A stretch of DNA of 64,000 nt. Origin: an uncultured Acidobacteriota bacterium. GTDB taxonomy: Bacteria > Acidobacteriota > JAQAZP01. Positions 1-64,000 of this stretch are shown here, piece after piece. The notes beneath the pieces are model-generated. The model was not told the origin of the DNA. It searched no databases and worked only from the letters and a program-made list of their open reading frames with translations. The position numbers were made by a program, and so were the translations under genes. The DNA is taken from positions 1,504,001 through 1,568,000 of the forward strand of contig CAWIIB010000001.1 of NCBI GenBank assembly GCA_963836075.1. Direction: 5' to 3'. Within the stretch, counting starts at the first letter, position 1; the number at the start of each line of letters is the position of its first letter.

Positions 1-269
1 ACTTCCAACGTACCCTGGTTCAGGTAAATGCGGACCTTTCCGAAACCACTCTCGCACCCTCCATCACCGACGACCAGATCTGCCAGGCCATCGTTGTTCC
101 AGTCCACATAGGAAGGGACGGAGTTTCCGTCAACAACCAGATCCTCCCCCCCGGCCTGAACCACTTCTCCGGCACCCAGGTTGAACAGGGCAAAAGCCGG
201 AAGACCAGCAATCAGACAAAGGAGGCCCACGCAACCTGCGCTGACCGTGCATTTGGTTGTCAGAGTCAT
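1..269 (-). CDS. Secreted FG-GAP/VCBS repeat protein, N-terminal part (runs off window start)
   Basis: Not in the ORF track. Translated by hand from ATG 269: MTLTTKCTVSAGCVGLLCLIAGLPAFALFNLGAGEVVQAGGEDLVVDGNSVPSYVDWNNDGLADLVVGDGG...KVRIYLNQG. It has a signal peptide, a DWNNDGxxDLVVG repeat and a purine-rich RBS upstream. Confidence 0.8.
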   Translation of the reverse strand, partial: MTLTTKCTVSAGCVGLLCLIAGLPAFALFNLGAGEVVQAGGEDLVVDGNSVPSYVDWNNDGLADLVVGDGGCESGFGKVRIYLNQGTLE

Positions 270-339
270 ATTTTCCCCCTGTCGCTCGCCGGAACCGGGT
301 GCATGTATAAATTCAAGAAGTTGGCGGAATCACTCATCA

Positions 340-355
340 TGAGTAAACGTACTCA
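340..355. promoter_or_regulatory. Palindrome TGAGTA-aacg-TACTCA between divergent genes, possible operator
   Basis: 6-bp inverted repeat in an AT-rich divergent intergenic region. The regulator is unknown. Confidence 0.25.
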
Positions 356-640
356 ATGACATAAAGTAAGTATACGGCATGCTGCCCGCGATTCGCCACC
401 TGCAGAGTTCGAGGTGCTATATTATCTAAGTCAAGCAGATGCGCTACCAGAGGCCGTACTCACGAACTGAGCCTCCGGAATAACCGGGACGGTCCACGTC
501 AGTCTCTTGATCGATCAGGAACGGTGATTATCCTTGATACGAACACACGCAGGTTGTATTGTCATATTGATATGAAAATAGCGGTGAGAGCGATAGCGCC
601 GTGAGGTAATTGTGGAACAGGAACTCCGGGGAGCAGCATC

Positions 641-2941
641 ATGAAAAGCAGATTCGATATCCTGGCGGCCGCGGGGATCATCATGGCCCTGCTTGGCGGG
701 GGGATGGCCTGGGCGCAAACAGAGGGCAAAGCCCCCGGCGACCCGCTGCGCCATGCGCTCTCCGGTCTCGGCCCCGGCCCGCTGTACGACCGGGTCCTGC
801 CGCTGGCCGGCGTGCCCGAGCTGGACGGGAGCGATTCGGCCCCGGTGGTCCCCATCAACCGCTGGCGCCAGGCGCTCTTCGAGCTGCGTCTCGCGTCGCT
901 GCCTGCCCCGCCGTCGTCCTGGCCCACCCCATTGCAGGTACGCGAGATGACGGCGGCCCTGGGAGGGGACGACGCGATTCCGCTGGCGGTGCTCGACGTG
1001 TCGTACAGTCGACTGCGGCCTGATTCGATCACCAGTGGCGCCCTCTCCATCGAGGGCGACCGCGTTGCCGTCTCCCCGGGTGCGTCCACCGCCGAATACC
1101 TCACCGCAGCGCGGGCCTTCGCGGCCACGGCCCTGGCGGCGCGGTCGTATCACGGCGAGAGCGTAACCTTCGTCCTGTCGCGAACCCTGTACGTGACCGG
1201 CGGGCCCCTGCCCGCACGCGTGGACGTGGACTTCGACGACGGTCTCGGCCTGCGCGAGGTGACGTTCGACACGCCGGTCACCGTGACCTATGCGAGCACC
1301 GGCCCGCGCACGTTGCACCTCCGTGCGAGCCACGCGGACGGCCATGTCCTGTGGAGCCGCTTCCCCTTCGAGGTGGCCGCGCTGCGCGCGCCCGCCCCGA
1401 GCGCGACCTGGCCGCTCACCGCGGACATCCCTTTCGAGGGCACGGCGGCGTCCGGTGAGGCCTATATCTATCTGGCGGACGGACATGCGTCGCTGGAGGA
1501 TCCGGTGGTGGTGATCGAGGGCTTCGACCTCGACGACAGCATGGGGTGGGACGTGCTGTACGACCTGCTGAACCAGGAGAACCTGCTCGAGGACCTGCGC
1601 GCGCAAGGACGCGACGCGGTGATCCTGAATTTCACGTCGGCCACGGACCCCATCCAGCGCAACGCGTATCTCGTCGTGAAACTGCTGCAGACGGTGCAGG
1701 CGGCGATCGCACCGGGCCGGGAGTTTCCCCTGGTGGGTGCGAGCATGGGCGGGCTGGTGTGCCGTTATGCGCTGTCCTACATGGAGCAGACGGCATTGCC
1801 CCACGGCGTGAACACCTTCGTCTCCTTCGACGCGCCGCAGCTGGGCGCCGACATCCCGCTGGGCATGCAGTACTGGCTGGACTTCTTCCAGGGCGAGTCG
1901 GAGGAGGCCGCGTACCTGCTCAGCCGTCTGGACACGCCGGCCGCGCGCCAGATGTTGCTCTATCACCACACGTCGCCACCGTCCTCCGGAGGCGTCGCCG
2001 ATCCGCAGCGCGCCGCGTTCCTGGCCGATCTGGCGGCCCTCGGAGATTACCCGGCACAGCCGCGCCTGGTGGCGGTGGTCAATGGCAGCGGCCACGGCGC
2101 GAACCAGGGTTTCGCGGCTGGTGAGCAGATCGTGCACTGGGAGTACGCCAGCTTTCTCGTCGACATCACCGGCAACATCTGGGCCGTGCCCGACGGCGCC
2201 GGCCAGCTCATTTTCGACGGCGAGATCGACCTCATCTGGCCTCTGGAGGATTCGTTCATGTCGGTCACCGTTTCCGGCACCCGGCCGTGGGACAACGCGC
2301 CGGGCGGCTCCCGCGCTTCGATGGCGGAAATGGACGCAGTCGAGGCTCCCTACGGCGACATCATCGCCTTGCACCCGGCGCACGCGTTCATCCCCACGGT
2401 CAGCGCCCTCGCCCTCGCCGTGGACGACCCCTTCCACGATATCGCCGGCGACCCCGACCTCCTCTCTCTTACGCCTTTCGCGGCGGTGTACTTTCCCGTC
2501 GAGAACCAGGAACACATCCTCATCACGCCCGAGAACAAGGCGTGGCTCCTCGCTGAGCTCGCGGGCCCGATCTCCACGGTCGCCGCAGGATTGACCTGTG
2601 AGCCTTCTTCGGGGACGCTGCCCTTCGCTACGACGATGACCGCCGTGCTGGACAACCTCTACGCGCAGCAGGTCCGGCGGATCGCCGGACGGATCGACAT
2701 CGACCTGGCGGGGGGGCAGCACTACTCGAACTGGCGCTCCGGCTGGACCAACATCGACGCCGGGGGGAGCTTTGCCTCGTCCTGGAACCAGGCCCTGCCG
2801 GCGCTGGGCAGCCTGGTCGGGCCGAACGACTTCCGGCTCCTGGCGGCGGATGTCACGCCGTCGCCGTACAACCAGCCGCCCTACCCGCCGGCCGGAGACA
2901 CCGACACGGCCAACTGCACGGTGACGGGGATCGCGCCGTAA
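641..2941 (+). CDS. Secreted alpha/beta-hydrolase (esterase/lipase-like) with C-terminal CTD-A module
   Basis: Signal peptide ending AWA; VVIEGFD, nucleophile elbow GASMGG, SFDAPQLGA. The last ~120 aa are LTCEPSSGTLPF...DVTPSPYNQPPYPPAGDTDTANCTVTGIAP. Confidence 0.85.
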   Translation: MKSRFDILAAAGIIMALLGGGMAWAQTEGKAPGDPLRHALSGLGPGPLYDRVLPLAGVPELDGSDSAPVVPINRWRQALFELRLASLPAPPSSWPTPLQVREMTAALGGDDAIPLAVLDVSYSRLRPDSITSGALSIEGDRVAVSPGASTAEYLTAARAFAATALAARSYHGESVTFVLSRTLYVTGGPLPARVDVDFDDGLGLREVTFDTPVTVTYASTGPRTLHLRASHADGHVLWSRFPFEVAALRAPAPSATWPLTADIPFEGTAASGEAYIYLADGHASLEDPVVVIEGFDLDDSMGWDVLYDLLNQENLLEDLRAQGRDAVILNFTSATDPIQRNAYLVVKLLQTVQAAIAPGREFPLVGASMGGLVCRYALSYMEQTALPHGVNTFVSFDAPQLGADIPLGMQYWLDFFQGESEEAAYLLSRLDTPAARQMLLYHHTSPPSSGGVADPQRAAFLADLAALGDYPAQPRLVAVVNGSGHGANQGFAAGEQIVHWEYASFLVDITGNIWAVPDGAGQLIFDGEIDLIWPLEDSFMSVTVSGTRPWDNAPGGSRASMAEMDAVEAPYGDIIALHPAHAFIPTVSALALAVDDPFHDIAGDPDLLSLTPFAAVYFPVENQEHILITPENKAWLLAELAGPISTVAAGLTCEPSSGTLPFATTMTAVLDNLYAQQVRRIAGRIDIDLAGGQHYSNWRSGWTNIDAGGSFASSWNQALPALGSLVGPNDFRLLAADVTPSPYNQPPYPPAGDTDTANCTVTGIAP

Positions 2942-3078
2942 GCTGACAGATTAGAGGTCTGAGGTTTCTGGCCGGGGCTCAGTCTCCTGGCGGGGTTGGG
3001 GCCAGGCGAACACCTGCCGGAACGTTCTCCCTTGTAGCGGCCCGGGGAGCCAGCATCCAGGAAGGGGGACTATGCATT

Positions 3079-4683
3079 TCACATGTCATGACGATACAAA
3101 TCATCTTTCGCCATTTTCAGTTTCTCCGGATAGGAACCCTTCTTAAAATCCTTTAGCCATCTTTTCAGCATAATATATCCACCAAATCGGAGCAGATAGT
3201 TTCTGTAGTATTTCCTGTACCATTTATTAAATGCTGACGTTATGTATTTAACTCTACCTATAAATATCGTAAATGATGAAAAAATGACGATGCGGGGGAA
3301 GTGAAAGAGAATATTCTTAACGATTTTCAGGAAATTCCGAAAATTATAAAAGTTCGACATTATTCTCCCCACCGCCCGCTGCAGTTCCTCGGGAGTGACA
3401 TTGTCGTCAGGTACATATAGTGGAAACTGGCCGTCATAATATTCCCAGCCCAGCCTGTGTAACGGATACAGGCGACGCGTGTTTTCAAGCCGCGCGCGAA
3501 GTTCAGTACCTGGAAGTGGCATGGTCATAAGAACCTGAACCGTATCAATTTTTGCCTTCTGAATAAACTTCCGGAATTCCATTACCTTCTGATCCAGTGG
3601 GATACAAAATTTTTCATCAGGTCTTTTTGGATAACCGAATATAAACATCCCGTGAATAAAAAACCCGTGTTCATGAAAGTTTTTTGTCCACTGCAACATG
3701 TCTTTGGCAAGATAGCCCTTTTTCATCGCAATCAATTCCTGGTCGATGGGCGATTCATAGCCGATGCATATTGCGGATATATTTGCTTCCTTCATGCTTT
3801 GTAACAGTTCAGGATATTTGGCGTCGGTGATACGTGTTTGTACAGTAATCTTCAACCGAATATTATGTTTCTGTTGATACGCTGCAAGGAGTTTACAAAA
3901 CTCGATAGCCTCCTCCCGGTTGGCAGCAAAATGATCGCTTGCTTCAAAAAAGTGACGGACTTTTTTGTTTTCCACGAGATATTCGATCTGTTCCATAATT
4001 TTCTTCGGGCTCGCACATCTTGCTTTTTCTTTGACCGCGCAAAATTCACATCGCAGGTTGCATCCCCGGGTACGGTTGATGGGATAGTATTTCATCTTTG
4101 CGTAGCGAAGGAGATTGAAATCAGGCATGGGAAGTTTGTCAAAATCATGGATCAAGGGTCTTTCAGGAGTTTTGAACACATTGCTGTTTTTTAGAAAGGC
4201 GATACCGTCAACTGTATCCAGCGGCGCTCCCTTCTCCCACGCCAACAGCACTTCCCGTATGGTCAGCTCACCCTCCCTGAAAACAACGACATCAATATTG
4301 TTCGCCAGTGCCTCCTCGGGCAGATTTTCAATATGCTTACCGCCGGCAACTGTTCTCGCGCCCTCTTCTTTGTAGACCAGGGCTAATTCGTAAAGTCGGG
4401 GGATGGTAGAAGATATGGAGCCGTAAAAACCCACTACGTCGGCGGGGCGTTCTTTTTGCAGCTTCCGGTGATCAATCTGGCCATCGTCAGTCCTGGGACA
4501 ATATCTGCCGTGACAATTGTTCTCATCAATTATTTCAACATCCCACAATTCCAGCTTGCTCGCCACCGTGGCAACATAAACGGGACCTACCGATGTTGGA
4601 CTGCTGGCCGCAAATGTGTAAATATTGAAGTTTGGAAATGATGGAATGATTATTCGCAGGCGATATCTTTTACTTTGTGCCAT
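3079..4683 (-). CDS. B12-binding radical SAM protein
   Basis: RGCNLRCEFC (CxxxCxxC); N-terminal cobalamin-binding-like region (VAGGKH...VVFREGE); IGYES and MPLPGTEL motifs. Visibly AT-rich compared with the flanks. Confidence 0.85.
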   Translation of the reverse strand: MAQSKRYRLRIIIPSFPNFNIYTFAASSPTSVGPVYVATVASKLELWDVEIIDENNCHGRYCPRTDDGQIDHRKLQKERPADVVGFYGSISSTIPRLYELALVYKEEGARTVAGGKHIENLPEEALANNIDVVVFREGELTIREVLLAWEKGAPLDTVDGIAFLKNSNVFKTPERPLIHDFDKLPMPDFNLLRYAKMKYYPINRTRGCNLRCEFCAVKEKARCASPKKIMEQIEYLVENKKVRHFFEASDHFAANREEAIEFCKLLAAYQQKHNIRLKITVQTRITDAKYPELLQSMKEANISAICIGYESPIDQELIAMKKGYLAKDMLQWTKNFHEHGFFIHGMFIFGYPKRPDEKFCIPLDQKVMEFRKFIQKAKIDTVQVLMTMPLPGTELRARLENTRRLYPLHRLGWEYYDGQFPLYVPDDNVTPEELQRAVGRIMSNFYNFRNFLKIVKNILFHFPRIVIFSSFTIFIGRVKYITSAFNKWYRKYYRNYLLRFGGYIMLKRWLKDFKKGSYPEKLKMAKDDLYRHDM

Positions 4684-5157
4684 GTGATTCTATCTCCGGC
4701 TGTGCGTTGCATCATCTCTGCCGTATTCACGAACTGCTGCAACACCGCCTGACGAAGCCGCTCCCTTACCCTACCCCGGCCAAGCAGGACTTCCACCGGA
4801 TGGATGCAAGTTGTACCAGTAGCGAAGCAGATGCAAATGGTACGTGAAATGTGCTGCCGCTGATGGGTGACACGCGCTGCTTCAATAAGGATAGGCCTAT
4901 TCTTGCCTTATCGTCAAGTTCAGTTCCTCTATCGCGAAAGTCAGTGTGAAGATGAATAAAAGCGGATCTGGATTGGCTCTTTTTTCCGTCTCCGTTGGTG
5001 TGGTTTAAATCATCTAACCGTCCAGTCGGGCCGTCATTGATTGAGTTGTCCGCATACTGTAATATATCAATAACTTAGACGGTTGACCGGCAATAATGGA
5101 GACACGAGGTGTCGCACCGAAGCAGTGGTCTTTTCGAATCAGGAGTTGGAAGAAGTG

Positions 5158-7625
5158 ATGAACTACAGTTTCAGATCAAGGGCCCGCGCCCTGTCAATCC
5201 TTGCCCTGCTGCTCTGCGTATTCCTGTTCACTGCGAGCGGCCTCGCCGAAGAATCACGGCCCCTCCTGACACCCGAGCAGCAGAAGTGGCTGGATGAGAA
5301 CCCGCACAGCCTCCCCATCTGGATGACCCCGGAGGAGCAAGCGCGCAAGGATGAGATCGGCATCAACTTCCGCGGCACGGCGGCGCCTCCGGTGCCGGTG
5401 CGCATGGCCGGCGAGTTCGAGCCGGTGACCGGCGTGCTGATCCGCTGGCCCCTGGGCATCCCCTACGACCTGATTGCCGAGATGTCCGAGGACGTGGAGG
5501 TCTGGACCATCGTCGGCAGCGCTTCACAGCAGAGCACTCGGCGGAAAGCGCCTACAGTTCCAGCGGCGTGAACATGGCCAACTGCCACTTCTTCATCGCC
5601 GGCACCGACTCCTACTGGACCCGGGACTACGGGCCCTGGTATGTCTACACCGGCAACGACGAGCAGGGTATCGTCGACCACATCTACAACCGCCCGCGGC
5701 CCAACGATGACGAGATCCCCCAGGAGTTCGGCGACTACCTCGGCATCCCGGTCTACGGCATGGACCTGGTGGCCACCGGCGGCAACTGGATGTGTGACGG
5801 CCGCGGCGTGGGCATGAGCACCCGTCTGATCCTCGACGAGAACCCGGGGATGACCGGGGCCCAGGTGGACCAGATCCTCCTCGACTACTGCGGCATCACC
5901 GACTACTACCCGCTGCCCTACACCGAGTCGGGCGGCATCCATCACATCGACTGCACCAAGAAGTTTCTCGACGTGGACACCATCCTGGTGGAGCAGAAGA
6001 CTCCCGCCGACCCGGAACTGGAGGCCAACGTGGCCTACCTCCGGACCCTGACCAGTTCCTGGGGCACGCCGTACGAGATCATCCGGGTGCCGGTGGGCAA
6101 CGGCTACACCGAGGCCTACACCAACTCGCTGATCCTGAACACCAAGGTGCTGGTGCCCACCTTCGGCACCTCCAATGACGCCGTGGCGCTGCAGATCTAC
6201 GAGGATGCCATGCCGGGCTACGAGATCATCGGCTTCGACGGCTCCTGGCTCTCCGACGACGCGATCCACTGCCGGGCCAAGGGGATCATGGACCGCTACA
6301 TGCTGTACATCGATCACACCCCGCTGACCGATCCCCAGGTATCCGGCGGCAGCTACCTGGTGACCGCCGAAATCCACCCCTACAGCGGTCAGCCGGTCAG
6401 CTCCGGATCCCCCCAGCTGCGCTACAGCTTGAACGGCGACCCGTTCACCAGCGTCACCATGACCAGCACCGGCGGCGACAGTTGGCAGGGCACCATCCCG
6501 GCCCAGGCTGACGGCACCTCGGTCCGCTACTACATCCACGCCGAGGACGACTCCGGCCGGGCGGAGAATCACCCCTACATCGGATCCGCCGGCGCGCACC
6601 GGTTCGTGGTATCCAGCACCGGCTCCTACCTGATCGCGGGGCCCGGTCCGGGTGAGGCCAACCCACCGCTGGTGCGGGTCTTCCCGCCCGGGCAGGATGC
6701 GGCACACGTGTACGAGTTCAGCGCCTACGGCGCGTCGCAGTATGGCGTGAACGTCTCTTGCGGGGATGTGACCGGTGACGGGTTTGACAAAATCCTCACC
6801 GGTGCCGGGCCGGGAGCGATTTACGGCCCCCACGTGCGCGGCTTCTCCGTGGACGGCACGCCTCTGGCCGGGCTGAACTTCCTGGCCTACGGCACCAACA
6901 AGTACGGGGTGAATGTTTCGGCGGGCGACCTCGACGGCGACGGCTTCGACGAGATCGTCACCGGCGCCGGTCCGGGTGCGGTATTCGGGCCCCACGTGCG
7001 CGCATTTGACTACGACGGCTCGCCGGGTATCACCCCCCTGTCCGGGGTGAACTACTTCGCCTACGGCACGCCCAAGTGGGGGGTCAATGTCACCTGTGGG
7101 GACATCGACGGCGACGGCTATGACGAAATCGTCACCGGCGCAGGCCCCGGGGCTGTGTATGGGCCACATGTCCGGGGATGGAACGTGGACGGCGGGACCG
7201 CGTCAGCCATGCCGGGAGTGAGCTTCCTGGCCTACGGTACGAACAAGTTCGGGGTGAATGTGAGTTGCGGGGACATGGACGGCGACGGGATGGACGAGAT
7301 CGTCACCGGGGCCGGTCCCGGTGCCGTGTTCGGCGCCCACGTGCGCGGCTGGAACTACGATGGTTCAACCGTAACCGAGTTGCCGGGGATCAACTTCTTT
7401 GCCTGGCCGTCGGGAGAGGGACGATACGGGGCGAAGGTCTGCGCCGGAACCGACCTGGACGATGACGGGCGGGCCGATCTGGTGGTTGGTCAGGGCCCGG
7501 ACCCGTCTGCGGCCACGCCGGTCAAGGTCTACCGCTACGACGGCGCGCAACTGACCCGGTGGTTCGACCTGGAGGCCTACACCGGCCTGACCCACGGGAC
7601 CACCGTGGCGGCCGGGAGGTTCTGA
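5158..7625 (+). CDS. Secreted agmatine/peptidyl-arginine deiminase family protein with C-terminal CTD-B FG-GAP module (frameshift near 5538)
   Basis: AGGAG RBS then ATG 5158 and a signal peptide. RMAGEFEP is in ORF 5083..5571; WTRDYGP, GGNW, HHIDC, YTNSLI and DAIHC are in ORF 5568..7625. The frames join at AGC ACT cg GCG GAA AGC. GAGPGAVFGPHVR repeats start at ~6630. Confidence 0.85.
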
Positions 7626-7656
7626 AATCCCTTCTGCGTGATCGAGGCGCTCAGCT

Positions 7657-8350
7657 CTATTTTTTCGCTTTTTTCTGCCGCTCCTTCTCCGCCTTGCGAT
7701 AGGCCTTGTAATTCGCCCTCGCCTCCTTATCGGTCATGATTTTGAACGGCACCTTGAGCTGGGCCCTGTCGAACTGGACAAGGAGCCAGGACCTGGCCGT
7801 ACTGGGTGCCGCCGGGAACATTGAAGAACAGGCGGCCGAGGCTTGCACGCCCGTTGGTCAGCTCGATCTTTTCACAGGGCATGGGTGATTCCTCAGTGGG
7901 CGCCAAGAAGAAGCCGATTCGGCTTGTTCCGGTTGTCCCCGGCGGGAAGTGATTTATAGATTCCCCCTGCATGTTGGCTCTCTTGTTCAGCATCTTGAGC
8001 TCTCCTGCCGCTGCCCCGTATTCCTCCAGGGTGGCCAGGGCAATGACACTCCCCTCGGGGGTCAGCAGCTTGATCTCCCCACGCTCGAGATCCTGGCTCT
8101 CCTCCTCCTGGAGCAGCGTGATGCCCACATCCAGCAGCATCCAGTCTTCACCCACAAAGAAATTCGCCGGCTGGAAACCGAGCACTACCCACGCCTCCGT
8201 GTTGTAGACCACCCGGATATAAGTCCCTTTCATCTCCATCCTTGACCGCACCGCCGTCCTGGTCTCTTCTTCGGCCAGGCTGACACCGGCAGTGGTGATG
8301 GTGATCAGGGCGATAAGCAGCGCACTCCAACATTTCCGGTTACTCAACAA
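7657..8350 (-). CDS. Hypothetical secreted protein (probable frameshift near 7797)
   Basis: Signal peptide in ORF 7727..8350, with AGGAG upstream. After GTQYG the overlapping frame (RSWLLVQFDRAQLKVPFKIMTDKE...KKAKK, stop at 7657) is a more protein-like continuation. Confidence 0.6.
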
Positions 8351-8586
8351 TCGTTCTCCTCCTTGCAGGTAGCAGGACGTTCAACTGCACCGTCCGACAC
8401 AGTGAGCCCACCTGAACCCAATCCTCAGGGATTCAACTGAATTATTGAGCATGCTACAACCCGGAGGAGTGATTTTCAACCGATGGCGATTCAGCGGCAC
8501 GGCATTCCCCACCGTTCCGCCATCCATCAGTGCTGTCTTGGTGGGACGCCCACGTAGGAACCGGCGGCGGCAGGGAGTGAATCGCT

Positions 8587-9574
8587 TCAGGGAGCCGTGC
8601 CGCTGACCGTACACTGCGCCGTGTCGCTGTCGGCGGAGGGCAGGTAGGGCGGCTGATTGTACGGCGCCGGGGTCACGTCCTCGGCCAGCAGGGTGAACAC
8701 GTTGGCCCCCACCAGGGTGGCCAGCGCCGGCAGGTTCTGGGTCCAGGAGGTGCTGAACTCTTCACCGGCTGTCAGGTTGGTGTAGCCGGAACGCCAGTTG
8801 GTGAACTGGCTGCCCCCACCGGTGGTCAGATCAACCCGCCCGGCGACACGGCGGGTTTCCCCGGTGAGATTGCCCAGCTGCGCCTGGAAAGTGAAGCTGA
8901 AGGGCAACTGCCCGGAGGCCGGCACGCAGCTCAGCGTGGCGGTCACCGTGTCGGTTGGCCCGCCGGACGGCTTCACCGTAGATCTCAACGTCGTCGATGT
9001 TCCAGCCCGAATAGGCCCAGCCACCGGCGGCCTGAGTGACCTCATGGCCCCACCGCAGGTAGACCGTGGCCTGGTTGTCGGCAACGGCGGAGAGGTCGAA
9101 CACCTGCTCGTACCATGCATCGTCGGCGACTTCAGCAAAGCCGTTGTTCCAGAGCTCGGTCCAGTTCGAACCATCGCTGGACACCTCCACGGTGGCTACC
9201 ACCCAGGGCTGCCAGTCACTGTTCAGCCAGCGCTGGAAGTGGAGGCTCACCTGGGTCAGGTCGCTACAGTCGATCGCCGTGGTGCTCAGGTACATCGGGC
9301 CGGCTTCGACGAGGGCAAAATCCCCGTACAGGTTGATACCGTAAACGTTTGTGCCCGTAGCCCCGGCCGTGGGGTCGGGATAGCCGAACGAGTCGCCGCC
9401 CAGACCCTGGGGCTGGCCGAACTGCCACTCCCCTTCCATGGTCCATCCGGGCTCGGTATCCATGTTCCAGGAATACTGCACCACCGGCTCAGCGGATACG
9501 CCGCCGGCGGTCAGGGCGGCGAAAATCAGTGCGAGAAAGATGAAAGCAACAGCACCAAATATCTGACGTCTCAT
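8587..9574 (-). CDS. Small secreted protein: jelly-roll/MAM-like domain plus CTD-A (frameshift near 8972)
   Basis: ORF 8831..9574 has a signal peptide and GWTMEGEWQFGQP...GWNIDDVEIYG. It continues in the frame of ORF 8587..9174 as PSGGPTDTVTATLSCVPASGQLPF...DVTPAPYNQPPY...CTVSGTAP. Confidence 0.8.
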
Positions 9575-10067
9575 GAAGTGTCTCCAAAGGATGGGAATCT
9601 AAGTGGAACATTTCTTTTCCCATTATAAACATCAATCAAATACATTGTCAACTAATTTAGTAGAGTATCGAGATGTCAAACCCGCAATGCCGGAGGGCTG
9701 GTACGGTTCCCACGTCAGCATGCAGGCGATGGGCGTGCGGTTCCATTTCTTTTGCCTTTTTTCCAATTTCAGTCATCTTTGAAAAGAGATTTCACCATCA
9801 GGTGTGACCGGCCGGTGATGCGTTCATCCCTGAATTCGACGCGCTGGTCACGCCATCGCTACGCCTGGTCACATTCACCAGTCCTGTTGACATTACTCGA
9901 TGAAACCAATCCACATTACGATGCGTTCAGGCTTGTTAGCGACGAGGTGCAGGACAGTACATCAGCCGGCAATGCCCTGTTCCCGCGTTGCAACAATTTA
10001 CAGGGCTGCGGCAATTTCTGCTGCGGTTCACACGGGTTTCGCATCGCAACAGATTGGAGCACCATCC

Positions 10068-11621
10068 ATGAGAAATGGAACTGCACTACTCTTCATCTTT
10101 GTTCTTTGCCTGGGCTTGATGACCGGTTCCGCTGAGGCGCAGTGGGCCTCGGCGGTCACCGAGGAAGTGACCTCGGGTCCGAATTTCGACCACCTGGGCG
10201 ACAACGCCGTTCTGGTGGACAACGCCGGAACCCTGCACGCGGTGTTCGACCGGATCGATGACGATCCCGACTACGGCCACAATCTCTACTACACTCAGAA
10301 GCCGCTGGAGGGCAGCTGGTCCACACCGTTTCCCATCGGGGATCACAACGAGCTGCAGAGTTCCGCCTCGATGACCATCGACCGGGCCAGCGGTACGCTC
10401 TATGTGGCGTATTTTGAAGGTGAGGACTTCCTGCTCGCTATCCATGACGGACTGTCTTGGGTCTACGAGGAGCTGACCATCCCGGCCGATTACAGCTTCG
10501 GCAATGCCGATGTGGCATTCGGCCCGTCCGGAAACCTGCACCTGACCTACCTCGCGCACGATGACATTTCCGAAGTGTGGACCGTGGGCTACGGCTACTG
10601 GGACGGCACGAACTTTCATGTCCAGGTGCTCGACGAGGTCACGCTCATCGAGGCCGGCCGGTTCACCCTGCCCGACATCAGCGTGCGTTCCGACGGCAGC
10701 GTGGCCATCATCTATCGCAACTGCTGGCAGTATATGGAGTTCAGGGTGGAAGTTGCGGAAAACTCGTCCCTCGGCGGTACTGACTGGACCTATCACAACC
10801 TGAACATCTCGGGGCCAACGTGCTATGCCGGGCCGCTGGTCACCACGCCGGACGATGACATCCACGTGACGATCCACACCAACCTGGAGATGATGTTCCC
10901 CGGACAGATCTACTACAACCATCAGGCGGCCGGGTCGGGGATCTGGGACGGGCCCCAGTTGGTCAGCGGTTCGTTCAATGCCCGGTTCCCGAGTATGGTG
11001 GTGGAGGACGACGGGACGGTGCACATCGTCTGCCATGAAACCGACGGACTGCACGCCACCGGCAATCTGATTTACATCACCAACAGCGGCGGGTCCTGGA
11101 CGCAGCAGTACATCGTCGAGGGTGACGCCGAAGACCCGTCTCTGGACATGGACAGTGGTGGAAACTGCAGCCTGATCTATCGCGTAGGTCTGGAATACTA
11201 CGCGGACAACGACATCTTCTACTACGGGTGTGTCCAGCCGTCAGGGCCCGCCGCCACACTGGCTGCCGCCCTGGACTGCACGCCGTCCACGGGAACAGTG
11301 CCGTTCCAGACGGCGGTCTCCGTCACACTGGAAAACCTCTACCAGGACCAGGCTCGCCGGATGGCGGCCCACATGGATGCCACACTGGCCAGCGGCAGTT
11401 TCTTCCCCAACTGGCGGGCGGGCTACGCCAACCTGTCCGCCGGGGAGAGCTTCGTCACCAGCTGGATGCAGACCATCCCGGCGCTGGGCTCGGTGATTGG
11501 GGACAATATCTTCACCATCGTGGCCCAGGACGTGACGCCGGCGCCTTTCAACCAGCCGCCGTACCCGGCAGCCGGCGACACCGCATCCGACGCCTGCACC
11601 GTGACCGGCAAGGCACCGTAA
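10068..11621 (+). CDS. Secreted beta-propeller (BNR-like) protein with CTD-A
   Basis: GGAG RBS and ATG 10068; signal peptide ending AEA; repeated DxxGxxHxxY blades. C-terminus LDCTPSTGTVPF...DVTPAPFNQPPY...CTVTGKAP. Confidence 0.8.
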   Translation: MRNGTALLFIFVLCLGLMTGSAEAQWASAVTEEVTSGPNFDHLGDNAVLVDNAGTLHAVFDRIDDDPDYGHNLYYTQKPLEGSWSTPFPIGDHNELQSSASMTIDRASGTLYVAYFEGEDFLLAIHDGLSWVYEELTIPADYSFGNADVAFGPSGNLHLTYLAHDDISEVWTVGYGYWDGTNFHVQVLDEVTLIEAGRFTLPDISVRSDGSVAIIYRNCWQYMEFRVEVAENSSLGGTDWTYHNLNISGPTCYAGPLVTTPDDDIHVTIHTNLEMMFPGQIYYNHQAAGSGIWDGPQLVSGSFNARFPSMVVEDDGTVHIVCHETDGLHATGNLIYITNSGGSWTQQYIVEGDAEDPSLDMDSGGNCSLIYRVGLEYYADNDIFYYGCVQPSGPAATLAAALDCTPSTGTVPFQTAVSVTLENLYQDQARRMAAHMDATLASGSFFPNWRAGYANLSAGESFVTSWMQTIPALGSVIGDNIFTIVAQDVTPAPFNQPPYPAAGDTASDACTVTGKAP

Positions 11622-11675
11622 ACGGTCAGATGAAGAAGCCGCACCGCTAAGCACCACGGGGCGCCAGGCAGATCA

Positions 11676-11717
11676 GAGGCGGAATCTTTCGCAAGAGAGG
11701 TTCCGCCTTTTTCTTTC
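11676..11717 (+). terminator. Rho-independent terminator
   Basis: AGGCGGAATCTTTC-GCAA-GAGAGGTTCCGCCT hairpin followed by a T run. Confidence 0.7.
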
Positions 11718-11837
11718 AACAAAGCAGTCGATGGTCACCCCCACTGTGGGGCCCTCATTGCCGGGCGCGCATACATGCTGTATCATATCAACGGTTTAGA
11801 CAGTTCCTGGAGCATCGGAAGCTGGCATGGAGAGAGA

Positions 11838-13317
11838 ATGAACACGGTCGACATCTGCCTGGTCAATCCCCCCACTCCAGCAGCCAACCCCTACAATCTG
11901 GCCATACCCTACCTGTCAGCCAACCTGAAAAAACATGGTTTCTCCACGAAGATCATCGACGCGTCGGCGCTATGCCTTGGCCCGGATGAGCTGGCGGAAA
12001 CGGTTGCAGGATACCGCCCGCGCTTTGCCGGGGTGACCGTGTTTTCAAGCCTGCGGGTGAGGCCGGCGCAAGAGACCCTGACCGCACTGAAGAAGGTGAT
12101 GCCGGAGGTCACCACGGTCTGCGGCGGGATCATGGCGACGCTCTGCCCCGAGGAGTTTGCCCCGCTGTGCGACCTGGTGGTCACCGGCCCGGGGGAACAA
12201 CGGATCGTCGATATCGTGAGGGACTTCCCCGGCCGCGGCGTTTTTGACCTTCCCGGAGTGGCCTGGTTCAATCGTCGAGGCGGAAGAACTGGTGGTCAAT
12301 CCCCCGGAGTTCCTCACCGATCTCGATGCGTTGCCCTTCCCCGACTGGGACGGCGTCCTGGAAGATGTGAGCATGGATCGTGTTTTTGACCACAACGAAA
12401 TCTCGTACAAACAGGAACTGGTGGTGCCCTTCCTGAGTTCCCGGGGGTGTCCCCTCCGCTGCGCGTTCTGCAGCAACTGGGTTATTGGGGCAAAGAAAGT
12501 AAGCAGCAGGTCGGCACAAAACATTGTCGAAGAACTGCGGCAGTGGAAGGAGCGTCTCGGCATATCCCTGTTCCATTTTTGCGACGACAATTTCGGTATC
12601 GACCCCCGGCACGTGACCGATGTCTGTGACGCGATAACCGGCGCCGATCTGGATATCCGCTGGAGGTGTACCATCCCGGCCACCTCCACGTGCGATGATT
12701 CCACCGTCCGTAAGCTGAAAGCGGCGGGCTGCGCCAAAGCTTTTATGGGAGTCGAGTCCGCTGATCCGGAGATCCTGCGATCGATCAACAAACCGCTCAA
12801 GCTCTCCAACGTGCAGCGCACTGTTTACCTGTTAATGAAGGCCGGCATCCCCACCACCACGTCGTTCATTCTCGGGCTTCCCGGCGACACGGAAGAGACG
12901 GTGCTGAAGACCATGCAATTCGCCGCGGACCTGCACGCCTCGGAGCTGTCCATCTGGGCAGCCAACCCGTTCCCCAAAACTGTTATGTGGGAGATGGTGC
13001 AGCAGGAAGGCGGGCAACTGGACCCGGGCGATGTCTTCGATCCGTCCCCGCCACCGGTCAGGTATGTGACCCCGGGCCTCAAGGGCTGGGATCTGGCGAG
13101 ATTGATCATTTTCTTCTTTTCGTACTGGGCCTACCACAACCTCCCCCAGGCGATCCGCTTTCTCACCTCCCCGCTCGGCTGGACCAGATGGAGTTTGCGC
13201 TACCGGATGAAAGTCACCCTGGCAGTGGTATATTTACTGCTGCTCCTGCTCCTGTGCCGGATATTCAGGCGCCCGCTTCGCTTTCCGCGGTGGGCCAGAG
13301 ACAAGCGGAACCGTTAA
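11838..13317 (+). CDS. B12-binding radical SAM protein with C-terminal TM helix (frameshift near 12282)
   Basis: The B12-binding part (ICLVNPP...VCGGIMATLCPEE...VVTGPGE) is in ORF 11775..12389. LDALPFPDW, SRGCPLRCAFC, MGVES and ILGLPGDT are in ORF 12244..13317. Confidence 0.8.
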
Positions 13318-13336
13318 CCAGGTAACAGGTGAGTGA

Positions 13337-15076
13337 TTGAACCAGAATACGGACAGGCGAAACCTCCCCGGCAGGACCGCGGCCCTCGCGGCAGCCGCCC
13401 TGCTGACGGTTTTGATCAGTTGCGGCGGCAGCGCACCAGAGCCCGCTGCAGAATCCAGCAAGGTGGTCATCATCGCCCTTGACGGTGTCAGCTGGAACAC
13501 GGCGGCTCCCCTGGTCGAGCGCGGCGAGATGCCCCACCTGGCATCCCTGGTCAGCAACGGCTGCTGGGGCAGCCTGGACACGCTGAAACCGACCTGGACA
13601 CCCATCATCTTCACCACCATGGCCACGGGCAAGAGCCCCGAGGAACACGGTGTCAACAACTTCATCGACGCCAACGGCACACCACTCTCCAGCAACATGC
13701 GGCGGGTCAAGGCGCTGTGGAACATGGTGAGCGAGGCATCGCGCAAGGTGGTCTTCGTGGGGTGGCCGGTCACCTGGCCGGCGGAAGAGGTCAACGGCGT
13801 CCTGGTGGCGGAGAACTTCGGGATGCACGAGGAGAACCGGATCCACCCACCCGAACTGCAGCCCGAGCTGGCCCGCCGCCTGGCTGTTCTGGAGCGGAAC
13901 GATCCGCATCCCGACGTGAAACGCCTGCTGAAAATCACCCGGAAGGCGATCAAGGATCTCAGCGGTGCGGCCCTCAAGGGGGGCAAAGCGGGACAGGCCG
14001 CCAGGCCACAAAAGACACGCGACACGGAGCAGCCCGCCCGCCGTAAGAAGAAGGACAAGACCAGGCTCAAGGGCCTGCACGTGAACCAGGTGATGGAATA
14101 TATCCGGACCAGGCTGCGCCTGGAAAAGGAGGTCAGCGCGCCATACTTCATCGAACTGGTGGCCCGGGAGGCCCCGGACCTGGCCGTGGTCTATTTTGCC
14201 GGAACGGATATGCTCCAGCACACCTGCGGGGCCAGGGACAACCAGTCCGCCCAGGGGGTCCAGCCAAACCCGGAGATGCTGTCCGCCATTGACGAGGTCC
14301 ACAGGTTCTATGACGCAATCGTCGGTGAGCTGCAGGAAGGCATCTCTGCTCTTCCCGGTTACGAGGACTGCATTTTCATTGTGCTCTCGGACCACGGGTT
14401 CGACCTGGACGCCGGGGATCAACCGTTTGCCCTGCGCCGCCGCCAACCGGTGGAAGGATCGCCGCTCTATCCGGCTGGCGCTGGCACTGGCGGAACGGCT
14501 GCAGACGCCGTAGTGCCCCTGCCCCAGTATCTGGTGGGAGAATCTCTTCTTCCGGACACACCGGCCGAATCCCCTGGCGACCTCCACCAGACATCCATTT
14601 TCGAGAGTATCGAGCCCGGGTCAGGAGAGAACCAGGGCTGGTGGCTCTGCCGGTTCGATCCCCGGCTGGACGGTCCGGCCAGGTATCAGGCGCTCAACCG
14701 GATGGTCCACTACGGCGAGTCCGGACTGGAGTCGAGAAATCTCTTCACCACCATTGCCCACGATTTCCAGCCACCGGGGATCTTCGTCATCCAGGGCGGG
14801 CAGGTGCAGGCCGCGGGCCCGCTGGGCGACCTCGCGGTGGACCAGATTGCCCCCACTGTGCTGGCCCTGATGGGAATGGCGGTGGCCGACGACATGCCAG
14901 GCGGCCCCATACCCCTGCCGCTGACCCTGGCGGATGGTGCACCAGCCCTGCTCACCCCTCCCTCGCGAGTCACCACCTATGACACAGTAGCCCGGGAAGC
15001 GGACGAGGAGGCGGTCAGTTCCGGCTCCGATGAAAAGATACGCAACCAGTTGCGGTTGATGGGGTATATCGAGTAG
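13337..15076 (+). CDS. Alkaline phosphatase superfamily (nucleotide pyrophosphatase/phosphodiesterase-like) lipoprotein
   Basis: Lipobox LISC; IIALDG, TWTPIIFTTMATG and LSDHGF motifs; C-terminal QLRLMGYI motif typical of the family. Confidence 0.8.
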   Translation: MNQNTDRRNLPGRTAALAAAALLTVLISCGGSAPEPAAESSKVVIIALDGVSWNTAAPLVERGEMPHLASLVSNGCWGSLDTLKPTWTPIIFTTMATGKSPEEHGVNNFIDANGTPLSSNMRRVKALWNMVSEASRKVVFVGWPVTWPAEEVNGVLVAENFGMHEENRIHPPELQPELARRLAVLERNDPHPDVKRLLKITRKAIKDLSGAALKGGKAGQAARPQKTRDTEQPARRKKKDKTRLKGLHVNQVMEYIRTRLRLEKEVSAPYFIELVAREAPDLAVVYFAGTDMLQHTCGARDNQSAQGVQPNPEMLSAIDEVHRFYDAIVGELQEGISALPGYEDCIFIVLSDHGFDLDAGDQPFALRRRQPVEGSPLYPAGAGTGGTAADAVVPLPQYLVGESLLPDTPAESPGDLHQTSIFESIEPGSGENQGWWLCRFDPRLDGPARYQALNRMVHYGESGLESRNLFTTIAHDFQPPGIFVIQGGQVQAAGPLGDLAVDQIAPTVLALMGMAVADDMPGGPIPLPLTLADGAPALLTPPSRVTTYDTVAREADEEAVSSGSDEKIRNQLRLMGYIE

Positions 15077-15275
15077 TGACCTGGTGAGTCCATGGAGTTC
15101 ATTTTTCCTGGGCCAAAAAGCTTGACACGATCACACAAAGTCACCTAGACTCCGCCTCTCCTTTTTATACGGGCTTGTTACATCAGGGGTATTCGCGTAT
15201 CCGGACGAACGATATCGCGGGATACGACACTCACGAACAGCAGCGTTCCGGCGATGCGGAACGTGTGGAGGAACC

Positions 15276-16295
15276 ATGAGAGAAGAAGTCAAACAGATGG
15301 TCGAAGCCGGCGACGTGGATGGGTTGATCGGCACTTTCCAGGCCGCAGACCGCTACGCCGCCATTGAGATCGCCGAAGCGCTGGAATCTTTCGGGGAAAA
15401 GGCCGTGCGGCCGTTGTCGGGCCTGCTGGATCAGCCGTCGGCCGGTTTGCGCGAGGACGTGGTACGGGTCCTGGGCAAGATCCGCAGCCCCCAGGCGGTG
15501 GACACGCTGATCGAAGCCTTGAAGGATGAAGACAAGTATGTCCGCGAAAACGCAGCCCGGGCCCTGGGTGGAATCGGCGACGCCAAGGCCGTGCCCGGCC
15601 TGACCAGTCTGCTCGACGAGGAAGAGAGCAACATCCGGGAGACGGCGATCCGGGCTCTGGGAGAACTGGGCGACAAGCGAGCCGTGGATTCGCTGCTGCC
15701 GGCGCTCAACGACCGGGACAGTCATATCCGCGAGGCGGCGGTGAATGCTTTGGGGCTCATCGGAGATCACTCGGCGCTGGAGGCGGTTCAGCAGACCTGC
15801 CAGGACCGGGACTCCCTGGTGCAGGAGAGCAGTGCCCGGGCATTGGGCCGCATCGGCGATCCCGCGGCTGTTGATGCATTGATCACCTTGCTGCAGGACG
15901 GCAACACCTACACCAGGATGTACGCCGCCCGTTCCCTGGGAACACTGGGTAACGAGAGCGCCCTGGCCCCCCTGAAGCTGGCGACGGAAGACCCTGAAGA
16001 GAGGGTGAGCAAGGAAGCCGCAGCGGCCCTGGAACTGCTCGGTTCGGCAAAGAAGCAGAAGCCGGTGGCAAAGCCCCGCAAGATCGTAAAGAAACCGAAG
16101 CCCACGGCAAAGGTCGCCAAGGCCACCGGCAAAACCGCCGCCAAAGCCAGAACCCAAAAGGCCGCAGCCAAGGGCAGGACCGTCAAAAAAGTCACCGCCA
16201 AGCCCGTGACCAAGGCCGCCAAAAAGACCACCGGTAAAGCCACCAGGAAACCGGGAAAAACCGCGACCCGGAAAAAGAAAAGCAAAAAGAACTGA
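15276..16295 (+). CDS. HEAT/PBS-lyase repeat protein with Lys/Ala-rich histone H1-like tail
   Basis: About six LxDxxxxVRxxAAxALGxIG repeats, then a ~75-aa K/A/T/P-rich C-terminus. GGAGG RBS. Confidence 0.85.
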   Translation: MREEVKQMVEAGDVDGLIGTFQAADRYAAIEIAEALESFGEKAVRPLSGLLDQPSAGLREDVVRVLGKIRSPQAVDTLIEALKDEDKYVRENAARALGGIGDAKAVPGLTSLLDEEESNIRETAIRALGELGDKRAVDSLLPALNDRDSHIREAAVNALGLIGDHSALEAVQQTCQDRDSLVQESSARALGRIGDPAAVDALITLLQDGNTYTRMYAARSLGTLGNESALAPLKLATEDPEERVSKEAAAALELLGSAKKQKPVAKPRKIVKKPKPTAKVAKATGKTAAKARTQKAAAKGRTVKKVTAKPVTKAAKKTTGKATRKPGKTATRKKKSKKN

Positions 16296-16307
16296 TCCGG
16301 AAAATCA

Positions 16308-16347
16308 AAAGGCGGAACCCCTCGCTTGAGGAGTTCCGCCTTTTTTT
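16308..16347 (+). terminator. Rho-independent terminator (likely bidirectional)
   Basis: AAAAGGCGGAAC...GTTCCGCCTTTTTTT between convergent genes. Confidence 0.75.
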
Positions 16348-16388
16348 ATGGCATCAGGGGATGGCGGCTGTACCCCCAGCTGGTAAGG

Positions 16389-16970
16389 CTACCTGGGGCT
16401 CACCCCGGTGACCACCGAGTCAGTTGCAATCTCCACTCTCGGCTCCTCGACGATCTTTACCGCGTTGACCACCATGCCCTTCTTCAGATCCGTGGCCGCC
16501 ACCTGTTTGCCGTCGACCAGCAAGGTGTACTCCGGCTTGACTTCATACTGCTTGTTCTCACCGTTGGCCAGGGTCAGAACAATGCTTTTCGAGCTGACCC
16601 AGAATACGGTCCCGGTGAGTTCCGATGTGGTCCGTTCCAGGAGCGGCGTCTGGGTGGTGGTCATCTCGCCGGTCAGAATGGTCCCCAGTTCGACCTCGCC
16701 CAGCGGCATCTCCACACCGTCGACGATGACGATCCGGTCCGGTGTGGCAAGGAAAACCCGGTAGTCCCCCTCCGGAATCATCCTGACCACAATGGAATCA
16801 TGCGCGATGTTCAAGAGCTCCCCCTTGAGCGTCGTTTTGGAGACCAGAGTGTCGCCCGTGGGCATCTTTTCAGTGGTCTGGATGGCCTGGGCCGTCGCTC
16901 CAACGGTGTAGCCGAACGCGCAGATGATCAGCGCCACCATGTAAACCGTCCTGCTGATATTGAGTCTCAT
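16389..16970 (-). CDS. Hypothetical secreted protein with two repeated OB-fold-like beta domains
   Basis: Start MRLNISRTV after GGGAGA; signal peptide; internal duplication (IVDGVEMPLGEVELGT / LVDGKQVAATDLKKGM). Confidence 0.6.
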   Translation of the reverse strand: MRLNISRTVYMVALIICAFGYTVGATAQAIQTTEKMPTGDTLVSKTTLKGELLNIAHDSIVVRMIPEGDYRVFLATPDRIVIVDGVEMPLGEVELGTILTGEMTTTQTPLLERTTSELTGTVFWVSSKSIVLTLANGENKQYEVKPEYTLLVDGKQVAATDLKKGMVVNAVKIVEEPRVEIATDSVVTGVSPR

Positions 16971-17202
16971 TCTCTTCTCCCTTTGCCTGTGCAGACATGC
17001 GAGTAATGCATACGCCGCCAGTGGTGGCCGCGTCTGCCGGACTGATGTGGATGGCATTGTGGAACCGGACCCTGAAAATATAGAACCTGGCCCATTCACA
17101 GTCAACCACATTCCTTCGGGATGGAGAATCCGTGGAGTGTCGTATAATGGACCATCCCTTTGCGGATGGTCGTTTTGAATTACATCCATCAGGAGAACGA
17201 AT

Positions 17203-18171
17203 ATGACATTACGAACGGCAACACTTTTCTGTGCCCTGGCGTTGATGACCTGCTTCACGCAGTTCTCCGTGGCGCAGGAACCGACCTCGCCCCCGGAGCA
17301 CCGGGTGGAGATGTGGCTGGATCTCTATACCGGTGAGCCGGTGGAGTTCGATGAAATGATCAGTGACCTGACCCAGGCCGACCTGATCTTTCTTGGTGAG
17401 CACCATACCGTCCCGCGCCATCACCAGTGGCAGCAGAAGATCATCGAGACACTGGCCTCCGGTGGGGCATCACTGGTGCTGGGGCTGGAAATGGTGGGCC
17501 GGCAATACCAGCCGGAACTGGACCGCTACGGCGAGGGGGAAATCGATTTCGAGGAGCTGGCGGAATCGACGGAGTGGGGCGAATACTGGGGCAACTACGC
17601 CGACTACAAAGCGATCCTCGAATCGGCCCGCAAGGCCGGAACCAGGATCCTGGCTCTCAACGCCAGCCTGGACGTGGTTCGAAAAATTGGCCGGCAGGGA
17701 GTGGAGGCCCTGACCGAGGCCGAACGCGACGCCCTGCCGTCCCGGCTGAACCTGGATGATGAAGCCTATTTCGCTCTGCTGAAAATGCAGATGATGGTTC
17801 ATGCCGGCGTCACCGAAGATCAATTGCAAAACATCTTTGCCGCCCAGGTGGCCCGCGACGAAACCATGGCCGAAACCATGGCCCACTACCTGAAGTCACC
17901 GGCGGGCAAGGGCCGCAAGGCTGTGGTGCTCTGTGGCGCCGGACACTGCACATACGGCTACGGGACCGTCTCCCGTTTGGCGAGCCGCCTTCCCCAGGCC
18001 ACGGTGCGGATCGTCATTCTCTCGGAAAGCGGCGACGTGGAACTGCCGCCGGAAATGAAAAAATACGCCAGGGACATCGAGATCTCGCACCAGCAGTTGC
18101 GGGATGTTGTCAAACAGCCCCTGGGCGATTACCTGAGTATCATTCAACCAAAGCCCGAATCGGCGAAGTAG
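17203..18171 (+). CDS. ChaN family (DUF399, iron-regulated heme-uptake-like) protein
   Basis: DLIFLGEHH, LGLEM, QVARDETMA and LCGAGH motifs; signal peptide. Confidence 0.8.
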   Translation: MTLRTATLFCALALMTCFTQFSVAQEPTSPPEHRVEMWLDLYTGEPVEFDEMISDLTQADLIFLGEHHTVPRHHQWQQKIIETLASGGASLVLGLEMVGRQYQPELDRYGEGEIDFEELAESTEWGEYWGNYADYKAILESARKAGTRILALNASLDVVRKIGRQGVEALTEAERDALPSRLNLDDEAYFALLKMQMMVHAGVTEDQLQNIFAAQVARDETMAETMAHYLKSPAGKGRKAVVLCGAGHCTYGYGTVSRLASRLPQATVRIVILSESGDVELPPEMKKYARDIEISHQQLRDVVKQPLGDYLSIIQPKPESAK

Positions 18172-18186
18172 CAGCTGAGGAGACCG

Positions 18187-19845
18187 ATGATGACAGACCA
18201 GGACAGGACCCATTCCGTCAGTCCCACCGGCGAATCGTTTCCCTTGCCCCTGGAGAGCGAGTACGGGGCGGAGTTTCAGCGGGTGAAATTGCTGGCGGAC
18301 GAAGCGCGCGCGGAGGGGAAGGAAATCGTTGTGGTCATGGGTGTCGGTTTTGTGGGAGCGGTGATGGCCGCCATCGTTGCCGACGCCCGGGACGAAAACG
18401 GGAACCCCACGAAGTTTGTCATCGGCTGCCAGCGTCCCAGCACCCGCAGTTACTGGAAAATCCCGCTGCTCAACCGCGGGGAAGCTCCCGTGAAAGCAGA
18501 GGACCCTGAAGTGGACGTGCTGATCACCCGCTGCGTGACGGAAATCGGCACACTGATCGCCACCTACAACAACGATTGCCTGAAGCTGGCCGACTGTGTT
18601 GTGGTGGATGTCCAGTGCGACTATCAGAAACAGGATCTGGGCCGGATGAAGACCGGTGAGACCGACATGATCGCCCTGGAAGCGACCATGCGGACCATCG
18701 GGCAGAAAATCCCGCCGGAGTGCCTGACGCTCATCGAGACCACCGTGGCCCCGGGCACCACCGAATTCGTGGCCTGGCCCATCCTCAAAAAAGCCTTTGC
18801 CAAGCGGGATATCGATGCCGATCCGGTGCTGGCCCACAGCTTCGAGCGGGTGATGCCGGGCCGTGAATATGTGTCGAGCATCAGGGATTTCTGGCGGGTC
18901 TGTGCCGGTTGCAACGCGGAAGCCTCCCGGCGTGTGGAAACATTCCTGCACCAGGTGCTCAATACGGAGGAGTTCCCGTTGACGGTGATGGACCGGCCCA
19001 TCGAGTCGGAAACCACCAAGATCGTGGAGAACTCCTACCGGGCGACGATCCTGGCCTTCCTCAACGAGTGGAGCCTGTTTTCGGAGCGCAATGGTGTGGA
19101 CCTGGTCAAGGTGATCAACGCGATCAAGATGCGCCCCACCCACAGCAATATGATCTTCCCCGGTCCGGGGATCGGCGGGTATTGCCTGCCCAAGGACGGC
19201 GGCCTGGGCTACTGGGCCTACCGGCACATCCTGGGGTTCGAAGACGGCGACAGCGTGTTCAAGCTGACGCCCACGGCCATTGACATCAATGACACCCGCG
19301 GCCTGCATGTGGCCGAACTGGTGCGGGACGCCCTGCGCAACATGGGCCGCTACATCGCCGGGGCGGATGTGGTGATCTGCGGCGCCAGCTACCGTCAGGA
19401 TGTTGGTGATACGCGGTACAGCGGCAGTGAGCTGGTGGTGCGGAAACTCACCGAGATGGGGGCGGATATCCGGGTGCACGACCCGTACGTGGAGCACTGG
19501 TACGAGCTGGAGAACCAGGACGTCTACCCCTCTGCCGGTCATTCGTGGAGCCGGTTCTTCCGCAACCAGGACGGCCTGGCGGATACGCGGATCAACCGGG
19601 ACCTGCCGGCGGTCCTGGCCGGTGCGGAGGCGGTTATTCTGGCCGTGCCGCACGAACCGTATCTGAAACTCACACCGGATGATGTTGTCGGTTATGCCGG
19701 GAAACCCCTGGCGGTGATCGACTGCTTCGGGATCCTTTCCGACGATCAGATCCGCCGCTATTTCGAACTGGGCTGTGAGGTGAAAGCCCTGGGGCGGGGC
19801 CACATCCAGCGCATCAAGAAAGAGGTGCGAGAATCCAACGGCTGA
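18187..19845 (+). CDS. Nucleotide sugar dehydrogenase (UDP-glucose/GDP-mannose/UDP-GlcNAc dehydrogenase family)
   Basis: GVGFVG Rossmann motif, ETTVAPGTT, ERVMPG, catalytic GGYCLPKD, SYRQDVGDTR. Confidence 0.9.
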   Translation: MMTDQDRTHSVSPTGESFPLPLESEYGAEFQRVKLLADEARAEGKEIVVVMGVGFVGAVMAAIVADARDENGNPTKFVIGCQRPSTRSYWKIPLLNRGEAPVKAEDPEVDVLITRCVTEIGTLIATYNNDCLKLADCVVVDVQCDYQKQDLGRMKTGETDMIALEATMRTIGQKIPPECLTLIETTVAPGTTEFVAWPILKKAFAKRDIDADPVLAHSFERVMPGREYVSSIRDFWRVCAGCNAEASRRVETFLHQVLNTEEFPLTVMDRPIESETTKIVENSYRATILAFLNEWSLFSERNGVDLVKVINAIKMRPTHSNMIFPGPGIGGYCLPKDGGLGYWAYRHILGFEDGDSVFKLTPTAIDINDTRGLHVAELVRDALRNMGRYIAGADVVICGASYRQDVGDTRYSGSELVVRKLTEMGADIRVHDPYVEHWYELENQDVYPSAGHSWSRFFRNQDGLADTRINRDLPAVLAGAEAVILAVPHEPYLKLTPDDVVGYAGKPLAVIDCFGILSDDQIRRYFELGCEVKALGRGHIQRIKKEVRESNG

Positions 19846-19962
19846 TCCGGAAGCCGACGACTGAAAGTGGCGGCGAGATGGTCTGGTCATCTGTTACAAT
19901 CGGAGCAGTTACCGTACGGAAAGCACTGGTTCCTCACAATTAAACTTTGCAGGAGAGACACC

Positions 19963-22641
19963 ATGAGACGGCACCGTTCCATCCTGACAAGTCTGATCGT
20001 TCTGCTTGCTCTGGTCATTGCGGCCCAGGGCCTGTGGGCCGCGGCTCCGGCCCAACCCGGTGCCGAATTCTTCACCAACGTCACCGACGATGTGGGCCTC
20101 ACCGGCATCATCGGCTACCGCCTCAACATCGCCGATCTCAACGGTGACGGCTACCCCGATATTTTCGCCCACCTGCCGCTGACCCATGCCACGGGGGACG
20201 TCCTGAACAAGGAGTTCATCTATCTCAACATGCCGGGCAGCGAGCCGGGCAGCCGGGAGTTCGTCGACTTCACCGAGGAGTCGGGAATCAGGGCCAACCG
20301 CCAGGGAACCACCGACGGGCGGCACACCGACTCGGGCATCTTCGCCGACGTGGACAACGACGGAGACGTGGATATCTTCACCCTGGTCTATCTCCATGAC
20401 AACTACACCCTGAACGAGGGCACCAACGAGCTGATGCTCAACGACGGCGACGCCCACTTCACCCTGGCGCCCAACTCGCCCTTCCACACCGAGCAGATCT
20501 GGAATACCGCCGGCGCGGTCTTTCTCGACTACAACAACGACTCCAACATCGACCTGTTCATCGGCAACTGGTACTATGTCAACAACCTGTCCAAGGACCA
20601 CCTCTACATGGGTCACGGGGACGGCAGTTTCACCAGGGTCTCGGTGGAAGCGGGCTTCGACGAAACATTCACCGCCATTTACGGCGTGGCCGCCTGCGAC
20701 TGGAACAACGACGGCTATACCGACATCTTCGCCCCGAGCTACAGCCACACCAGGCCCGCGGCACGGTCCCGCCACTGGCGCAACAACGGTGACGGCACCT
20801 TCACCGAGGTGCAGGAAGAGACTAACTACACCGAGTACACGGGGTACCAGTCGACCCGGGCCTCCTTCGGCTGCATGCCCGCCGACTTCGACAACGACGG
20901 CGATATCGACCTCTTCGAGATCCTGACCCACGGGCGGGGCGACGGCACCAGCGGCGTGCACTCCACGGTGCTGGTCAACGAGGACGATGTGTTCACCTGG
21001 GATTTCGCCGCGGTGGACGGCCGGAGCGACGAGGACCCGCTGATCACCCACCACGGTGATCACTACGCCAGCTGGTTCGACATCGAAAATGACGGCCTCT
21101 ATGACTTCGTCCTCACCGAATCGGCCTACGACAACAACCGCATCTATATCTTCAAGCAGGCGCCGGACCACACCTTCTCGCCGGTGACGGTGCAATCAGG
21201 GATCAACCAGATCAACCTCGACGACCTGCCGGTGCACAACGCCATGGGCTTCGACTACGACCGCGACGGCGACGAGGACCTGCTGGTGGGTATCGGCAAC
21301 GCCACCGACTCCATGCAGCTCTTCAGAAACGACGTGGGTCTCCAGAACAACTGGCTCAACATCACCCTGGAGGGCAAGGGCGAACCGGGGTTCAGCAACC
21401 GCAGCGCCATCGGCGCCCGGGTCAGCGTCACCGCCGGCGGCACCACCTGGACCCGCGAAGTCTATGCCGGCAACGGCCACCACGGGCCCCAGGTGCCTTT
21501 CTGCCTCTCCTTCGGGCTGGGCCAGGCCACCGTGGTGGACCGGGTGGAGATCCGCTGGCCCAACGCCAGCCTCTCCCGGACCCTGCTCACCGCCGTGCCG
21601 GTCAACTCCTTCATCACCGTTGCCGAGTGGGAAGACGAACCGACGATCATCGCCGGCCCCGGTCCGGCACAGGCCAACCCGCCCGAGGTGCGGGTCTTCA
21701 GCACCGGCAACACCGAGTCCCCGTTCTTCACCTTCACCGCCTATGGCGCCAGCCAGTACGGGGTCAATGTCTCCACCGGCCAGCTGGATGGCCAGGGCTA
21801 TCCGGAGATCGTCACCGGCGCCGGTCCCGGAGCCGTGTTCGGGCCCCACGTCCGCGGCTGGTCCATCGCCGGCGTGGCCATCCCGGGGGTGAACTTCCTG
21901 GCCTACGGCACGAACAAGTACGGGGTCAACGTGGCCCTGGGCGACCTGGACAACGACGGGTTCGACGAGATCATCACCGGCGCCGGGCCCGGAGCCGTGT
22001 TCGGACCCCACGTGCGCGGCTGGAACCACGACGGCACACCGGGGGTGGAACCCATTCCCGGGATCAGCTACTTCGCCTACGGCACACCCAAGTGGGGGGT
22101 CAACGTCACCTCCGGCGATATCGACGGCGACGGGTTCGACGAGATCGTCACCGGCGCCGGGCCCGGAGCGGTCTACGGCCCGCACGTCCGCGGCTGGAAC
22201 GTTGACGGCGGTGCGGCAGCGGCCATACCGGCGGTGAGCTTCTTCGCCTACGGTACGCTGAAGTTCGGGGTCAATGTCAGCTGCGGCGACGTGGACGGCG
22301 ACGGCATGGACGAGATCATCACCGGCGCCGGGCCGGGCGCGGTCTTCGGGCCCCACGTGCGGGGCTGGAACTATGACGGCGCCGCTCTGACCACCCTGCC
22401 CGGCTTCAGCTTCTTTGCCTGGGAGCCGTCCGAGGCCCGCTTCGGGGCCAATGTCGCCGCCGGGGCCGACCTGGACGAGGACGGCCGCAACGAGCTGGTG
22501 GTGGGCGCCGGCCCGGATCCCGACTTCGGCGCCATGATCAAGGTCTACACCTACAACGGGTCGGCGGTATCCCAGTGGCTCACGCTGGACGCCTTCCCCG
22601 GCCTGACCCACGGGGCCACGGTGGCGGCGGGGAGCATGTAA
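19963..22641 (+). CDS. Secreted CRTAC1/ASPIC-UnbV FG-GAP protein with additional C-terminal CTD-B module
   Basis: AGGAG RBS and ATG 19963; DxDNDGDxD repeats; ASPIC/UnbV motifs SNRSAIGARV and FGLG...IRWP; GAGPGAVFGPHVRG module from ~21645. Confidence 0.85.
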   Translation: MRRHRSILTSLIVLLALVIAAQGLWAAAPAQPGAEFFTNVTDDVGLTGIIGYRLNIADLNGDGYPDIFAHLPLTHATGDVLNKEFIYLNMPGSEPGSREFVDFTEESGIRANRQGTTDGRHTDSGIFADVDNDGDVDIFTLVYLHDNYTLNEGTNELMLNDGDAHFTLAPNSPFHTEQIWNTAGAVFLDYNNDSNIDLFIGNWYYVNNLSKDHLYMGHGDGSFTRVSVEAGFDETFTAIYGVAACDWNNDGYTDIFAPSYSHTRPAARSRHWRNNGDGTFTEVQEETNYTEYTGYQSTRASFGCMPADFDNDGDIDLFEILTHGRGDGTSGVHSTVLVNEDDVFTWDFAAVDGRSDEDPLITHHGDHYASWFDIENDGLYDFVLTESAYDNNRIYIFKQAPDHTFSPVTVQSGINQINLDDLPVHNAMGFDYDRDGDEDLLVGIGNATDSMQLFRNDVGLQNNWLNITLEGKGEPGFSNRSAIGARVSVTAGGTTWTREVYAGNGHHGPQVPFCLSFGLGQATVVDRVEIRWPNASLSRTLLTAVPVNSFITVAEWEDEPTIIAGPGPAQANPPEVRVFSTGNTESPFFTFTAYGASQYGVNVSTGQLDGQGYPEIVTGAGPGAVFGPHVRGWSIAGVAIPGVNFLAYGTNKYGVNVALGDLDNDGFDEIITGAGPGAVFGPHVRGWNHDGTPGVEPIPGISYFAYGTPKWGVNVTSGDIDGDGFDEIVTGAGPGAVYGPHVRGWNVDGGAAAAIPAVSFFAYGTLKFGVNVSCGDVDGDGMDEIITGAGPGAVFGPHVRGWNYDGAALTTLPGFSFFAWEPSEARFGANVAAGADLDEDGRNELVVGAGPDPDFGAMIKVYTYNGSAVSQWLTLDAFPGLTHGATVAAGSM

Positions 22642-22813
22642 AGCCCTGTATGTGAATTGCTGAAAACTATCGACAGAACAGGATTTGCGATATACTCGTT
22701 GCATTGCAAAACTCTTCAGAGGAATACGCTATGTACGGCTGGTCGGCGCTCCGCGGACTTGAACGTACGTCATTCGATCACCGGGTCGGAGGGATGACAA
22801 CAAGGAGAAAATA

Positions 22814-23662
22814 ATGGTGAAGCCGACGAACCGTCGCTGGTTGATCACGATTGCCGCGCTGGCCATAGGACCGCTGGCCGCCGGTACCGACAGTCAGGCC
22901 ACAATGGCCGATGGGGAGAACCCGCTGGTGGAGCGCTGGGAATTCGACCTCGGCGGTTTCTTTCTCGGAGCCAACACCGATGTAACTCTCTACTCGAACG
23001 TTCTTGATCAGGGCACGCAGGTCAATCTGGAGGACGACCTGGGCTTCGACAGTTCAGGGACGAGCTTCCACATCAACGCTGCGGTCCGTCTGGGCCGCCG
23101 GCACCAGTTCTCGCTGGGCTATTTCCAGATGCCGCGGGATACGTTGGAGCAGATCAGCTTCGATCTGGAGTGGGGCGATGAAACGTTCCCGGTGAATGCC
23201 ACTGTCACAGGCTTTTTTGATCTGACCTTTCTGGAGTTCGGCTATGACTACTGGATTGTGACCAAGGACCGGACCGCCCTCTCCATCGGACTCAGTCTGT
23301 CCTGGGTCACTTTGAAAACCGGTCTGGGCGTTGAGGGTGTGGAGATCGGTGGCGTCGGCGCCGACATCAGCACCGATGTCCCGGTCCCCACGCTGGCCCT
23401 GGAGTTACGGCAGCACCTGGTTCAACGGTTGATCCTCGATGCCGGCCTGGGCTACATGACCCTCAGCCCCATACCGGATTACAAGGGCAATGTCTGGCGG
23501 AGCTTCATCGCCCTCGAGCACCACACCTGGGATCACATCGGGTTTGGCCTGAAATACAACTACGAGACGTACGACATCACCAAGGATGAGGGGACCCGCC
23601 TCGACTGGGACCTCGGTTTCGACCTCTCGGGGTTCGAAGCCTATCTTCACTTCATGTTCTGA
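22814..23662 (+). CDS. Outer-membrane beta-barrel protein
   Basis: Signal peptide, NLEDDLG motif, alternating amphipathic strands, C-terminal YLHFMF. Confidence 0.7.
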   Translation: MVKPTNRRWLITIAALAIGPLAAGTDSQATMADGENPLVERWEFDLGGFFLGANTDVTLYSNVLDQGTQVNLEDDLGFDSSGTSFHINAAVRLGRRHQFSLGYFQMPRDTLEQISFDLEWGDETFPVNATVTGFFDLTFLEFGYDYWIVTKDRTALSIGLSLSWVTLKTGLGVEGVEIGGVGADISTDVPVPTLALELRQHLVQRLILDAGLGYMTLSPIPDYKGNVWRSFIALEHHTWDHIGFGLKYNYETYDITKDEGTRLDWDLGFDLSGFEAYLHFMF

Positions 23663-23833
23663 TCTACTGCCACGGATCGTGCCGGCCTCACCAGGCCGGC
23701 GCGGTACGAGTGAAGCCCACCTGCCGTCCCGAAGGTGAATCCGAGGACGAGGGATTCATCGTCATCGCCAGGCGTCCCACGATTCCGGCCAGTCAGGGCG
23801 ACACCGCCGAACAGTGAATACGTCGAAAGAACT

Positions 23834-23875
23834 CGGCCCGCCCCGGGCCGTCTCTCGACGGCCCGGGGCGGGCCG
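23834..23875 (-). terminator. Terminator hairpin (19-bp perfect stem)
   Basis: CGGCCCGCCCCGGGCCGTC-tctc-GACGGCCCGGGGCGGGCCG, 20 bp after the stop at 23896 and followed by AGTTCTTT on the minus strand. Confidence 0.65.
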
Positions 23876-23895
23876 GATAGTGCGGAGCAGCAACT

Positions 23896-26800
23896 TCAGG
23901 GGGCGATCCCGATCACCGTACACTGGTCGAAGTTGGTGCTGCCCGAAGGGGCGTGCGGCGGCTGGTTGTACGGCGCCGGGGTCACATCCCGGGACATGAA
24001 GCTGAACAGGTTGTTGCCGATGACGTAGCCCAGGGCCGGGATGGTCTGGTTCCACTGGGTGACGGCGCTCTCCAGCGGCTGGATGGTCTGGTAGCCGCGC
24101 CGCCAGTTGGCGATGTGCTTGCCGCTGGCCAGGTCCACGTCCACCTGGGTGGCCACCCGCCGGAGACTGCTGCAGGTGTTGCTGACGGTGTATTTCATGT
24201 GCGAGGCAAAGGGAACCGTGCCCGCCGAAGGAATACAGCTCAGGTCATCCACGATGGTGGGGACAATCGACTTCTTGCCCCAGATCTCAATGTCGTCGAT
24301 GTTCCAACCACAGTATGTATTGGCACTGTCGGTGGGGCCCATGGTCCAGCGGACAGCCACGTCAGAGCGGCCGTCGGCCACCGCCGAGATGTCGATGTCC
24401 ATCGATACCCAGCTGCTGTCAACGATTTCAGTCTGGTTCTCCCACACCACTACCCAGGGGCCGCCTTCAGCGCTGACCCGGATGCAGGCATGGTCGTGGC
24501 CCGGGTCCTCCACCCCCAGCCAGCGCCGGAATTTCAGCCGGGTGTCGGTGCTGTCCGAACAGTCGAAGAGAGTGGTGGTCAGATGCTCCGCCAGCAGGTC
24601 GTTGGGATAGTCGCCGGCGAGGTTGTAGCCGTAAGCGTTGGTTCCCGTCCAGCCACTGACCGGGTCGGGTCCCCCGTTCTCGCCCCCGGCGCCCAGCGGC
24701 TGGCCCAGAGACCAGCCGCCCTCGGTGGTCCAGCCCGGGTTCCAGCCCAGCAGCCACTGCTGCTGCCGCACCGGATCACTGATCGGCGCCGCGATGTTGA
24801 CAATGCCCTTGGTGCTGTTGCTCAGCCCCGAGGGCGGGAAGGGCGGCTGGTTGAACGGTGCTGGAGTAACGTCGGTGACGATTACGTCGTAGGTGTTGAC
24901 TCCGATGCCGCTCCCGTCGGAATAGTCGTAGAGCTGGGTGTGGGTCTCCTTCTGGTCCGCACCGAGCACCATCGTCCCCTGCCAGTGTCCGGGCAGTTCG
25001 GTACCGTCGGCCAGGGTGACATCAACGTTGTAGGCCAGTGTCCGTTCCACCGGTGCGTAGCAGCCCGCGGTGAGCGAGCAGACGATTTCCACCGGCGCGG
25101 TGCCCGAGGCGGGAGTGCAGGTGAGGTCCACCCAGGGCAGCGCCGGGATGGAATCCACACCGAACCCGGTGAACGAATCACCCTCGCCGCTGAGGAAGTT
25201 GGCATACAACTGGTCGGTCCAGCTCTGGGTGGCCGTGATCTCGGTCTCCATGGCAATCCGCTCACCGCCGAGCTTCCAGTTGGTGAAACTGGAGTAGTCG
25301 ATGCCGTCATAGGTGACGGTCCATTCCAGGTGGTCATTAGACGAGTGAGTCACCCCGCCGCCGCCGGTGGCGTACACCGGGAAATCATCCCACCCGGTTC
25401 TGCCAGGCCACCACTTGATGATGGCGCCTTCGGTCTGGTCGAAGGTGCCGCTCCAGGTCTGTGGTTCACCGTAGTTTCCGGCCGGATCTCTCCGCCGGAC
25501 CGAGATCTCCCAGCTCTTGCCGGCCGCACCGGTGAGGAAGAGGATTCCCGGTTCGTTGGCCAGGCCCAGGGGCCCGTCACCGAACACGTTTCCACCCAGG
25601 CGGCAGGGCACGGTGAGGCTGAACGGCAGCTCAGCCAGGTTGAGCGAAACAGGATCCTGGCCATGGTAGGTGATGTCAGCATCGAGGAAGTAGTTTCTCC
25701 CGTCTTCGTACAGCCCGTGCTTCCAGTTCGGTGGGCTGTAATCGCCGGGTACGAAATTGTCGTCGTTCAGCACGTAGTCGACAAAATCCTTGAATATCGT
25801 ATTGGCCACCGACCGCGCTTCCGACGTGTGCCCGCCCTGCAGGGTGATGCATGAGGTGTGTTCGAGGCCGTTGTCGCTGAGCCAGTTGTCCATGTCGATG
25901 AAGTGGTTCAGCGGGAAGAAGCAGTCGTGTGAGCTGTAGGAGAGGAAGAGGTATTTCCCCTGCAGGGTTTGAAGGTTGTCCGAATGGTCCGGGCTCAACT
26001 GGTTGGCCTTCTGGACCATCGGCAGGTCTTCGGTTGCCGGGCCAAAGGCCGGGACCAGCAGGTCGGGGTTCATGCCGGCCGGCGGGTCGTAATCGTAGCG
26101 GAAGGCGCCGGGGCCCACATTGACGTTGTAGGTGCTGGCAAAGGCCGGATAGGTGGCCACCGGTATCTCACTCAACTTGCCCAGCGCCAGGGGGGAGATC
26201 ATGGCGAACACGCCGATGACCGAGTAGTCATACGTCTGACAGGCGGTGTTCTGAGCCAGGGTCAACGCGCTGAAACCGGCACGGGACCCGCCAAAGGCGA
26301 TGATCCGGTCCTTGTCGCACCCGTAGGTGTTGTGCAGCATCTGGATCAGCAGGTCCATCGCCTTCCGGGCCTGGTCGTTCACCCCCATGCAGTGGTATCC
26401 GCCGTTGTTCCAGCGAACATACACGACACCGCGGTTGTCCTCGTCAAAGAGGTAGGCATCCTTGACCCTGGTCAGGTTGTAGGGCAGTTCGTTGAACACC
26501 CCGCCATTGAGCCCCTTGCTGCCGTAGCCGGCCCCGCTGATCACCACCGGGTAGCGGTTTGCCGCATCGATGGAGAAGTGGGGCGGGAAGGTGATGGTGA
26601 ACATCGACTGTGTCGGGGTCTGCTCCACACCCTCGAGCATCACGTGGTTGACCACGATCTGGATCCGGTTGATGCCCGTCTGCAGATCCTCGATCCGGTT
26701 GAGGACATTCACCCCGTCGATCTCCGGCATGCAGTAGTCCTCCCAGGAGCGGAGCATCTCCTCCAGGGTACTGCTCCGCACGCCCAGGTCATCGGTGTAC

Positions 26801-27024
26801 ATCCAGTCGTAGTCGTTGTAGGCCGGGATGTAGTCCACCCGGCCCGGGTCGGGATCCAACCCGTATCCGGGATTGAAATACCCTTCCCCGGTCTCGGGAT
26901 TGGAGATGGTCCAGTTCGTGTTGATCACGAATGGATCGTCAGGGTCGTCGGCACTGGCGGTGAACGTGCATACCGCAAGGGCAAGCAGAATGAAACCGGC
27001 CACGGCCAAACTTCTCATCGTCAT
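23896..27024 (-). CDS. Secreted alpha/beta-hydrolase-like protein with architecture hydrolase + CTD-A + MAM-like domain + CTD-A
   Basis: Signal peptide; YPVVISGAG, FGGSRAG, HD and GGH motifs; two DVTPAP(F/Y)NQPP domains flanking a GWTTEGGWSLGQP...GWNIDDIEI domain. Start is 27024 or 27018. Confidence 0.8.
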   Translation of the reverse strand: MTMRSLAVAGFILLALAVCTFTASADDPDDPFVINTNWTISNPETGEGYFNPGYGLDPDPGRVDYIPAYNDYDWMYTDDLGVRSSTLEEMLRSWEDYCMPEIDGVNVLNRIEDLQTGINRIQIVVNHVMLEGVEQTPTQSMFTITFPPHFSIDAANRYPVVISGAGYGSKGLNGGVFNELPYNLTRVKDAYLFDEDNRGVVYVRWNNGGYHCMGVNDQARKAMDLLIQMLHNTYGCDKDRIIAFGGSRAGFSALTLAQNTACQTYDYSVIGVFAMISPLALGKLSEIPVATYPAFASTYNVNVGPGAFRYDYDPPAGMNPDLLVPAFGPATEDLPMVQKANQLSPDHSDNLQTLQGKYLFLSYSSHDCFFPLNHFIDMDNWLSDNGLEHTSCITLQGGHTSEARSVANTIFKDFVDYVLNDDNFVPGDYSPPNWKHGLYEDGRNYFLDADITYHGQDPVSLNLAELPFSLTVPCRLGGNVFGDGPLGLANEPGILFLTGAAGKSWEISVRRRDPAGNYGEPQTWSGTFDQTEGAIIKWWPGRTGWDDFPVYATGGGGVTHSSNDHLEWTVTYDGIDYSSFTNWKLGGERIAMETEITATQSWTDQLYANFLSGEGDSFTGFGVDSIPALPWVDLTCTPASGTAPVEIVCSLTAGCYAPVERTLAYNVDVTLADGTELPGHWQGTMVLGADQKETHTQLYDYSDGSGIGVNTYDVIVTDVTPAPFNQPPFPPSGLSNSTKGIVNIAAPISDPVRQQQWLLGWNPGWTTEGGWSLGQPLGAGGENGGPDPVSGWTGTNAYGYNLAGDYPNDLLAEHLTTTLFDCSDSTDTRLKFRRWLGVEDPGHDHACIRVSAEGGPWVVVWENQTEIVDSSWVSMDIDISAVADGRSDVAVRWTMGPTDSANTYCGWNIDDIEIWGKKSIVPTIVDDLSCIPSAGTVPFASHMKYTVSNTCSSLRRVATQVDVDLASGKHIANWRRGYQTIQPLESAVTQWNQTIPALGYVIGNNLFSFMSRDVTPAPYNQPPHAPSGSTNFDQCTVIGIAP

Positions 27025-28162
27025 CCCCCTTTGTTCTTTGTCCCCCTGAAACCGCACAGACACCCCGGCGGTTCACGGGACCTGCCTGAAAAATGTGGTC
27101 CACCGCTCGTCAGGAATAGATTCCTTTTTCCAGGAAAAAGGAATCAGGGCAGCCGTACACGGGCGGGAGCCCTGCCCGGCCTGAAGGCCACCCTCTACTG
27201 CTGGTAAAGCTGGAACAAATCCGGAGAAACAGATCTATGGAGAAAAGATAAGCGCTGGGAATCAAAAAGTCAAACCGGGTGAAGCACTGCTAAAAGCTGT
27301 AGAATAAAGCCGTTCCAACAAAAAACAGACAAACGAATCATCGGTACATACCATTTTCACCAAATAAAAATAGTTGTTGCGCCTCGTCCTCGATTTACCT
27401 ATACATCTTCAGTGGCGTGACCACGCCCCACGTTTCATTCAACAAAATATGTGATCGACGGTATTGAGGATATCGGTGCACCCGATTTGACGGCAGCCGC
27501 AGACATCCTCAAATGGACGGACAAAGTATCTTCTTGCAATTGCTTATGGAGGTGACCATGGAACCCTAAAACCTGTCCCGAACACTGCGCCCTGGACCCG
27601 ATCCATTCAGCCGATGAGGCGGACTGACCGGTGCCCCCTTTCCCTTCAGCCTGACCTGCCTCCGCCGCACGGGACACACACAACCGAACCCCATTCGTCC
27701 CGGTTCATCTCATTCCGTAAGCGTGCCCATAACTGTCATTCTTGTCTTTTTTTCTGTGGAAGCCCGCCCCGCAGGAAAAAGATAAATGAACCCGGTGCGA
27801 GCTGTTTTGTTCCGTTCACATTTTTTTCAGAACTACGGTTAAGAAAAGTATCTCCCGGAGAACAGTATATTTTGAGAGCAGGAACGTCCCGAGTTTTCAT
27901 GTTGGGAGGCCATTGAAAAATTTCCGCATAGATTTCACAACCATTGAAAACGGATCGTTATGCCAGGTGCAGGCAACTGAATTTCCCTGCAGGTTTTCCT
28001 CAGAGATTTCGCAGTACGAATTGAAGAGCGGCGAAGCATTCCAGTCAGGTCCTCCGACGACCAGAATTTCAAACCAAATAACGTAGGTCCAGGCAATGGG
28101 TATTGCCGGTGTGGGGGGAAAGGAACCGTTTCTCTCGACATCCTGACCAGGGGAGGTAGGCC

Positions 28163-29413
28163 ATGAAATACGTACTTGTCGTTCTGGCGATCATGACATT
28201 CACGGTTTCCGGATTGATTGATCACTCACAACTTTCCGCAAACGGCGCTACGAGCGAACAGACCGGCCAGATGGTAGTGAGCGGCAGTGCTCCCCAGGCC
28301 TCACCCGGCTACAGGGCCATCCGGCTCCAGTGCATCGATCCGAAAGCAAACGCGCAGTTCGGACATGCCGTCGACATGGACGGCAACTATCTCGTCGTGG
28401 GCACCTGCTACGACGACCAGGCAGCCGGAAAAATCGGTCAGGTCTACGTTTTCCAGTTGGAGCAGGGCGAGTGGACTCCCTGTGCGAAGCTGCGCCCGGA
28501 AACTGCGCTGCCGGGCCCCTGGTTCGGCTGGTCGGTCTCCATATCCGGATCACGAATCCTGGTGGGAACCAGGGGTGGTCCGGCACATCTCTTCACCAGA
28601 ACGGGCGACCAGTGGGTCGAGGAGTGTCAGTTGGCGGAGACAAACCTTGATCCTGAAGACCAGTTCGGATGGTCGGTGAGTCTGTCCGGTACCCGTGCCG
28701 TGGTGGGGTGCTGGGCCGAGGCCGTATTTGTCTATCACCTGTCGGAGGGATCGTGGGCCAGGGAGGACGTGCTGCGGGTGGTCGGCCCGGATACCGTCAT
28801 CGGTTTTGGCGTCAGTGTCGCGGCGGACCGGGATACCATTCTCGTCGGGGCGCCGATGGATTCCGTCGGAGGCCTGTGGTCCGGGTCCGCGTATGTTTTC
28901 ACCCACGATGGAGAATCGTGGATCGAAGAGGCCCGGTTGACGGCATCGGACAGCGCCGCCGGCCAGGGATTCGGAAAACAGGTCGCCCTGAGCGGAGACC
29001 TGGTGATCGTCAGCGCTCCGGACTCGCAGGACCTCGCGGGCGCGTCCTATATATTCGGCCGCAGCAAGACCGGGTGGACCGAGGAAGCCAGACTCGATAC
29101 CGGCTGCACGAGGCCCTGCGATCTCTTCGGCGGATCGGTGACCATCGACGGCAACCGTGCCGCGGTGGGCGCCTGCGGGGTGAGCGAAGGAGACTGGTGG
29201 GGCGCCGGCGCCGTCTACGTCTTCAGCCGCTCGCTCGACCGGTGGAAACACGTTTCGACCCTCACTCCCCCACAGCGCCAGCAGGAGTGCTTTTTCGGCT
29301 ACACCGTCGCCCTCCAGGGGGGGCGAGTTCTCGTCGGGGCACATTGCCAGGATTGCCCGAAAGCCGGGGAGGACGCGGGAACGGCGTATGTCTTCGACTC
29401 AACAGTGAACTGA
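28163..29413 (+). CDS. Secreted FG-GAP (integrin-alpha-like) beta-propeller protein
   Basis: Seven FGxSVxLxG...VG...GxxYVF repeats; GGAGG RBS. Confidence 0.85.
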   Translation: MKYVLVVLAIMTFTVSGLIDHSQLSANGATSEQTGQMVVSGSAPQASPGYRAIRLQCIDPKANAQFGHAVDMDGNYLVVGTCYDDQAAGKIGQVYVFQLEQGEWTPCAKLRPETALPGPWFGWSVSISGSRILVGTRGGPAHLFTRTGDQWVEECQLAETNLDPEDQFGWSVSLSGTRAVVGCWAEAVFVYHLSEGSWAREDVLRVVGPDTVIGFGVSVAADRDTILVGAPMDSVGGLWSGSAYVFTHDGESWIEEARLTASDSAAGQGFGKQVALSGDLVIVSAPDSQDLAGASYIFGRSKTGWTEEARLDTGCTRPCDLFGGSVTIDGNRAAVGACGVSEGDWWGAGAVYVFSRSLDRWKHVSTLTPPQRQQECFFGYTVALQGGRVLVGAHCQDCPKAGEDAGTAYVFDSTVN

Positions 29414-29606
29414 ATTGACCACGCCGGATACCGCCCGGGGGTGTCCGGAACCATCAACCACTGATCGGTGAAAGGGGGGTGATGCCATGCCCGTTATGCA
29501 ATGGCAGAGGATGAACGGGAAACGATTCAAGTCCGACCTTTCATGCTCAAGAGACCCGCATCCTCACTGAATGTATGTCGTCAGACAACTTCCGGAGGAG
29601 ACCGAG

Positions 29607-31490
29607 ATGAGTAGAAAACTGCTGATTGCCTGTGCGCTGCTGGCGGTTCTCTTCAGCGCCGCAGCCCAGGCCGAAACGGTGGTGCCGGGTGGTGAGGTGT
29701 ACGGCACATGGGATGAGGTCGGCTCACCCTATCTGATCAAGGGCGAGATCACCGTCCCCGAATGTCAGACCCTGACCATCGACCCCGGTGTGGTGGTGGA
29801 CGTTCGCGGGCACTTCAAGATGATCGTTCACGGCACACTGGAAGCCGTGGGTACGGAGAGGCACAGGATCCTGTTCACCGCCGCCGACACCGTGGAGGGC
29901 TGGCACGGGATCCGATTCGTCGACACCATGGAGACCAGCCACCTCCAGTGGTGCATCATCGAACACGGACGGGCCAAGGGAATTGATATCAATGATCCGG
30001 ACGGTTGGGGTGGGGGAATCCTCTGCAGCGGCTCCAGCCCGGCCATCACCGACTGCATCGTCAGGAACTGTTCAGCCATCGGCTCCGGCGGCGGAATTTT
30101 CTTCCATCAATCCAAGTCGGAGATCACCCGCTGCAATTTCACCGGAAACTACGCCTCGATTCTGGGCGGGGGTGTGGCTGTCTACTTATCCGACATCGCG
30201 ATTCGGCAAAGCGGTATCACCGACAACAGCAGCGAAATGTGGGGGGGGCGGTCTTCACCCAGGATTCTTTCACCGGGATCGAAGACTGCACCATCCTCCG
30301 GAATCAGGCCGACCGGTTGGGTGGAGGGATCAGCGCCTACAACTGGAACCAATACTTTGAACGACAGTTGACCGTACGGGGCTGTACCATCACCGGAAAC
30401 AGTTCGGGGATGTGGGGCGGCGGGATCTCCGGTGACACCATCACCATGGAGATCGAGGGCAACGTCATATCGGGGAACCGGGCTCCGGGCAAGTATGGCG
30501 GTGGAATCTACGTCAACAACTGCGCCGGAACCGTTGAAAACAACATCATCTCGAGGAACACGGCGCTTGCCGGCGGCGGCATCGGCATGGCCACCAACTC
30601 TGTTGTCGATCTGATCAACAACCGTATCACCGGCAACTCGGCCGTGGAGGATGGCGGGGGTATCCGGTGGACCATCGGAAGCACTTCAGTGCTCAGAAAC
30701 ATGACCATTGCCGACAACACGGCGCCAAACGGGGCAGGGATCTTCGCTTGCAACAGATGCGACGTCCGTGCGATAAACACGATTTTCTGGGGCAATAAAG
30801 CGACGACCGGTGAGGCGGCATGGGTCGGGACGTCTTCAACCCTGCGCATCAGCTACTCCGATGTGCAACCGGGAAACTCCTCAGTTCTACGTGGCCCTGG
30901 GCGGCACGCTGGAATGGGGCGAGGGCATGATTTCCGAGGATCCGCTTTTCCGCGATCCGGACAACGGTGACTTCCACCTCTGCCAGGACCCCTGCCAGCC
31001 GGGGGTGAAAAATCCCTGTGTCGACGCGGGTCACCCGGTTAGCCCGATGATCCCCGGATCCACCCGCAGCGACTGCTGCTGCGACGTGGGGCGGGTGGAC
31101 ATGGGCTACCACTCCCCGGTCCCGAATTCAGTGGCCACCGACATCCGGATCGACCCCGAATCGGGTGTGCTCCCCTTCACCACCCGGGTCAGCGCCACCA
31201 TGAGCAATGTCCTGGGTGTGGAACGGACCCTGGCCGGCCGGATCGCCGTCACCCTGGCCAACGGGATGTGCTACCACAACCTCTGCCCGGGAGTTGTCGA
31301 ACTGGGCCCGCATGAGAGCCACTCGCTCATCTGGAACCAGGACCTGCCGGCCCAGGAGAGATACCTGGGGACCAACATCTTCGAACTCTTTGCCGTGGAT
31401 GTCACCCCGGCGCCGTTCAACCAGTCACCCTATCCCATGTCCGGCAATACCGACAAGGACACGGCCACCGTTACCGGCAGCAGCCGGTAG
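29607..31490 (+). CDS. Secreted right-handed parallel beta-helix (pectin-lyase-like) protein with CTD-A (frameshifts near 30245 and 30883)
   Basis: GGAGGAG RBS and a signal peptide. N-x-A-x-x-GGG repeats run across three overlapping ORFs (29571..30371, 30005..30970, 30810..31490). It ends with CTD-A DVTPAPFNQSPY. Confidence 0.8.
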
Positions 31491-31502
31491 CAGAACCGGA
31501 TA

Positions 31503-31542
31503 CCCGCACGGGGGACCACAGCTCCCCCTGCGGGGTTCTTTT
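31503..31542 (+). terminator. Terminator hairpin
   Basis: CCCGCAcGGGGGA...TCCCCCTGCGGG followed by TTCTTTT, between convergent genes. Confidence 0.6.
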
Positions 31543-31562
31543 CCGCTCGAGTTTTCGGGGGA

Positions 31563-32828
31563 CTACGAACCGGCGGGGCCGGGCCCCGTGAATTCGAGGT
31601 GGATGCCGTCTTCGCCGATCTTCACGTCGCCGGGAACCGGGTATCGCTCGTAGAGGCTGAACTGGATGCCGGCCTGACGCTGGTCGAAGACTTTGCGGTC
31701 CAGCAGCACGGTCCAGGGGACGAAGAGCTGGTTCTCGTGCTGCAGCACCTTCTGCTCCGAGAGGTTGAGCTCCCCGGAGAGGGTCTCCCGCACCCGGTTC
31801 CGCGACTGGTCATCCGGGCAGGTGATCACCGCCGACACCAGGGTGCCGTCGGGAGAGACGTCTTCAAAGGGCCGGGCCAGCGCCCGGGCCCGGCGGGCCA
31901 TCTGGTTCGGCACCTGGGTCAGGAACTTGCTGGCCACCGAACAGAAGTGGACATCGGTGGCACAGCCGGAATCGTTGCGGGCCCGGTCCATCAACTGCTC
32001 GCCCAGCTCCCTGCTGCCCAGGACGGGCCGCAGGATGGTGCCCGGCCGGGCGATGAAGTCACCGGGCGGGGCGGGGAGACCGCCGGGCAGACAGGGCACC
32101 TTGCGCTGAACCTCTTTCCCCGGCTGGTATCCAGCCCGCTGGGCCACCCGCTCGAACTGCGGCGTCTGCATGAAGAGCAGCTCGTGCAGGTTGATGAAGG
32201 CCACACCGGCCGCGATGGCCCCTTCGACGATCTTCTCGGTGATCCCCAGACCGGGGAGGCAGGGAATCTCCACCGCCACCGTCCAGTCCAGTTCCAGCGC
32301 CCGCTCCACCAGCGGCAGTTCCTTTGCCGAGGAGGGGTGGCAGCGAATCTCATCCACCCCCGCCTCGCGCACACGCTTCATCCCCTCCAGGCTGAACTTC
32401 GCATTGGCGGTGAAGAACTGGATGTGGAAGTCGGGGCCGCAGGTCTCGCGCAGCAGGCGGGCGTAGTGAACGGCCCGGTCCAGGTAGTTTGTGGGCTCAC
32501 CGCCGGTGAGACAGACCGCATCGGGGCTGCCCATTTTGACCAGCCGCAACAGTTCCTCATCGCTGCGGATGGTGAACTCGTCGGCCTGCATCCGGTCGCC
32601 CTTGCCGGCGCTGGAGCAGTAGAAGCAGTCCTTGGGGCACTCCTCCCCCAGGGAGAGACACAACCGTCCGCCCAGCAGACAGCGTCGGCAGCCTTCGGGG
32701 AGGTTCCCGGCCACCGGGTTCAACCCTGGTTTGATCTCTTCCCGGTGCCCCCCCAGCATGCGCTGCCAGAGGTAATTGGCTTGCCCTTGCCCGTCCCCGG
32801 AGGGAGGGGAGTGATCTTTGGTGTCCAT
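31563..32828 (-). CDS. Radical SAM protein, COG2108-like (related to PFL-activating enzyme)
   Basis: LPEGCRRC...CPKDCFYC, LTGGEP, GVDEIRCHP, EIP, FINLHEL and VHFCS motifs. Confidence 0.75.
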   Translation of the reverse strand: MDTKDHSPPSGDGQGQANYLWQRMLGGHREEIKPGLNPVAGNLPEGCRRCLLGGRLCLSLGEECPKDCFYCSSAGKGDRMQADEFTIRSDEELLRLVKMGSPDAVCLTGGEPTNYLDRAVHYARLLRETCGPDFHIQFFTANAKFSLEGMKRVREAGVDEIRCHPSSAKELPLVERALELDWTVAVEIPCLPGLGITEKIVEGAIAAGVAFINLHELLFMQTPQFERVAQRAGYQPGKEVQRKVPCLPGGLPAPPGDFIARPGTILRPVLGSRELGEQLMDRARNDSGCATDVHFCSVASKFLTQVPNQMARRARALARPFEDVSPDGTLVSAVITCPDDQSRNRVRETLSGELNLSEQKVLQHENQLFVPWTVLLDRKVFDQRQAGIQFSLYERYPVPGDVKIGEDGIHLEFTGPGPAGS

Positions 32829-33120
32829 GAATACCCTGAAGAATAGACGCCGGCGTCAGTGTTGTGGTGCCGCAGGACAGCAGGATTTTACCGGGGGCCG
32901 AATCAGATGTCCAGAGACCGGCCCCCCGGTTTACCCCCAGCCCTAACGCCAGTTGGAAATATTCACTGGTCAACCGGACAGGCCGTAATCGACCTGCACC
33001 GGCTATTTGCCAAACCCCGTTCCAGACTATATGATTTCTGTCACTTCCGTGGCGGATTCTTCCGGTGGCCCGCAACCTGCGCCGGAACCCGGTGAGAACG
33101 AATAGCGAAAGGACCCCCCG

Positions 33121-34650
33121 ATGCTGCTCCATCACCGCTTCGTACATTCAGCGAAGACGCAGGGAAAAAAGCCCGCCTTTATCGACCGGTCGGCGGGCAA
33201 GACCATCTCATGGTCCCGGGCCCTCATCGCCGCCCTGATCCTGGCCAAAAAGTTCCGCAGCTACGGCGAGGGGTTTATCGGCATCATGGTGCCCACGTCG
33301 GCCGGGTGCGGGCTGGCGATCCTCGGCGCGCTGATCAGCGGCCGGACGCCGGTGATGATCAACTACTCCACCGGGGCTGAGGCCAACGCGAAGTTCGCCC
33401 GGCGGAAATGCGGCTTCCGGACCATCATCACCTCCAAAAAACTGCTGGAGAAGATCAACTGCCCGCACATCAAGGGCATGGTCTATCTCGAAGACCTGAT
33501 GGACAGCCTGACCTCCTGGGACAAAATCCGCGCGGCGCTGATCTCGAAGCTGCCCGCTGGCCTGATCACCCGCCGTTTCACGGAAAAGGGGGAGATGGAC
33601 GACAACGCGGTGGTCCTCTTCACCAGCGGCAGCGAGAAGGACCCCAAGGCGGTCCAGCTGACCCACCGCAACATCTCCTTCAACATCGAAAGCTTCTGCA
33701 AGGTGTACCAGATCTCGGAAAAGGACCGGATGATGGCCAACCTGCCCCTGTTCCACGTCTTCGGGCTGACGGTCAACTTCTGGACCCCGGTCTACTACGG
33801 GATCACCATGGTCACCTACGCCAACCCCACCGAGTACCAGACCGTGGCGAAAATTATCCGTGACGACAAGCCCACCATCCTGGTCAGCACTCCGAGTTTC
33901 TTCCAGGGCTATCTGCGCCGGTCCAGCGAGGGGGACTTTGAATCACTGCGGGTGGTGGTCAGCGGCGCCGACAAGTGTCCCGACACCCTGCGCCAGGGCT
34001 ACCTGAACAAGCACGGGGTGACCCTCTTTGAAGGGTACGGGGCCACCGAGACCTCGCCGGTGATTTCCGTCAACTACCCCGGGTTCAACCGGCCGGGCAG
34101 CGTGGGCAAACCTTTGCCCAACGTGGCGGTATTCATCGAAAACTACGAGACCGGCGAGAAGTGCGGGCCGGGTGACGTGGGGCGGATCATGGTCCGCGGC
34201 GACCTGGTGATGAAGGGCTACTTCGATGACCTGGAAGAAACGGCCATGCGGATCAGGCACGGCTGGTACGACACCGGCGACATGGGCTATCTCGACGAGG
34301 CCGGCTATCTCTGGCACTCCGGCCGGCTGAAGCGCTTCGTCAAGATCGGCGGCGAGATGGTCTCCCTGGTCCAGGTGGAGGACCGGATCGAGAAGCTGCT
34401 GCCCGACGGCGTGGACTGCTGTGTGGTGGAGATCCCCGACGTGAAGAAGGGGGCGAAAATCATCGCCGTGGTCACCGAGCAGCTCGACGAGAAGGAAGTA
34501 CGCAGCAAGCTGTCCGAAGAGCTGCCCAACATCGCCCTGCCCAGCCAGTTCGTGGTGATGGAGAAAATGCCGGAGATGGGCAGCGGTAAGATCGATTTCC
34601 GCTCGGTGACCAACCAGGTCCAGGACCAGCTGCTGGACGACGAGCAGTGA
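33121..34650 (+). CDS. AMP-binding acyl-ACP synthetase (stand-alone Aas synthetase domain)
   Basis: FTSGSEKDPKAV, EGYGATETSP, WYDTGD, RLKRFVKIGGEMVSL and GSGKID motifs; no acyltransferase domain. Confidence 0.85.
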   Translation: MLLHHRFVHSAKTQGKKPAFIDRSAGKTISWSRALIAALILAKKFRSYGEGFIGIMVPTSAGCGLAILGALISGRTPVMINYSTGAEANAKFARRKCGFRTIITSKKLLEKINCPHIKGMVYLEDLMDSLTSWDKIRAALISKLPAGLITRRFTEKGEMDDNAVVLFTSGSEKDPKAVQLTHRNISFNIESFCKVYQISEKDRMMANLPLFHVFGLTVNFWTPVYYGITMVTYANPTEYQTVAKIIRDDKPTILVSTPSFFQGYLRRSSEGDFESLRVVVSGADKCPDTLRQGYLNKHGVTLFEGYGATETSPVISVNYPGFNRPGSVGKPLPNVAVFIENYETGEKCGPGDVGRIMVRGDLVMKGYFDDLEETAMRIRHGWYDTGDMGYLDEAGYLWHSGRLKRFVKIGGEMVSLVQVEDRIEKLLPDGVDCCVVEIPDVKKGAKIIAVVTEQLDEKEVRSKLSEELPNIALPSQFVVMEKMPEMGSGKIDFRSVTNQVQDQLLDDEQ

Positions 34651-34663
34651 GGGGTTCGGCCCT

Positions 34664-37393
34664 TCACTTCGGCGCCGCGTTGACCACCACCGTCCCCTTG
34701 TCCTTCAGTTCCCCGGCCGAGATGGACACTGTGTATTCACCCGCCGGCACGAATTCGGTCTGACCGAAATCCCCCGCCTCGATCCGCGGGATCTGGTGTT
34801 TGCGGTCGGCCTGGAGATCCCAGACCACCCGGTTGAGCCCCGGGTAGCCGGGCCCGCTGAGCGTCCGGATCACCATGCCGCCGGCATCGGTGATCGAGAC
34901 GGAAACCGGCGCCCCCAGGCCCTCGCGCAGCCAGTAGTTGATCGCGGTACCCGGCTCCGGATTGCGGGCGCGGAAGATGGCATGGCCCGAGCCGTAGCTG
35001 CGCCGCAGGTAGAGCCGCGGGGTGCCGGGCTGGATCTCCAGCAGGGCCAGCGGCCGGTCCGTCACCCCGCCGGCAAGGCCGGCGAACATCGAACCGTCGT
35101 CCAGGACATAGACGCCCCGGCCGTGGGTGCCGATCACCAGGTCTTTTTCCCGGGGGTGCTGGACGATGTCGTGTACCGCCACCGGCGGCAGGCTCTCACC
35201 GTTCATCCGCACCCAGCTGCCGCCGCGGTCAAGGCTGACATGGATTCCGAATTCGGTGCCGGCGTAGAGCACGTCCGGGTTCCAGAGGTCCTCCCGCACC
35301 ACCCGCACCGGCTCCCCGTCGGGGAGATTGCCGGTGATGTCGCTCCAGCTCCGGCCGCTGTCCGCGGTCATCAGCACCAGCGGCCGGAAGACATCGCTGC
35401 GGTGGCCGTCCACCGAAACGAAGGCGGTTTCGGCATGGTGCGCCGAAGGGTGGATCCGTGAAATGTAGAGGCCGTCCACCTCGGGCGGGGTGACCTGCCG
35501 CCAGTTCGCGCCATCATCGGCGGTGACGTGGATCAACCCGTCGTCGGTCCCGGCCCAGAGCATCCCCTTGCGCAGCGGTGATTCGGCCAGCGCCGTCACC
35601 GTGCCGTAGGTTTCGGCTCCCGAACCGAGGGTCTCGGTCTTGCCCGGTTCGTCGCGGGAGAGGTCGCCGCTGATGGCGAAGACCAGGTCGCCGCGCCCGG
35701 TGAGTTTGAAGACCCGGTTGCCGCCGTGGTAGAGCACCGACGGGTCGTGGGGGGAGACGAAGAAGGGCGCGTCCCAGTTGAAGCGCAGCCGCTCATCCCC
35801 CTCCTGAACCGCCGGACGGATGGTCTTCACCACGTGGTTGTCCAGCCGGATCCGGGACAGGTTGCCGCCCTGGGAAGTGGAGTAGACCAGGTTCGGGTCA
35901 GCGGGATCGAAATCGACGGTGAAGCCGTCACCGCCGCTGATCATCCGCCAGTCGGCGTTGAGGATCCCATCGGCGCTCTGATCGAGGGTCAGGAAGCCGG
36001 TCTCCGAGGGCCCGAGCCACGAGCCGTTGTCCTGCAGCCCGCCGGCGATGCGGTAGGGGTCGGACATGTCCACCGAAACCCGGTAGAACTGGGCCGCGGC
36101 CACGCTGTCGAAGAGCCGCCAGGTCCGGGCCCGGTCGTGGGAGATGTAGATCCCGCCGTCATTCCCCACCAGGATCTGCTTCGTGTCCAACGGGTTGATC
36201 ACGATGGCGTGGAAGTCCACGTGCACGTTCTCGCTGCCCGAGCGGCGGAAGGTCTTGCCGCCGTCGTCGGAGATGGCCAGGTCCCACCCGGGGAGGTAGA
36301 CCCGCTGGTCGTCCTCCGGGTCGACGGCCACCCGGGAGAAATAGAAGGGCCGGAAACTGATATCGGTGGTGCGGACCCAGGTCTCTCCCCGGTCGTCGGT
36401 GCGGAAGAGACCGCCGCTGGGCGACCTGTTGTCCCACTGGGAGTGGCCCCGGCCGCCAAAGTCGCTCTCCACGTTGGCGTAGAGGATGCTGGTATCCCCG
36501 GGAAAGACGGTCAGGCCGATACGGCCGGTGGAGGGCGGCAGCCCGGAGGTCAGCTTCTTCCAGCTGCGCCCGGCGTCGTCGGAACGGAAGATGCCGCCAT
36601 GTTCGCTGTTGCCGCTGAAACTCCAGGCGGTGCGCTTGCGGGCGTAAAGGGCGGCGTAGACCGTGTCGGGGTTTGCCGGGTCCAGCACCACGTCACAGGC
36701 CCCGGTCCGCTGGTCCACCTTCAGCACCTGCTCCCAGGTAGTGCCGCCGTCACTGGTCTTGAACAAGCCCCGCTCCGGGTTCTCACCCCAGAGGTGGCCC
36801 AGGGCCGCCACGTAGCAGACATCCGGATTGCGCGGGTCCACGGCGATGCTGGGGATGTCGTGGGTCTCGGTGAGCCCCACGTGCTGGAAGCTGGCTCCGG
36901 CATCGGTGGAACGGTAGACCCCGCCGCCCCAGGAGGAGCTGTTGCGGCCATTGCCCTCGCCGGTGCCGACCCAGACGATCTTTCCCTTGCCGCGGTCCTC
37001 GGACGACGCTGTTTCACCCTCAGCGACACTATCTTCTTCGACCCAGCCCGGCCAGTTTGACGGGGCATCGGCCACGGCCAGGGCCCCGATTGAGAGCACC
37101 GGGTAGTCGTCGAACACCGGCGTAAAGGTGGTGCCCAGGTTGTCGGTGTAAAAGATTCCCCCGGTGGCGTAACCGACATAGAAGCTGGTCCGGCTGCCCG
37201 GCACCAGGGCGATGGCCGATACCCGGCCGCCCATGTTGGCCGGACCGACATTGCGCCAGGAGATTCGCTGCAGGTCGGTTTCGCTGAGAACGCGTGCGGG
37301 CTCCGATGAGCCGGCCGCTGTGAGCGCCGCCGGTGCCAGGACCGAAAAAAGCAAAATGAGGACGATTGATCGAACAGGATGAAAACAAGACAT
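34664..37393 (-). CDS. Secreted VPS10/BNR Asp-box beta-propeller (glycosyl hydrolase-like)
   Basis: WRNVGPANMGGR, many SxDxGxTW Asp-boxes, GGLQDNGSW, RFNWDAP and GLNRVVWDL. Confidence 0.85.
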   Translation of the reverse strand: MSCFHPVRSIVLILLFSVLAPAALTAAGSSEPARVLSETDLQRISWRNVGPANMGGRVSAIALVPGSRTSFYVGYATGGIFYTDNLGTTFTPVFDDYPVLSIGALAVADAPSNWPGWVEEDSVAEGETASSEDRGKGKIVWVGTGEGNGRNSSSWGGGVYRSTDAGASFQHVGLTETHDIPSIAVDPRNPDVCYVAALGHLWGENPERGLFKTSDGGTTWEQVLKVDQRTGACDVVLDPANPDTVYAALYARKRTAWSFSGNSEHGGIFRSDDAGRSWKKLTSGLPPSTGRIGLTVFPGDTSILYANVESDFGGRGHSQWDNRSPSGGLFRTDDRGETWVRTTDISFRPFYFSRVAVDPEDDQRVYLPGWDLAISDDGGKTFRRSGSENVHVDFHAIVINPLDTKQILVGNDGGIYISHDRARTWRLFDSVAAAQFYRVSVDMSDPYRIAGGLQDNGSWLGPSETGFLTLDQSADGILNADWRMISGGDGFTVDFDPADPNLVYSTSQGGNLSRIRLDNHVVKTIRPAVQEGDERLRFNWDAPFFVSPHDPSVLYHGGNRVFKLTGRGDLVFAISGDLSRDEPGKTETLGSGAETYGTVTALAESPLRKGMLWAGTDDGLIHVTADDGANWRQVTPPEVDGLYISRIHPSAHHAETAFVSVDGHRSDVFRPLVLMTADSGRSWSDITGNLPDGEPVRVVREDLWNPDVLYAGTEFGIHVSLDRGGSWVRMNGESLPPVAVHDIVQHPREKDLVIGTHGRGVYVLDDGSMFAGLAGGVTDRPLALLEIQPGTPRLYLRRSYGSGHAIFRARNPEPGTAINYWLREGLGAPVSVSITDAGGMVIRTLSGPGYPGLNRVVWDLQADRKHQIPRIEAGDFGQTEFVPAGEYTVSISAGELKDKGTVVVNAAPK

Positions 37394-37671
37394 GGGTCTT
37401 CTCCTCAAAATTTAAGGAAAATCGACACGGAACTCTGGCTGGAAGAAATTTCTCATACTTTAGCATATCAAAGGTTTAGGTGACAGTTGGTCCCATGGTT
37501 TCCGAAAGCTGAAATTGCTTGCGTTTCCGCCATGACTATAATATACTAATTAAGTCAATCATTATGGCGAATATAGATCGATCGCCAAAGCACCGTTTCA
37601 CCCCCTTCCGGGGGTAGAACAGGACCACAAGGCGCCAGCGGCGCTATTGTCATAGTCAGGAGAATGTGAAA

Positions 37672-38277
37672 ATGGCCTACGAAGTACCGAACCTCGAATA
37701 CGCATACGACGCCCTGGAACCGTACATCGACGCGCGGACCATGGAAATCCACCACACCAAGCACCACGCGGCCTACGTTGCCAAGCTCAACGCCGCCCTG
37801 GAGTCGGCCCCCGACCTTCAGGGAAAGCCGGTTGAGGACCTGCTGCGTGGTATTGGCGATGTCCCGGAATCGATCCGCCAGGCGGTGATCAATCACGGTG
37901 GCGGACATGCCAACCACTCGCTCTTCTGGCAGATTCTCGGCCCGGGCAAGGGCGGCATGCCTACCGGCGCCGTGGCCGAAGCCATCGACCGCGACCTGGG
38001 CGGTTTCGAGAAGTTCAAGGCAGCCTTCAACGCCGCTGCCGCCAACCAGTTCGGCAGCGGCTGGGCCTGGCTGGTGGCCGACGGCGAGGGCAAACTTCAC
38101 GTTTACGGCACCGCCAACCAGGATTCACCACTGATGAAGGAACACACGCCGCTGATGGGCCTCGACGTCTGGGAGCACGCCTACTACCTCAATTACCAGA
38201 ACCGCCGGCCCGACTACATCGACGCCTGGTGGAACGTGGTCAACTGGGACCGGGTCAATGAGGTTTACGGCAGATGA
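37672..38277 (+). CDS. sodA: Superoxide dismutase [Mn/Fe], Mn-type signature
   Basis: [30 protein letters not shown] and DVWEHAYY. Confidence 0.93.
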
Positions 38278-38717
38278 ACACCATCACTACTGAAGAGCTT
38301 CAGCAGCGCCTGGAGGACGGCACGTCGCCAGTCTTTGACGTGCGCGGTGATGTGGAATACGAGATGGGTCACATTCCGGGCGCCAAGACCGCCCCGCTGG
38401 GTTCACTGGTCTTCCGGGTTGCGCGGGTGATGAATCCCGGCAGTTTCATCACCGTCTATTCGGCGGGCGGGGGCTGTACTCTGGCTGCTGAGGCGGTGGA
38501 ACGGCTGCAAAATCTCCGGATGAGCAACGTCCATTGCTACGAAGAGGGTCTCGAAGGCTGGCGGTCAGCCGGGCATCAGGTAGTGGAGTCGGTCCATGCC
38601 AAAACCCAGACCCAGGGGCCGGTGATCGAATGCCGTCCGCTGGTGGTCGACCGCAAAAACGCCTACGGCGGCGCCTTCAAGGGCAAGCCGGTGGACGGCG
38701 AGGCTGCGGGAGGCTGA
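38274..38717 (+). CDS. Rhodanese-like domain protein
   Basis: DVR...EY..GHIPGA and YEEGLEGW; overlaps the SOD stop (ATGA); active-site loop reads YSAGGGC. Confidence 0.8.
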
Positions 38718-38816
38718 AATCTCCTGGCGCCCCTGGGGTTCACCTGGGGGCGCTCTTCAAATCCAGTTCTCATCCTCCAATAATGGACTTCTGACGTCCA
38801 TCTCCCTCCCTCTGCC

Positions 38817-38845
38817 TTGACTCGTAAGTGATTCTATAATATAAT
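38817..38845 (+). promoter_or_regulatory. Sigma70-type promoter of the cytochrome c3 operon
   Basis: TTGACT (38817-38822), 17-bp spacer, TATAAT (38840-38845). Confidence 0.7.
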
Positions 38846-38975
38846 TTTAACTTCGTTAATCACTGAAATGTTCCGCTTGCTGTGCCGTGGGCTTACACCT
38901 TGTCGCACTTGCGTGCGGAATGGAGGATCATATATCCTGCAGACCTAAAGTCTTTAACTTCAGGAGGCCAATCAA

Positions 38976-39353
38976 GTGAAAAAGACTCTCAGCCTGGTGG
39001 CGTTTCTCGCCCTGGTCAGTGTGTTGGTGATTGCAGCAGAGATTCCGGCGGATAAGGATGTTCTGACCTTCGAGGCCAAGATGGGGAAGGTCACCTTCTC
39101 CCACAAGGCTCACGCGGAAAAGATCGGTGATTGCGTGTCCTGCCATCACAAGACCGAAGGGGACGCGGTTCCCCAACTTTGCTCCGAGTGCCACCCGGCC
39201 GACGCGGCCAAGGACGATGCCCCCAAGCTGAAGGACGCCGTGCACCAGAACTGTCAGGACTGTCACCAGGAAAAAGCTGACGCCGGCGAGGCCACCGGAC
39301 CGCTGAAGAAAAAGTGCAAGGAGTGCCACATCAAGGAAGCGGCCGCCGAATAG
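38976..39353 (+). CDS. Tetraheme cytochrome c3 (class III) family protein
   Basis: Signal peptide, VTFSHKAH and four CXXCH (CVSCHH, CSECH, CQDCH, CKECH). Confidence 0.9.
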   Translation: MKKTLSLVAFLALVSVLVIAAEIPADKDVLTFEAKMGKVTFSHKAHAEKIGDCVSCHHKTEGDAVPQLCSECHPADAAKDDAPKLKDAVHQNCQDCHQEKADAGEATGPLKKKCKECHIKEAAAE

Positions 39354-39416
39354 TCTGACCTGGGATTCGTTGCCGCACCGCTGTCCAGACGGGCCGGTCG
39401 CGGTACGAGGTTTCAC

Positions 39417-42245
39417 TTGATGGTCGACCGTCGAGCAAGAAAATTCCAGCACCGGGTCCTCCGGGACCTGGCGCTGATATTCACTGCCCTGCTCTGCCTC
39501 TCCCTCCTCTCCCCTCCCCTGCCGGCCCAGGAAAATGACGAATGCCTGATGTGCCATGATGACTCGGACTTGACGGGATTCCACGGCGAGGTGGAGTTCC
39601 CGGTCTACGTCGATCCCAAACTGTTCGGCGACTCAGCCCATGCCGACATGGACTGCGTGGACTGCCACATCGACCTGATCGGCATCGACATGGAGCACGA
39701 CGAGGACGTGGAGCCGGTGGACTGCTCCATGTGCCACGACCAGCAGGCCGAACAGCATGCCCTGTCGCTGCACGGCCAGGCGGCAGCCCGGGGCGACGAA
39801 CTGGCCCCTTCCTGCAGCGACTGCCATACCAGCCACCACATTCTCTCTCACCTCGACCCGCAGTCCCCGACCAACAATATCAACATCCCCTTCCTCTGCG
39901 GCAAGTGCCACAGCGAAGGGGCGCCGGTGGCCCGGAACCGCGACATCCCCCAGGACCACATTCTGGCCAACTATTCCATGTCGATCCATGGTGAGGGCAT
40001 ATTCAAGAAGGGGTTGACCGTAACCGCGGTCTGCACCTCGTGCCATACCTCGCACATGATCCTCCCCCACACCGACCGCCGGTCGAGCATCTTTCCCGAC
40101 AACGTGTCCGACACCTGCACCCAGTGTCACGCCCGGATCGAGGAGGTGCACCGCAAGTTCATCGAAGGCGAACTGTGGGAGAAGGAACCGCACAAGATCC
40201 CGGTCTGCGTCGACTGTCACTCTCCGCACAAGATCCGCCGGGTCTTCTACCAGGCCGGTGCGGCGAACAAGGACTGCCTGCGCTGCCACGCGGACGAAAA
40301 CCTGGCCATGGAAAAGGACGGTGAGACCGTTTCCCTGTTCGTTGACGAAGCGGCATACAACGCGGGCAAACACTCCGGGACGGCCTGCGCCCAGTGCCAC
40401 ACCGAGGTTTCCACCTCTCTGGAAAGGCCCTGCGAACCGGTTCGCTCCCTGGTGGACTGCTCGATCTGCCATGCCGACCAGGTCCTGCAGCACTCGAACA
40501 GCATTCACGGCCACCTGGCCGCCCTGGGCGACACAGACGCACCGACCTGTCTCGACTGCCATGACCGACACGCGACAATGGACCACAAACTTCCCAGTTC
40601 GCCCACGTATGCTCGCAACGTGCCCGACCTCTGTGCCCGCTGCCACCGAGATGGCGAAGTCGCTGCAAACCGCATCGCCCCCGACCACCCGGAGCACATC
40701 GTCGGCAGTTACAATATGAGCATCCACGGCAAGGGGCTCATCGAGAGCGGCCTGGTGGTCACCGCCACCTGTATCAACTGCCACACGGCCCACGGCCCCC
40801 TGCCCTCGAGAGACCCGGCGTCCACGGTCCATCCGGACAACATCGCCCACACCTGCGGCACCTGCCACCACGGCATCGAGGAAACCTTCCAGGGCAGTAT
40901 TCACTGGCCGGAGAATGTGGATACCGACAAGGAACTGCCCACCTGCGAGGACTGTCACACATCCCACACCATTTCTCGCACTGACGGCACCGACTTCCGC
41001 ATGCTGATGATGAACCAGTGCGGACGTTGCCACGTGGACGAGACAAACACGTTCTTCGATACCTTCCACGGCAAGGTCTCGCGGCTGGGAGACTCCGGGG
41101 CGGCCAAGTGTTACGACTGTCACGGCACACACAACATCCTGCCCATCACCAACACCGAGAGCACCCTGAGCCGCGAGAACATCGTCGATACCTGCGGAGA
41201 GTGCCACCCCGGCGCGCACCGCCGTTTCGCCGGATACCTGACCCACGCCACGCACCACGACCCGGAAAAATATCCCTTCCTCTTCTGGGCTTTCTGGGGA
41301 ATGACCACCCTGCTGGTGGGCACACTGAGCTTCGCCATGATCCACACCCTGGCCTGGCTCTTCCGGCTCTGGCGCTCCCGCGAGGAGTGGCGGAAGATCC
41401 GCGAACTGCACAAGCCGGGCACGCAGTTCTACAAGCGGTTCACCACCGGTCAGCGGATCAACCATCTGGTGATGCTGCTCAGTTTCTTCACCCTGGCCCT
41501 GACCGGCATGGCGCTCAAGTTTTCCTACATGGGTTGGGCCCAGGCAATCTCCGATACCCTCGGCGGATTCGAAACCATGGGCACGCTGCACCGGATAGGG
41601 GCGGTGGCGCTGATCGTCATTTTCATCTTCCACCTGATGAATGTCTGGACCAAGCGCAAGGAGATGGGAATCTCCTGGCTGAAGTTCATCACCGGCCCCT
41701 ATTCCATGCTTTTCACCAAAACGGACCTCACCGAGTTCATCGCCTCGATCAAATGGTTCCTCGGCATCGGCCCGCGGCCCCGCTACGGCCGGTATACCTA
41801 CTGGGAAAAATTCGACTACTTCGCCGTCTTCTGGGGTGTCTTTATCATCGGGTCCACCGGATTCGTGCTCTGGTTCCCGGAATTCTTCACCCGCCTGCTT
41901 CCCGGCTGGTCGGTGAACGTCGCCACCATTATCCACAGCGACGAAGCGCTGCTGGCCGTGGCCTTTATCTTCACCGTCCACTTCTTCAACACCCACTTCC
42001 GCCCGGACAAATTTCCCATGGACCCGGTGATCTTCACCGGCCGGGTGACCCTCGACGAACTGAAGCACGACAAACCGCGGGAATATGAACAGGCAGTAGC
42101 CGATGGAACCCTTGAATCCCGAATGGCCCACCCCTATCCGAGGCGGGCCGAACGCCTGTTCCGCATCTTCGGTTTCTGTGCCCTGGCCATCGGACTGACC
42201 CTCATCGCCCTGATCACCTACTCCATGCTGTTCGGCTACCGGTAG
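39417..42245 (+). CDS. CbcL-like multiheme cytochrome c (19 CXXCH) fused to a cytochrome b membrane domain
   Basis: 19 CXXCH counted by hand; C-terminal TM domain with RINH, LHR, YWEKFDY, IHSDEA and VHFFN. Confidence 0.88.
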   Translation: MMVDRRARKFQHRVLRDLALIFTALLCLSLLSPPLPAQENDECLMCHDDSDLTGFHGEVEFPVYVDPKLFGDSAHADMDCVDCHIDLIGIDMEHDEDVEPVDCSMCHDQQAEQHALSLHGQAAARGDELAPSCSDCHTSHHILSHLDPQSPTNNINIPFLCGKCHSEGAPVARNRDIPQDHILANYSMSIHGEGIFKKGLTVTAVCTSCHTSHMILPHTDRRSSIFPDNVSDTCTQCHARIEEVHRKFIEGELWEKEPHKIPVCVDCHSPHKIRRVFYQAGAANKDCLRCHADENLAMEKDGETVSLFVDEAAYNAGKHSGTACAQCHTEVSTSLERPCEPVRSLVDCSICHADQVLQHSNSIHGHLAALGDTDAPTCLDCHDRHATMDHKLPSSPTYARNVPDLCARCHRDGEVAANRIAPDHPEHIVGSYNMSIHGKGLIESGLVVTATCINCHTAHGPLPSRDPASTVHPDNIAHTCGTCHHGIEETFQGSIHWPENVDTDKELPTCEDCHTSHTISRTDGTDFRMLMMNQCGRCHVDETNTFFDTFHGKVSRLGDSGAAKCYDCHGTHNILPITNTESTLSRENIVDTCGECHPGAHRRFAGYLTHATHHDPEKYPFLFWAFWGMTTLLVGTLSFAMIHTLAWLFRLWRSREEWRKIRELHKPGTQFYKRFTTGQRINHLVMLLSFFTLALTGMALKFSYMGWAQAISDTLGGFETMGTLHRIGAVALIVIFIFHLMNVWTKRKEMGISWLKFITGPYSMLFTKTDLTEFIASIKWFLGIGPRPRYGRYTYWEKFDYFAVFWGVFIIGSTGFVLWFPEFFTRLLPGWSVNVATIIHSDEALLAVAFIFTVHFFNTHFRPDKFPMDPVIFTGRVTLDELKHDKPREYEQAVADGTLESRMAHPYPRRAERLFRIFGFCALAIGLTLIALITYSMLFGYR

Positions 42246-42254
42246 TGGATCGAA

Positions 42255-42289
42255 TGTCACTTTTTGGTGTCAGGCACCAAAAAGTGACA
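42255..42289. repeat. REP-like perfect 15-bp inverted repeat at the RAYT 3' end
   Basis: TGTCACTTTTTGGTG-tcagg-CACCAAAAAGTGACA. Confidence 0.75.
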
Positions 42290-42326
42290 AAATCCTCAAA
42301 ACTGTCATCGGGTGAGAGACTGTCCT

Positions 42327-43202
42327 CTAGTGTTCATCGCCTTTCAGTGTTGTCCTCCCGTTGTGCGGCACCGAATCACGGACAGTCCGGCTCACCGTTC
42401 TGGGATGGACGTTGAAATGGCGGGCAATTTCTTTCATCGTGTATCCGCCGGATGAATAGGCTTCGAGAATTGCAGCTCGGGACGAAATGGCCTTCCGATC
42501 AATCTCCTCAAGTGACGGCGATACATACTTCCTCAGGGCCAGCACCGCGTCAGCATTCTCTTCGATCTCTGAAAGTTGGCGTGACAGATTTCTCACGAAT
42601 GTATCGCAACCCAGAACAAAGCCACCCCTCAGGTTCTTCCAGACAGAGGGGCGGTCAATTCCTGAAGCGACAAAGTCGATGAACAGCTCCCGTGCACGAT
42701 TCAAATCCTCATGGAACTGCCCAAGAATCCACTTTGTCTCAAGCCATGGAGGAGTTGGGGATAAACCGATCATTTGGGGGTAGCTGCTCCATGGCCAGTC
42801 CTCGACATTTTGTACCATGTTCACCCGTACCGGATTCAGTGGGACGTAGCGGGCCAACTCGAGCAGGTAGGACTCCTTTTCAACAAGTATTGACTTGAAG
42901 CGGTCCTGAAAAAGGTGGCCCACAAGACCGTATCTCCGATTGAAAGCCTGGGCATAAATGCCATTCAAATCCCTCATACCCTCTGACAGATTCGGCTGAG
43001 GTGTCTCCAGTAAAAGGTGGTAGTGGTTGCCCATCAGACAATAGGAGTGACAAATCCATCCCTTCCGGCAGCACACTTTGGATAGAATCGACAGCCACAG
43101 TCTTCGGTCATCGTTGTCAACATAGATATCCTCTTTCCTATCCCCCCTGGAGGTAATATGAAAAACGCCGCCAGCCATCTCCAGCCTCAACGATCTAGCC
43201 AT
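42327..43202 (-). mobile_element. REP-associated tyrosine transposase (RAYT, Y1 HUH) with C-terminal HTH
   Basis: MARxLR, FHITSRG, YCLMGNHYHLL, GHLFQDRFKS, YVPLNPVR, WPWSSY and TMKEIARHF...TVSR motifs; lower GC than the flanks. Confidence 0.88.
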
Positions 43203-43224
43203 ACGTTCAATTTAGTATTATTTT

Positions 43225-43248
43225 TGTCACTTTTCAAGACCTGACCCC
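43225..43248. repeat. RAYT 5'-end motif TGTCACTTTT-CAAGACCTGACCCC
   Basis: Shares TGTCACTTTT with the 42255 hairpin arm, and CCTGAC with the reverse complement of its loop region. Confidence 0.55.
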
Positions 43249-43265
43249 AAAAACGGACAAGAAGA

Positions 43266-43294
43266 GCCCGGTCGGGGAGGATCCCCGACCGGGC
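43266..43294 (-). terminator. Terminator of the decaheme-porin operon
   Basis: GCCCGGTCGGGG...CCCCGACCGGGC stem followed by TCTTCTTGT on the minus strand. It lies directly after the stop at 43308, not after the UGA at 43734. Confidence 0.7.
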
Positions 43295-43307
43295 ATAGAT
43301 GAAGAGA

Positions 43308-45449
43308 TTAGAAGAGGAACGAGAGGCCGGCGTTGATGACCCAGAGGTCGCCGGACTCGTCGAACAGATAGGGTTCGTTGTCTGTATACACCCGGTAAGC
43401 TCCGCCCAGTTGCAGGCCGACCATTTGGGTGAACTGGTAAGAACCGTTGAGGGTGATGTCGAACTGGTCGATATCCAGGTCCGAATAGCTGTTGACCCGA
43501 GTGAAGTCGTAGTAGCCAATGCCCGGCTGGCCATTGGGGGGGGTCGGATAGTTGACCTGGTCGTAGGAAGCGGTGCTGTCGGTGTAGGCGAGATTGAAGA
43601 AGATGTTCGTCTTCTCGCCGGGCGTCATGTTGAGGCCGACGGTTAAGGTGTCCCCCGTGGTCTCGTATTCTACCGAGTCTTTGATGCATCCGTAATGATC
43701 GAGATGTCCATCCAGGACTTCTATGAAGCCCGCTCACCCATCCATGACGGGTATGCTGAACAGCGTATCCGTCTCCTCCTCTATGTGCAGGTAACCCGCA
43801 GTGAGAACGGCCTTGTTGTTCAAGGCCAGGGTGTACGTAAGGCCGGGCTGGAACAGTGTTCTGCTCCAGTCGGCATAGGTCAGATCATCGTTTTTCTCGT
43901 CTGACCAGCGAATGTTGCCCGAAAGAGTGCTCCGGGCACTGAGGGACCAGGAGGCGGTCCACCGCAGTTGGTTGACGTTGTTCGGCTGGGCACCCACATC
44001 ACCGGTGCGGAACTGTCTCCGCATCCAGTACTGCCGGTACGCCGGATCATCGATATCCGACTCGCAGACCGCGTTGGGCGATGCAAAGGGATTGTCGATG
44101 TCGTCATGCTTCAGCGTCAGCCGGGTGCGGAATTTCCGGGTCGGCCTGAGGTTGACAGTGGCAAAAATCCGAATGGCATCGGTCCGCGTCTCGCCGTCAG
44201 CGACCTCGTAGTGCTCGCGGTCGGTGCTTTTCCACTCCAACCCGCCCCTGATGTTCATCTTGCTCGATGAGCGGTAGGAGAGGTCGGCGCCGGCCGTGGT
44301 CACGTCACGGTTGAGTGAAGACTGGCGCAGCCAGTCGAAATCGCCACCCCAGCGGGACTCGTAGGCCTCGCTGTTCTCTACATCAATAAAGATGTCATCG
44401 TTGTCGATGGCCTGGTGACGGATTTTCATGTTGAAGCGCCACTTGTTTTTCACGCCAAACTTGTCGGTGTACCTGGCCTGGAACCCGTTGCTGTCCGTAT
44501 TCAGGCCAGTCCACTGGTTCTGCACCGAAGCGAAGATCGCCGAAGTCACCAGGGAAGCGTTGCTCGGCAGGTCGAACTTGGCACGCACCTTGTGCGAGTC
44601 CTTGTCCACGTCGGGGATCAGGCCCACTTCACGTGTCTCGTCCTCGAACTGCAGCCGCGCATTGAAGATCACGCCGTAGTTGACGTCCTCACCGGTGGCC
44701 GGATCGTTCCAGATCTCGCCGCGCACCGGGTGCATGGCGTTGTCGTAATACCGGGTGGGAGTGGACCCACCGTCGGAGAAGGCGCGGGTGAGATACTTGT
44801 AGTCCATGGTCATCACGCCGGCGCGGAGCGTGGCCCCGGCCGTCAGATCACGGGTGGATTCGTCCACCTCGCGCCCCACGCCTTCCACGTGGCAGTTGCC
44901 GCAGTGGGAGACGCTCAGCTGCTGCCGGTGTCCCTGCCGCGACTGATCGCGATAACCGAAGTTGAAAGTCAAGTTGGGCATGGCGGGAATGGCCAGGTCA
45001 ATGTCCGCATGCTGATCGGTGTATGCGATCACATAATCAGCGTCCACCTCGAGATTCTCGTAGGTGTTCATCTTGCCGCCCATCTTGGAATCGATGTTGG
45101 TCAACGGGTCGTTCAACAGCCAGTGCGGCATTTTGTGGAACGAGTAGCTGGCCTGCAGAATGCGCCGGAAATCGAGAGAGGCGCTGTAATCCTGGTCCAT
45201 GGTGTCGTAGGGCCGGGCATACAAATTCCAGTAGAAGCCGTCGGTAGCGCCTTCCAGCTTCACCTCGCCGTCCATCCGACCGTCCTCGGATACCTGCTCG
45301 TACTCGCTGACCTTGCCGCCGTAATCGTTGATATCGCCGATGTGACCGCCTACGGTCACTTCGCCCTCGAAGCTCTCCTCACCCTCCGCCAGTGCAGGGG
45401 GGGCGGCGAGCAGCAGCAGGGCGAGGCTGATGTATAACAGCTTTTTCAT
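43308..45449 (-). CDS. MtrB/PioB-like outer-membrane porin with CXXCH and in-frame UGA (probable selenocysteine); resembles the GSU2204-type (seleno)protein family
   Basis: ORFs 43734..45449 and 43308..43628 are in the same frame, separated only by TGA (43736-43734) and 35 open codons. The joined 713-aa protein ends in the barrel motif INAGLSFLF and contains SHCGNCH. Confidence 0.85.
43702..43722 (-). promoter_or_regulatory. Candidate bacterial SECIS element
   Basis: AGAaGUCC-UGGAU-GGACaUCU hairpin 12-32 nt downstream of the UGA; the loop starts at +20 with G at loop position 2. Confidence 0.65.
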
Positions 45450-45465
45450 TTCACCCTCCTTTTGC

Positions 45466-46470
45466 TCACCGGGTCAGACCACGGCCGCCGCCAGTGATCG
45501 ACTGGCTGGGCAGGTCCGAACCGTGCACCTGCGAATGACACTGGGTGCATTTGGTGAGGAACGTCATCTTGGGCGCGTCCATGGAGGACGTGCCTTCACG
45601 GCCGTAGATGGTGGTGAAGTCGCCTTCGTCACCAGCCAGCCCCGCGTGGAAGTGCATGTCGTGGCACTGCAGGCAGAGGAACGGCTCGTTCTGGATCAGC
45701 AGGTTGTTGGCCACGCTGCCGTGGGCCTCGTGGCAGATGTCGCACGATTCGAGGACCGGCTCGTGCTCGAAGATGAACGGGCCCTGATACCGCGAATGGC
45801 AGTCGAGACACATGTCGGTGAGCCGCTCGTCGGTGGCCAGCAGCGGGTCCTCGATGGAACCGTGGACCTGGTGGCAGTCGCCGCAGCCCATCCGGCCTTC
45901 CGGGATCGGGTGGTGGGACGGCAGCAGCGTCATGCTCTGCTGTTCCTGGTGACACCCGTAACAGAGTTCGGGGTCATTCTTGACCAGCAGGTGTTCGGCC
46001 TGTGCCGAATGAATTTCGTGACATTCCATGCAGCCCACATCGCTCATGTCGTGAGTCGATCCGGACCAGTGCATCTGACCGCCATCGGTGTGGCATTTGA
46101 GGCATAGCGCCGAACCTTCAGCAGCAGCCAGTTCCTCGGGTCTCAGTATGTCCTTGGCGTCCTCGCTGTCGACGTGAAGACTTCCCGCCCCGTGGCAGGT
46201 CTCACAGTTCATTTCGAACCCGGTGGGACCGGTTTCGAATTCGGCCAGCCGGCCGTGAACCGTCGCCGCCATGGAGGCCAGGCTTTCCTCGTGGCACATG
46301 ACACAGGTCTCCTGCCCCACGAGTTCGGCGCCACTCACCACCGGCGCTTGCACGATCCGCGCCCGGGTCGGGTTTCCCGGGCCGCAACCCGGGAGCCAGA
46401 GTGCGAGAGTTGCCAGGACAACAACCGAGAGGAGCAGGACCGGAATCCTTCTATTCCCCTCCACTTTCAT
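45466..46470 (-). CDS. DmsE/MtrA/PioA-family decaheme cytochrome c, with lipobox
   Basis: Ten CXXCH, GPFIFEHEP, C-terminal CHSQVHGSDLPS and lipobox LPGC; 16 bp upstream of the porin gene. Confidence 0.9.
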   Translation of the reverse strand: MKVEGNRRIPVLLLSVVVLATLALWLPGCGPGNPTRARIVQAPVVSGAELVGQETCVMCHEESLASMAATVHGRLAEFETGPTGFEMNCETCHGAGSLHVDSEDAKDILRPEELAAAEGSALCLKCHTDGGQMHWSGSTHDMSDVGCMECHEIHSAQAEHLLVKNDPELCYGCHQEQQSMTLLPSHHPIPEGRMGCGDCHQVHGSIEDPLLATDERLTDMCLDCHSRYQGPFIFEHEPVLESCDICHEAHGSVANNLLIQNEPFLCLQCHDMHFHAGLAGDEGDFTTIYGREGTSSMDAPKMTFLTKCTQCHSQVHGSDLPSQSITGGGRGLTR

Positions 46471-46613
46471 TCCTCCTCTGAACCAACAAAGATATTTTGA
46501 TAGTGTTATGATTTTTTATCAGTGGCCGGCTTCTCCTTTCCCCTCTTTTGCCAGGCCTGCAATTGAAAACCCAGTCGTCGGAACCGCCGGGCCTGGGCCC
46601 GGCCGCTCCGCGT

Positions 46614-46979
46614 CTAATCGCCTTGTTCCAACGGATTGTCAAAGTCACCCAGATCCATAACTTCCACGTGGTCGTGGCAGGTCTCCCGGACCACGCGGGC
46701 CATAATGTGTATCGCCTCCATGACCAGGGGGTTGGCAATCCCATAGAGCAACTGGCGGCCGTTGCGCCGGCTGCGGATGATACTTGCTTGCTTGAGGATG
46801 TTCAGGTGCTGGGAAAGGCTCGATCCTGAAAAACCGACCTTTTCCCCCAGTTCGCCCACCGGCATCTCACCGGCTTCCAGCGTGTAGAGGATGTGCAGGC
46901 GTCGGGGATGGGAGATTGACCGGCAGACCTGGGAGTGGAGATCAAAGTACTGTCGAAGCTGCTTTGATTTGTCAGCCAT
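46614..46979 (-). CDS. ArsR/SmtB family transcriptional regulator
   Basis: SHPRRLHIL...LSQHLNILKQA...RRNG winged helix-turn-helix. Confidence 0.88.
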   Translation of the reverse strand: MADKSKQLRQYFDLHSQVCRSISHPRRLHILYTLEAGEMPVGELGEKVGFSGSSLSQHLNILKQASIIRSRRNGRQLLYGIANPLVMEAIHIMARVVRETCHDHVEVMDLGDFDNPLEQGD

Positions 46980-46984
46980 GCTTC

Positions 46985-47059
46985 ATCATTTCGTGAATTA
47001 ATAGTTGCGTAGTGCTTTAATTCAACGAATGATATATGACAAAACCATGACAAAGTCAA
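46985..47059 (-). promoter_or_regulatory. arsR promoter/operator region
   Basis: TTGACT -35 on the minus strand; imperfect inverted repeat at 46985-47001/47017-47033; TTGTCAT-N4-TTGTCAT direct repeat. Confidence 0.6.
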
Positions 47060-47192
47060 CGGGATCAGAGCCCCGATCCATACAGATAATTCCTATAGAA
47101 TCAGTAGGATATAAGATTCAACCGATTCATCGAAAAGCATTTATTCGAATCCAGCTTCCTCGGCAAAGCTCAGGAACTTCCCCGAAATTTTG

Positions 47193-49196
47193 CTATTCCT
47201 CGGGTAACGAATCCGGCTCGCTGCCGGGGACCACGTCCTCCAGCTGCTTGCGCAGACGTTCCTCGGTCACTTTTCGCGCTTCATCCACGTGCTCGGGGTG
47301 TTCGTGGCGATACATCTCCTCGGGCATCAGCCCGGTGATCCAGCTGGGATTCATCGGGTAGACCGCCGGATTGAAGACCGTGGAATAGAGGTGCCAGACA
47401 AGGATGGCCAGCGATGCCAGCCAGGCCTCCCAGAAGTGGATCACCAGCGCCACGTCGAGAAATCCCTTGGGCAGGAAACCGATGAACCAGTTGTCGAACC
47501 AGAGCAGCAGCCCGGTGACCACCATCACCGCCGTGCCCCAGACCAGCGCCCAGTATTCAGCCTTTTCCACATAGCTGAAGCGGTGGAATCGGGGAGACTC
47601 CTTCCGCCGGCCGATGCAGTAGAGGATGCGCTGCCAGAACTGGGTAAAATCCTTAGGCAACGGCATCATGTCTTTGATGAACTCCCGTCCGCGGCGGCTG
47701 GTGGTGAGGTAGAGCAGGTGCCAGACCACGGTGAGACTGAAAATCACCGCGGCGATCCGGTGCACCAGCCCGCGCATTTCGAAGCCCCCTTCCCAGCCGA
47801 AAAAGACCTTGGCCAAGAAACTCTCGTCATAGGTCAGGGCAAACCCGGAGACCACCAGGGTGATAAAGCTGATCATCAGGATAGTGTGCTGCCAGACCTC
47901 GTTGAGCCGCATCCGCCGCACCTGGGGACGCCGGTTCATCATCAGTTTGATGTGCCGCCCCAGGTCGATCAGCCAGTGCAGCACCATCAGGCCGATGATC
48001 ACCACGATGGCGATGATGTATACCTTCTCAACCAGGTCGGCCAGCGGCGTGCGCAGACCTTCACCGGTGACCCCGTGAATCGGCATGGCCGCCATCTTCT
48101 CCGAGATCCCGGGGTGGCAGTCACCGCAGGTGTGCTGGAGGTTCGCCGGATGTACCGTGGAGGAGGGGTTGGAACTGGGCAGGATGCGGTGGACCCCGTG
48201 GCACGACGCACAGTTGGCCACGTGGGTATCGCCGGCCTTGCTCTTCAAACCGTGGTAACTGTCAATGAACGTCGCCAGCCGGCCGGACTGCAGCCCGTAT
48301 TTTTCGTTGAGTACCGCCGACTCGTGGCACGGCGAACAGGTTTCCTCGGCCAGCCGGGCGCTGGATACCGGGGACCGCGGGTCGTCGGGCGAGATGATCC
48401 CGTGCTCACCGTGGCAGTTGGTGCAGACCGGTGCGTCGGTTTCGCCCCGCTCCACCAGGTGGCCGTGGATCCCCTCCATGAAATCGCTCTCCACCCCCCT
48501 GTGGCACTTGCCGCAGGTCTGGGGGATGTTGAAGTGGTTGATCGCCGAGTCCGCGTGCCCGGGAGCCAGAATCTTGTGCGCCGTGCCGCCGCTGGAATGG
48601 CAGTCGTTACAGGTGGCCGCCACGTATACTCCGCCCTTGGCTGCCATGCCATGAACGCTGCCCTGGTAAATGGCGATCGGTTTGTCGATCAGGATCTCAT
48701 ATTTCTTGGTGAGATCAAGGTCTTCGTGGCACCTGCCGCAGGTCCCGGGAAGATTCACCGGATGGGTTTTGGAAAGTTTGACGCTGGAGGGCAGGATGTC
48801 GTGGTCGCCGTGGCAGTCCTTGCACTGCGGCATGTCCTCACAGGATCCTATTGCTGCCCGGCCGTGGGCCTGGTACTGTTCACCGGCATCCTCATGACAC
48901 ATCCGGCAGCCTTCACATCCCACCACAAAGTCGGACGTCTCGTCATGCGGGGTCATGTCCTTGTCGATGTGACAGTCGAGGCACTCGAAGTCCCGGTGGA
49001 TCGAATGCGAGAGATCCTCCCCGAAGTCGGTGCCATGGCTGCTCTCCTCGTGGCACATCACGCAGTCCTCGCTGGTGATCGGCTCGGCATCTTCATCCTG
49101 GGCCTGCAGGCCAACGCCAAAGAAGAGGGGCAGGATAAGGACCAGCACCAACAGTGCGAAATTCGTGTTCCAGACAGTGCTACGGCAGCAGCTCAT
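47193..49196 (-). CDS. Second CbcL-like multiheme cytochrome c (11 CXXCH) with cytochrome b domain
   Basis: 11 CXXCH; WQH, VHRIAA, SYVEKAEYWA, IHFWEA and VWHLY TM motifs. Confidence 0.88.
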   Translation of the reverse strand: MSCCRSTVWNTNFALLVLVLILPLFFGVGLQAQDEDAEPITSEDCVMCHEESSHGTDFGEDLSHSIHRDFECLDCHIDKDMTPHDETSDFVVGCEGCRMCHEDAGEQYQAHGRAAIGSCEDMPQCKDCHGDHDILPSSVKLSKTHPVNLPGTCGRCHEDLDLTKKYEILIDKPIAIYQGSVHGMAAKGGVYVAATCNDCHSSGGTAHKILAPGHADSAINHFNIPQTCGKCHRGVESDFMEGIHGHLVERGETDAPVCTNCHGEHGIISPDDPRSPVSSARLAEETCSPCHESAVLNEKYGLQSGRLATFIDSYHGLKSKAGDTHVANCASCHGVHRILPSSNPSSTVHPANLQHTCGDCHPGISEKMAAMPIHGVTGEGLRTPLADLVEKVYIIAIVVIIGLMVLHWLIDLGRHIKLMMNRRPQVRRMRLNEVWQHTILMISFITLVVSGFALTYDESFLAKVFFGWEGGFEMRGLVHRIAAVIFSLTVVWHLLYLTTSRRGREFIKDMMPLPKDFTQFWQRILYCIGRRKESPRFHRFSYVEKAEYWALVWGTAVMVVTGLLLWFDNWFIGFLPKGFLDVALVIHFWEAWLASLAILVWHLYSTVFNPAVYPMNPSWITGLMPEEMYRHEHPEHVDEARKVTEERLRKQLEDVVPGSEPDSLPEE

Positions 49197-49620
49197 AAGG
49201 ATGACCTCCAGACGTCCGGTTCAATATCGCGCCACATGCCGGCGCTGGGCAAAAAAGCCCGGTAACGACAGGCGGAACCGACAAAAATCGAGAATTCCGA
49301 TTGGATGCGTGGGATTTTCGGCCTTGCCGGTGGACCGAACGAGGATCGGCCGCATGATGGCAAGAAAAAGTCGCTCATGACCTGCTTATATCATTGGAAC
49401 CCATGATTCGCAAAATCACGAACCATCCACGGCAATGAAAAATCGAGAATCGGTCAAGGAAGCCCTGATTTGACGACACACGCCCGATTCACTATCCTGA
49501 CCTCACAGTGCGCCGGCAATACCGGTTTCGCGCGAACAACTGCATCTCGCATTTGTATATCCAGTTTCAAGTTTCCGGTATTCATCACAACGAACCGGAC
49601 GGCAGTCAGGAGGTAGACCA

Positions 49621-51528
49621 ATGCTGATCCAGACCAGGCGGTGGCCCATACCCGTTGTCGCCCTGCTTGTGGCGCTGATCTGCGCCGCCACGGCCGGCGT
49701 GGCAACGGCCCAGGAGTACAAGGAGCCGGAAGGGACTCCCCTGCCCGAATACGCGCGCAAGATCCACATCGACCGGACGGTGCCCTTTATCATCGAAAAG
49801 GGCATGCGGGGCGACCCCGGCCTGCCGAATGTCATGCTCACCGGGTACTGGCCGCCGACCAATGAGATGCTGCGCCGCTTCAGCCCCGACCCGGTGCAGA
49901 ATCCCGACGGCTGGATCGGCGCGAACTGGGAGGGGCGCGGGTTCAACGTCTACGCCTTTTTCCCCGAGTTCCCCGAAGGCCTGGGCCAGGGCGAGGGGGA
50001 TTTCGAGGTGGACTACCAGGACACCTCGGAGGACTTCTGGCCCATCGCCGAAGTAGTCAAGCCGGTGGCCATCATCACCTTTGGTCGGGCCTCACCAAAC
50101 CGGGACTGGGAGCTGGAGTGGCGCGGACGGAACCTTCCCGAATTCGACTGGTATCCCGATTACACCGACCCGCGCAGGCCCACACCCTCGCCGCCCGACG
50201 GCAGTGTCCCGGAAGACCACATCCGCTATTCCACCCTGCCGATGGACGAGATCGTTGACGCATTGAACAGCTCGGATCTCGGGATCAACGCCTTTGCCGA
50301 CACCACCGAAGATGCCGGCGCCTTTCTCTGCGAGTTCATTGGCTACCACGCTGCCTGGTATCACGACCTTCACGAATCCCCCGGTGATCCGGACCAGGTC
50401 CTCACCGCCGGACACATCCACGTGGGCAGCAACATCGGCCTCGCCGAAGCCACCGAAGCCGCCGAGATTACCGTGCGCACCATGCTCGACATTCTCGCGC
50501 CCTCGCTGGTCCCGCAGGCCGGCCTCATCGCCGGCCCCGGCCCCGCGGAGACCAACCCGCCAACGGTGCGGGTCTTTGACGCGGAATCGTATGCCGCACA
50601 CCGTTACGAGTTCACCGCCTATGGCGTACCCAAGTATGGCGTGAACGTCTCCGCCGGCGACCCCGACGGTGACGGTCTGGACGAGATCCTCACCGGCGCC
50701 GGGCCGGGTGCGGTCTTCGGCCCCCACGTCCGGGGCTTCGAGGCCTGGGGCGCACCGCTGCCCGGTCTCAGCTTCCTGGCCTACGGCACCAACAAGTACG
50801 GGGTCAATGTCTGCTGCGGCGACATCGACGGCGACGGCTTCGACGAGATCGTCACCGGCGCCGGGCCGGGCGCTGTCTTCGGCCCCCATGTCCGGGCCTG
50901 GAACTATGACGGCTCGCCAGGGGTGGCCCCGGCGGCCGGGGTGAGCTACTTCGCCTACGGCACACCCAAGTGGGGGGTCAACGTGGCCTGCGGTGACATC
51001 GACGGCGACGGCTTCGACGAGATCGTCACCGGCCCCGGGCCGGGCGCAGTCTACGGCCCCCACGTCAGGGGCTGGAACGTGGACAACGGCCCGGCAGCCG
51101 CAATGCCATCGGTGAGCTACTTCGCCTTCGGCACACTGAAGTTCGGGGTCAACGTGGCCTGCGGCGACGTGGACGGTGACGGCATGGATGAAATCATAAC
51201 CGGCGCCGGACCGGGGTCCATTTTCGCCTCCCACGTCCGCGGCTGGAACTACGACAACGGCTCCATCGCCTCCCTCCCCGGTTTCAGCTACTTCGCCTGG
51301 CCCGAAAGCGCCTGCCGCTTCGGGGCCAAGGTCTTCTCCGGTGTGGACCTGGACGGCGACGGCAGCGACGAGCTGCTGGTGGGCGCCGGACCGGACCCGG
51401 CGGTGGAGACCGCGCTCAAGCTCTACCGCTACAACGGCTCGGCAGTCACCGAATCGCTCTCCCTGCAGCCCTTCCCCGCCGGCTGGACCCACGGGTCCAC
51501 CGTGGCCGCGGGACGGTTTCAGGACTGA
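49621..51528 (+). CDS. Secreted pyroglutamyl-peptidase I (C15)-like protein with CTD-B
   Basis: VMLTGYWP, LE, DAGAFLCEF (catalytic Cys) and GHIHV (His); signal peptide; FG-GAP module from ~50521. Confidence 0.8.
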   Translation: MLIQTRRWPIPVVALLVALICAATAGVATAQEYKEPEGTPLPEYARKIHIDRTVPFIIEKGMRGDPGLPNVMLTGYWPPTNEMLRRFSPDPVQNPDGWIGANWEGRGFNVYAFFPEFPEGLGQGEGDFEVDYQDTSEDFWPIAEVVKPVAIITFGRASPNRDWELEWRGRNLPEFDWYPDYTDPRRPTPSPPDGSVPEDHIRYSTLPMDEIVDALNSSDLGINAFADTTEDAGAFLCEFIGYHAAWYHDLHESPGDPDQVLTAGHIHVGSNIGLAEATEAAEITVRTMLDILAPSLVPQAGLIAGPGPAETNPPTVRVFDAESYAAHRYEFTAYGVPKYGVNVSAGDPDGDGLDEILTGAGPGAVFGPHVRGFEAWGAPLPGLSFLAYGTNKYGVNVCCGDIDGDGFDEIVTGAGPGAVFGPHVRAWNYDGSPGVAPAAGVSYFAYGTPKWGVNVACGDIDGDGFDEIVTGPGPGAVYGPHVRGWNVDNGPAAAMPSVSYFAFGTLKFGVNVACGDVDGDGMDEIITGAGPGSIFASHVRGWNYDNGSIASLPGFSYFAWPESACRFGAKVFSGVDLDGDGSDELLVGAGPDPAVETALKLYRYNGSAVTESLSLQPFPAGWTHGSTVAAGRFQD

Positions 51529-51549
51529 TACCAATCAGCCGTCCCTGCA

Positions 51550-51589
51550 GCGCCCCTCCTCCCCGGGGGGGCGCTTTTTCATTTTTTTA
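51550..51589 (+). terminator. Rho-independent terminator
   Basis: GCGCCCCTCC...GGGGGGGCGC followed by a T run. Confidence 0.7.
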
Positions 51590-51746
51590 TCGAACCCTGC
51601 CCCGCTTTCCCCGTTACTAATCACATAGTAGCCGGAACCAGATGATTTTCCGGCTCCGTGCATCTCTGATAACTGGAGGTATCTCACCGCATCAGGGGGG
51701 GGAATGCACTTTAATTCATGTCCTTATGTGCAAGGAGACGTATTCG

Positions 51747-53186
51747 ATGAAGCTTCGCAACATCCTGGTTCTGCTCGCTTTTCTGCCGCTGGTTTTTGGC
51801 GCCGCGGCCCAGGCGGAGACCTGGAACGGCCTGCCGCTGCACGTGCAGAAACTGAGTGACAACGCCATCAGACTGTGGATCGGGGACTACATCTCCTCCA
51901 CCGCGGTCTCGGCCATCAAAACCGACAAGGGGATCGTGGTCATCGACACCACCCAGTGCCCCACTCTCGACGAGCAGTTCCGCAAGATCATCGCCCGGGA
52001 ATTCGGCCGGGACGACTTCAAGATCCTGATCAACACCCACGAGCACGGTGACCACACCTATGGCAACGGTGTGTATGCCGACTGCCAGATCGTGGCCCAC
52101 GAACTGTGCGCCGAGGGAATGCTGGCCCGCCAGGGGGACGTGGACCGGGTTCTCGGGTGGTACGAGGAAAACCTCCCCAAGACCGAGGCCAAACTGGCCA
52201 CACTGGAAAAAGGCAGCGACGAATACAAGAAGACCGAGGAGGACCTGATCACCTCGAAGATGGAACTGAAGGCTTTCAAGTCCGGCCTGGAGCTGACCCT
52301 GCCCACCAAAACCTTTACCGACACCATGACCATCCCCATGGGCAACGTCACCTTCGAGCTCTTCGCCGTGGGCGGCACCCACACCTCCAGCGACATCTTT
52401 GTCTTCGTGCCCGAGGAGGGCCTCCTGTTCACCGGAGACATGATGGCCGACACCTGGCTCACCGACACTCCGGGCTGTCTGCAATCCTTCTCCCTGCGCC
52501 AGGGCAACAAGCGGGACATGCCCCTGCTGCTCGGGAACTGGAAAACCCTCCTCGGCCGCAAGGATGAGATCAACACCTACATCCCCGGCCACTGGAACGG
52601 CGAACTCTCCTACGAGGGATTTGCCGCCCGCTACAACTACCTGGAGACGATGTACAACGGCATCAACCAGGCGGTGAAGGACGGCAAGCCGCTGGAGGCC
52701 ATGTTCGCCGAGTACAAGCTGGAAACCCGCTTCCCCGAACTGGTGGGCCAGCCGGGCTTCACCCTCGACTTCGTACACAACGGCAACATTCTCGCCATCT
52801 GGTCCGACGCCACCGGCGCCGAATCGGCCTGTAGCGCCATGGTCGAGATGATCGAAGTTCAGGGCTGCGAAAAAGCGCTGAACAAGATGCGCAAGATCCA
52901 CGCCCGGGGAGGAAACGACTACTTCTTCCTCGAAGCCGAGTTCAACGCCCTGGGCTACCGCTACCTCACGCAGGAGCAATTCGACGAGGCCATTGCCGTC
53001 TTCACGCTGAACAGTGAGATCTATCCCGACTCGTGGAATGTCTGGGACAGCCTGGGTGAGGCGCAGTTCAAGAGCGGCAACCTGAACCAGGCCCTGGCCA
53101 GCTACGAGAAATCCGTACAGCTCAACCCCGAAAGCGTAACCGGCCCAAAGGCCATTGCTGATATCAAGGCTGCCCAAGCCAAGTAG
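51747..53186 (+). CDS. Secreted metallo-beta-lactamase-fold hydrolase with C-terminal TPR
   Basis: THEHGDH, THT, FTGD and IPGH motifs; TPR NALGY...NVWDSLGEA...LNP. Confidence 0.85.
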   Translation: MKLRNILVLLAFLPLVFGAAAQAETWNGLPLHVQKLSDNAIRLWIGDYISSTAVSAIKTDKGIVVIDTTQCPTLDEQFRKIIAREFGRDDFKILINTHEHGDHTYGNGVYADCQIVAHELCAEGMLARQGDVDRVLGWYEENLPKTEAKLATLEKGSDEYKKTEEDLITSKMELKAFKSGLELTLPTKTFTDTMTIPMGNVTFELFAVGGTHTSSDIFVFVPEEGLLFTGDMMADTWLTDTPGCLQSFSLRQGNKRDMPLLLGNWKTLLGRKDEINTYIPGHWNGELSYEGFAARYNYLETMYNGINQAVKDGKPLEAMFAEYKLETRFPELVGQPGFTLDFVHNGNILAIWSDATGAESACSAMVEMIEVQGCEKALNKMRKIHARGGNDYFFLEAEFNALGYRYLTQEQFDEAIAVFTLNSEIYPDSWNVWDSLGEAQFKSGNLNQALASYEKSVQLNPESVTGPKAIADIKAAQAK

Positions 53187-53218
53187 AGTTTGACTGGCAA
53201 CACTCCTCCAGTCTCCCC

Positions 53219-53259
53219 CGGCGTCCCGCCCGATGGCATGCGGGATGCCGGATTTTTTT
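53219..53259 (+). terminator. Rho-independent terminator
   Basis: CCGGCGTCCCGC...GCGGGATGCCGG followed by TTTTTTT. Confidence 0.7.
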
Positions 53260-53344
53260 GCCTGCGGACCGTCAAGAATTGACTTCCCCGGGTCAGTGAG
53301 TATCCTTTGATTTTTCCCGAATGACGCCTGGCTGGACCAGACAG

Positions 53345-55612
53345 ATGAAAAAGATCCTCTTCATCATCACCCTGCTGATCCTGGCCGTACCCGCCCCGGC
53401 CGACGAGAAAAAGACCTACACCATCAAGCGAACGGCTTCGGAGATCACGGTGGACGCCCGTCTCGACGAACCGGCCTGGGCCGACGCCCTCACCGTTGAA
53501 CTGAACTACGAGACCTTCCCCGGCGACAACGTCCCGGCCCGGGTGCGCACCGAGTGCCTGCTGGCCTACGACGATTCGAATCTCTACGCCGCCTTCCGGG
53601 TCTATGATCCCGAACCGGAGAAGATCAGGGCCCATTACTCCGACCGCGACAAACCGTTCAACGACGACATGGTGGGCCTGATGCTCGACACCTTCAACGA
53701 CGAGCGGCGGGCCTACGAGTTTTTCGTCACCCCGCTGGGGGTGCAGATGGACCTGGTGGAGGACGACGTGAGCGGTACCGAGGACACCTCCTGGGACGCC
53801 ATCTGGACCTCGGCCGGCCGGCTGACTCCCGAGGGGTATGTGGTGGAGATGGCGATCCCCTTCAACCAGCTCCGCTTCCCTGCTGCGCCCGGGGTCCAGA
53901 CCTGGGGGATCGACATCGCCCGCGCCTGGCCCCGCGACCAGCGCTATCTGCTCCGTCTCCAGCCCCGGCGGATGGACATCTCCTGCCACTACTGCCAGGT
54001 CTCCAAGCTCACCGGCCTGGAAGGGCTGGAACCGGGACGGAACCTCTCTTTCTACCCCACGCTCACCGGCGTATACACCGAGCGCCGCGAGGATTTTCCC
54101 GAGGGCGGTTTCGGCACCGAGAAATCGGAACTGGAGCCCGGCATCACTGCCCGCTGGGGCGCCACCCCCAACGTCACCCTGACCGGGACAATCAACCCCG
54201 ACTTCTCCCAGGTGGAGGCCGACGTGGCCCAGTTGAGAATCAACCGCCAGTTCGCCCTCTTCTACCCCGAGAAGCGGCCCTTCTTCCTCGAGGATGCCGA
54301 CTACTTCGAGACCCCGCTCAGCGCGGTCTACACCCGCACGGTGGCCGACCCGCTGTGGGGGGCCAGGGTCACCGGCAAGCAGGGTGCCAGCGCCTTCGGC
54401 TTCTTCACCGCCCAGGACACGGTGACCAACCTGCTCTTCCCGGGCAGCGAGCAGTCGGCCTTCACCTCTCTGGACGACCCGTACCTGACCGGCGTCCTGC
54501 GCTACCGCCGGGACGTGGGAGGACATTCCAACGTCGGCTTCCTGGTCACCTCCCGCCAGGGGGCCGAGGACTACGAGAACACGGTCTACGGCGCCGACGG
54601 CCAGATCAGGCTCAGCGATGCCGACTCGATCCAGCTGCAGCTGCTGGGGTCCACCACGGCCTACCCGAACCAGGTGACCGCGGATTTCGAACAGCCCGAG
54701 GGACAGTTCAGCGGCCTGGCCGGCGTGGCCAACTACAATCACGGCAGCCGCAACTGGAACTGGTGGCTGAGGTATGAGGACTTCGGCCGGGACTTCCGGG
54801 CGGACAGCGGGTTCATCCCCCGCGTTGACTACCGCACCGGGCTGGCCGGTCTGCACTACAACTGGTGGGGCACCGACGAGGACTGGCACAGCCGCATCGG
54901 CCTGGGGGGAGACGTCGATATCACCGAAGACCAGGACGGCAACCCGCTGGAGAAGGAGGCCGAGTTCTGGGCCGAAATTCACGGCCCGCTGCAGTCCCAA
55001 TTGGAAGCTGGTGGGAGCGTGCGGGAACAGACATACCACGGAGAGACATTCGACCAGGCCTTTGGCGCACTTTTGGGCGAAATTTCACCAAACGCCTGGT
55101 TCTCCGGCCGGGTCCGTGTCGAGTTCGGCGACCACCTGGACTACACCAACGTCAGGAACGGTGATTTCCTCCAGGTCCGCCCCAGTGTGACCTGCCGTCC
55201 GGGTCGGCACTTCACCCTCGAACTGAACCATACCTACGAGCAGCTCGATGTGTCAGACCACCGGCTGCTGGTTCCCGGCCGCCTGAGCGAAGGCCGGCTC
55301 TACCAGGCCAATCTCACCGAGCTGCGCGGTATCTGGCAGTTCAACACCCGCAGCTTCGTCCGGGCCATCATCCAGTATGCCGACATCGACCGCACCCCCG
55401 CCCTCTATTACCAGCCCGTGGACGGGGAGACCCGGGACCTCTTCGGCCAGTTCCTCTATTCCTACACGCTCACCCCGCAGACCGTGCTCTACCTCGGCTA
55501 CTCGGAGAACCAGCACGCCTGGGACGACCCGTACAGCGGCACGGACAGCATCGGCCTGACCCGCAGCGACTGGACCGTATTCATCAAGATCGGCTATGCC
55601 TGGCTGCTGTGA
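53345..55612 (+). CDS. CBM9-like/DUF5916 outer-membrane protein
   Basis: DARLDEPAW, EMAIPF, NPDFSQVEAD and PEKRPFFLE motifs; barrel-like C-terminus FIKIGYAWLL. Confidence 0.82.
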   Translation: MKKILFIITLLILAVPAPADEKKTYTIKRTASEITVDARLDEPAWADALTVELNYETFPGDNVPARVRTECLLAYDDSNLYAAFRVYDPEPEKIRAHYSDRDKPFNDDMVGLMLDTFNDERRAYEFFVTPLGVQMDLVEDDVSGTEDTSWDAIWTSAGRLTPEGYVVEMAIPFNQLRFPAAPGVQTWGIDIARAWPRDQRYLLRLQPRRMDISCHYCQVSKLTGLEGLEPGRNLSFYPTLTGVYTERREDFPEGGFGTEKSELEPGITARWGATPNVTLTGTINPDFSQVEADVAQLRINRQFALFYPEKRPFFLEDADYFETPLSAVYTRTVADPLWGARVTGKQGASAFGFFTAQDTVTNLLFPGSEQSAFTSLDDPYLTGVLRYRRDVGGHSNVGFLVTSRQGAEDYENTVYGADGQIRLSDADSIQLQLLGSTTAYPNQVTADFEQPEGQFSGLAGVANYNHGSRNWNWWLRYEDFGRDFRADSGFIPRVDYRTGLAGLHYNWWGTDEDWHSRIGLGGDVDITEDQDGNPLEKEAEFWAEIHGPLQSQLEAGGSVREQTYHGETFDQAFGALLGEISPNAWFSGRVRVEFGDHLDYTNVRNGDFLQVRPSVTCRPGRHFTLELNHTYEQLDVSDHRLLVPGRLSEGRLYQANLTELRGIWQFNTRSFVRAIIQYADIDRTPALYYQPVDGETRDLFGQFLYSYTLTPQTVLYLGYSENQHAWDDPYSGTDSIGLTRSDWTVFIKIGYAWLL

Positions 55613-55626
55613 CCCGACCAGGCGAA

Positions 55627-57828
55627 TCACCAGGCGAACCGGCCGGCGGCCACGTTCACCCCGTGGGTCCAGCCATCGGGAAAGGCCTGGAGCGAGTGCC
55701 AGAGCGACAGGGTCCCATTCCGGCAACGGTAGATGTTGATCCGGGACCCGCCCTCCGGGTCAGGCCCCTCCCCCACCACCAGGTCATCGGTGCCGTCGAA
55801 GTTCAGGTCGCGGCAGGCAAAGACGGAGGCGCCGTAGCGGGCGTCCCCGGCAGGCCAGGCGAGGAAGTCGATACCGGTCAGGGGGGTGATCGTCTGACCG
55901 TCATAGTTCCAGCCGCGGATGTGAGCGCTGAATACCGGCGAAGGGCCCGGCGCGGTAATGATCTCGTCGATATTGTCTCCGTCAACATCACCACAGGTCA
56001 CCCGCACGCCCATCCGGTTCGTTCCATACGCCAGAAAGTTCACCCCGTCAATGGCCCTTGCCGGATGGTCGTCAACGGACCAGCCGCGCACGTGGGGTCC
56101 ATAGATCGCACCCGGCCCGGCACCGGTGATGATCTCATCCGGCCAGTCGCCATCGATGTTGCCGCAGGCCACGTTGACACCCCACCTGGGCGTGCCGTAG
56201 GCAAAGAAATTGATATCGGGCATGGGGCTCGCCTCGCCCGATTGGTCGTCAACGGTGAAGCCCCGGACGTGGGGCCCAAATACGGCCCCCGGCCCGGCGC
56301 CGGTGATGATCACCTCGCCCCCGTCCCGTTCCATGATCCCGGTGGTAACGTTGACCCCGTAGCGGTTTGTTCCGTACGCCATGAAACTGAGTCCGGTGAC
56401 CGGCTCACCGAATCGTGAAAACCCCCGCACATGGGGTCCGTAAATTTCACCCGGGCCGGGCCCGGTGATGATCTCCATATATGGATTGCTCGTGGTCAGG
56501 TACCCCGCGGTCACGTTCACGCCATGGCGCGGCGCGCCGTAAGCCGGAAACGCCATCGATGGCTCCGGATCCTCGGTGAGGGGAAAAACCTTTACCACGG
56601 GCGGATTGTCTTCGGACGGCCCGGCACCGGCCAGCAGCCAGACCGGCGGCGGCCAGTCCACGGGATAGTGGAAACCCATGTCCAGTCGGCCCGTATCAAC
56701 ACCCGTGTCGGTGCGCGTGGTTCCGCCGTGGGGCGGCAGCTCCGGGTTGCCGGCATCTACGCAGAGGCTGTCGACGAACTGGCCGGCCGCCTGCTGGGAG
56801 AGCAGGGACTGGCCGACAAAGAGGGGATCGACATCCAACATCCCCTCACCGATTTCAATGTCGCTGGATTCGTTATAAATCCATTGCCACCCGTTATCGA
56901 CCATTGAATAGTCGATCCCGAAGGTTCCGTAGAACACTGCGATCTCGTCTCCCAGGGTGGACCGGTTGAAGTGGAAGATGGTGTTGGAGATGATGGTATC
57001 CTGGTTAAAGTTTAGCACTCCACCGCCGTAGGTGTCCCCGCCTCCGTCACAGTCCGCCTCGTTGTAGGCGATGGTGCACTGATCGACGAGCAGGTATCCG
57101 CCCCCGGCATAGACACCTCCGCCGTAACCGATAGAATCGTAGACCGCACCGAATCCGATGGCCAGATTCCAGATGATCAGGTTGTTGACCAGGTATAGTG
57201 GTTGCTCATCGGTTCCGCAGTTGAAGAGGCAAACACCTCCGCCATAGGCGTGCACCCAATCGTAGATCCCGTCGGAATCATTGCTCCGGATGATGTTGCC
57301 GGTGATCATTGCCGAGGAATTCTCACAGAATATACCGCTGCCCGCCTGGCCCCCGTTGTCGCGGATCAGGTTGCCGGTGATGGTGGGGCTGCTGTCCAAA
57401 CAGAGAATGCCGCCGCCGCACCGCAAATCCCAGGAAGGCAGATCCGTGCCACGGCCGCGGTGGATGGTGAACCCCTCAAGAATCGAGTCGGGGCCTTCTC
57501 CGGACTCGAAGGTAACCACGCTGCCCACCCCCGGACCGTTCTCGATCCTGGTGTTCCACGGACCATCCTCGGATCGAAGGTGAACCGCCTTGCCGAGAAA
57601 ATTGATCGACTCCACGTAGTCGCCGGCGGACACCAGCACGGTGTCGCCATCTGCCGATGCGTCGATCCCGGCCTGGATGGAGGGCTGGTCACCCGGCACA
57701 TGGATCGTGTCGGCAGGTGCGGTCAGGGCGGCGGTCAGCGACAGGCCGAGCACCAGACCAGCAGGCAGGAGGATCGATCGGCACCCCCCCCTGAAAAACC
57801 TCTCGTTGATCGACATTTCGCCGCTCAC
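55627..57828 (-). CDS. Secreted right-handed beta-helix protein with CTD-B
   Basis: TIHVPGDQPSIQAGID, GGGI repeats, CVDAGNP...DMGFHYP linker, then the GPGPG...GPHVRG module. Start is 57828 (GTG) or 57816. Confidence 0.85.
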   Translation of the reverse strand: MSGEMSINERFFRGGCRSILLPAGLVLGLSLTAALTAPADTIHVPGDQPSIQAGIDASADGDTVLVSAGDYVESINFLGKAVHLRSEDGPWNTRIENGPGVGSVVTFESGEGPDSILEGFTIHRGRGTDLPSWDLRCGGGILCLDSSPTITGNLIRDNGGQAGSGIFCENSSAMITGNIIRSNDSDGIYDWVHAYGGGVCLFNCGTDEQPLYLVNNLIIWNLAIGFGAVYDSIGYGGGVYAGGGYLLVDQCTIAYNEADCDGGGDTYGGGVLNFNQDTIISNTIFHFNRSTLGDEIAVFYGTFGIDYSMVDNGWQWIYNESSDIEIGEGMLDVDPLFVGQSLLSQQAAGQFVDSLCVDAGNPELPPHGGTTRTDTGVDTGRLDMGFHYPVDWPPPVWLLAGAGPSEDNPPVVKVFPLTEDPEPSMAFPAYGAPRHGVNVTAGYLTTSNPYMEIITGPGPGEIYGPHVRGFSRFGEPVTGLSFMAYGTNRYGVNVTTGIMERDGGEVIITGAGPGAVFGPHVRGFTVDDQSGEASPMPDINFFAYGTPRWGVNVACGNIDGDWPDEIITGAGPGAIYGPHVRGWSVDDHPARAIDGVNFLAYGTNRMGVRVTCGDVDGDNIDEIITAPGPSPVFSAHIRGWNYDGQTITPLTGIDFLAWPAGDARYGASVFACRDLNFDGTDDLVVGEGPDPEGGSRINIYRCRNGTLSLWHSLQAFPDGWTHGVNVAAGRFAW

Positions 57829-60800
57829 TCCTCCCCGAAATTCCCGGCCGCCAGGCGGCCGCCCTGGCGGACCAGCTCCGGGTCATAGGCGATGAAGTTG
57901 ACCCGCGGCATGGGGGTCAGCGCCACGCCATCGTAGTTGAACCCCCGCACGTGGCAGGGGAAGGCCTCGCTGGGCCCGGGCACGGTGATCAGCTCGTCGA
58001 TGCCGTCGTCGTCCAGATCGCCGCAGGCCACCACCACGCCATACCCCGTGGTCTGGTCGTAGGGGAAGAAGTCCACCGACGGCATCGGCGCCAGCGTACC
58101 CTCCTCGTAACTCCAGCCGCAGACCCGCGGGCCCATTGCCGGGTCGGGCCCGGGACCGGTGACGATCTCGTCACGGCCGTCACCGTCCAGGTCGCCGCAG
58201 GCCACCCGGATGCCGAAGCGGCATGCGGCGTCGTAGGCAAAGCAGTTGATCTGGGGGATGACCACGGCCGCGGCGCCGTCCACATTCCACCCGCGAAGGT
58301 GGGGGCCGAACATCCCTCCCGGGCCGGGCCCGGTGATGATCTCATCGAAGCCGTCCCCGTCCACGTCGCCGGCGGTGACGTTGAGGCCGAACTTGTTGGT
58401 GTTGTACGCCAGGAAGCTGACCCCGGGCAGCGGGGACACCACGCGGGCCACCGGATCGTAGCTGAAGGCCCGCGCGTGGGGGCCGAAGACCGCACCCGGC
58501 CCCGGGCCGGTGATGATCTCGTCCCGCCCGTCACCATCCAGGTCTCCGCCGGCCACACCCACGCCGTAGTTCAGTGTGCCGTAGGCCATGACCATGGCGG
58601 CCCCGCCGTCCACCGGCGAGCCGTCCATCTCGAAGGCCCGGACCAGCGGCCCGAACGCCGTCCCCGGGCCGGGCCCGGTGAGAATCTCGTCGAAAAGGTC
58701 GCCGTCGATGTCCGCCGCCGCCACGTTGACCCCGTAGCGGTCGGCTCCATAGGCGGTGAACTCGTCGGAGAACTCGTACCAGTCGTTCAGTGTGCGGCGG
58801 AAGGTGCGCACCAGGGCCGGGTTGGCCTGGGCCGGTCCCGGTCCGGTGAGGATCAACGTGCGGTAGGCCATCATCAGCGCCGGGACGGTGACCACCCCGC
58901 TGTCCGGATCATCGCTCAGCACCTGGATCGTCCCCTGGTGGGTGCCGGTGCTCAGTCCGCCGGCGGCGAAGATCACCTGGATCTCCACGCTGCCTCCCGG
59001 TGCCACCTGGCCCGAAGCGGGCTGGAAGCTGATCCAGCCCACATCGCTCTGCAGCTGGAATGACAGTTCCACGCTACCGGTGTTGCCGATGAACAGCGCC
59101 GTGGCCTCCCAGGTCTCTTCGTAGAGCATCAGCTGCAGCTCCGTGGGGGTCACCACCACATTCGGGCGGCCGAGGTGGAAGTTCACCGCGGCATCAGGAG
59201 GAAGGGTGGCCTCCGCCGGAGCGGAATCGAGGTAGCCGTCAGCCGAAGCCGTCAGGGTGTAGGTGCCGGGTTCGAGGCCGACAATGTCATACTCCCCGCC
59301 CTGGCCGGCAATCACCGACCCGGATGACGGCCCGCTGTAGGTGACCACCGCGCCTTCCAGCCCGGTCCCGCCGGACATGTCGTCCACCACGCCGGCAATC
59401 CGGCTCAGCGCCTCCACGGTGAGTTCGAAGGCCCCGCGCCACACGCCGCTGACCCCCTGGGAGGCGATGGTCAGTTCCACGGTGAAGGTGGTGCCGTTGG
59501 GGCAGGATGGTGAAATGTACAGGTCAAAGTCATCCAGCGAAACAGCGCTGCCGCCCGCCGGGATGTCGTTCCAGGTTTCACTGTCGTCGGTCACGGTGAC
59601 CCAGGCGCAGTCGTTGACCTCGATGGTGGCGGTGACCGCCTGTGCGGCCGCCGCGCCGTTGTTGACCAGGGTCAGGGGGATCTCCACCGACTCCCCGGCC
59701 TCGGGGACCCCGTCACCGTCGCCCTGGCTGCTGCCCTGGCTGTCGTCATCCACCAGGTGGTCCTGGTAGGCGATCACCGGACCGTCAAAGACCTCGATGG
59801 TCAGGGGGACGGCCAGCGGGTTCTCGTCCGGGTCATTGGTGTGCAGGAGGAACTGGGCCTCGTGCACGCCGAACGCCATGTCCAGCGAACTGAAGTTCAC
59901 CATCAGCTGCTGGTTGCCCCCCGGCGCCACGCTCCCGGCCTGAATGTCCGGCTCGGCCCAGTAGCCGGTGCCGGTGACCAGCATCTGGTGGTAGGCGTTG
60001 ATCCCGGTGTCCGACTGGCTGTACGGGTCGGGCGGCGGGTAGACGTCATCCACCACACCGGTCTGCAGTGTCCCGAAGGTGGTGGTGTAGGGCGGGTACC
60101 CCGGACCGCGGTAGTAGGTGCAGGAGCTGTCGAAGGCACAACCGATGAAGTAGTATTTCCCTTCCTCCAGTTCCAGCTCAATGGGCCCGGAGCTGTACCA
60201 GGCCGTGCCGCCGCCCGGCTCCGCCACCTCGACCCCAAAGACCCTCTGGTAACTGCCGGTGAGGGAGTCGCCCTCGTAGACCACGTGCACCAGGTTGGTG
60301 GCCGAGGTCATGTTGAGCATGAAACGGACCTCGCGGAGCAGCGTCTCACTGTCCACGTGGTAGACATTGCCCCTGGTGCGGTAGCCGCCGGAATAGCTGT
60401 CATAGGTGCTGCCGAGGGTCTCCTCCTGGATCCCCACACCAGCGCCATCCACCTGCACCTCGAAGTCGAGGGTGACATCGCCCAGGTTGTCCACCCGGAA
60501 CGGCAGCTGCAGTTCGGACCACGGGGGCAGGCTCACCGAGAACGACTCGGGGGTCACGGCGATGTCCGAAGCCCCGAGGGCGAAGTCGGCCACCGCGTTG
60601 GGCGGCAGGGTCACCTGCAGGGGGACGGCATCGGAGTAACCGGCGGCCCCGGCCATGACGGTGTAGCTCCCGCTTGCCAGACCGTAGGCGAAATAGTGGC
60701 CCAGCTCGTTGGTGCCGAAACTCCTGTCGGTACCGGGCCCGCTGAGGGTCACCATGGCGGCGGGGAGAGGCATTCCGCTGCCCAACTCAGTGACCTGGCC

Positions 60801-63800
60801 GGTCACCGCGTTGAGCGTGGCGGTGATGTGGCAGGTAAATCCGTCCACCCACTGCTTCGGGCCTTCATTGGCGCTGAGCGCCAGTTCCAGCTGAAGCAGG
60901 TGCTCCGCCGGGCAGGTGCCCAACACGGTGAAACCGAAGTCGTCCAGCGACGTGCCGGCCGAGCCCGGTTCGATGTCCGGCATCTCCTCCACGGTGTCGG
61001 TGAGCTGGATATAGGGGTCGTCGGACATGAGCACCGCGGTGACACCGCTGGCGGTGACCGTGCCCCGGTTGACCAGCGAGACCTGCAGTTCGATGGTCTC
61101 GTTCGCTTCGGGATTGCCGTTGCCGTTGCCCTGGCTCTCGCCGAGGTTGTCGTCGTCGATACGGTGGTTGAGGTAGAACAGGATCGGGCTCGACTGCACG
61201 GTGAAGGTCACCGGAACGGCCAGCGTGGGCTCATCGGGATCGTTGCTCTCCAGGATCACTTCGGAGCTGTAGATACCGGCCCCCAGATCCGTGGCATCGC
61301 AGTTGACGGTGACCAGCGCCGACCCTCCGGGCGCCACCTGCCCCGAACCGGGCACCACGGTGATCCAGGGCGCCCCGGCGGTGAACGTGCCGTCCAGTTC
61401 CCGGGTGCCCAGGTTCTCCACCAGCAGGTCAACGCTGGTGTCCACGCCCTCGAAACAGAACGGGTCCAGGGTGGCGGGGGTGACGGCCACGTCCGGATCG
61501 GACTGGCCCACCAGGGAGAAAGCGCTGGCCCACTGGTGCCCGCCGTCAGCGGTCACGTCCACGCCGAACCCCAGGGCCTGGCCGTCGGGACAGGTCACGT
61601 CCAGCTCCACCACGTAGGTCCCGCTGCCGCTGGCCGAGGCGTCCGGGTCGATGTCGCCGTAGGAGACCGAATCGGCATGGATGGTGACCAGCGGGTCGCC
61701 GCTGGACAGAACCGCCGCCACTGTAGTGGCAGCCTCCACCCCGTAGTTCCGCAGCGTCACGGTGAGGTTCACCGTTTCCCCGGCATCCAGCAGGCCGTTG
61801 CCGTTGCCGCCGGAATCGTCGATGGTCCAGTTGGAGAAGGCGACGTACGGGCCGGAGGGCGGGATCACCTCCACGTCGGCCTGGTAGCGGTAGCAGTTGA
61901 CCTTGGTCACGGTCACGGTCACCGGCGGCAGGCCGGGCAACTGCCCCGGCACGGTCACGTCCACCGGCGCACCGGTGCCCTCGGCTGTGCCGAGGATCTC
62001 TCCGCCCCGGGTCAGCGCGATCAGCGACCCCTCCGGCGCGGTGACGGTGAAGAAGGGCACCATGGAGAGCAGCGCCGCACCGTGGGTCACGCTCATACTG
62101 CCGGGTACTTCGGAGTAGAGGGTGGTGAAGGGATCGGCGTGGGCGTGGAACAGATAGTAGGTGATCTCCTTGTCCGAGGGGTTGTAGGGCCAGTTGGAGG
62201 CCTCGAGGAAGTACTTGCCGCTGGCGTTGGCAAAGGCCGGCCGCAGGTCGTCCCGGCCCGGGTCCCGCCCGGTGGTGGGATAGCTGGGGTCGAAATCGGG
62301 CCACATGGAATCGTAGGAGCCGAAGACGTAGGTGTCGTTGACAAAGGAATAGGAGACGTCGGTGGCCGCGGTGATCCCCAGCGCGCCGCCCTCCATGCGG
62401 TGGAACACCTCGGCGAAGCACTCACCGCTCATGTCGAACATCCCGGTGAGGCAGTTGATGGAGAAAACCCAGGGCAGCAGGTCGCCATTGTCGATCCCCG
62501 AGAGGTCGGAGATGCCGTAGTCCGGTTCGCCCCACCCGGTCTCGCTGCCATGGTCCCGGTGCTGCAGGACAAAGCAGCCGGCATTGATCCCGGCATTGAT
62601 CCCCGCCGCCGACCCGCTGTTCCAGTCGATGGCCGGCTGGGTGTCGGGGATGTAGTTCAGCCCGGCCGTGCCGAAGTGCTCCACCAGCATCCAGGTGTTG
62701 GAGTTGGTGGACCAGGGATCGCCGGGGTCGGGGCTGCCGGAGTAGACGTTGTATTGCCGTAACGGGGTCTTTCCCAGTTCGTTGGCCCAGAACCCGCGAA
62801 CGATCTCGGTGCAGATCTGGAACCAGCGCTCGGTCTGGAAGCCGCAGGCCACCATGGGGTTGTTGTAAAAATCGGGCACGGTGGGCGGCGACTGCTCGTA
62901 GTCCAGCACCTTGTTGATCATCACCGCCAGTTCGGCGGCGTTGCGGGCGGTGATCCGGCCGGCCACCACGTCGGGCAGGTCGTCACCGTCCACGTCGGCA
63001 TAGACGTTGTCCGAGACATAGTAGCCGTGGGTCGGGCTCACCACCCCGCCCGGCTGCCCGTCAGCCGCATGGTCGCCGAGGAAGAGCACGGCCACCGGGG
63101 CCGTGCCCCAGGTGTTGTAGGCATCGTCGATGAACGATTCGATGGACGCGGCGTAGTTGCCCCCCATCTCGGTGACGGTGAAGACCTGGGAGGAGATACC
63201 CTGCAGCTGGCGGAAGTCGGCCAGGGTCTGGCCCCAGCTGATGAAGTCGGGATCGTCGGGCACGACGATGATGTATTCCACGCCGTCCAGCCCCCGGTAG
63301 TCCCGCCCGCTGTAATCCACCTCGGGCAAAAGATCGAAGTTGACCAGCTGCTTTTCCAGGATCGGGTCCCAGTGGCGGGAGCGCAGACGTTCGGTGCCCA
63401 CGGTTCCCTCACCGCCGCTGAAGGTCAGCCGGATTCGCAGATCGGTGTAGACAGTCAGCTCACCGGTCACCGGGTTGTAGCCGAAGGGCGTTATCCCCAG
63501 CATCCGTGTCTCCACCCCCCGCAGGTAGCGCCTGGTGGACATGGTCACCGGCTGCGCCGGCCACACCGCGTTGGTGCTGTAAATCACCGGGTCTTTTACC
63601 GGCAAAGGCGTCGGTTCCGTTTCCAGGGGGATCCTCGCCGCGGGCAGGACATTGATGCCGCTGAGGGTCCGGGTGCGGGACTGCAGGACTTCAACCTCGA
63701 TTTTGGCCCCGTTGGGCACTGCCACCAGCCGCCCGGCGCCGGGCAGGTTGGGCATGCCCGGTCCGGTGGGCAGCATGGCCCCGGGGATGGAGACCTGGGT

Positions 63801-64000
63801 GAAGGCCTCCCCGGACACCGTCAGCGGTGAGAGGGTCAGCGAGGGGAGCGAGAAGACCAGCTCCACCCCGCCGCGGTCGCTGCGGGCCACGGTGAATCCC
63901 GCCTCGCCCCAGCCCTTGTCAAAAACCAGTTGCTGAACCTGCGGCGCGGAGGTTGCCGGCAGCGCCGGAACCACGAGGACTAGAACAGCGATGAGCAGTT
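57825..64000 (-). CDS. Giant (>2050 aa) gingipain-like C25 cysteine peptidase with Ig-like/carboxypeptidase-regulatory-like repeats and CTD-B (start beyond window)
   Basis: C25 propeptide, SDNVYAD...GRI, catalytic HRDHG and FSINCLTG, C25_C region, three NGNG..(D/E)xGE domains, C-terminal FG-GAP module. Confidence 0.88.
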   Translation of the reverse strand, partial: LLIAVLVLVVPALPATSAPQVQQLVFDKGWGEAGFTVARSDRGGVELVFSLPSLTLSPLTVSGEAFTQVSIPGAMLPTGPGMPNLPGAGRLVAVPNGAKIEVEVLQSRTRTLSGINVLPAARIPLETEPTPLPVKDPVIYSTNAVWPAQPVTMSTRRYLRGVETRMLGITPFGYNPVTGELTVYTDLRIRLTFSGGEGTVGTERLRSRHWDPILEKQLVNFDLLPEVDYSGRDYRGLDGVEYIIVVPDDPDFISWGQTLADFRQLQGISSQVFTVTEMGGNYAASIESFIDDAYNTWGTAPVAVLFLGDHAADGQPGGVVSPTHGYYVSDNVYADVDGDDLPDVVAGRITARNAAELAVMINKVLDYEQSPPTVPDFYNNPMVACGFQTERWFQICTEIVRGFWANELGKTPLRQYNVYSGSPDPGDPWSTNSNTWMLVEHFGTAGLNYIPDTQPAIDWNSGSAAGINAGINAGCFVLQHRDHGSETGWGEPDYGISDLSGIDNGDLLPWVFSINCLTGMFDMSGECFAEVFHRMEGGALGITAATDVSYSFVNDTYVFGSYDSMWPDFDPSYPTTGRDPGRDDLRPAFANASGKYFLEASNWPYNPSDKEITYYLFHAHADPFTTLYSEVPGSMSVTHGAALLSMVPFFTVTAPEGSLIALTRGGEILGTAEGTGAPVDVTVPGQLPGLPPVTVTVTKVNCYRYQADVEVIPPSGPYVAFSNWTIDDSGGNGNGLLDAGETVNLTVTLRNYGVEAATTVAAVLSSGDPLVTIHADSVSYGDIDPDASASGSGTYVVELDVTCPDGQALGFGVDVTADGGHQWASAFSLVGQSDPDVAVTPATLDPFCFEGVDTSVDLLVENLGTRELDGTFTAGAPWITVVPGSGQVAPGGSALVTVNCDATDLGAGIYSSEVILESNDPDEPTLAVPVTFTVQSSPILFYLNHRIDDDNLGESQGNGNGNPEANETIELQVSLVNRGTVTASGVTAVLMSDDPYIQLTDTVEEMPDIEPGSAGTSLDDFGFTVLGTCPAEHLLQLELALSANEGPKQWVDGFTCHITATLNAVTGQVTELGSGMPLPAAMVTLSGPGTDRSFGTNELGHYFAYGLASGSYTVMAGAAGYSDAVPLQVTLPPNAVADFALGASDIAVTPESFSVSLPPWSELQLPFRVDNLGDVTLDFEVQVDGAGVGIQEETLGSTYDSYSGGYRTRGNVYHVDSETLLREVRFMLNMTSATNLVHVVYEGDSLTGSYQRVFGVEVAEPGGGTAWYSSGPIELELEEGKYYFIGCAFDSSCTYYRGPGYPPYTTTFGTLQTGVVDDVYPPPDPYSQSDTGINAYHQMLVTGTGYWAEPDIQAGSVAPGGNQQLMVNFSSLDMAFGVHEAQFLLHTNDPDENPLAVPLTIEVFDGPVIAYQDHLVDDDSQGSSQGDGDGVPEAGESVEIPLTLVNNGAAAAQAVTATIEVNDCAWVTVTDDSETWNDIPAGGSAVSLDDFDLYISPSCPNGTTFTVELTIASQGVSGVWRGAFELTVEALSRIAGVVDDMSGGTGLEGAVVTYSGPSSGSVIAGQGGEYDIVGLEPGTYTLTASADGYLDSAPAEATLPPDAAVNFHLGRPNVVVTPTELQLMLYEETWEATALFIGNTGSVELSFQLQSDVGWISFQPASGQVAPGGSVEIQVIFAAGGLSTGTHQGTIQVLSDDPDSGVVTVPALMMAYRTLILTGPGPAQANPALVRTFRRTLNDWYEFSDEFTAYGADRYGVNVAAADIDGDLFDEILTGPGPGTAFGPLVRAFEMDGSPVDGGAAMVMAYGTLNYGVGVAGGDLDGDGRDEIITGPGPGAVFGPHARAFSYDPVARVVSPLPGVSFLAYNTNKFGLNVTAGDVDGDGFDEIITGPGPGGMFGPHLRGWNVDGAAAVVIPQINCFAYDAACRFGIRVACGDLDGDGRDEIVTGPGPDPAMGPRVCGWSYEEGTLAPMPSVDFFPYDQTTGYGVVVACGDLDDDGIDELITVPGPSEAFPCHVRGFNYDGVALTPMPRVNFIAYDPELVRQGGRLAAGNFGEE

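Follow-up and report, generated by a model that had tools for sequence, protein, structure and literature searches.

Two mutually exclusive C-terminal modules on more than 300 exported proteins look like an undescribed address-label system for the cell surface in an uncultured Acidobacteriota lineage

The locus described here raises the question of what function is served by two conserved modules, CTD-A and CTD-B, one or the other of which forms the C-terminus of ten secreted proteins. The window (the whole stretch of 64,000 nucleotides that was analysed) encodes five proteins ending in CTD-A and five ending in CTD-B, all at the positions given by a first-pass annotation of this DNA. The CTD-A group comprises an alpha/beta-hydrolase-like protein (641..2941, forward strand; module 2594-2938), a MAM-like protein (8587..9574, reverse; module 8590-8934), a BNR/propeller-like protein (10068..11621, forward; module 11274-11618), a protein with a MAM-like domain (23896..27063, reverse; terminal module 23899-24243) and a parallel beta-helix protein (29607..31490, forward; module 31143-31487). 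The gene at 23896..27063, which resembles two CTD-A genes fused into one, also encodes an internal CTD-A (24790-25125), and the view that the module is strictly terminal is therefore not upheld. The proteins ending in CTD-B are a Porphyromonas-type deiminase (PF04371; 5158..7625, forward; module 6627-7622), a protein with FG-GAP and ASPIC/UnbV domains (19963..22641, forward; module 21643-22638), a pyroglutamyl-peptidase-like protein (49621..51528, forward; module 50521-51525), a second parallel beta-helix protein (55627..57828, reverse; module 55630-56640) and a C25 (gingipain-family) peptidase with Ig-like and CarboxypepD_reg domains (57825->64000, reverse; module 57828-58856). Signal peptides had been reported for all of them except the C25 peptidase; the N-terminus of this protein does lie beyond the window, but it too has a signal-peptide-like sequence, the gene start and signal peptide being located about 115 bases past the window end.

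No other C-terminal family encoded by this 6.2 Mb genome is as large as CTD-A (about 115 aa) or CTD-B (about 335 aa). Clustering by the C-terminal 90 residues, applied to all 10,547 ORFs of at least 200 aa, gave 188 members for CTD-A and 138 for CTD-B, as compared to 51 for the third-largest cluster. Full-length CTD-A is present in 188 ORFs and full-length CTD-B in 130, which together account for 10.8% of the genome, and the earlier observation that no protein carries both modules extends to the entire genome (0 ORFs). A stop codon follows within 9 residues of the module end in 187 of the 189 near-full CTD-A copies and within 10 aa in 116 of the 130 CTD-B copies, a terminal-module pattern that far exceeds chance. 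Modules are distributed over the two large contigs, and they are present in all three genomes of the class. The modules are thus neither placed at random nor confined to this locus, two outcomes that had been named as contrary to a sorting role. CTD-A was seen only in this class-level lineage of Acidobacteriota (3/3 genomes), and of 1.84 billion representative proteins 497 contain it; among the 150 best of its representatives it is terminal in 146. Tandem CTD-A-CTD-A arrangements occur in eight of these 150, and a few internal copies are also found, which we read as a habit of binding modules. A related C-terminal propeller is present in a second lineage, genus g29, in the one genome of which that was searched for CTD-A (G030) this module was absent.

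Most of the proteins possessing these modules appear to be exported. Signal-peptide-like N-termini were recognized in 132 of 172 CTD-A proteins and 85 of 115 CTD-B proteins, as compared to 100 of 400 control ORFs, by a crude heuristic of our own which 25% of the control ORFs thus also pass. A location in cytoplasmic proteins, which would likewise have spoken against sorting, is not what this heuristic indicates. Lipoboxes are rare (6/188 CTD-A and 8/130 CTD-B proteins), and in 127 of 189 CTD-A copies a pair of Cys residues links the regions of the first and last strands. The organism is probably a diderm, since its genome encodes secretins and an MtrB-like porin.

The proteins carried by the modules include proteases, esterases, deiminases, and beta-helix and propeller proteins. 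That the two modules are interchangeable is strongly supported, as 107 of 172 CTD-A cargos have a homolog among the CTD-B cargos (E<=1e-10), the similarity spanning at least 60% of the shorter cargo in 93 of these cases. Two deiminase genes share 96.7% DNA identity along 1351 nt, as far as the CTD-B boundary, where they diverge, and in a pair of adjacent paralogues the cargos are 70% identical and the modules are different.

No sequence match to CTD-A was found in Pfam, NCBIfam or the PDB. Its predicted structure (pLDDT 96.7) is a 7-strand Ig-like sandwich, for which the top fold match is RbmA of V. cholerae (Z 10.8, rmsd 2.2, 100 aa), a tandem FnIII protein and biofilm scaffold by its PDB title, followed by other Ig-like domains; as this fold is very common, matches at Z 8 to 11 are near background. 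The module contains a conserved DVTPAPYNQPPYP loop, and its last residue is Pro in 162 of 187 copies. The leads connecting CTD-A to CARDB were weak (an ESM-Atlas first hit of 0.90 with 166 shared features, and structure 3idu at Z 8.5), and membership of this family was rejected, none of 73 modules matching its model (PF07705) at E<=1. In 3 of 87 representatives a 'choice-of-anchor' domain of NCBIfam (Haft) scores above cut-off directly upstream of CTD-A, which there occupies the place of a PEP-CTERM, MYXO-CTERM, GlyGly-CTERM or LPXTG signal; in two of the three (P0069 and P0083) there are also matches to what precedes the anchor in myxosortase- and rhombosortase-dependent M36 peptidases. Although these signals resemble our modules in having many paralogous copies per genome, CTD-A and CTD-B, at 115 and 335 aa, are globular and lack the arrangement of motif, membrane helix and basic tail. 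Unlike signals of the PEP-CTERM type, they do not close with a hydrophobic helix, the final residues being ...CTVTG[IV]AP or ...VAAGRF, and no NCBIfam sorting model matched the window pieces or the 87 CTD-A representatives.

CTD-B is recognisable, being on sequence and modelling grounds a six-bladed FG-GAP calcium-loop propeller and thus part of a known repeat family. The Pfam models PF01839 and PF13517 score above cut-off in four of the five window copies; the fifth (gene 55627) matches PF13517 only, at 19.3 bits, below cut-off. Precomputed FG-GAP assignments exist for all 120 of the best CTD-B relatives, viz. PF01839 in 119 and PF14312 (FG-GAP_2) alone in P0245. An alignment of 25 copies shows five conserved GDxDGDGxDE motifs, predicted to form calcium-type metal loops, and the model (pLDDT 90.7) contains 24 strands arranged in six blades, in contrast to the seven of the classical integrin-alpha-type propeller. 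The best whole-model matches are generic six-bladed propellers (Z 20-21.6), whereas Foldseek ranks first UmbA4 in complex with a polymer of the cell surface (9oee), followed by the GlcNAc lectins PAL and PVL, integrin alpha, Bap1 and CRTAC1. Cell-surface glycopolymers are the reported targets of UmbA lectins. Bap1 is a matrix protein by its PDB title and, like RbmC, has an FG-GAP/VCBS propeller, the blades of which are more numerous than those of CTD-B. RbmA and Bap1 differ from our modules in being stand-alone matrix proteins rather than modules on hundreds of enzymes, and the sequence identity is only 13-19%. A match to a characterised family with a known non-sorting role had also been named as contrary to sorting; this applies to CTD-B, since known FG-GAP members bind ligands and do not sort, but not to CTD-A, which matches no Pfam or NCBIfam family.

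A known system that these modules call to mind is Bacteroidota's type IX system for secretion (T9SS), the CTDs of which, type A (TIGR04183 / PF18962) and type B (TIGR04131), are likewise folded, located at the extreme C-terminus of Sec-exported proteins, and present in many copies. Both systems have two mutually exclusive types, and C25, deiminase, S8 and beta-helix cargo families are common to them. The CTD of RgpB, as described in PMC4804311, is also a 7-strand Ig-like sandwich, with its signal within the last 22 residues. The combination of Ig-like sandwich, extreme C-terminal position and Sec-type export is found in CTD-A only, CTD-B being a propeller. The differences are that our modules occur in Acidobacteriota rather than Bacteroidota, that CTD-A is longer (about 115 aa) with its conserved loop, that CTD-B is a 335-aa propeller, that tandem copies occur, and that the T9SS sequences were not found. 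In agreement with the first-pass annotation, which recognised no T9SS CTD, the tail models (TIGR04183 / PF18962) matched none of 14 window pieces, 87 CTD-A representatives and 73 modules (E<=1), nor anything in the six-frame translated genome, the latter search being without a positive control. No solved T9SS CTD stood among the 50 matches listed for each of two CTD-A fold searches, a result which excludes nothing. With respect to the PorK-N, SprA, PorU and PorV components for which a check had been proposed, SprA was found in 0 of 41 genomes and GldM was not found (both searches without a positive control), PorV was not found by a search that detected the control in B. thetaiotaomicron, and GldK gave only partial matches to its FGE domain (at most 90 bits against a cut-off of 350); these results are to be read with a genome completeness of 94.7%. 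Searches for a translocon, sortase or scaffold likewise identified no dedicated machinery. The earlier proposal that the modules are lineage-specific tags is therefore supported in the sense of an architectural and evolutionary pattern, whereas an undescribed secretome-assembly system is at present an inference.

The number of copies and their terminal position, the way in which the two modules exclude each other and are exchanged between paralogues, their predicted folds and their restriction to one lineage suggest to us, with about an even chance of being correct, that CTD-A and CTD-B act after Sec as address or tethering modules and bind a ligand of the surface or matrix. They would be autonomously folded extracytoplasmic modules at the C-termini of a large Sec-exported secretome, and after export by Sec each would tether its cargo to a common extracellular ligand and so retain it at the surface. 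We infer that this ligand is most likely a glycopolymer of the surface or matrix of the organism's own envelope; our analysis identified no ligand, receptor or partner for either module. CTD-A may bind through a conserved surface of loop and Trp/Arg residues on its Ig-like sandwich, and CTD-B through its lectin-type propeller with six blades and calcium loops. The two modules could then represent two alternative ligands or locations, with a module swap placing one enzyme family at either.

An alternative that we consider doubtful is that the modules are export signals for an undescribed system, analogous to the T9SS, that translocates proteins across the outer membrane and attaches them. The folded module would be recognised while in the periplasm, then threaded through the outer membrane or escorted over it, perhaps with cleavage, and CTD-A and CTD-B would correspond to the type A and type B tails. 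The near-absolute terminal position of CTD-A, both in the genome and among the representatives, is what one typically sees in export signals rather than in binding domains, and the conserved terminal Pro points in the same direction, as do the mutual exclusion of the modules and the likeness to T9SS in cargo families and in the predicted sandwich of CTD-A. We also know of no precedent for more than 300 substrates of a T2SS, which acts without such a signal. Opposed to this are the unmatched T9SS tails, SprA, PorV and GldM, the very large size of a 335-aa propeller for a signal, and the tandem and internal copies; moreover, no candidate machinery specific for the lineage was found, the cohesin-tailed secretin being distributed phylum-wide (55/121 genomes). 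In its fullest form, with the modules as two cargo signals of a T9SS counterpart of independent origin in this class-level lineage that has more than 300 substrates, about a tenth of the genome, and a related propeller-tag version in a second lineage of the phylum, this explanation appears less probable still.

The modules could also act away from the cell, like CBMs, by binding an environmental polymer (detrital glycan or protein) and gathering the enzymes on food particles. The resemblance of the propeller to lectins and of the Ig-like sandwich to CBM-like or CARDB-like domains, the tandem copies, which CBMs often have, and the sediment habitat given by the run labels are all consistent with this. 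We nevertheless judge it quite unlikely, as no CBM family matched any of the 73 CTD-A members, and the internal or N-terminal placement common for CBMs is nearly absent here. The cargo consists mainly of peptidases, beta-helix proteins and propeller proteins of unassigned activity, with a GH5 domain in only 1 of 87 representatives, and this mostly non-CAZyme content argues against substrate targeting. Least probable, in our estimation, is that the modules oligomerise, or dock on a scaffold or each other, to form a coat of multiple enzymes outside the cell, after the fashion of cohesin and dockerin. Dockerin and SLH domains are likewise small, conserved, mostly C-terminal modules by which many unrelated secreted enzymes bind a common partner, and the calcium loops of CTD-B presumably resemble those of dockerins, but no dockerin (PF00404) or SLH (PF00395) match was found in any window protein or module. 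In favor of this reading, the protein that CTD-A matches best in fold, RbmA, is a scaffold of the matrix, and the RgpB CTD dimerises by strand swap according to PMC4804311. One secretin bears a cohesin domain, but its distribution does not follow that of the modules, and neither a scaffoldin nor any multi-cohesin scaffold was seen. The presence of a related C-terminal propeller in G030 without CTD-A further indicates that docking of CTD-A to CTD-B is not general.

Should the modules prove to be address tags as we favor, they would define at once which proteins this uncultured sediment lineage exports and provide two HMMs for use with metagenomes, and the occurrence of one enzyme with either tag would be a natural experiment on how bacteria without T9SS position hundreds of extracellular hydrolases. 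CTD-A would constitute a new domain family, and the six-bladed FG-GAP propeller, which belongs to a repeat family already known, would acquire general C-terminal targeting as a function. A literature search found no description of such a propeller as the common C-terminal module of 130 different proteins in one genome.

Lastly, three of the window genes (5158-7625, 8587-9574 and 29607-31490) are split in the record by frame changes, the last of them into three frames. For the other two the changes lie near 5534-5571 and 8968-8971, respectively, and the contigs of four further public runs have a different length there, by two bases at 5534/5536 and by one base at 8968/8971; the frame changes at these two sites therefore probably reflect errors in the recorded sequence.

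Translation of the open reading frames confirmed that the window encodes ten tailed proteins, five ending in CTD-A, a C-terminal module of about 115 aa (genes at 641, 8587, 10068, 23896, and 29607), and five in CTD-B, a C-terminal module of about 335 aa (genes at 5158, 19963, 49621, 55627, and 57825). The five window copies of CTD-A share the consensus ...NWRxGY...W.Q..PALG...DVTPAPYNQPPYPP.GDTD...CTVTG.AP, followed by the stop codon, and the five copies of CTD-B are built from repeats of the type F.AYGT.K.GVNV..GD.DGDG.DEI.TG.GPGAVFGPHVRGWNYDG. In the record, three genes of the ten are interrupted by changes of frame, at positions 5534-5571, 8968-8971, about 30000, and about 30800. Four further public runs have contigs that are shorter here, by 1 base at 8968/8971 and by 2 bases at 5534/5536, the frame-change places of two of the split genes. 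Because the contigs from other runs differ in length at these sites, the frame breaks are probably sequence errors of the record and not pseudogenes. In the gene at 23896-27063 the terminal CTD-A is preceded by a MAM-like domain and, before that, by another, internal copy of CTD-A, as if two CTD-A genes had fused. The C25 peptidase had been singled out in the first-pass annotation as the one protein without a visible signal peptide; this exception falls away, as a signal-peptide-like start was found just past the end of the window. The same annotation had reported no machinery gene in the window, and indeed nothing else there resembles one.

To determine the copy number and position of the modules, HMMs built from the window copies were searched against all stop-to-stop ORFs throughout the 6.23-Mb genome (10 contigs). 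CTD-A gave 220 domain matches in 219 ORFs; 189 of the matches were near-full-length copies and 31 were fragments, many of the latter adjoining frame breaks. All but two of the near-full-length copies (187/189) end no more than 9 residues before the stop codon, the two others being internal, and in 162 of the 187 terminal copies the last residue is proline. For CTD-B, 130 ORFs were detected at 350 bits or more, of which 116 finish within 10 residues of the stop. That the two modules never occur on one protein holds genome-wide, with 0 ORFs carrying both. An unbiased clustering of tails, in which the last 90 residues of 10,547 ORFs of at least 200 aa were compared all-against-all, placed CTD-A first (188), CTD-B second (138) and a putative sulfatase-type tail third (51). 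The 318 module-bearing ORFs comprise 675 kb, or 10.8% of the genome, and they are spread along the full length of both large contigs, with the window lying in the densest 100-kb bin. A crude signal-peptide heuristic was passed by 132/172 CTD-A ORFs and 85/115 CTD-B ORFs, in comparison to 100/400 controls, and lipobox-like sites are rare among the module-bearing ORFs. Upstream of either module both a Pro/Thr-rich linker and a conserved cleavage motif are absent, and the composition of this region is similar to that of the whole proteins.

The protein parts preceding the modules (cargos) are diverse. Those of CTD-A include beta-helix, C25, S8, C1, GH5, PQQ and FG-GAP propeller, BNR, LTD, PA14, PKD, and CBM96 types, and for 42 of 87 no Pfam family was matched at E ≤ 1e-5. 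The CTD-B cargos include C25, S8, C1, and M28 peptidases, esterases, deiminase, transglutaminase, sortilin/BNR, and beta-helix proteins. When the 172 CTD-A cargos were compared with the 115 CTD-B cargos of the same genome, 107 of them had a homologue in the CTD-B set (E ≤ 1e-10), and in 93 of these 107 the alignment covers at least 60% of the shorter cargo. The window deiminase gene, which ends in CTD-B, has a CTD-A-ending paralogue at C1:769790-772615 of the same genome; the pair shares 96.7% identity across 1351 nt, and beyond the CTD-B boundary the similarity is lost. In another case, two adjacent genes have cargos that are 70% identical and different modules. The earlier proposal that the modules are interchangeable is thus well founded: the cross-module homologues and the paralogue pairs indicate that proteins otherwise alike have swapped modules, in at least one case recently.

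A match to a characterised family is absent for CTD-A and present for CTD-B. No Pfam or NCBIfam model matched CTD-A in the window proteins or in 87 representatives; of 73 isolated modules none matched Pfam at E ≤ 1, save for one chance GIY-YIG match (0.051), and a profile search of PDB chains also found none, the best being ribosomal proteins (E 0.16). Judged by its sequence, CTD-A is an uncatalogued family. It is predicted (73 sequences, pLDDT 96.7) to fold as an Ig-like sandwich of seven strands. Residues 87-102 form a long, ordered loop, on which the most conserved residues are found (D86, 100%; T88, 99%; P91, N93, and P96, 98%). A pair of Cys residues near both ends of the module is present in 127/189 copies. 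The top fold match was to RbmA, the biofilm scaffold of V. cholerae (Z 10.8, rmsd 2.2 over 100 residues), followed by other Ig-like domains including CARDB (Z 8.5), with these Z values lying near the background that the tool states for common folds. The ESM Atlas likewise gave a weak CARDB-like lead (0.90).

CTD-B, by comparison, matches the Pfam families FG-GAP and FG-GAP_3. Its AlphaFold2 model (25 sequences, pLDDT 90.7) has 24 strands forming six blades, and the top whole-model matches were six-bladed propellers (Z 20-21.6). The first Foldseek match was to UmbA4 of the Streptomyces umbrella toxin, complexed with a cell-surface polymer, followed by the GlcNAc lectins PAL and PVL, integrin alpha, Bap1, and CRTAC1. 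CTD-B is a member of the FG-GAP repeat family, with six predicted blades, and serves as a general tail. Complex prediction for CTD-A with CTD-B scored 0.00 (mark, 0.32), a value that counts neither for nor against their pairing. Over the central CTD-B blades at 6872-7339, summed contig depth rises 30- to 100-fold in four metagenome runs from sediment and salt marsh, which fits the presence of many CTD-B paralogues or relatives in these samples. Among the runs listed for window 5000-12000, none was of RNA.

Among 1.84 billion representative proteins, the CTD-A profile detected 497 at E ≤ 0.001; in the best 150 of these the module is at the end in 146 and non-terminal in four, and a tandem pair is present in eight. 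Among 41 related species genomes, CTD-A was present in three, all from one genus, which constitutes the whole class among the genomes searched and in which all three genomes were positive (at least 150, 106, and 89 matches). When 185,579 species genomes were scanned for the motif, 121 stretches matched and 120 were confirmed as CTD-A, and the 79 motif loci listed are all from two sister genomes, one of them labelled Acidobacteriota. Full-strength CTD-B (>500 bits) was likewise limited to the CTD-A genus among the genomes searched. A distant version (≤77 bits) is present in multiple copies in all three genomes of a second lineage, genus g29, and the remaining 115 genomes sampled from the phylum gave no match at E ≤ 1e-10. 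In a large protein collection, at least 3331 proteins matched CTD-B at E ≤ 1e-5, on contigs of up to 1.39 Mb. Among 11 ORFs examined in g29, the propeller module stands at the end of eight, is cut by a contig end in two, and is internal in one; CTD-A was not found in G030, the single g29 genome searched for it. The second-lineage genomes (G030, G059, and G073; loci L080-L087) are of about 2.2 Mb and about 50% GC. Their module is C-terminal in many proteins, with repeats of the form FKAFG..N..GEVH...GD.D.DG.DEI..G.GEGG.S.VKVF..DG, and the proteins frequently end in ...GEVHLG[RK]SNY.

The first-pass annotation had also proposed checking for the presence or absence of T9SS genes. SprA, PorV, and GldM were not found, nor were T9SS tail models in searches of the genome and of the modules, the SprA, GldM, and tail searches having been run without a positive control on a genome that is 94.7% complete. 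GldK gave only partial matches, and these candidates were rejected as FGE-sulfatase-type domains, one of them inside a CTD-A cargo. CTD-A fails both the sequence and the co-occurrence tests for a T9SS tail. Solved T9SS CTDs were not among the 50 listed matches of the CTD-A fold searches, which does not count against a T9SS-type fold. The genome contains two secretins, one in a PilM-type cluster and the other (G000:C1:2169994-2172496; locus L109:8495-10996, minus strand) in a T2SSE/T2SSF/PilN-like cluster. The latter has a C-terminal cohesin domain (PF00963, 33.5 bits) and was considered as module-specific machinery, but its tail region is present in 55 of the 121 genomes sampled from the phylum, where most of the ORFs carrying it are 750-900 aa long, and hence it does not follow the modules.

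C-terminal targeting modules on secreted proteins are of a known kind, which includes T9SS tails, dockerins, SLH domains, and small sorting signals. The pattern seen here, of a folded module placed at the end of hundreds of unrelated exported cargos, in two mutually exclusive types and swapped between paralogues, is the hallmark of a module for addressing or anchoring. Due to the fold neighbours, the calcium loops, the tandem copies, and the 'choice-of-anchor' domains found directly upstream of CTD-A (in 3/87 representatives), we favour a role in binding or tethering over a pure export signal. A role as export signal is kept alive by the strict terminal position of the modules, the conserved last residue, and a cargo set resembling that of the T9SS. 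Tethering and export are compatible with each other. No published description of either module was found in the literature outside subscription journals.

Besides the core modules, divergent CTD-A-like tails were observed in G000:C1:997674-999677 (minus strand) and about ten other ORFs (E 1e-5 to 1e-10). They are Cys-rich and lack the DVTPAPYNQPPYP loop, and their existence indicates that, in this genome, the family sharing the CTD-A fold extends beyond the core module. The third-largest C-terminal family (51 ORFs, e.g., G000:C1:2105561-2106841) has the tail ...L[RK].LGY[VIL]E and, from a reading of its sequence, looks like a sulfatase-type family; if so, the sulfatase complement of this genome would be unusually large.

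The window also contains, at 39417-49196, a gene cluster that appears typical of extracellular electron transfer. It includes multihaem cytochromes fused to cytochrome b561 domains (39417-42245, plus strand; 47193-49196, minus strand), an MtrB/PioB-like porin (43734-45449, minus strand), and an MtrC-like decahaem-type cytochrome (45466-46470, minus strand), with an IS200-like transposase (42327-43202, minus strand) inside it. A protein with CBM9 and DUF5916 domains and no CTD (53321-55612, plus strand) lies between CTD-B genes. B12-binding or radical-SAM genes are present amid the secreted-protein genes at 3079-4683 (minus strand), 11775-13317 (plus strand), and 31563-32828 (minus strand), the second of which is in two reading frames in the record.

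What the first reader, a model, noticed from the sequence alone, without database searches (positions are those of the whole stretch)
31015..56765. Direct evidence of module swapping: same cargo and linker, different CTD
Two beta-helix paralogues end their cargo region with the same motif: CVDAGHPVSPMIPGSTRSDCCCDVGRVDMGYHSP (~31015-31118) and CVDAGNPELPPHGGTTRTDTGVDTGRLDMGFHYP (~56660-56763, minus strand). The first continues straight into CTD-A and the second into CTD-B. This pins the module boundary and suggests the two CTDs are alternatives for the same slot, possibly two destinations or two anchors.
Basis: seen in the sequence. Interest (0 to 1): 0.75.

Follow-up and report, generated by a model that had tools for sequence, protein, structure and literature searches.

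The report
Beta-helix end cap, two swappable tails
The shared motif is simply the common end-piece of a widespread protein domain, but the two different tails that follow it really are interchangeable, unnamed modules that this bacterial lineage attaches to many exported proteins, probably to hold them at or route them to the cell surface.

Summary
The motif is real: 31017-31118 (+) and 56763-56662 (-), 19 of 34 residues identical, followed at once by CTD-A (123 aa beta-sandwich) or CTD-B (340 aa six-bladed FG-GAP propeller). It is not a dedicated linker. It is the conserved C-terminal end-piece of a widespread right-handed beta-helix domain (7,651 clusters; up to 7 or more copies per protein), a divergent, below-cutoff relative of NCBIfam choice-of-anchor Q. 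In 151 copies from other genomes it is followed by another internal domain (61), dockerin-like modules (38), unnamed lineage tails (16), T9SS CTDs (6), a stop (6) and others, largely by taxon. The two cargoes here are only about 32% identical, so this pair is weak evidence of a swap, and the first gene is broken by two frameshifts. Both are most likely surface-retention or targeting modules of Sec-exported proteins; separate destinations are untested.

The parts
29607..31490 (+). Gene A: signal peptide + long right-handed beta-helix + end-piece + CTD-A; split over three frames in this sequence
   Evidence: tblastn of intact relative P0044 gives three pieces, 85/72/81% identical; Pfam Beta_helix, Chlam_PMP, NosD; model of P0044
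30241..30248 (+). Frame break 1 in gene A, at a run of 8 G
30878..30890 (+). Approximate place of frame break 2 in gene A
   Evidence: overlap of frame-2 and frame-3 matches to P0044, sequence; position approximate
30924..31118 (+). Beta-helix end-piece A (DPLF...CVDAG...TRSD...DMGYHSP); the quoted motif is 31017-31118
31119..31487 (+). CTD-A, 123 aa beta-sandwich, no Pfam or NCBIfam family
55627..57816 (-). Gene B (729 aa, intact, = P0001): signal peptide + beta-helix + end-piece + CTD-B
   Evidence: model pLDDT 87.9
56662..56856 (-). Beta-helix end-piece B (DPLF...CVDAG...TRTD...DMGFHYP); the quoted motif is 56763-56662
55630..56661 (-). CTD-B, about 340 aa, six-bladed FG-GAP beta-propeller (24 strands)
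2573..2938 (+). CTD-A copy on an alpha/beta-hydrolase-like cargo (641-2941), no motif before it
8590..8958 (-). CTD-A copy on a small cargo (gene 9574-8587, one frame break), no motif
11256..11618 (+). CTD-A copy on a BNR-like cargo (9900-11621), no motif
23899..24267 (-). Terminal CTD-A copy of the 1040-aa protein 27018-23896
24790..25149 (-). Internal CTD-A copy in the same protein
6627..7622 (+). CTD-B copy on a peptidyl-arginine-deiminase-like cargo (one frame break near 5540)
21625..22638 (+). CTD-B copy on an FG-GAP/ASPIC-UnbV cargo
50512..51525 (+). CTD-B copy on a pyroglutamyl-peptidase-like cargo
57828..58856 (-). CTD-B copy on a peptidase C25 (gingipain-like) cargo, gene directly upstream of gene B

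Best explanation
Two things are superimposed. (1) The motif is the last about 70 residues of a common extracellular right-handed beta-helix domain: an irregular end-piece that closes the helix, a divergent relative of choice-of-anchor Q. Because the domain ends there, whatever a genome appends starts right after DMG(Y/F)HxP; the motif itself does not select or mediate the swap. (2) This lineage (which includes an Acidobacteriota MAG) appends one of two unrelated genome-wide tails, CTD-A (Ig-like beta-sandwich) or CTD-B (six-bladed FG-GAP propeller), to many Sec-exported enzymes and adhesin-like proteins, and exchanges them by domain shuffling at domain borders. The tails most likely keep the cargo at the cell surface or matrix by non-covalent binding (CTD-B as a calcium-binding, lectin-like propeller; CTD-A by docking on a surface partner). 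Shown: boundary, folds (predicted), terminal position, mutual exclusion, interchange on orthologous cargo. Inferred: capping role, export, anchoring.
For: End-piece: beta-helix Pfam match upstream in 47 of 54 copies; 7,651 clusters at E<=0.001 among 1.84 billion, 2-7 copies in each of the top 150 proteins; ends the protein in 6 of 151 copies, P0002 and 19 of 150 representatives; modelled at pLDDT 83-90 with little regular structure; several solved beta-helices align into it (7dmk_A Z 27.0, rmsd 2.6, 275 aligned, model range 1..350; 1ru4_A Z 23.6, range 1..347); choice_anch_Q is the commonest weak match (5 of 72, best E 0.0024) and the profile aligns to a true choice_anch_Q segment at hhalign 98%. 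Tails: terminal 118/120 and 116/120, none of 240 with both; hydrophobic N-terminus in 96/120 and 101/120 against 9 of 1200 internal windows, no C-terminal TM segment in 240; CotH cargo 81% identical over 576 aa, GSDH 65-70%, DUF362 67-68% with either tail; 6 of 43 multi-member cargo families are mixed. Binding rather than cleaved signal: 12 of 120 carry two CTD-A, P0090 has it N-terminal; top Foldseek hits of model B are glycan-binding or integrin propellers (2bwm, 9oee_A); Bap1/RbmC propellers bind exopolysaccharide (PMC10102183, passages).
Against: No experiment or structure shows binding or export. The end-piece was unresolved in the gene-A model (pLDDT about 26, shallow alignment), and packing on the helix could not be measured. 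7 of 54 upstream segments had no beta-helix match. The near-strict terminal position and Ig-like fold of CTD-A fit a T9SS-like export signal equally well. 37 of 43 multi-member cargo families keep one tail, so exchange is occasional. Propeller fold matches are generic (Kelch, NHL, Z 20-23). The samples are top-scoring hits, not random.
Confidence: 0.62

Rival explanations
1. CTD-A and/or CTD-B are recognition signals of an undescribed outer-membrane export machine (works like T9SS type A and type B CTDs), sending cargo to two destinations.
For: Almost always terminal, with conserved last residues (xAP in most CTD-A, AGRF commonest in CTD-B); CTD-A is an Ig-like sandwich of T9SS-CTD-like size; in FCB-group genomes a T9SS type A CTD sits in the same slot after the same motif; the organism looks diderm (MtrB/PioB porin and multihaem cytochromes); T9SS has two CTD types with different shuttles and destinations (PMC12618676, abstract).
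Against: No match of CTD-A or CTD-B to TIGR04183/PF18962 or any sorting model; CTD-A vs T9SS CTD hhalign 0.4%; tandem, internal and N-terminal CTD-A copies exist; a 340-aa propeller is large for a signal; cargo classes overlap between tails; no export machine seen in the window.
Confidence: 0.25
2. The tails are accessory domains (substrate binding, stability, calcium binding) spread by domain shuffling, with no role in sorting or anchoring.
For: FG-GAP propellers and Ig folds are promiscuous extracellular domains; CTD-A can be internal or doubled.
Against: One conserved tail on dozens of unrelated cargo families with different substrates, nearly always last, mutually exclusive.
Confidence: 0.1
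3. One reading: the motif is a dedicated linker or recombination joint, and the two window genes arose by a direct tail swap on one cargo.
For: The tail starts within -3 to +7 residues of the motif end in all 39 CTD proteins where the motif adjoins the tail; the tree needs 5 label changes and puts P0044 beside CTD-B cargoes.
Against: Cargoes 32% identical; only a short codon-level DNA match at the motif (local score 35); 201 of 240 CTD proteins and 8 of the 10 CTD genes in the window lack the motif; AU test does not reject one origin (p 0.062); the motif is internal in at least 61 of 151 copies.
Confidence: 0.05

Closest known systems
Choice-of-anchor Q domain (NCBIfam NF041518)
   Same: About 60-70 aa segment at the end of beta-helix domains, with DPLF...S.C.DAG...D(M/L)G; true Q segments in L008 and L026 pass the cutoff and align to the motif profile (hhalign 98%, E 1e-13, one template). 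Followed by different tails, which is what 'choice-of-anchor' names (10.1101/2023.03.06.531300, passages on the A family).
   Different: This variant has an extra SQxAAGQ insert, TRTD and GYH in place of GAYE; 0 of 72 reach the cutoff of 25 bits (best 18.1); the two window copies give no hit.
T9SS type A / type B C-terminal domains
   Same: Two alternative C-terminal tags on Sec-exported cargo in one genome; CTD-A is a small beta-sandwich; T9SS type A CTDs follow the same motif in Electryoneota, Calditrichota, Zixibacteria records.
   Different: No sequence similarity; CTD-A can be doubled or internal; CTD-B is a propeller; no T9SS machinery shown.
FG-GAP/VCBS propeller anchors (Vibrio Bap1/RbmC, Psathyrella lectin PVL, integrin alpha)
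   Same: FG-GAP repeats with DxDGDG loops; propeller fold; PVL, UmbA4 and integrin heads are top Foldseek hits; Bap1/RbmC use a shared propeller as matrix anchor beside variable domains (PMC10102183).
   Different: Six blades predicted rather than seven or eight; used as a genome-wide terminal tag on at least 2,042 proteins in the searched set; ligand unknown.
CARDB-like Ig domains
   Same: Weak structural hits of the gene-A model to CARDB (3idu_B, E 1.6e-3) and a low Atlas lead (0.81).
   Different: No Pfam match even at E 10; leads only.

Membership tests
choice-of-anchor Q (NF041518) | Score at or above the curated cutoff (25 bits) | tested here: not met
   Window copies no hit; 5 of 72 copies weak, best 18.1 bits
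choice-of-anchor Q (NF041518) | Homology to true Q segments by profile comparison | tested here: met
   hhalign probability 98%, 56 columns, against one segment (L008) that passes the cutoff; single template
choice-of-anchor domains in general | Occurs before several unrelated C-terminal anchors or sorting signals | tested here: met
   T9SS CTD (6), Pro/Thr+TM tail (3), dockerin-like (38), CTD-B (2) of 151 copies; CTD-A in 10 proteins
T9SS type A CTD (TIGR04183/PF18962) | HMM match of the tail | tested here: not met
T9SS CTD | N-terminal signal peptide plus strictly terminal position | tested here: inconclusive
   Hydrophobic N-terminus in 197 of 240 (heuristic); terminal in 234 of 240, but doubled, internal and N-terminal CTD-A copies exist
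T9SS CTD | T9SS machinery in the genome; cleavage on export | not testable with these tools
   Only 64 kb of the genome was available
Sortase/exosortase-type signals (LPXTG, PEP-CTERM) | C-terminal motif + TM helix + basic tail | tested here: not met
   0 of 240 CTD proteins have a hydrophobic C-terminal segment
FG-GAP beta-propeller | FG-GAP repeats and propeller fold | tested here: met
   PF01839/PF13517 above cutoff in 4 of 5 window copies, weak (E 0.0017) in gene B; 24-strand model; propeller matches
Glycan-binding propeller anchor (Bap1/RbmC-like) | Direct binding to a surface or matrix polysaccharide | not testable with these tools
   Needs a binding assay
CARDB | Pfam match or clear single-domain structural match | tested here: inconclusive
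   No Pfam hit; weak Foldseek hits from a whole-protein model; CTD-A was not folded alone

The most novel reading that the evidence does not exclude
An uncultured diderm lineage (including Acidobacteriota MAGs) has an undescribed protein surface-display or export system with two unrelated address tags, a novel Ig-like CTD-A and a six-bladed FG-GAP CTD-B, each on very many exported proteins, which send the same kinds of cargo to two different destinations, as T9SS type A and B tags do but with unrelated parts.
Probability: 0.25. Interest if true: 0.75.

Novelty: new variant of a known kind. Interest (0 to 1): 0.45.

Why it matters
The motif itself is ordinary, but it is a useful probe: because it ends a very common domain, what follows it lists the terminal tags that each uncultured lineage uses, including at least four unnamed ones. 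CTD-A has no family model, and CTD-B is labelled only as generic FG-GAP, so a large exported proteome of this lineage has no known targeting logic. If the two tails prove to be addresses, this would be a new parallel to the T9SS two-signal system outside Bacteroidota and would give new surface-display tags.

Tried and rejected
Direct assignment of the motif to choice_anch_Q: below cutoff. Idea that CTD-A is homologous to the Ig-like tails of Coatesbacteria, CSSED10-310-like, Calditrichota/Zixibacteria or Planctomycetota records: hhalign 0.07-0.34%, no better than reversed decoys (up to 2.4%), rejected. DNA-level recombination joint at the motif: only a short codon-level match. Repeated swaps among beta-helix cargoes: 5 changes on a quick tree against 8.9 for shuffles, but starred branches force only 1 and AU p is 0.062, so not shown. 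Single-sequence region search for the motif found only 2 proteins. No solved chain matches the motif profile by sequence at E 10. Atlas gave only sub-0.9 leads for CTD-A and generic FG-GAP clusters for CTD-B. My regex for beta-helix was noisy (22 of 196 motif-free cargoes scored positive), so Pfam was used instead. CTD-A was not found in any of the 139 loci. No complex prediction was run, as no binding partner is proposed. Literature searches found no paper on this motif or these tails; subscription papers and supplements were not covered. Unchecked: metagenome and viral contig collections (closed), source names and taxa of the P proteins (cluster look-up unavailable), the rest of the genome.
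Full report
Observation. A six-frame search finds the D(M/I/L)G(Y/F/A)(H/Y) core exactly twice in the window. The quoted 34-mers lie at 31017-31118 (+) and 56763-56662 (-), 19 of 34 identical; the similarity extends to 70 residues at 46% (E 8e-14). A degenerate DNA pattern for TR(T/S)DxxxDxGxxD(M/I/L)G(Y/F)H finds these two places and none in 100 shuffles. CTD-A (123 aa) and CTD-B (344 aa) start directly after. Gene B (729 aa, P0001) is intact. Gene A is in three frames: its intact relative P0044 matches 29607-30248, 30242-30949 and 30882-31487 at 85, 72 and 81%. Two other CTD genes in the window also have a frame break against intact relatives, so sequencing error is more likely than decay; that is inference.

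The cargoes are not the same. P0044 and P0001 align at 32% over 268 columns and begin differently. Of 151 motif copies from other genomes, 78 resemble motif B more than motif A does, and the best matches to motif A are Planctomycetota records. The pair are distant paralogues.

What the motif is. This is not a random sample and copies from one genome are not independent. I scanned 54 upstream segments, one per locus out of 82 with enough sequence: 47 match Beta_helix or Chlam_PMP at E<=0.05. A profile of 72 copies finds 7,651 clusters at E<=0.001; the top 150 proteins carry 2-7 copies each by my count, and 19 end within 10 residues of the last copy. In the model of gene B (mean pLDDT 87.9) the segment scores 83-90 with little regular structure between helix and propeller, and several solved beta-helices align up to model residue 347-354, i.e. 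through it (ranges give end points only). In the shallower gene-A model it was unresolved. The best family lead is choice_anch_Q: 5 of 72 weak hits, best 18.1 bits against a cutoff of 25, and a 98% hhalign match to one true Q segment. So it is the end-piece of the beta-helix domain and a divergent Q relative; a capping role is inferred from position and from general knowledge of solenoid proteins.

Classifying what follows the 151 copies (clusters; Pfam on 69 chosen followers; NCBIfam on 30; hand assignment): InlB-B-repeat-like internal domain 32, another beta-helix 29, dockerin-like 38 (10 terminal, 16 followed by 370 aa or more, 12 end not seen), unnamed lineage tails of about 100-165 aa 16 (some cut by the locus end), other cargo or Ig domains 13, stop within 9 aa 6, T9SS type A CTD 6 (4 direct, 2 after one Ig domain), Pro/Thr linker plus TM tail 3, short Chloroflexota tail 2 (its reading as a sorting motif is recalled, no call), CTD-B 2, truncated 4. 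The follower tracks taxon, so it is not arbitrary, but in about half of the copies it is an internal domain. CTD-B occurs in an Acidobacteriota MAG (L045) and an unnamed bacterium (L139) whose genome also has a dockerin-like follower (L094); CTD-A was in none of the loci.

The tails. The window has 6 CTD-A copies in 5 genes and 5 CTD-B copies in 5 genes, on unrelated cargoes; only 2 of these 10 genes have the motif. Searches gave 285 CTD-A and 2,042 CTD-B proteins among 8,000 candidates each; the best 120 of each were examined. CTD-A is within 10 residues of the end in 118, CTD-B in 116; none of 240 has both; 39 have the motif adjoining the tail. 197 of 240 have a hydrophobic N-terminus (9 of 1,200 internal control windows) and none a C-terminal TM segment. 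Twelve contig lengths, read by eye, recur in both lists, which suggests both tails in the same genomes. The real swap evidence lies in motif-free cargoes: P0019 (A) and P0150 (B) are 81% identical over 576 aa; GSDH cargoes are 65-70% identical and end at the same residue before either tail; DUF362 cargoes 67-68%. Of 43 multi-member cargo families 6 are mixed, two of these linked loosely, and 37 keep one tail. Among 39 beta-helix cargoes the tree needs 5 changes, but one origin of the A set is not rejected (AU p 0.062).

Folds. CTD-A is a beta-sandwich without Pfam or NCBIfam match, with weak CARDB-type leads, and is not detectably related to T9SS CTDs or other lineage tails. CTD-B has 24 strands, i.e. 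six blades, FG-GAP repeats, and top Foldseek hits to the lectin PVL, UmbA4 and integrin heads.

Mechanism. Sec export followed by non-covalent retention through the tail is my best reading: doubled, internal and N-terminal CTD-A copies (12 and 2 of 120) and a large lectin-like CTD-B fit binding modules better than cleaved signals, and Vibrio Bap1/RbmC give a precedent for a shared propeller anchor (PMC10102183, passages read). A T9SS-like pair of export signals with distinct destinations remains a serious rival (PMC12618676, abstract and outline read; PMC9143113, search listing only). The meaning of 'choice-of-anchor' is from passages of 10.1101/2023.03.06.531300. Nothing here shows two destinations; peptidases, beta-helices, CotH, GSDH and DUF362 occur with both tails.

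Novelty and verdict. Searches of the paper library found no description of this motif or of these tails. The motif is a new variant of a known kind and the window pair is weak evidence for a swap; the two-tail system behind it is real, unnamed and worth a genome-wide follow-up. Interest 0.45.

Noticed in passing
window 29607-31490, 9574-8587, 5167-7625, 11775-13317: Three CTD genes have frame breaks against intact relatives, and the B12/radical-SAM gene at 11775-13317 is also split over two ORFs; this pattern suggests long-read indel errors in the assembly.
   Followed up: partly
window 39417-49196: Multihaem cytochrome cluster with an MtrB/PioB porin (43734-45449), a decahaem-like cytochrome (45466-46470) and two cytochrome b/c fusions: a likely extracellular electron-transfer conduit, interrupted by an IS200-like transposase (42327-43202).
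   Followed up: no
window 57825-63998 (-): Gingipain-like peptidase C25 of over 2,000 aa ending in CTD-B where Bacteroidota relatives carry a T9SS CTD (recalled); C25 proteins with CTD-A also exist (P0109, P0117).
   Followed up: partly
P0090, residues 56-180: Signal peptide followed by an N-terminal CTD-A and a 330-aa unknown domain, the only inverted arrangement among 120; a candidate partner or scaffold.
   Followed up: no
L008, L053, L054, L088, L089; L005, L012, L036, L096; L060, L132; L039: At least four further unnamed lineage-specific terminal domains of about 100-165 aa follow the same motif in Coatesbacteria, Planctomycetota and unassigned records; no Pfam or NCBIfam match in those scanned.
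   Followed up: partly
L050/L077/L078 and L004: A record titled Klebsiella pneumoniae MAG and one titled Woesearchaeota carry motif proteins resembling those of other lineages (L123/L124-type and Planctomycetota-type); probably mislabelled or misbinned contigs.
   Followed up: no
L072, L062, L068: Giant proteins built from near-regular repeats of beta-helix + end-piece (about 420 aa period, five copies in L072), L072 ending in a TM tail.
   Followed up: partly
window 31017-31118: End-piece A is cysteine-rich (CQDPCQP...PC...DCCCD), and the CQ/QDPCQP variant is shared with Planctomycetota records L005, L060, L096, L132, its closest matches; possible horizontal origin of cargo A, untested.
   Followed up: partly
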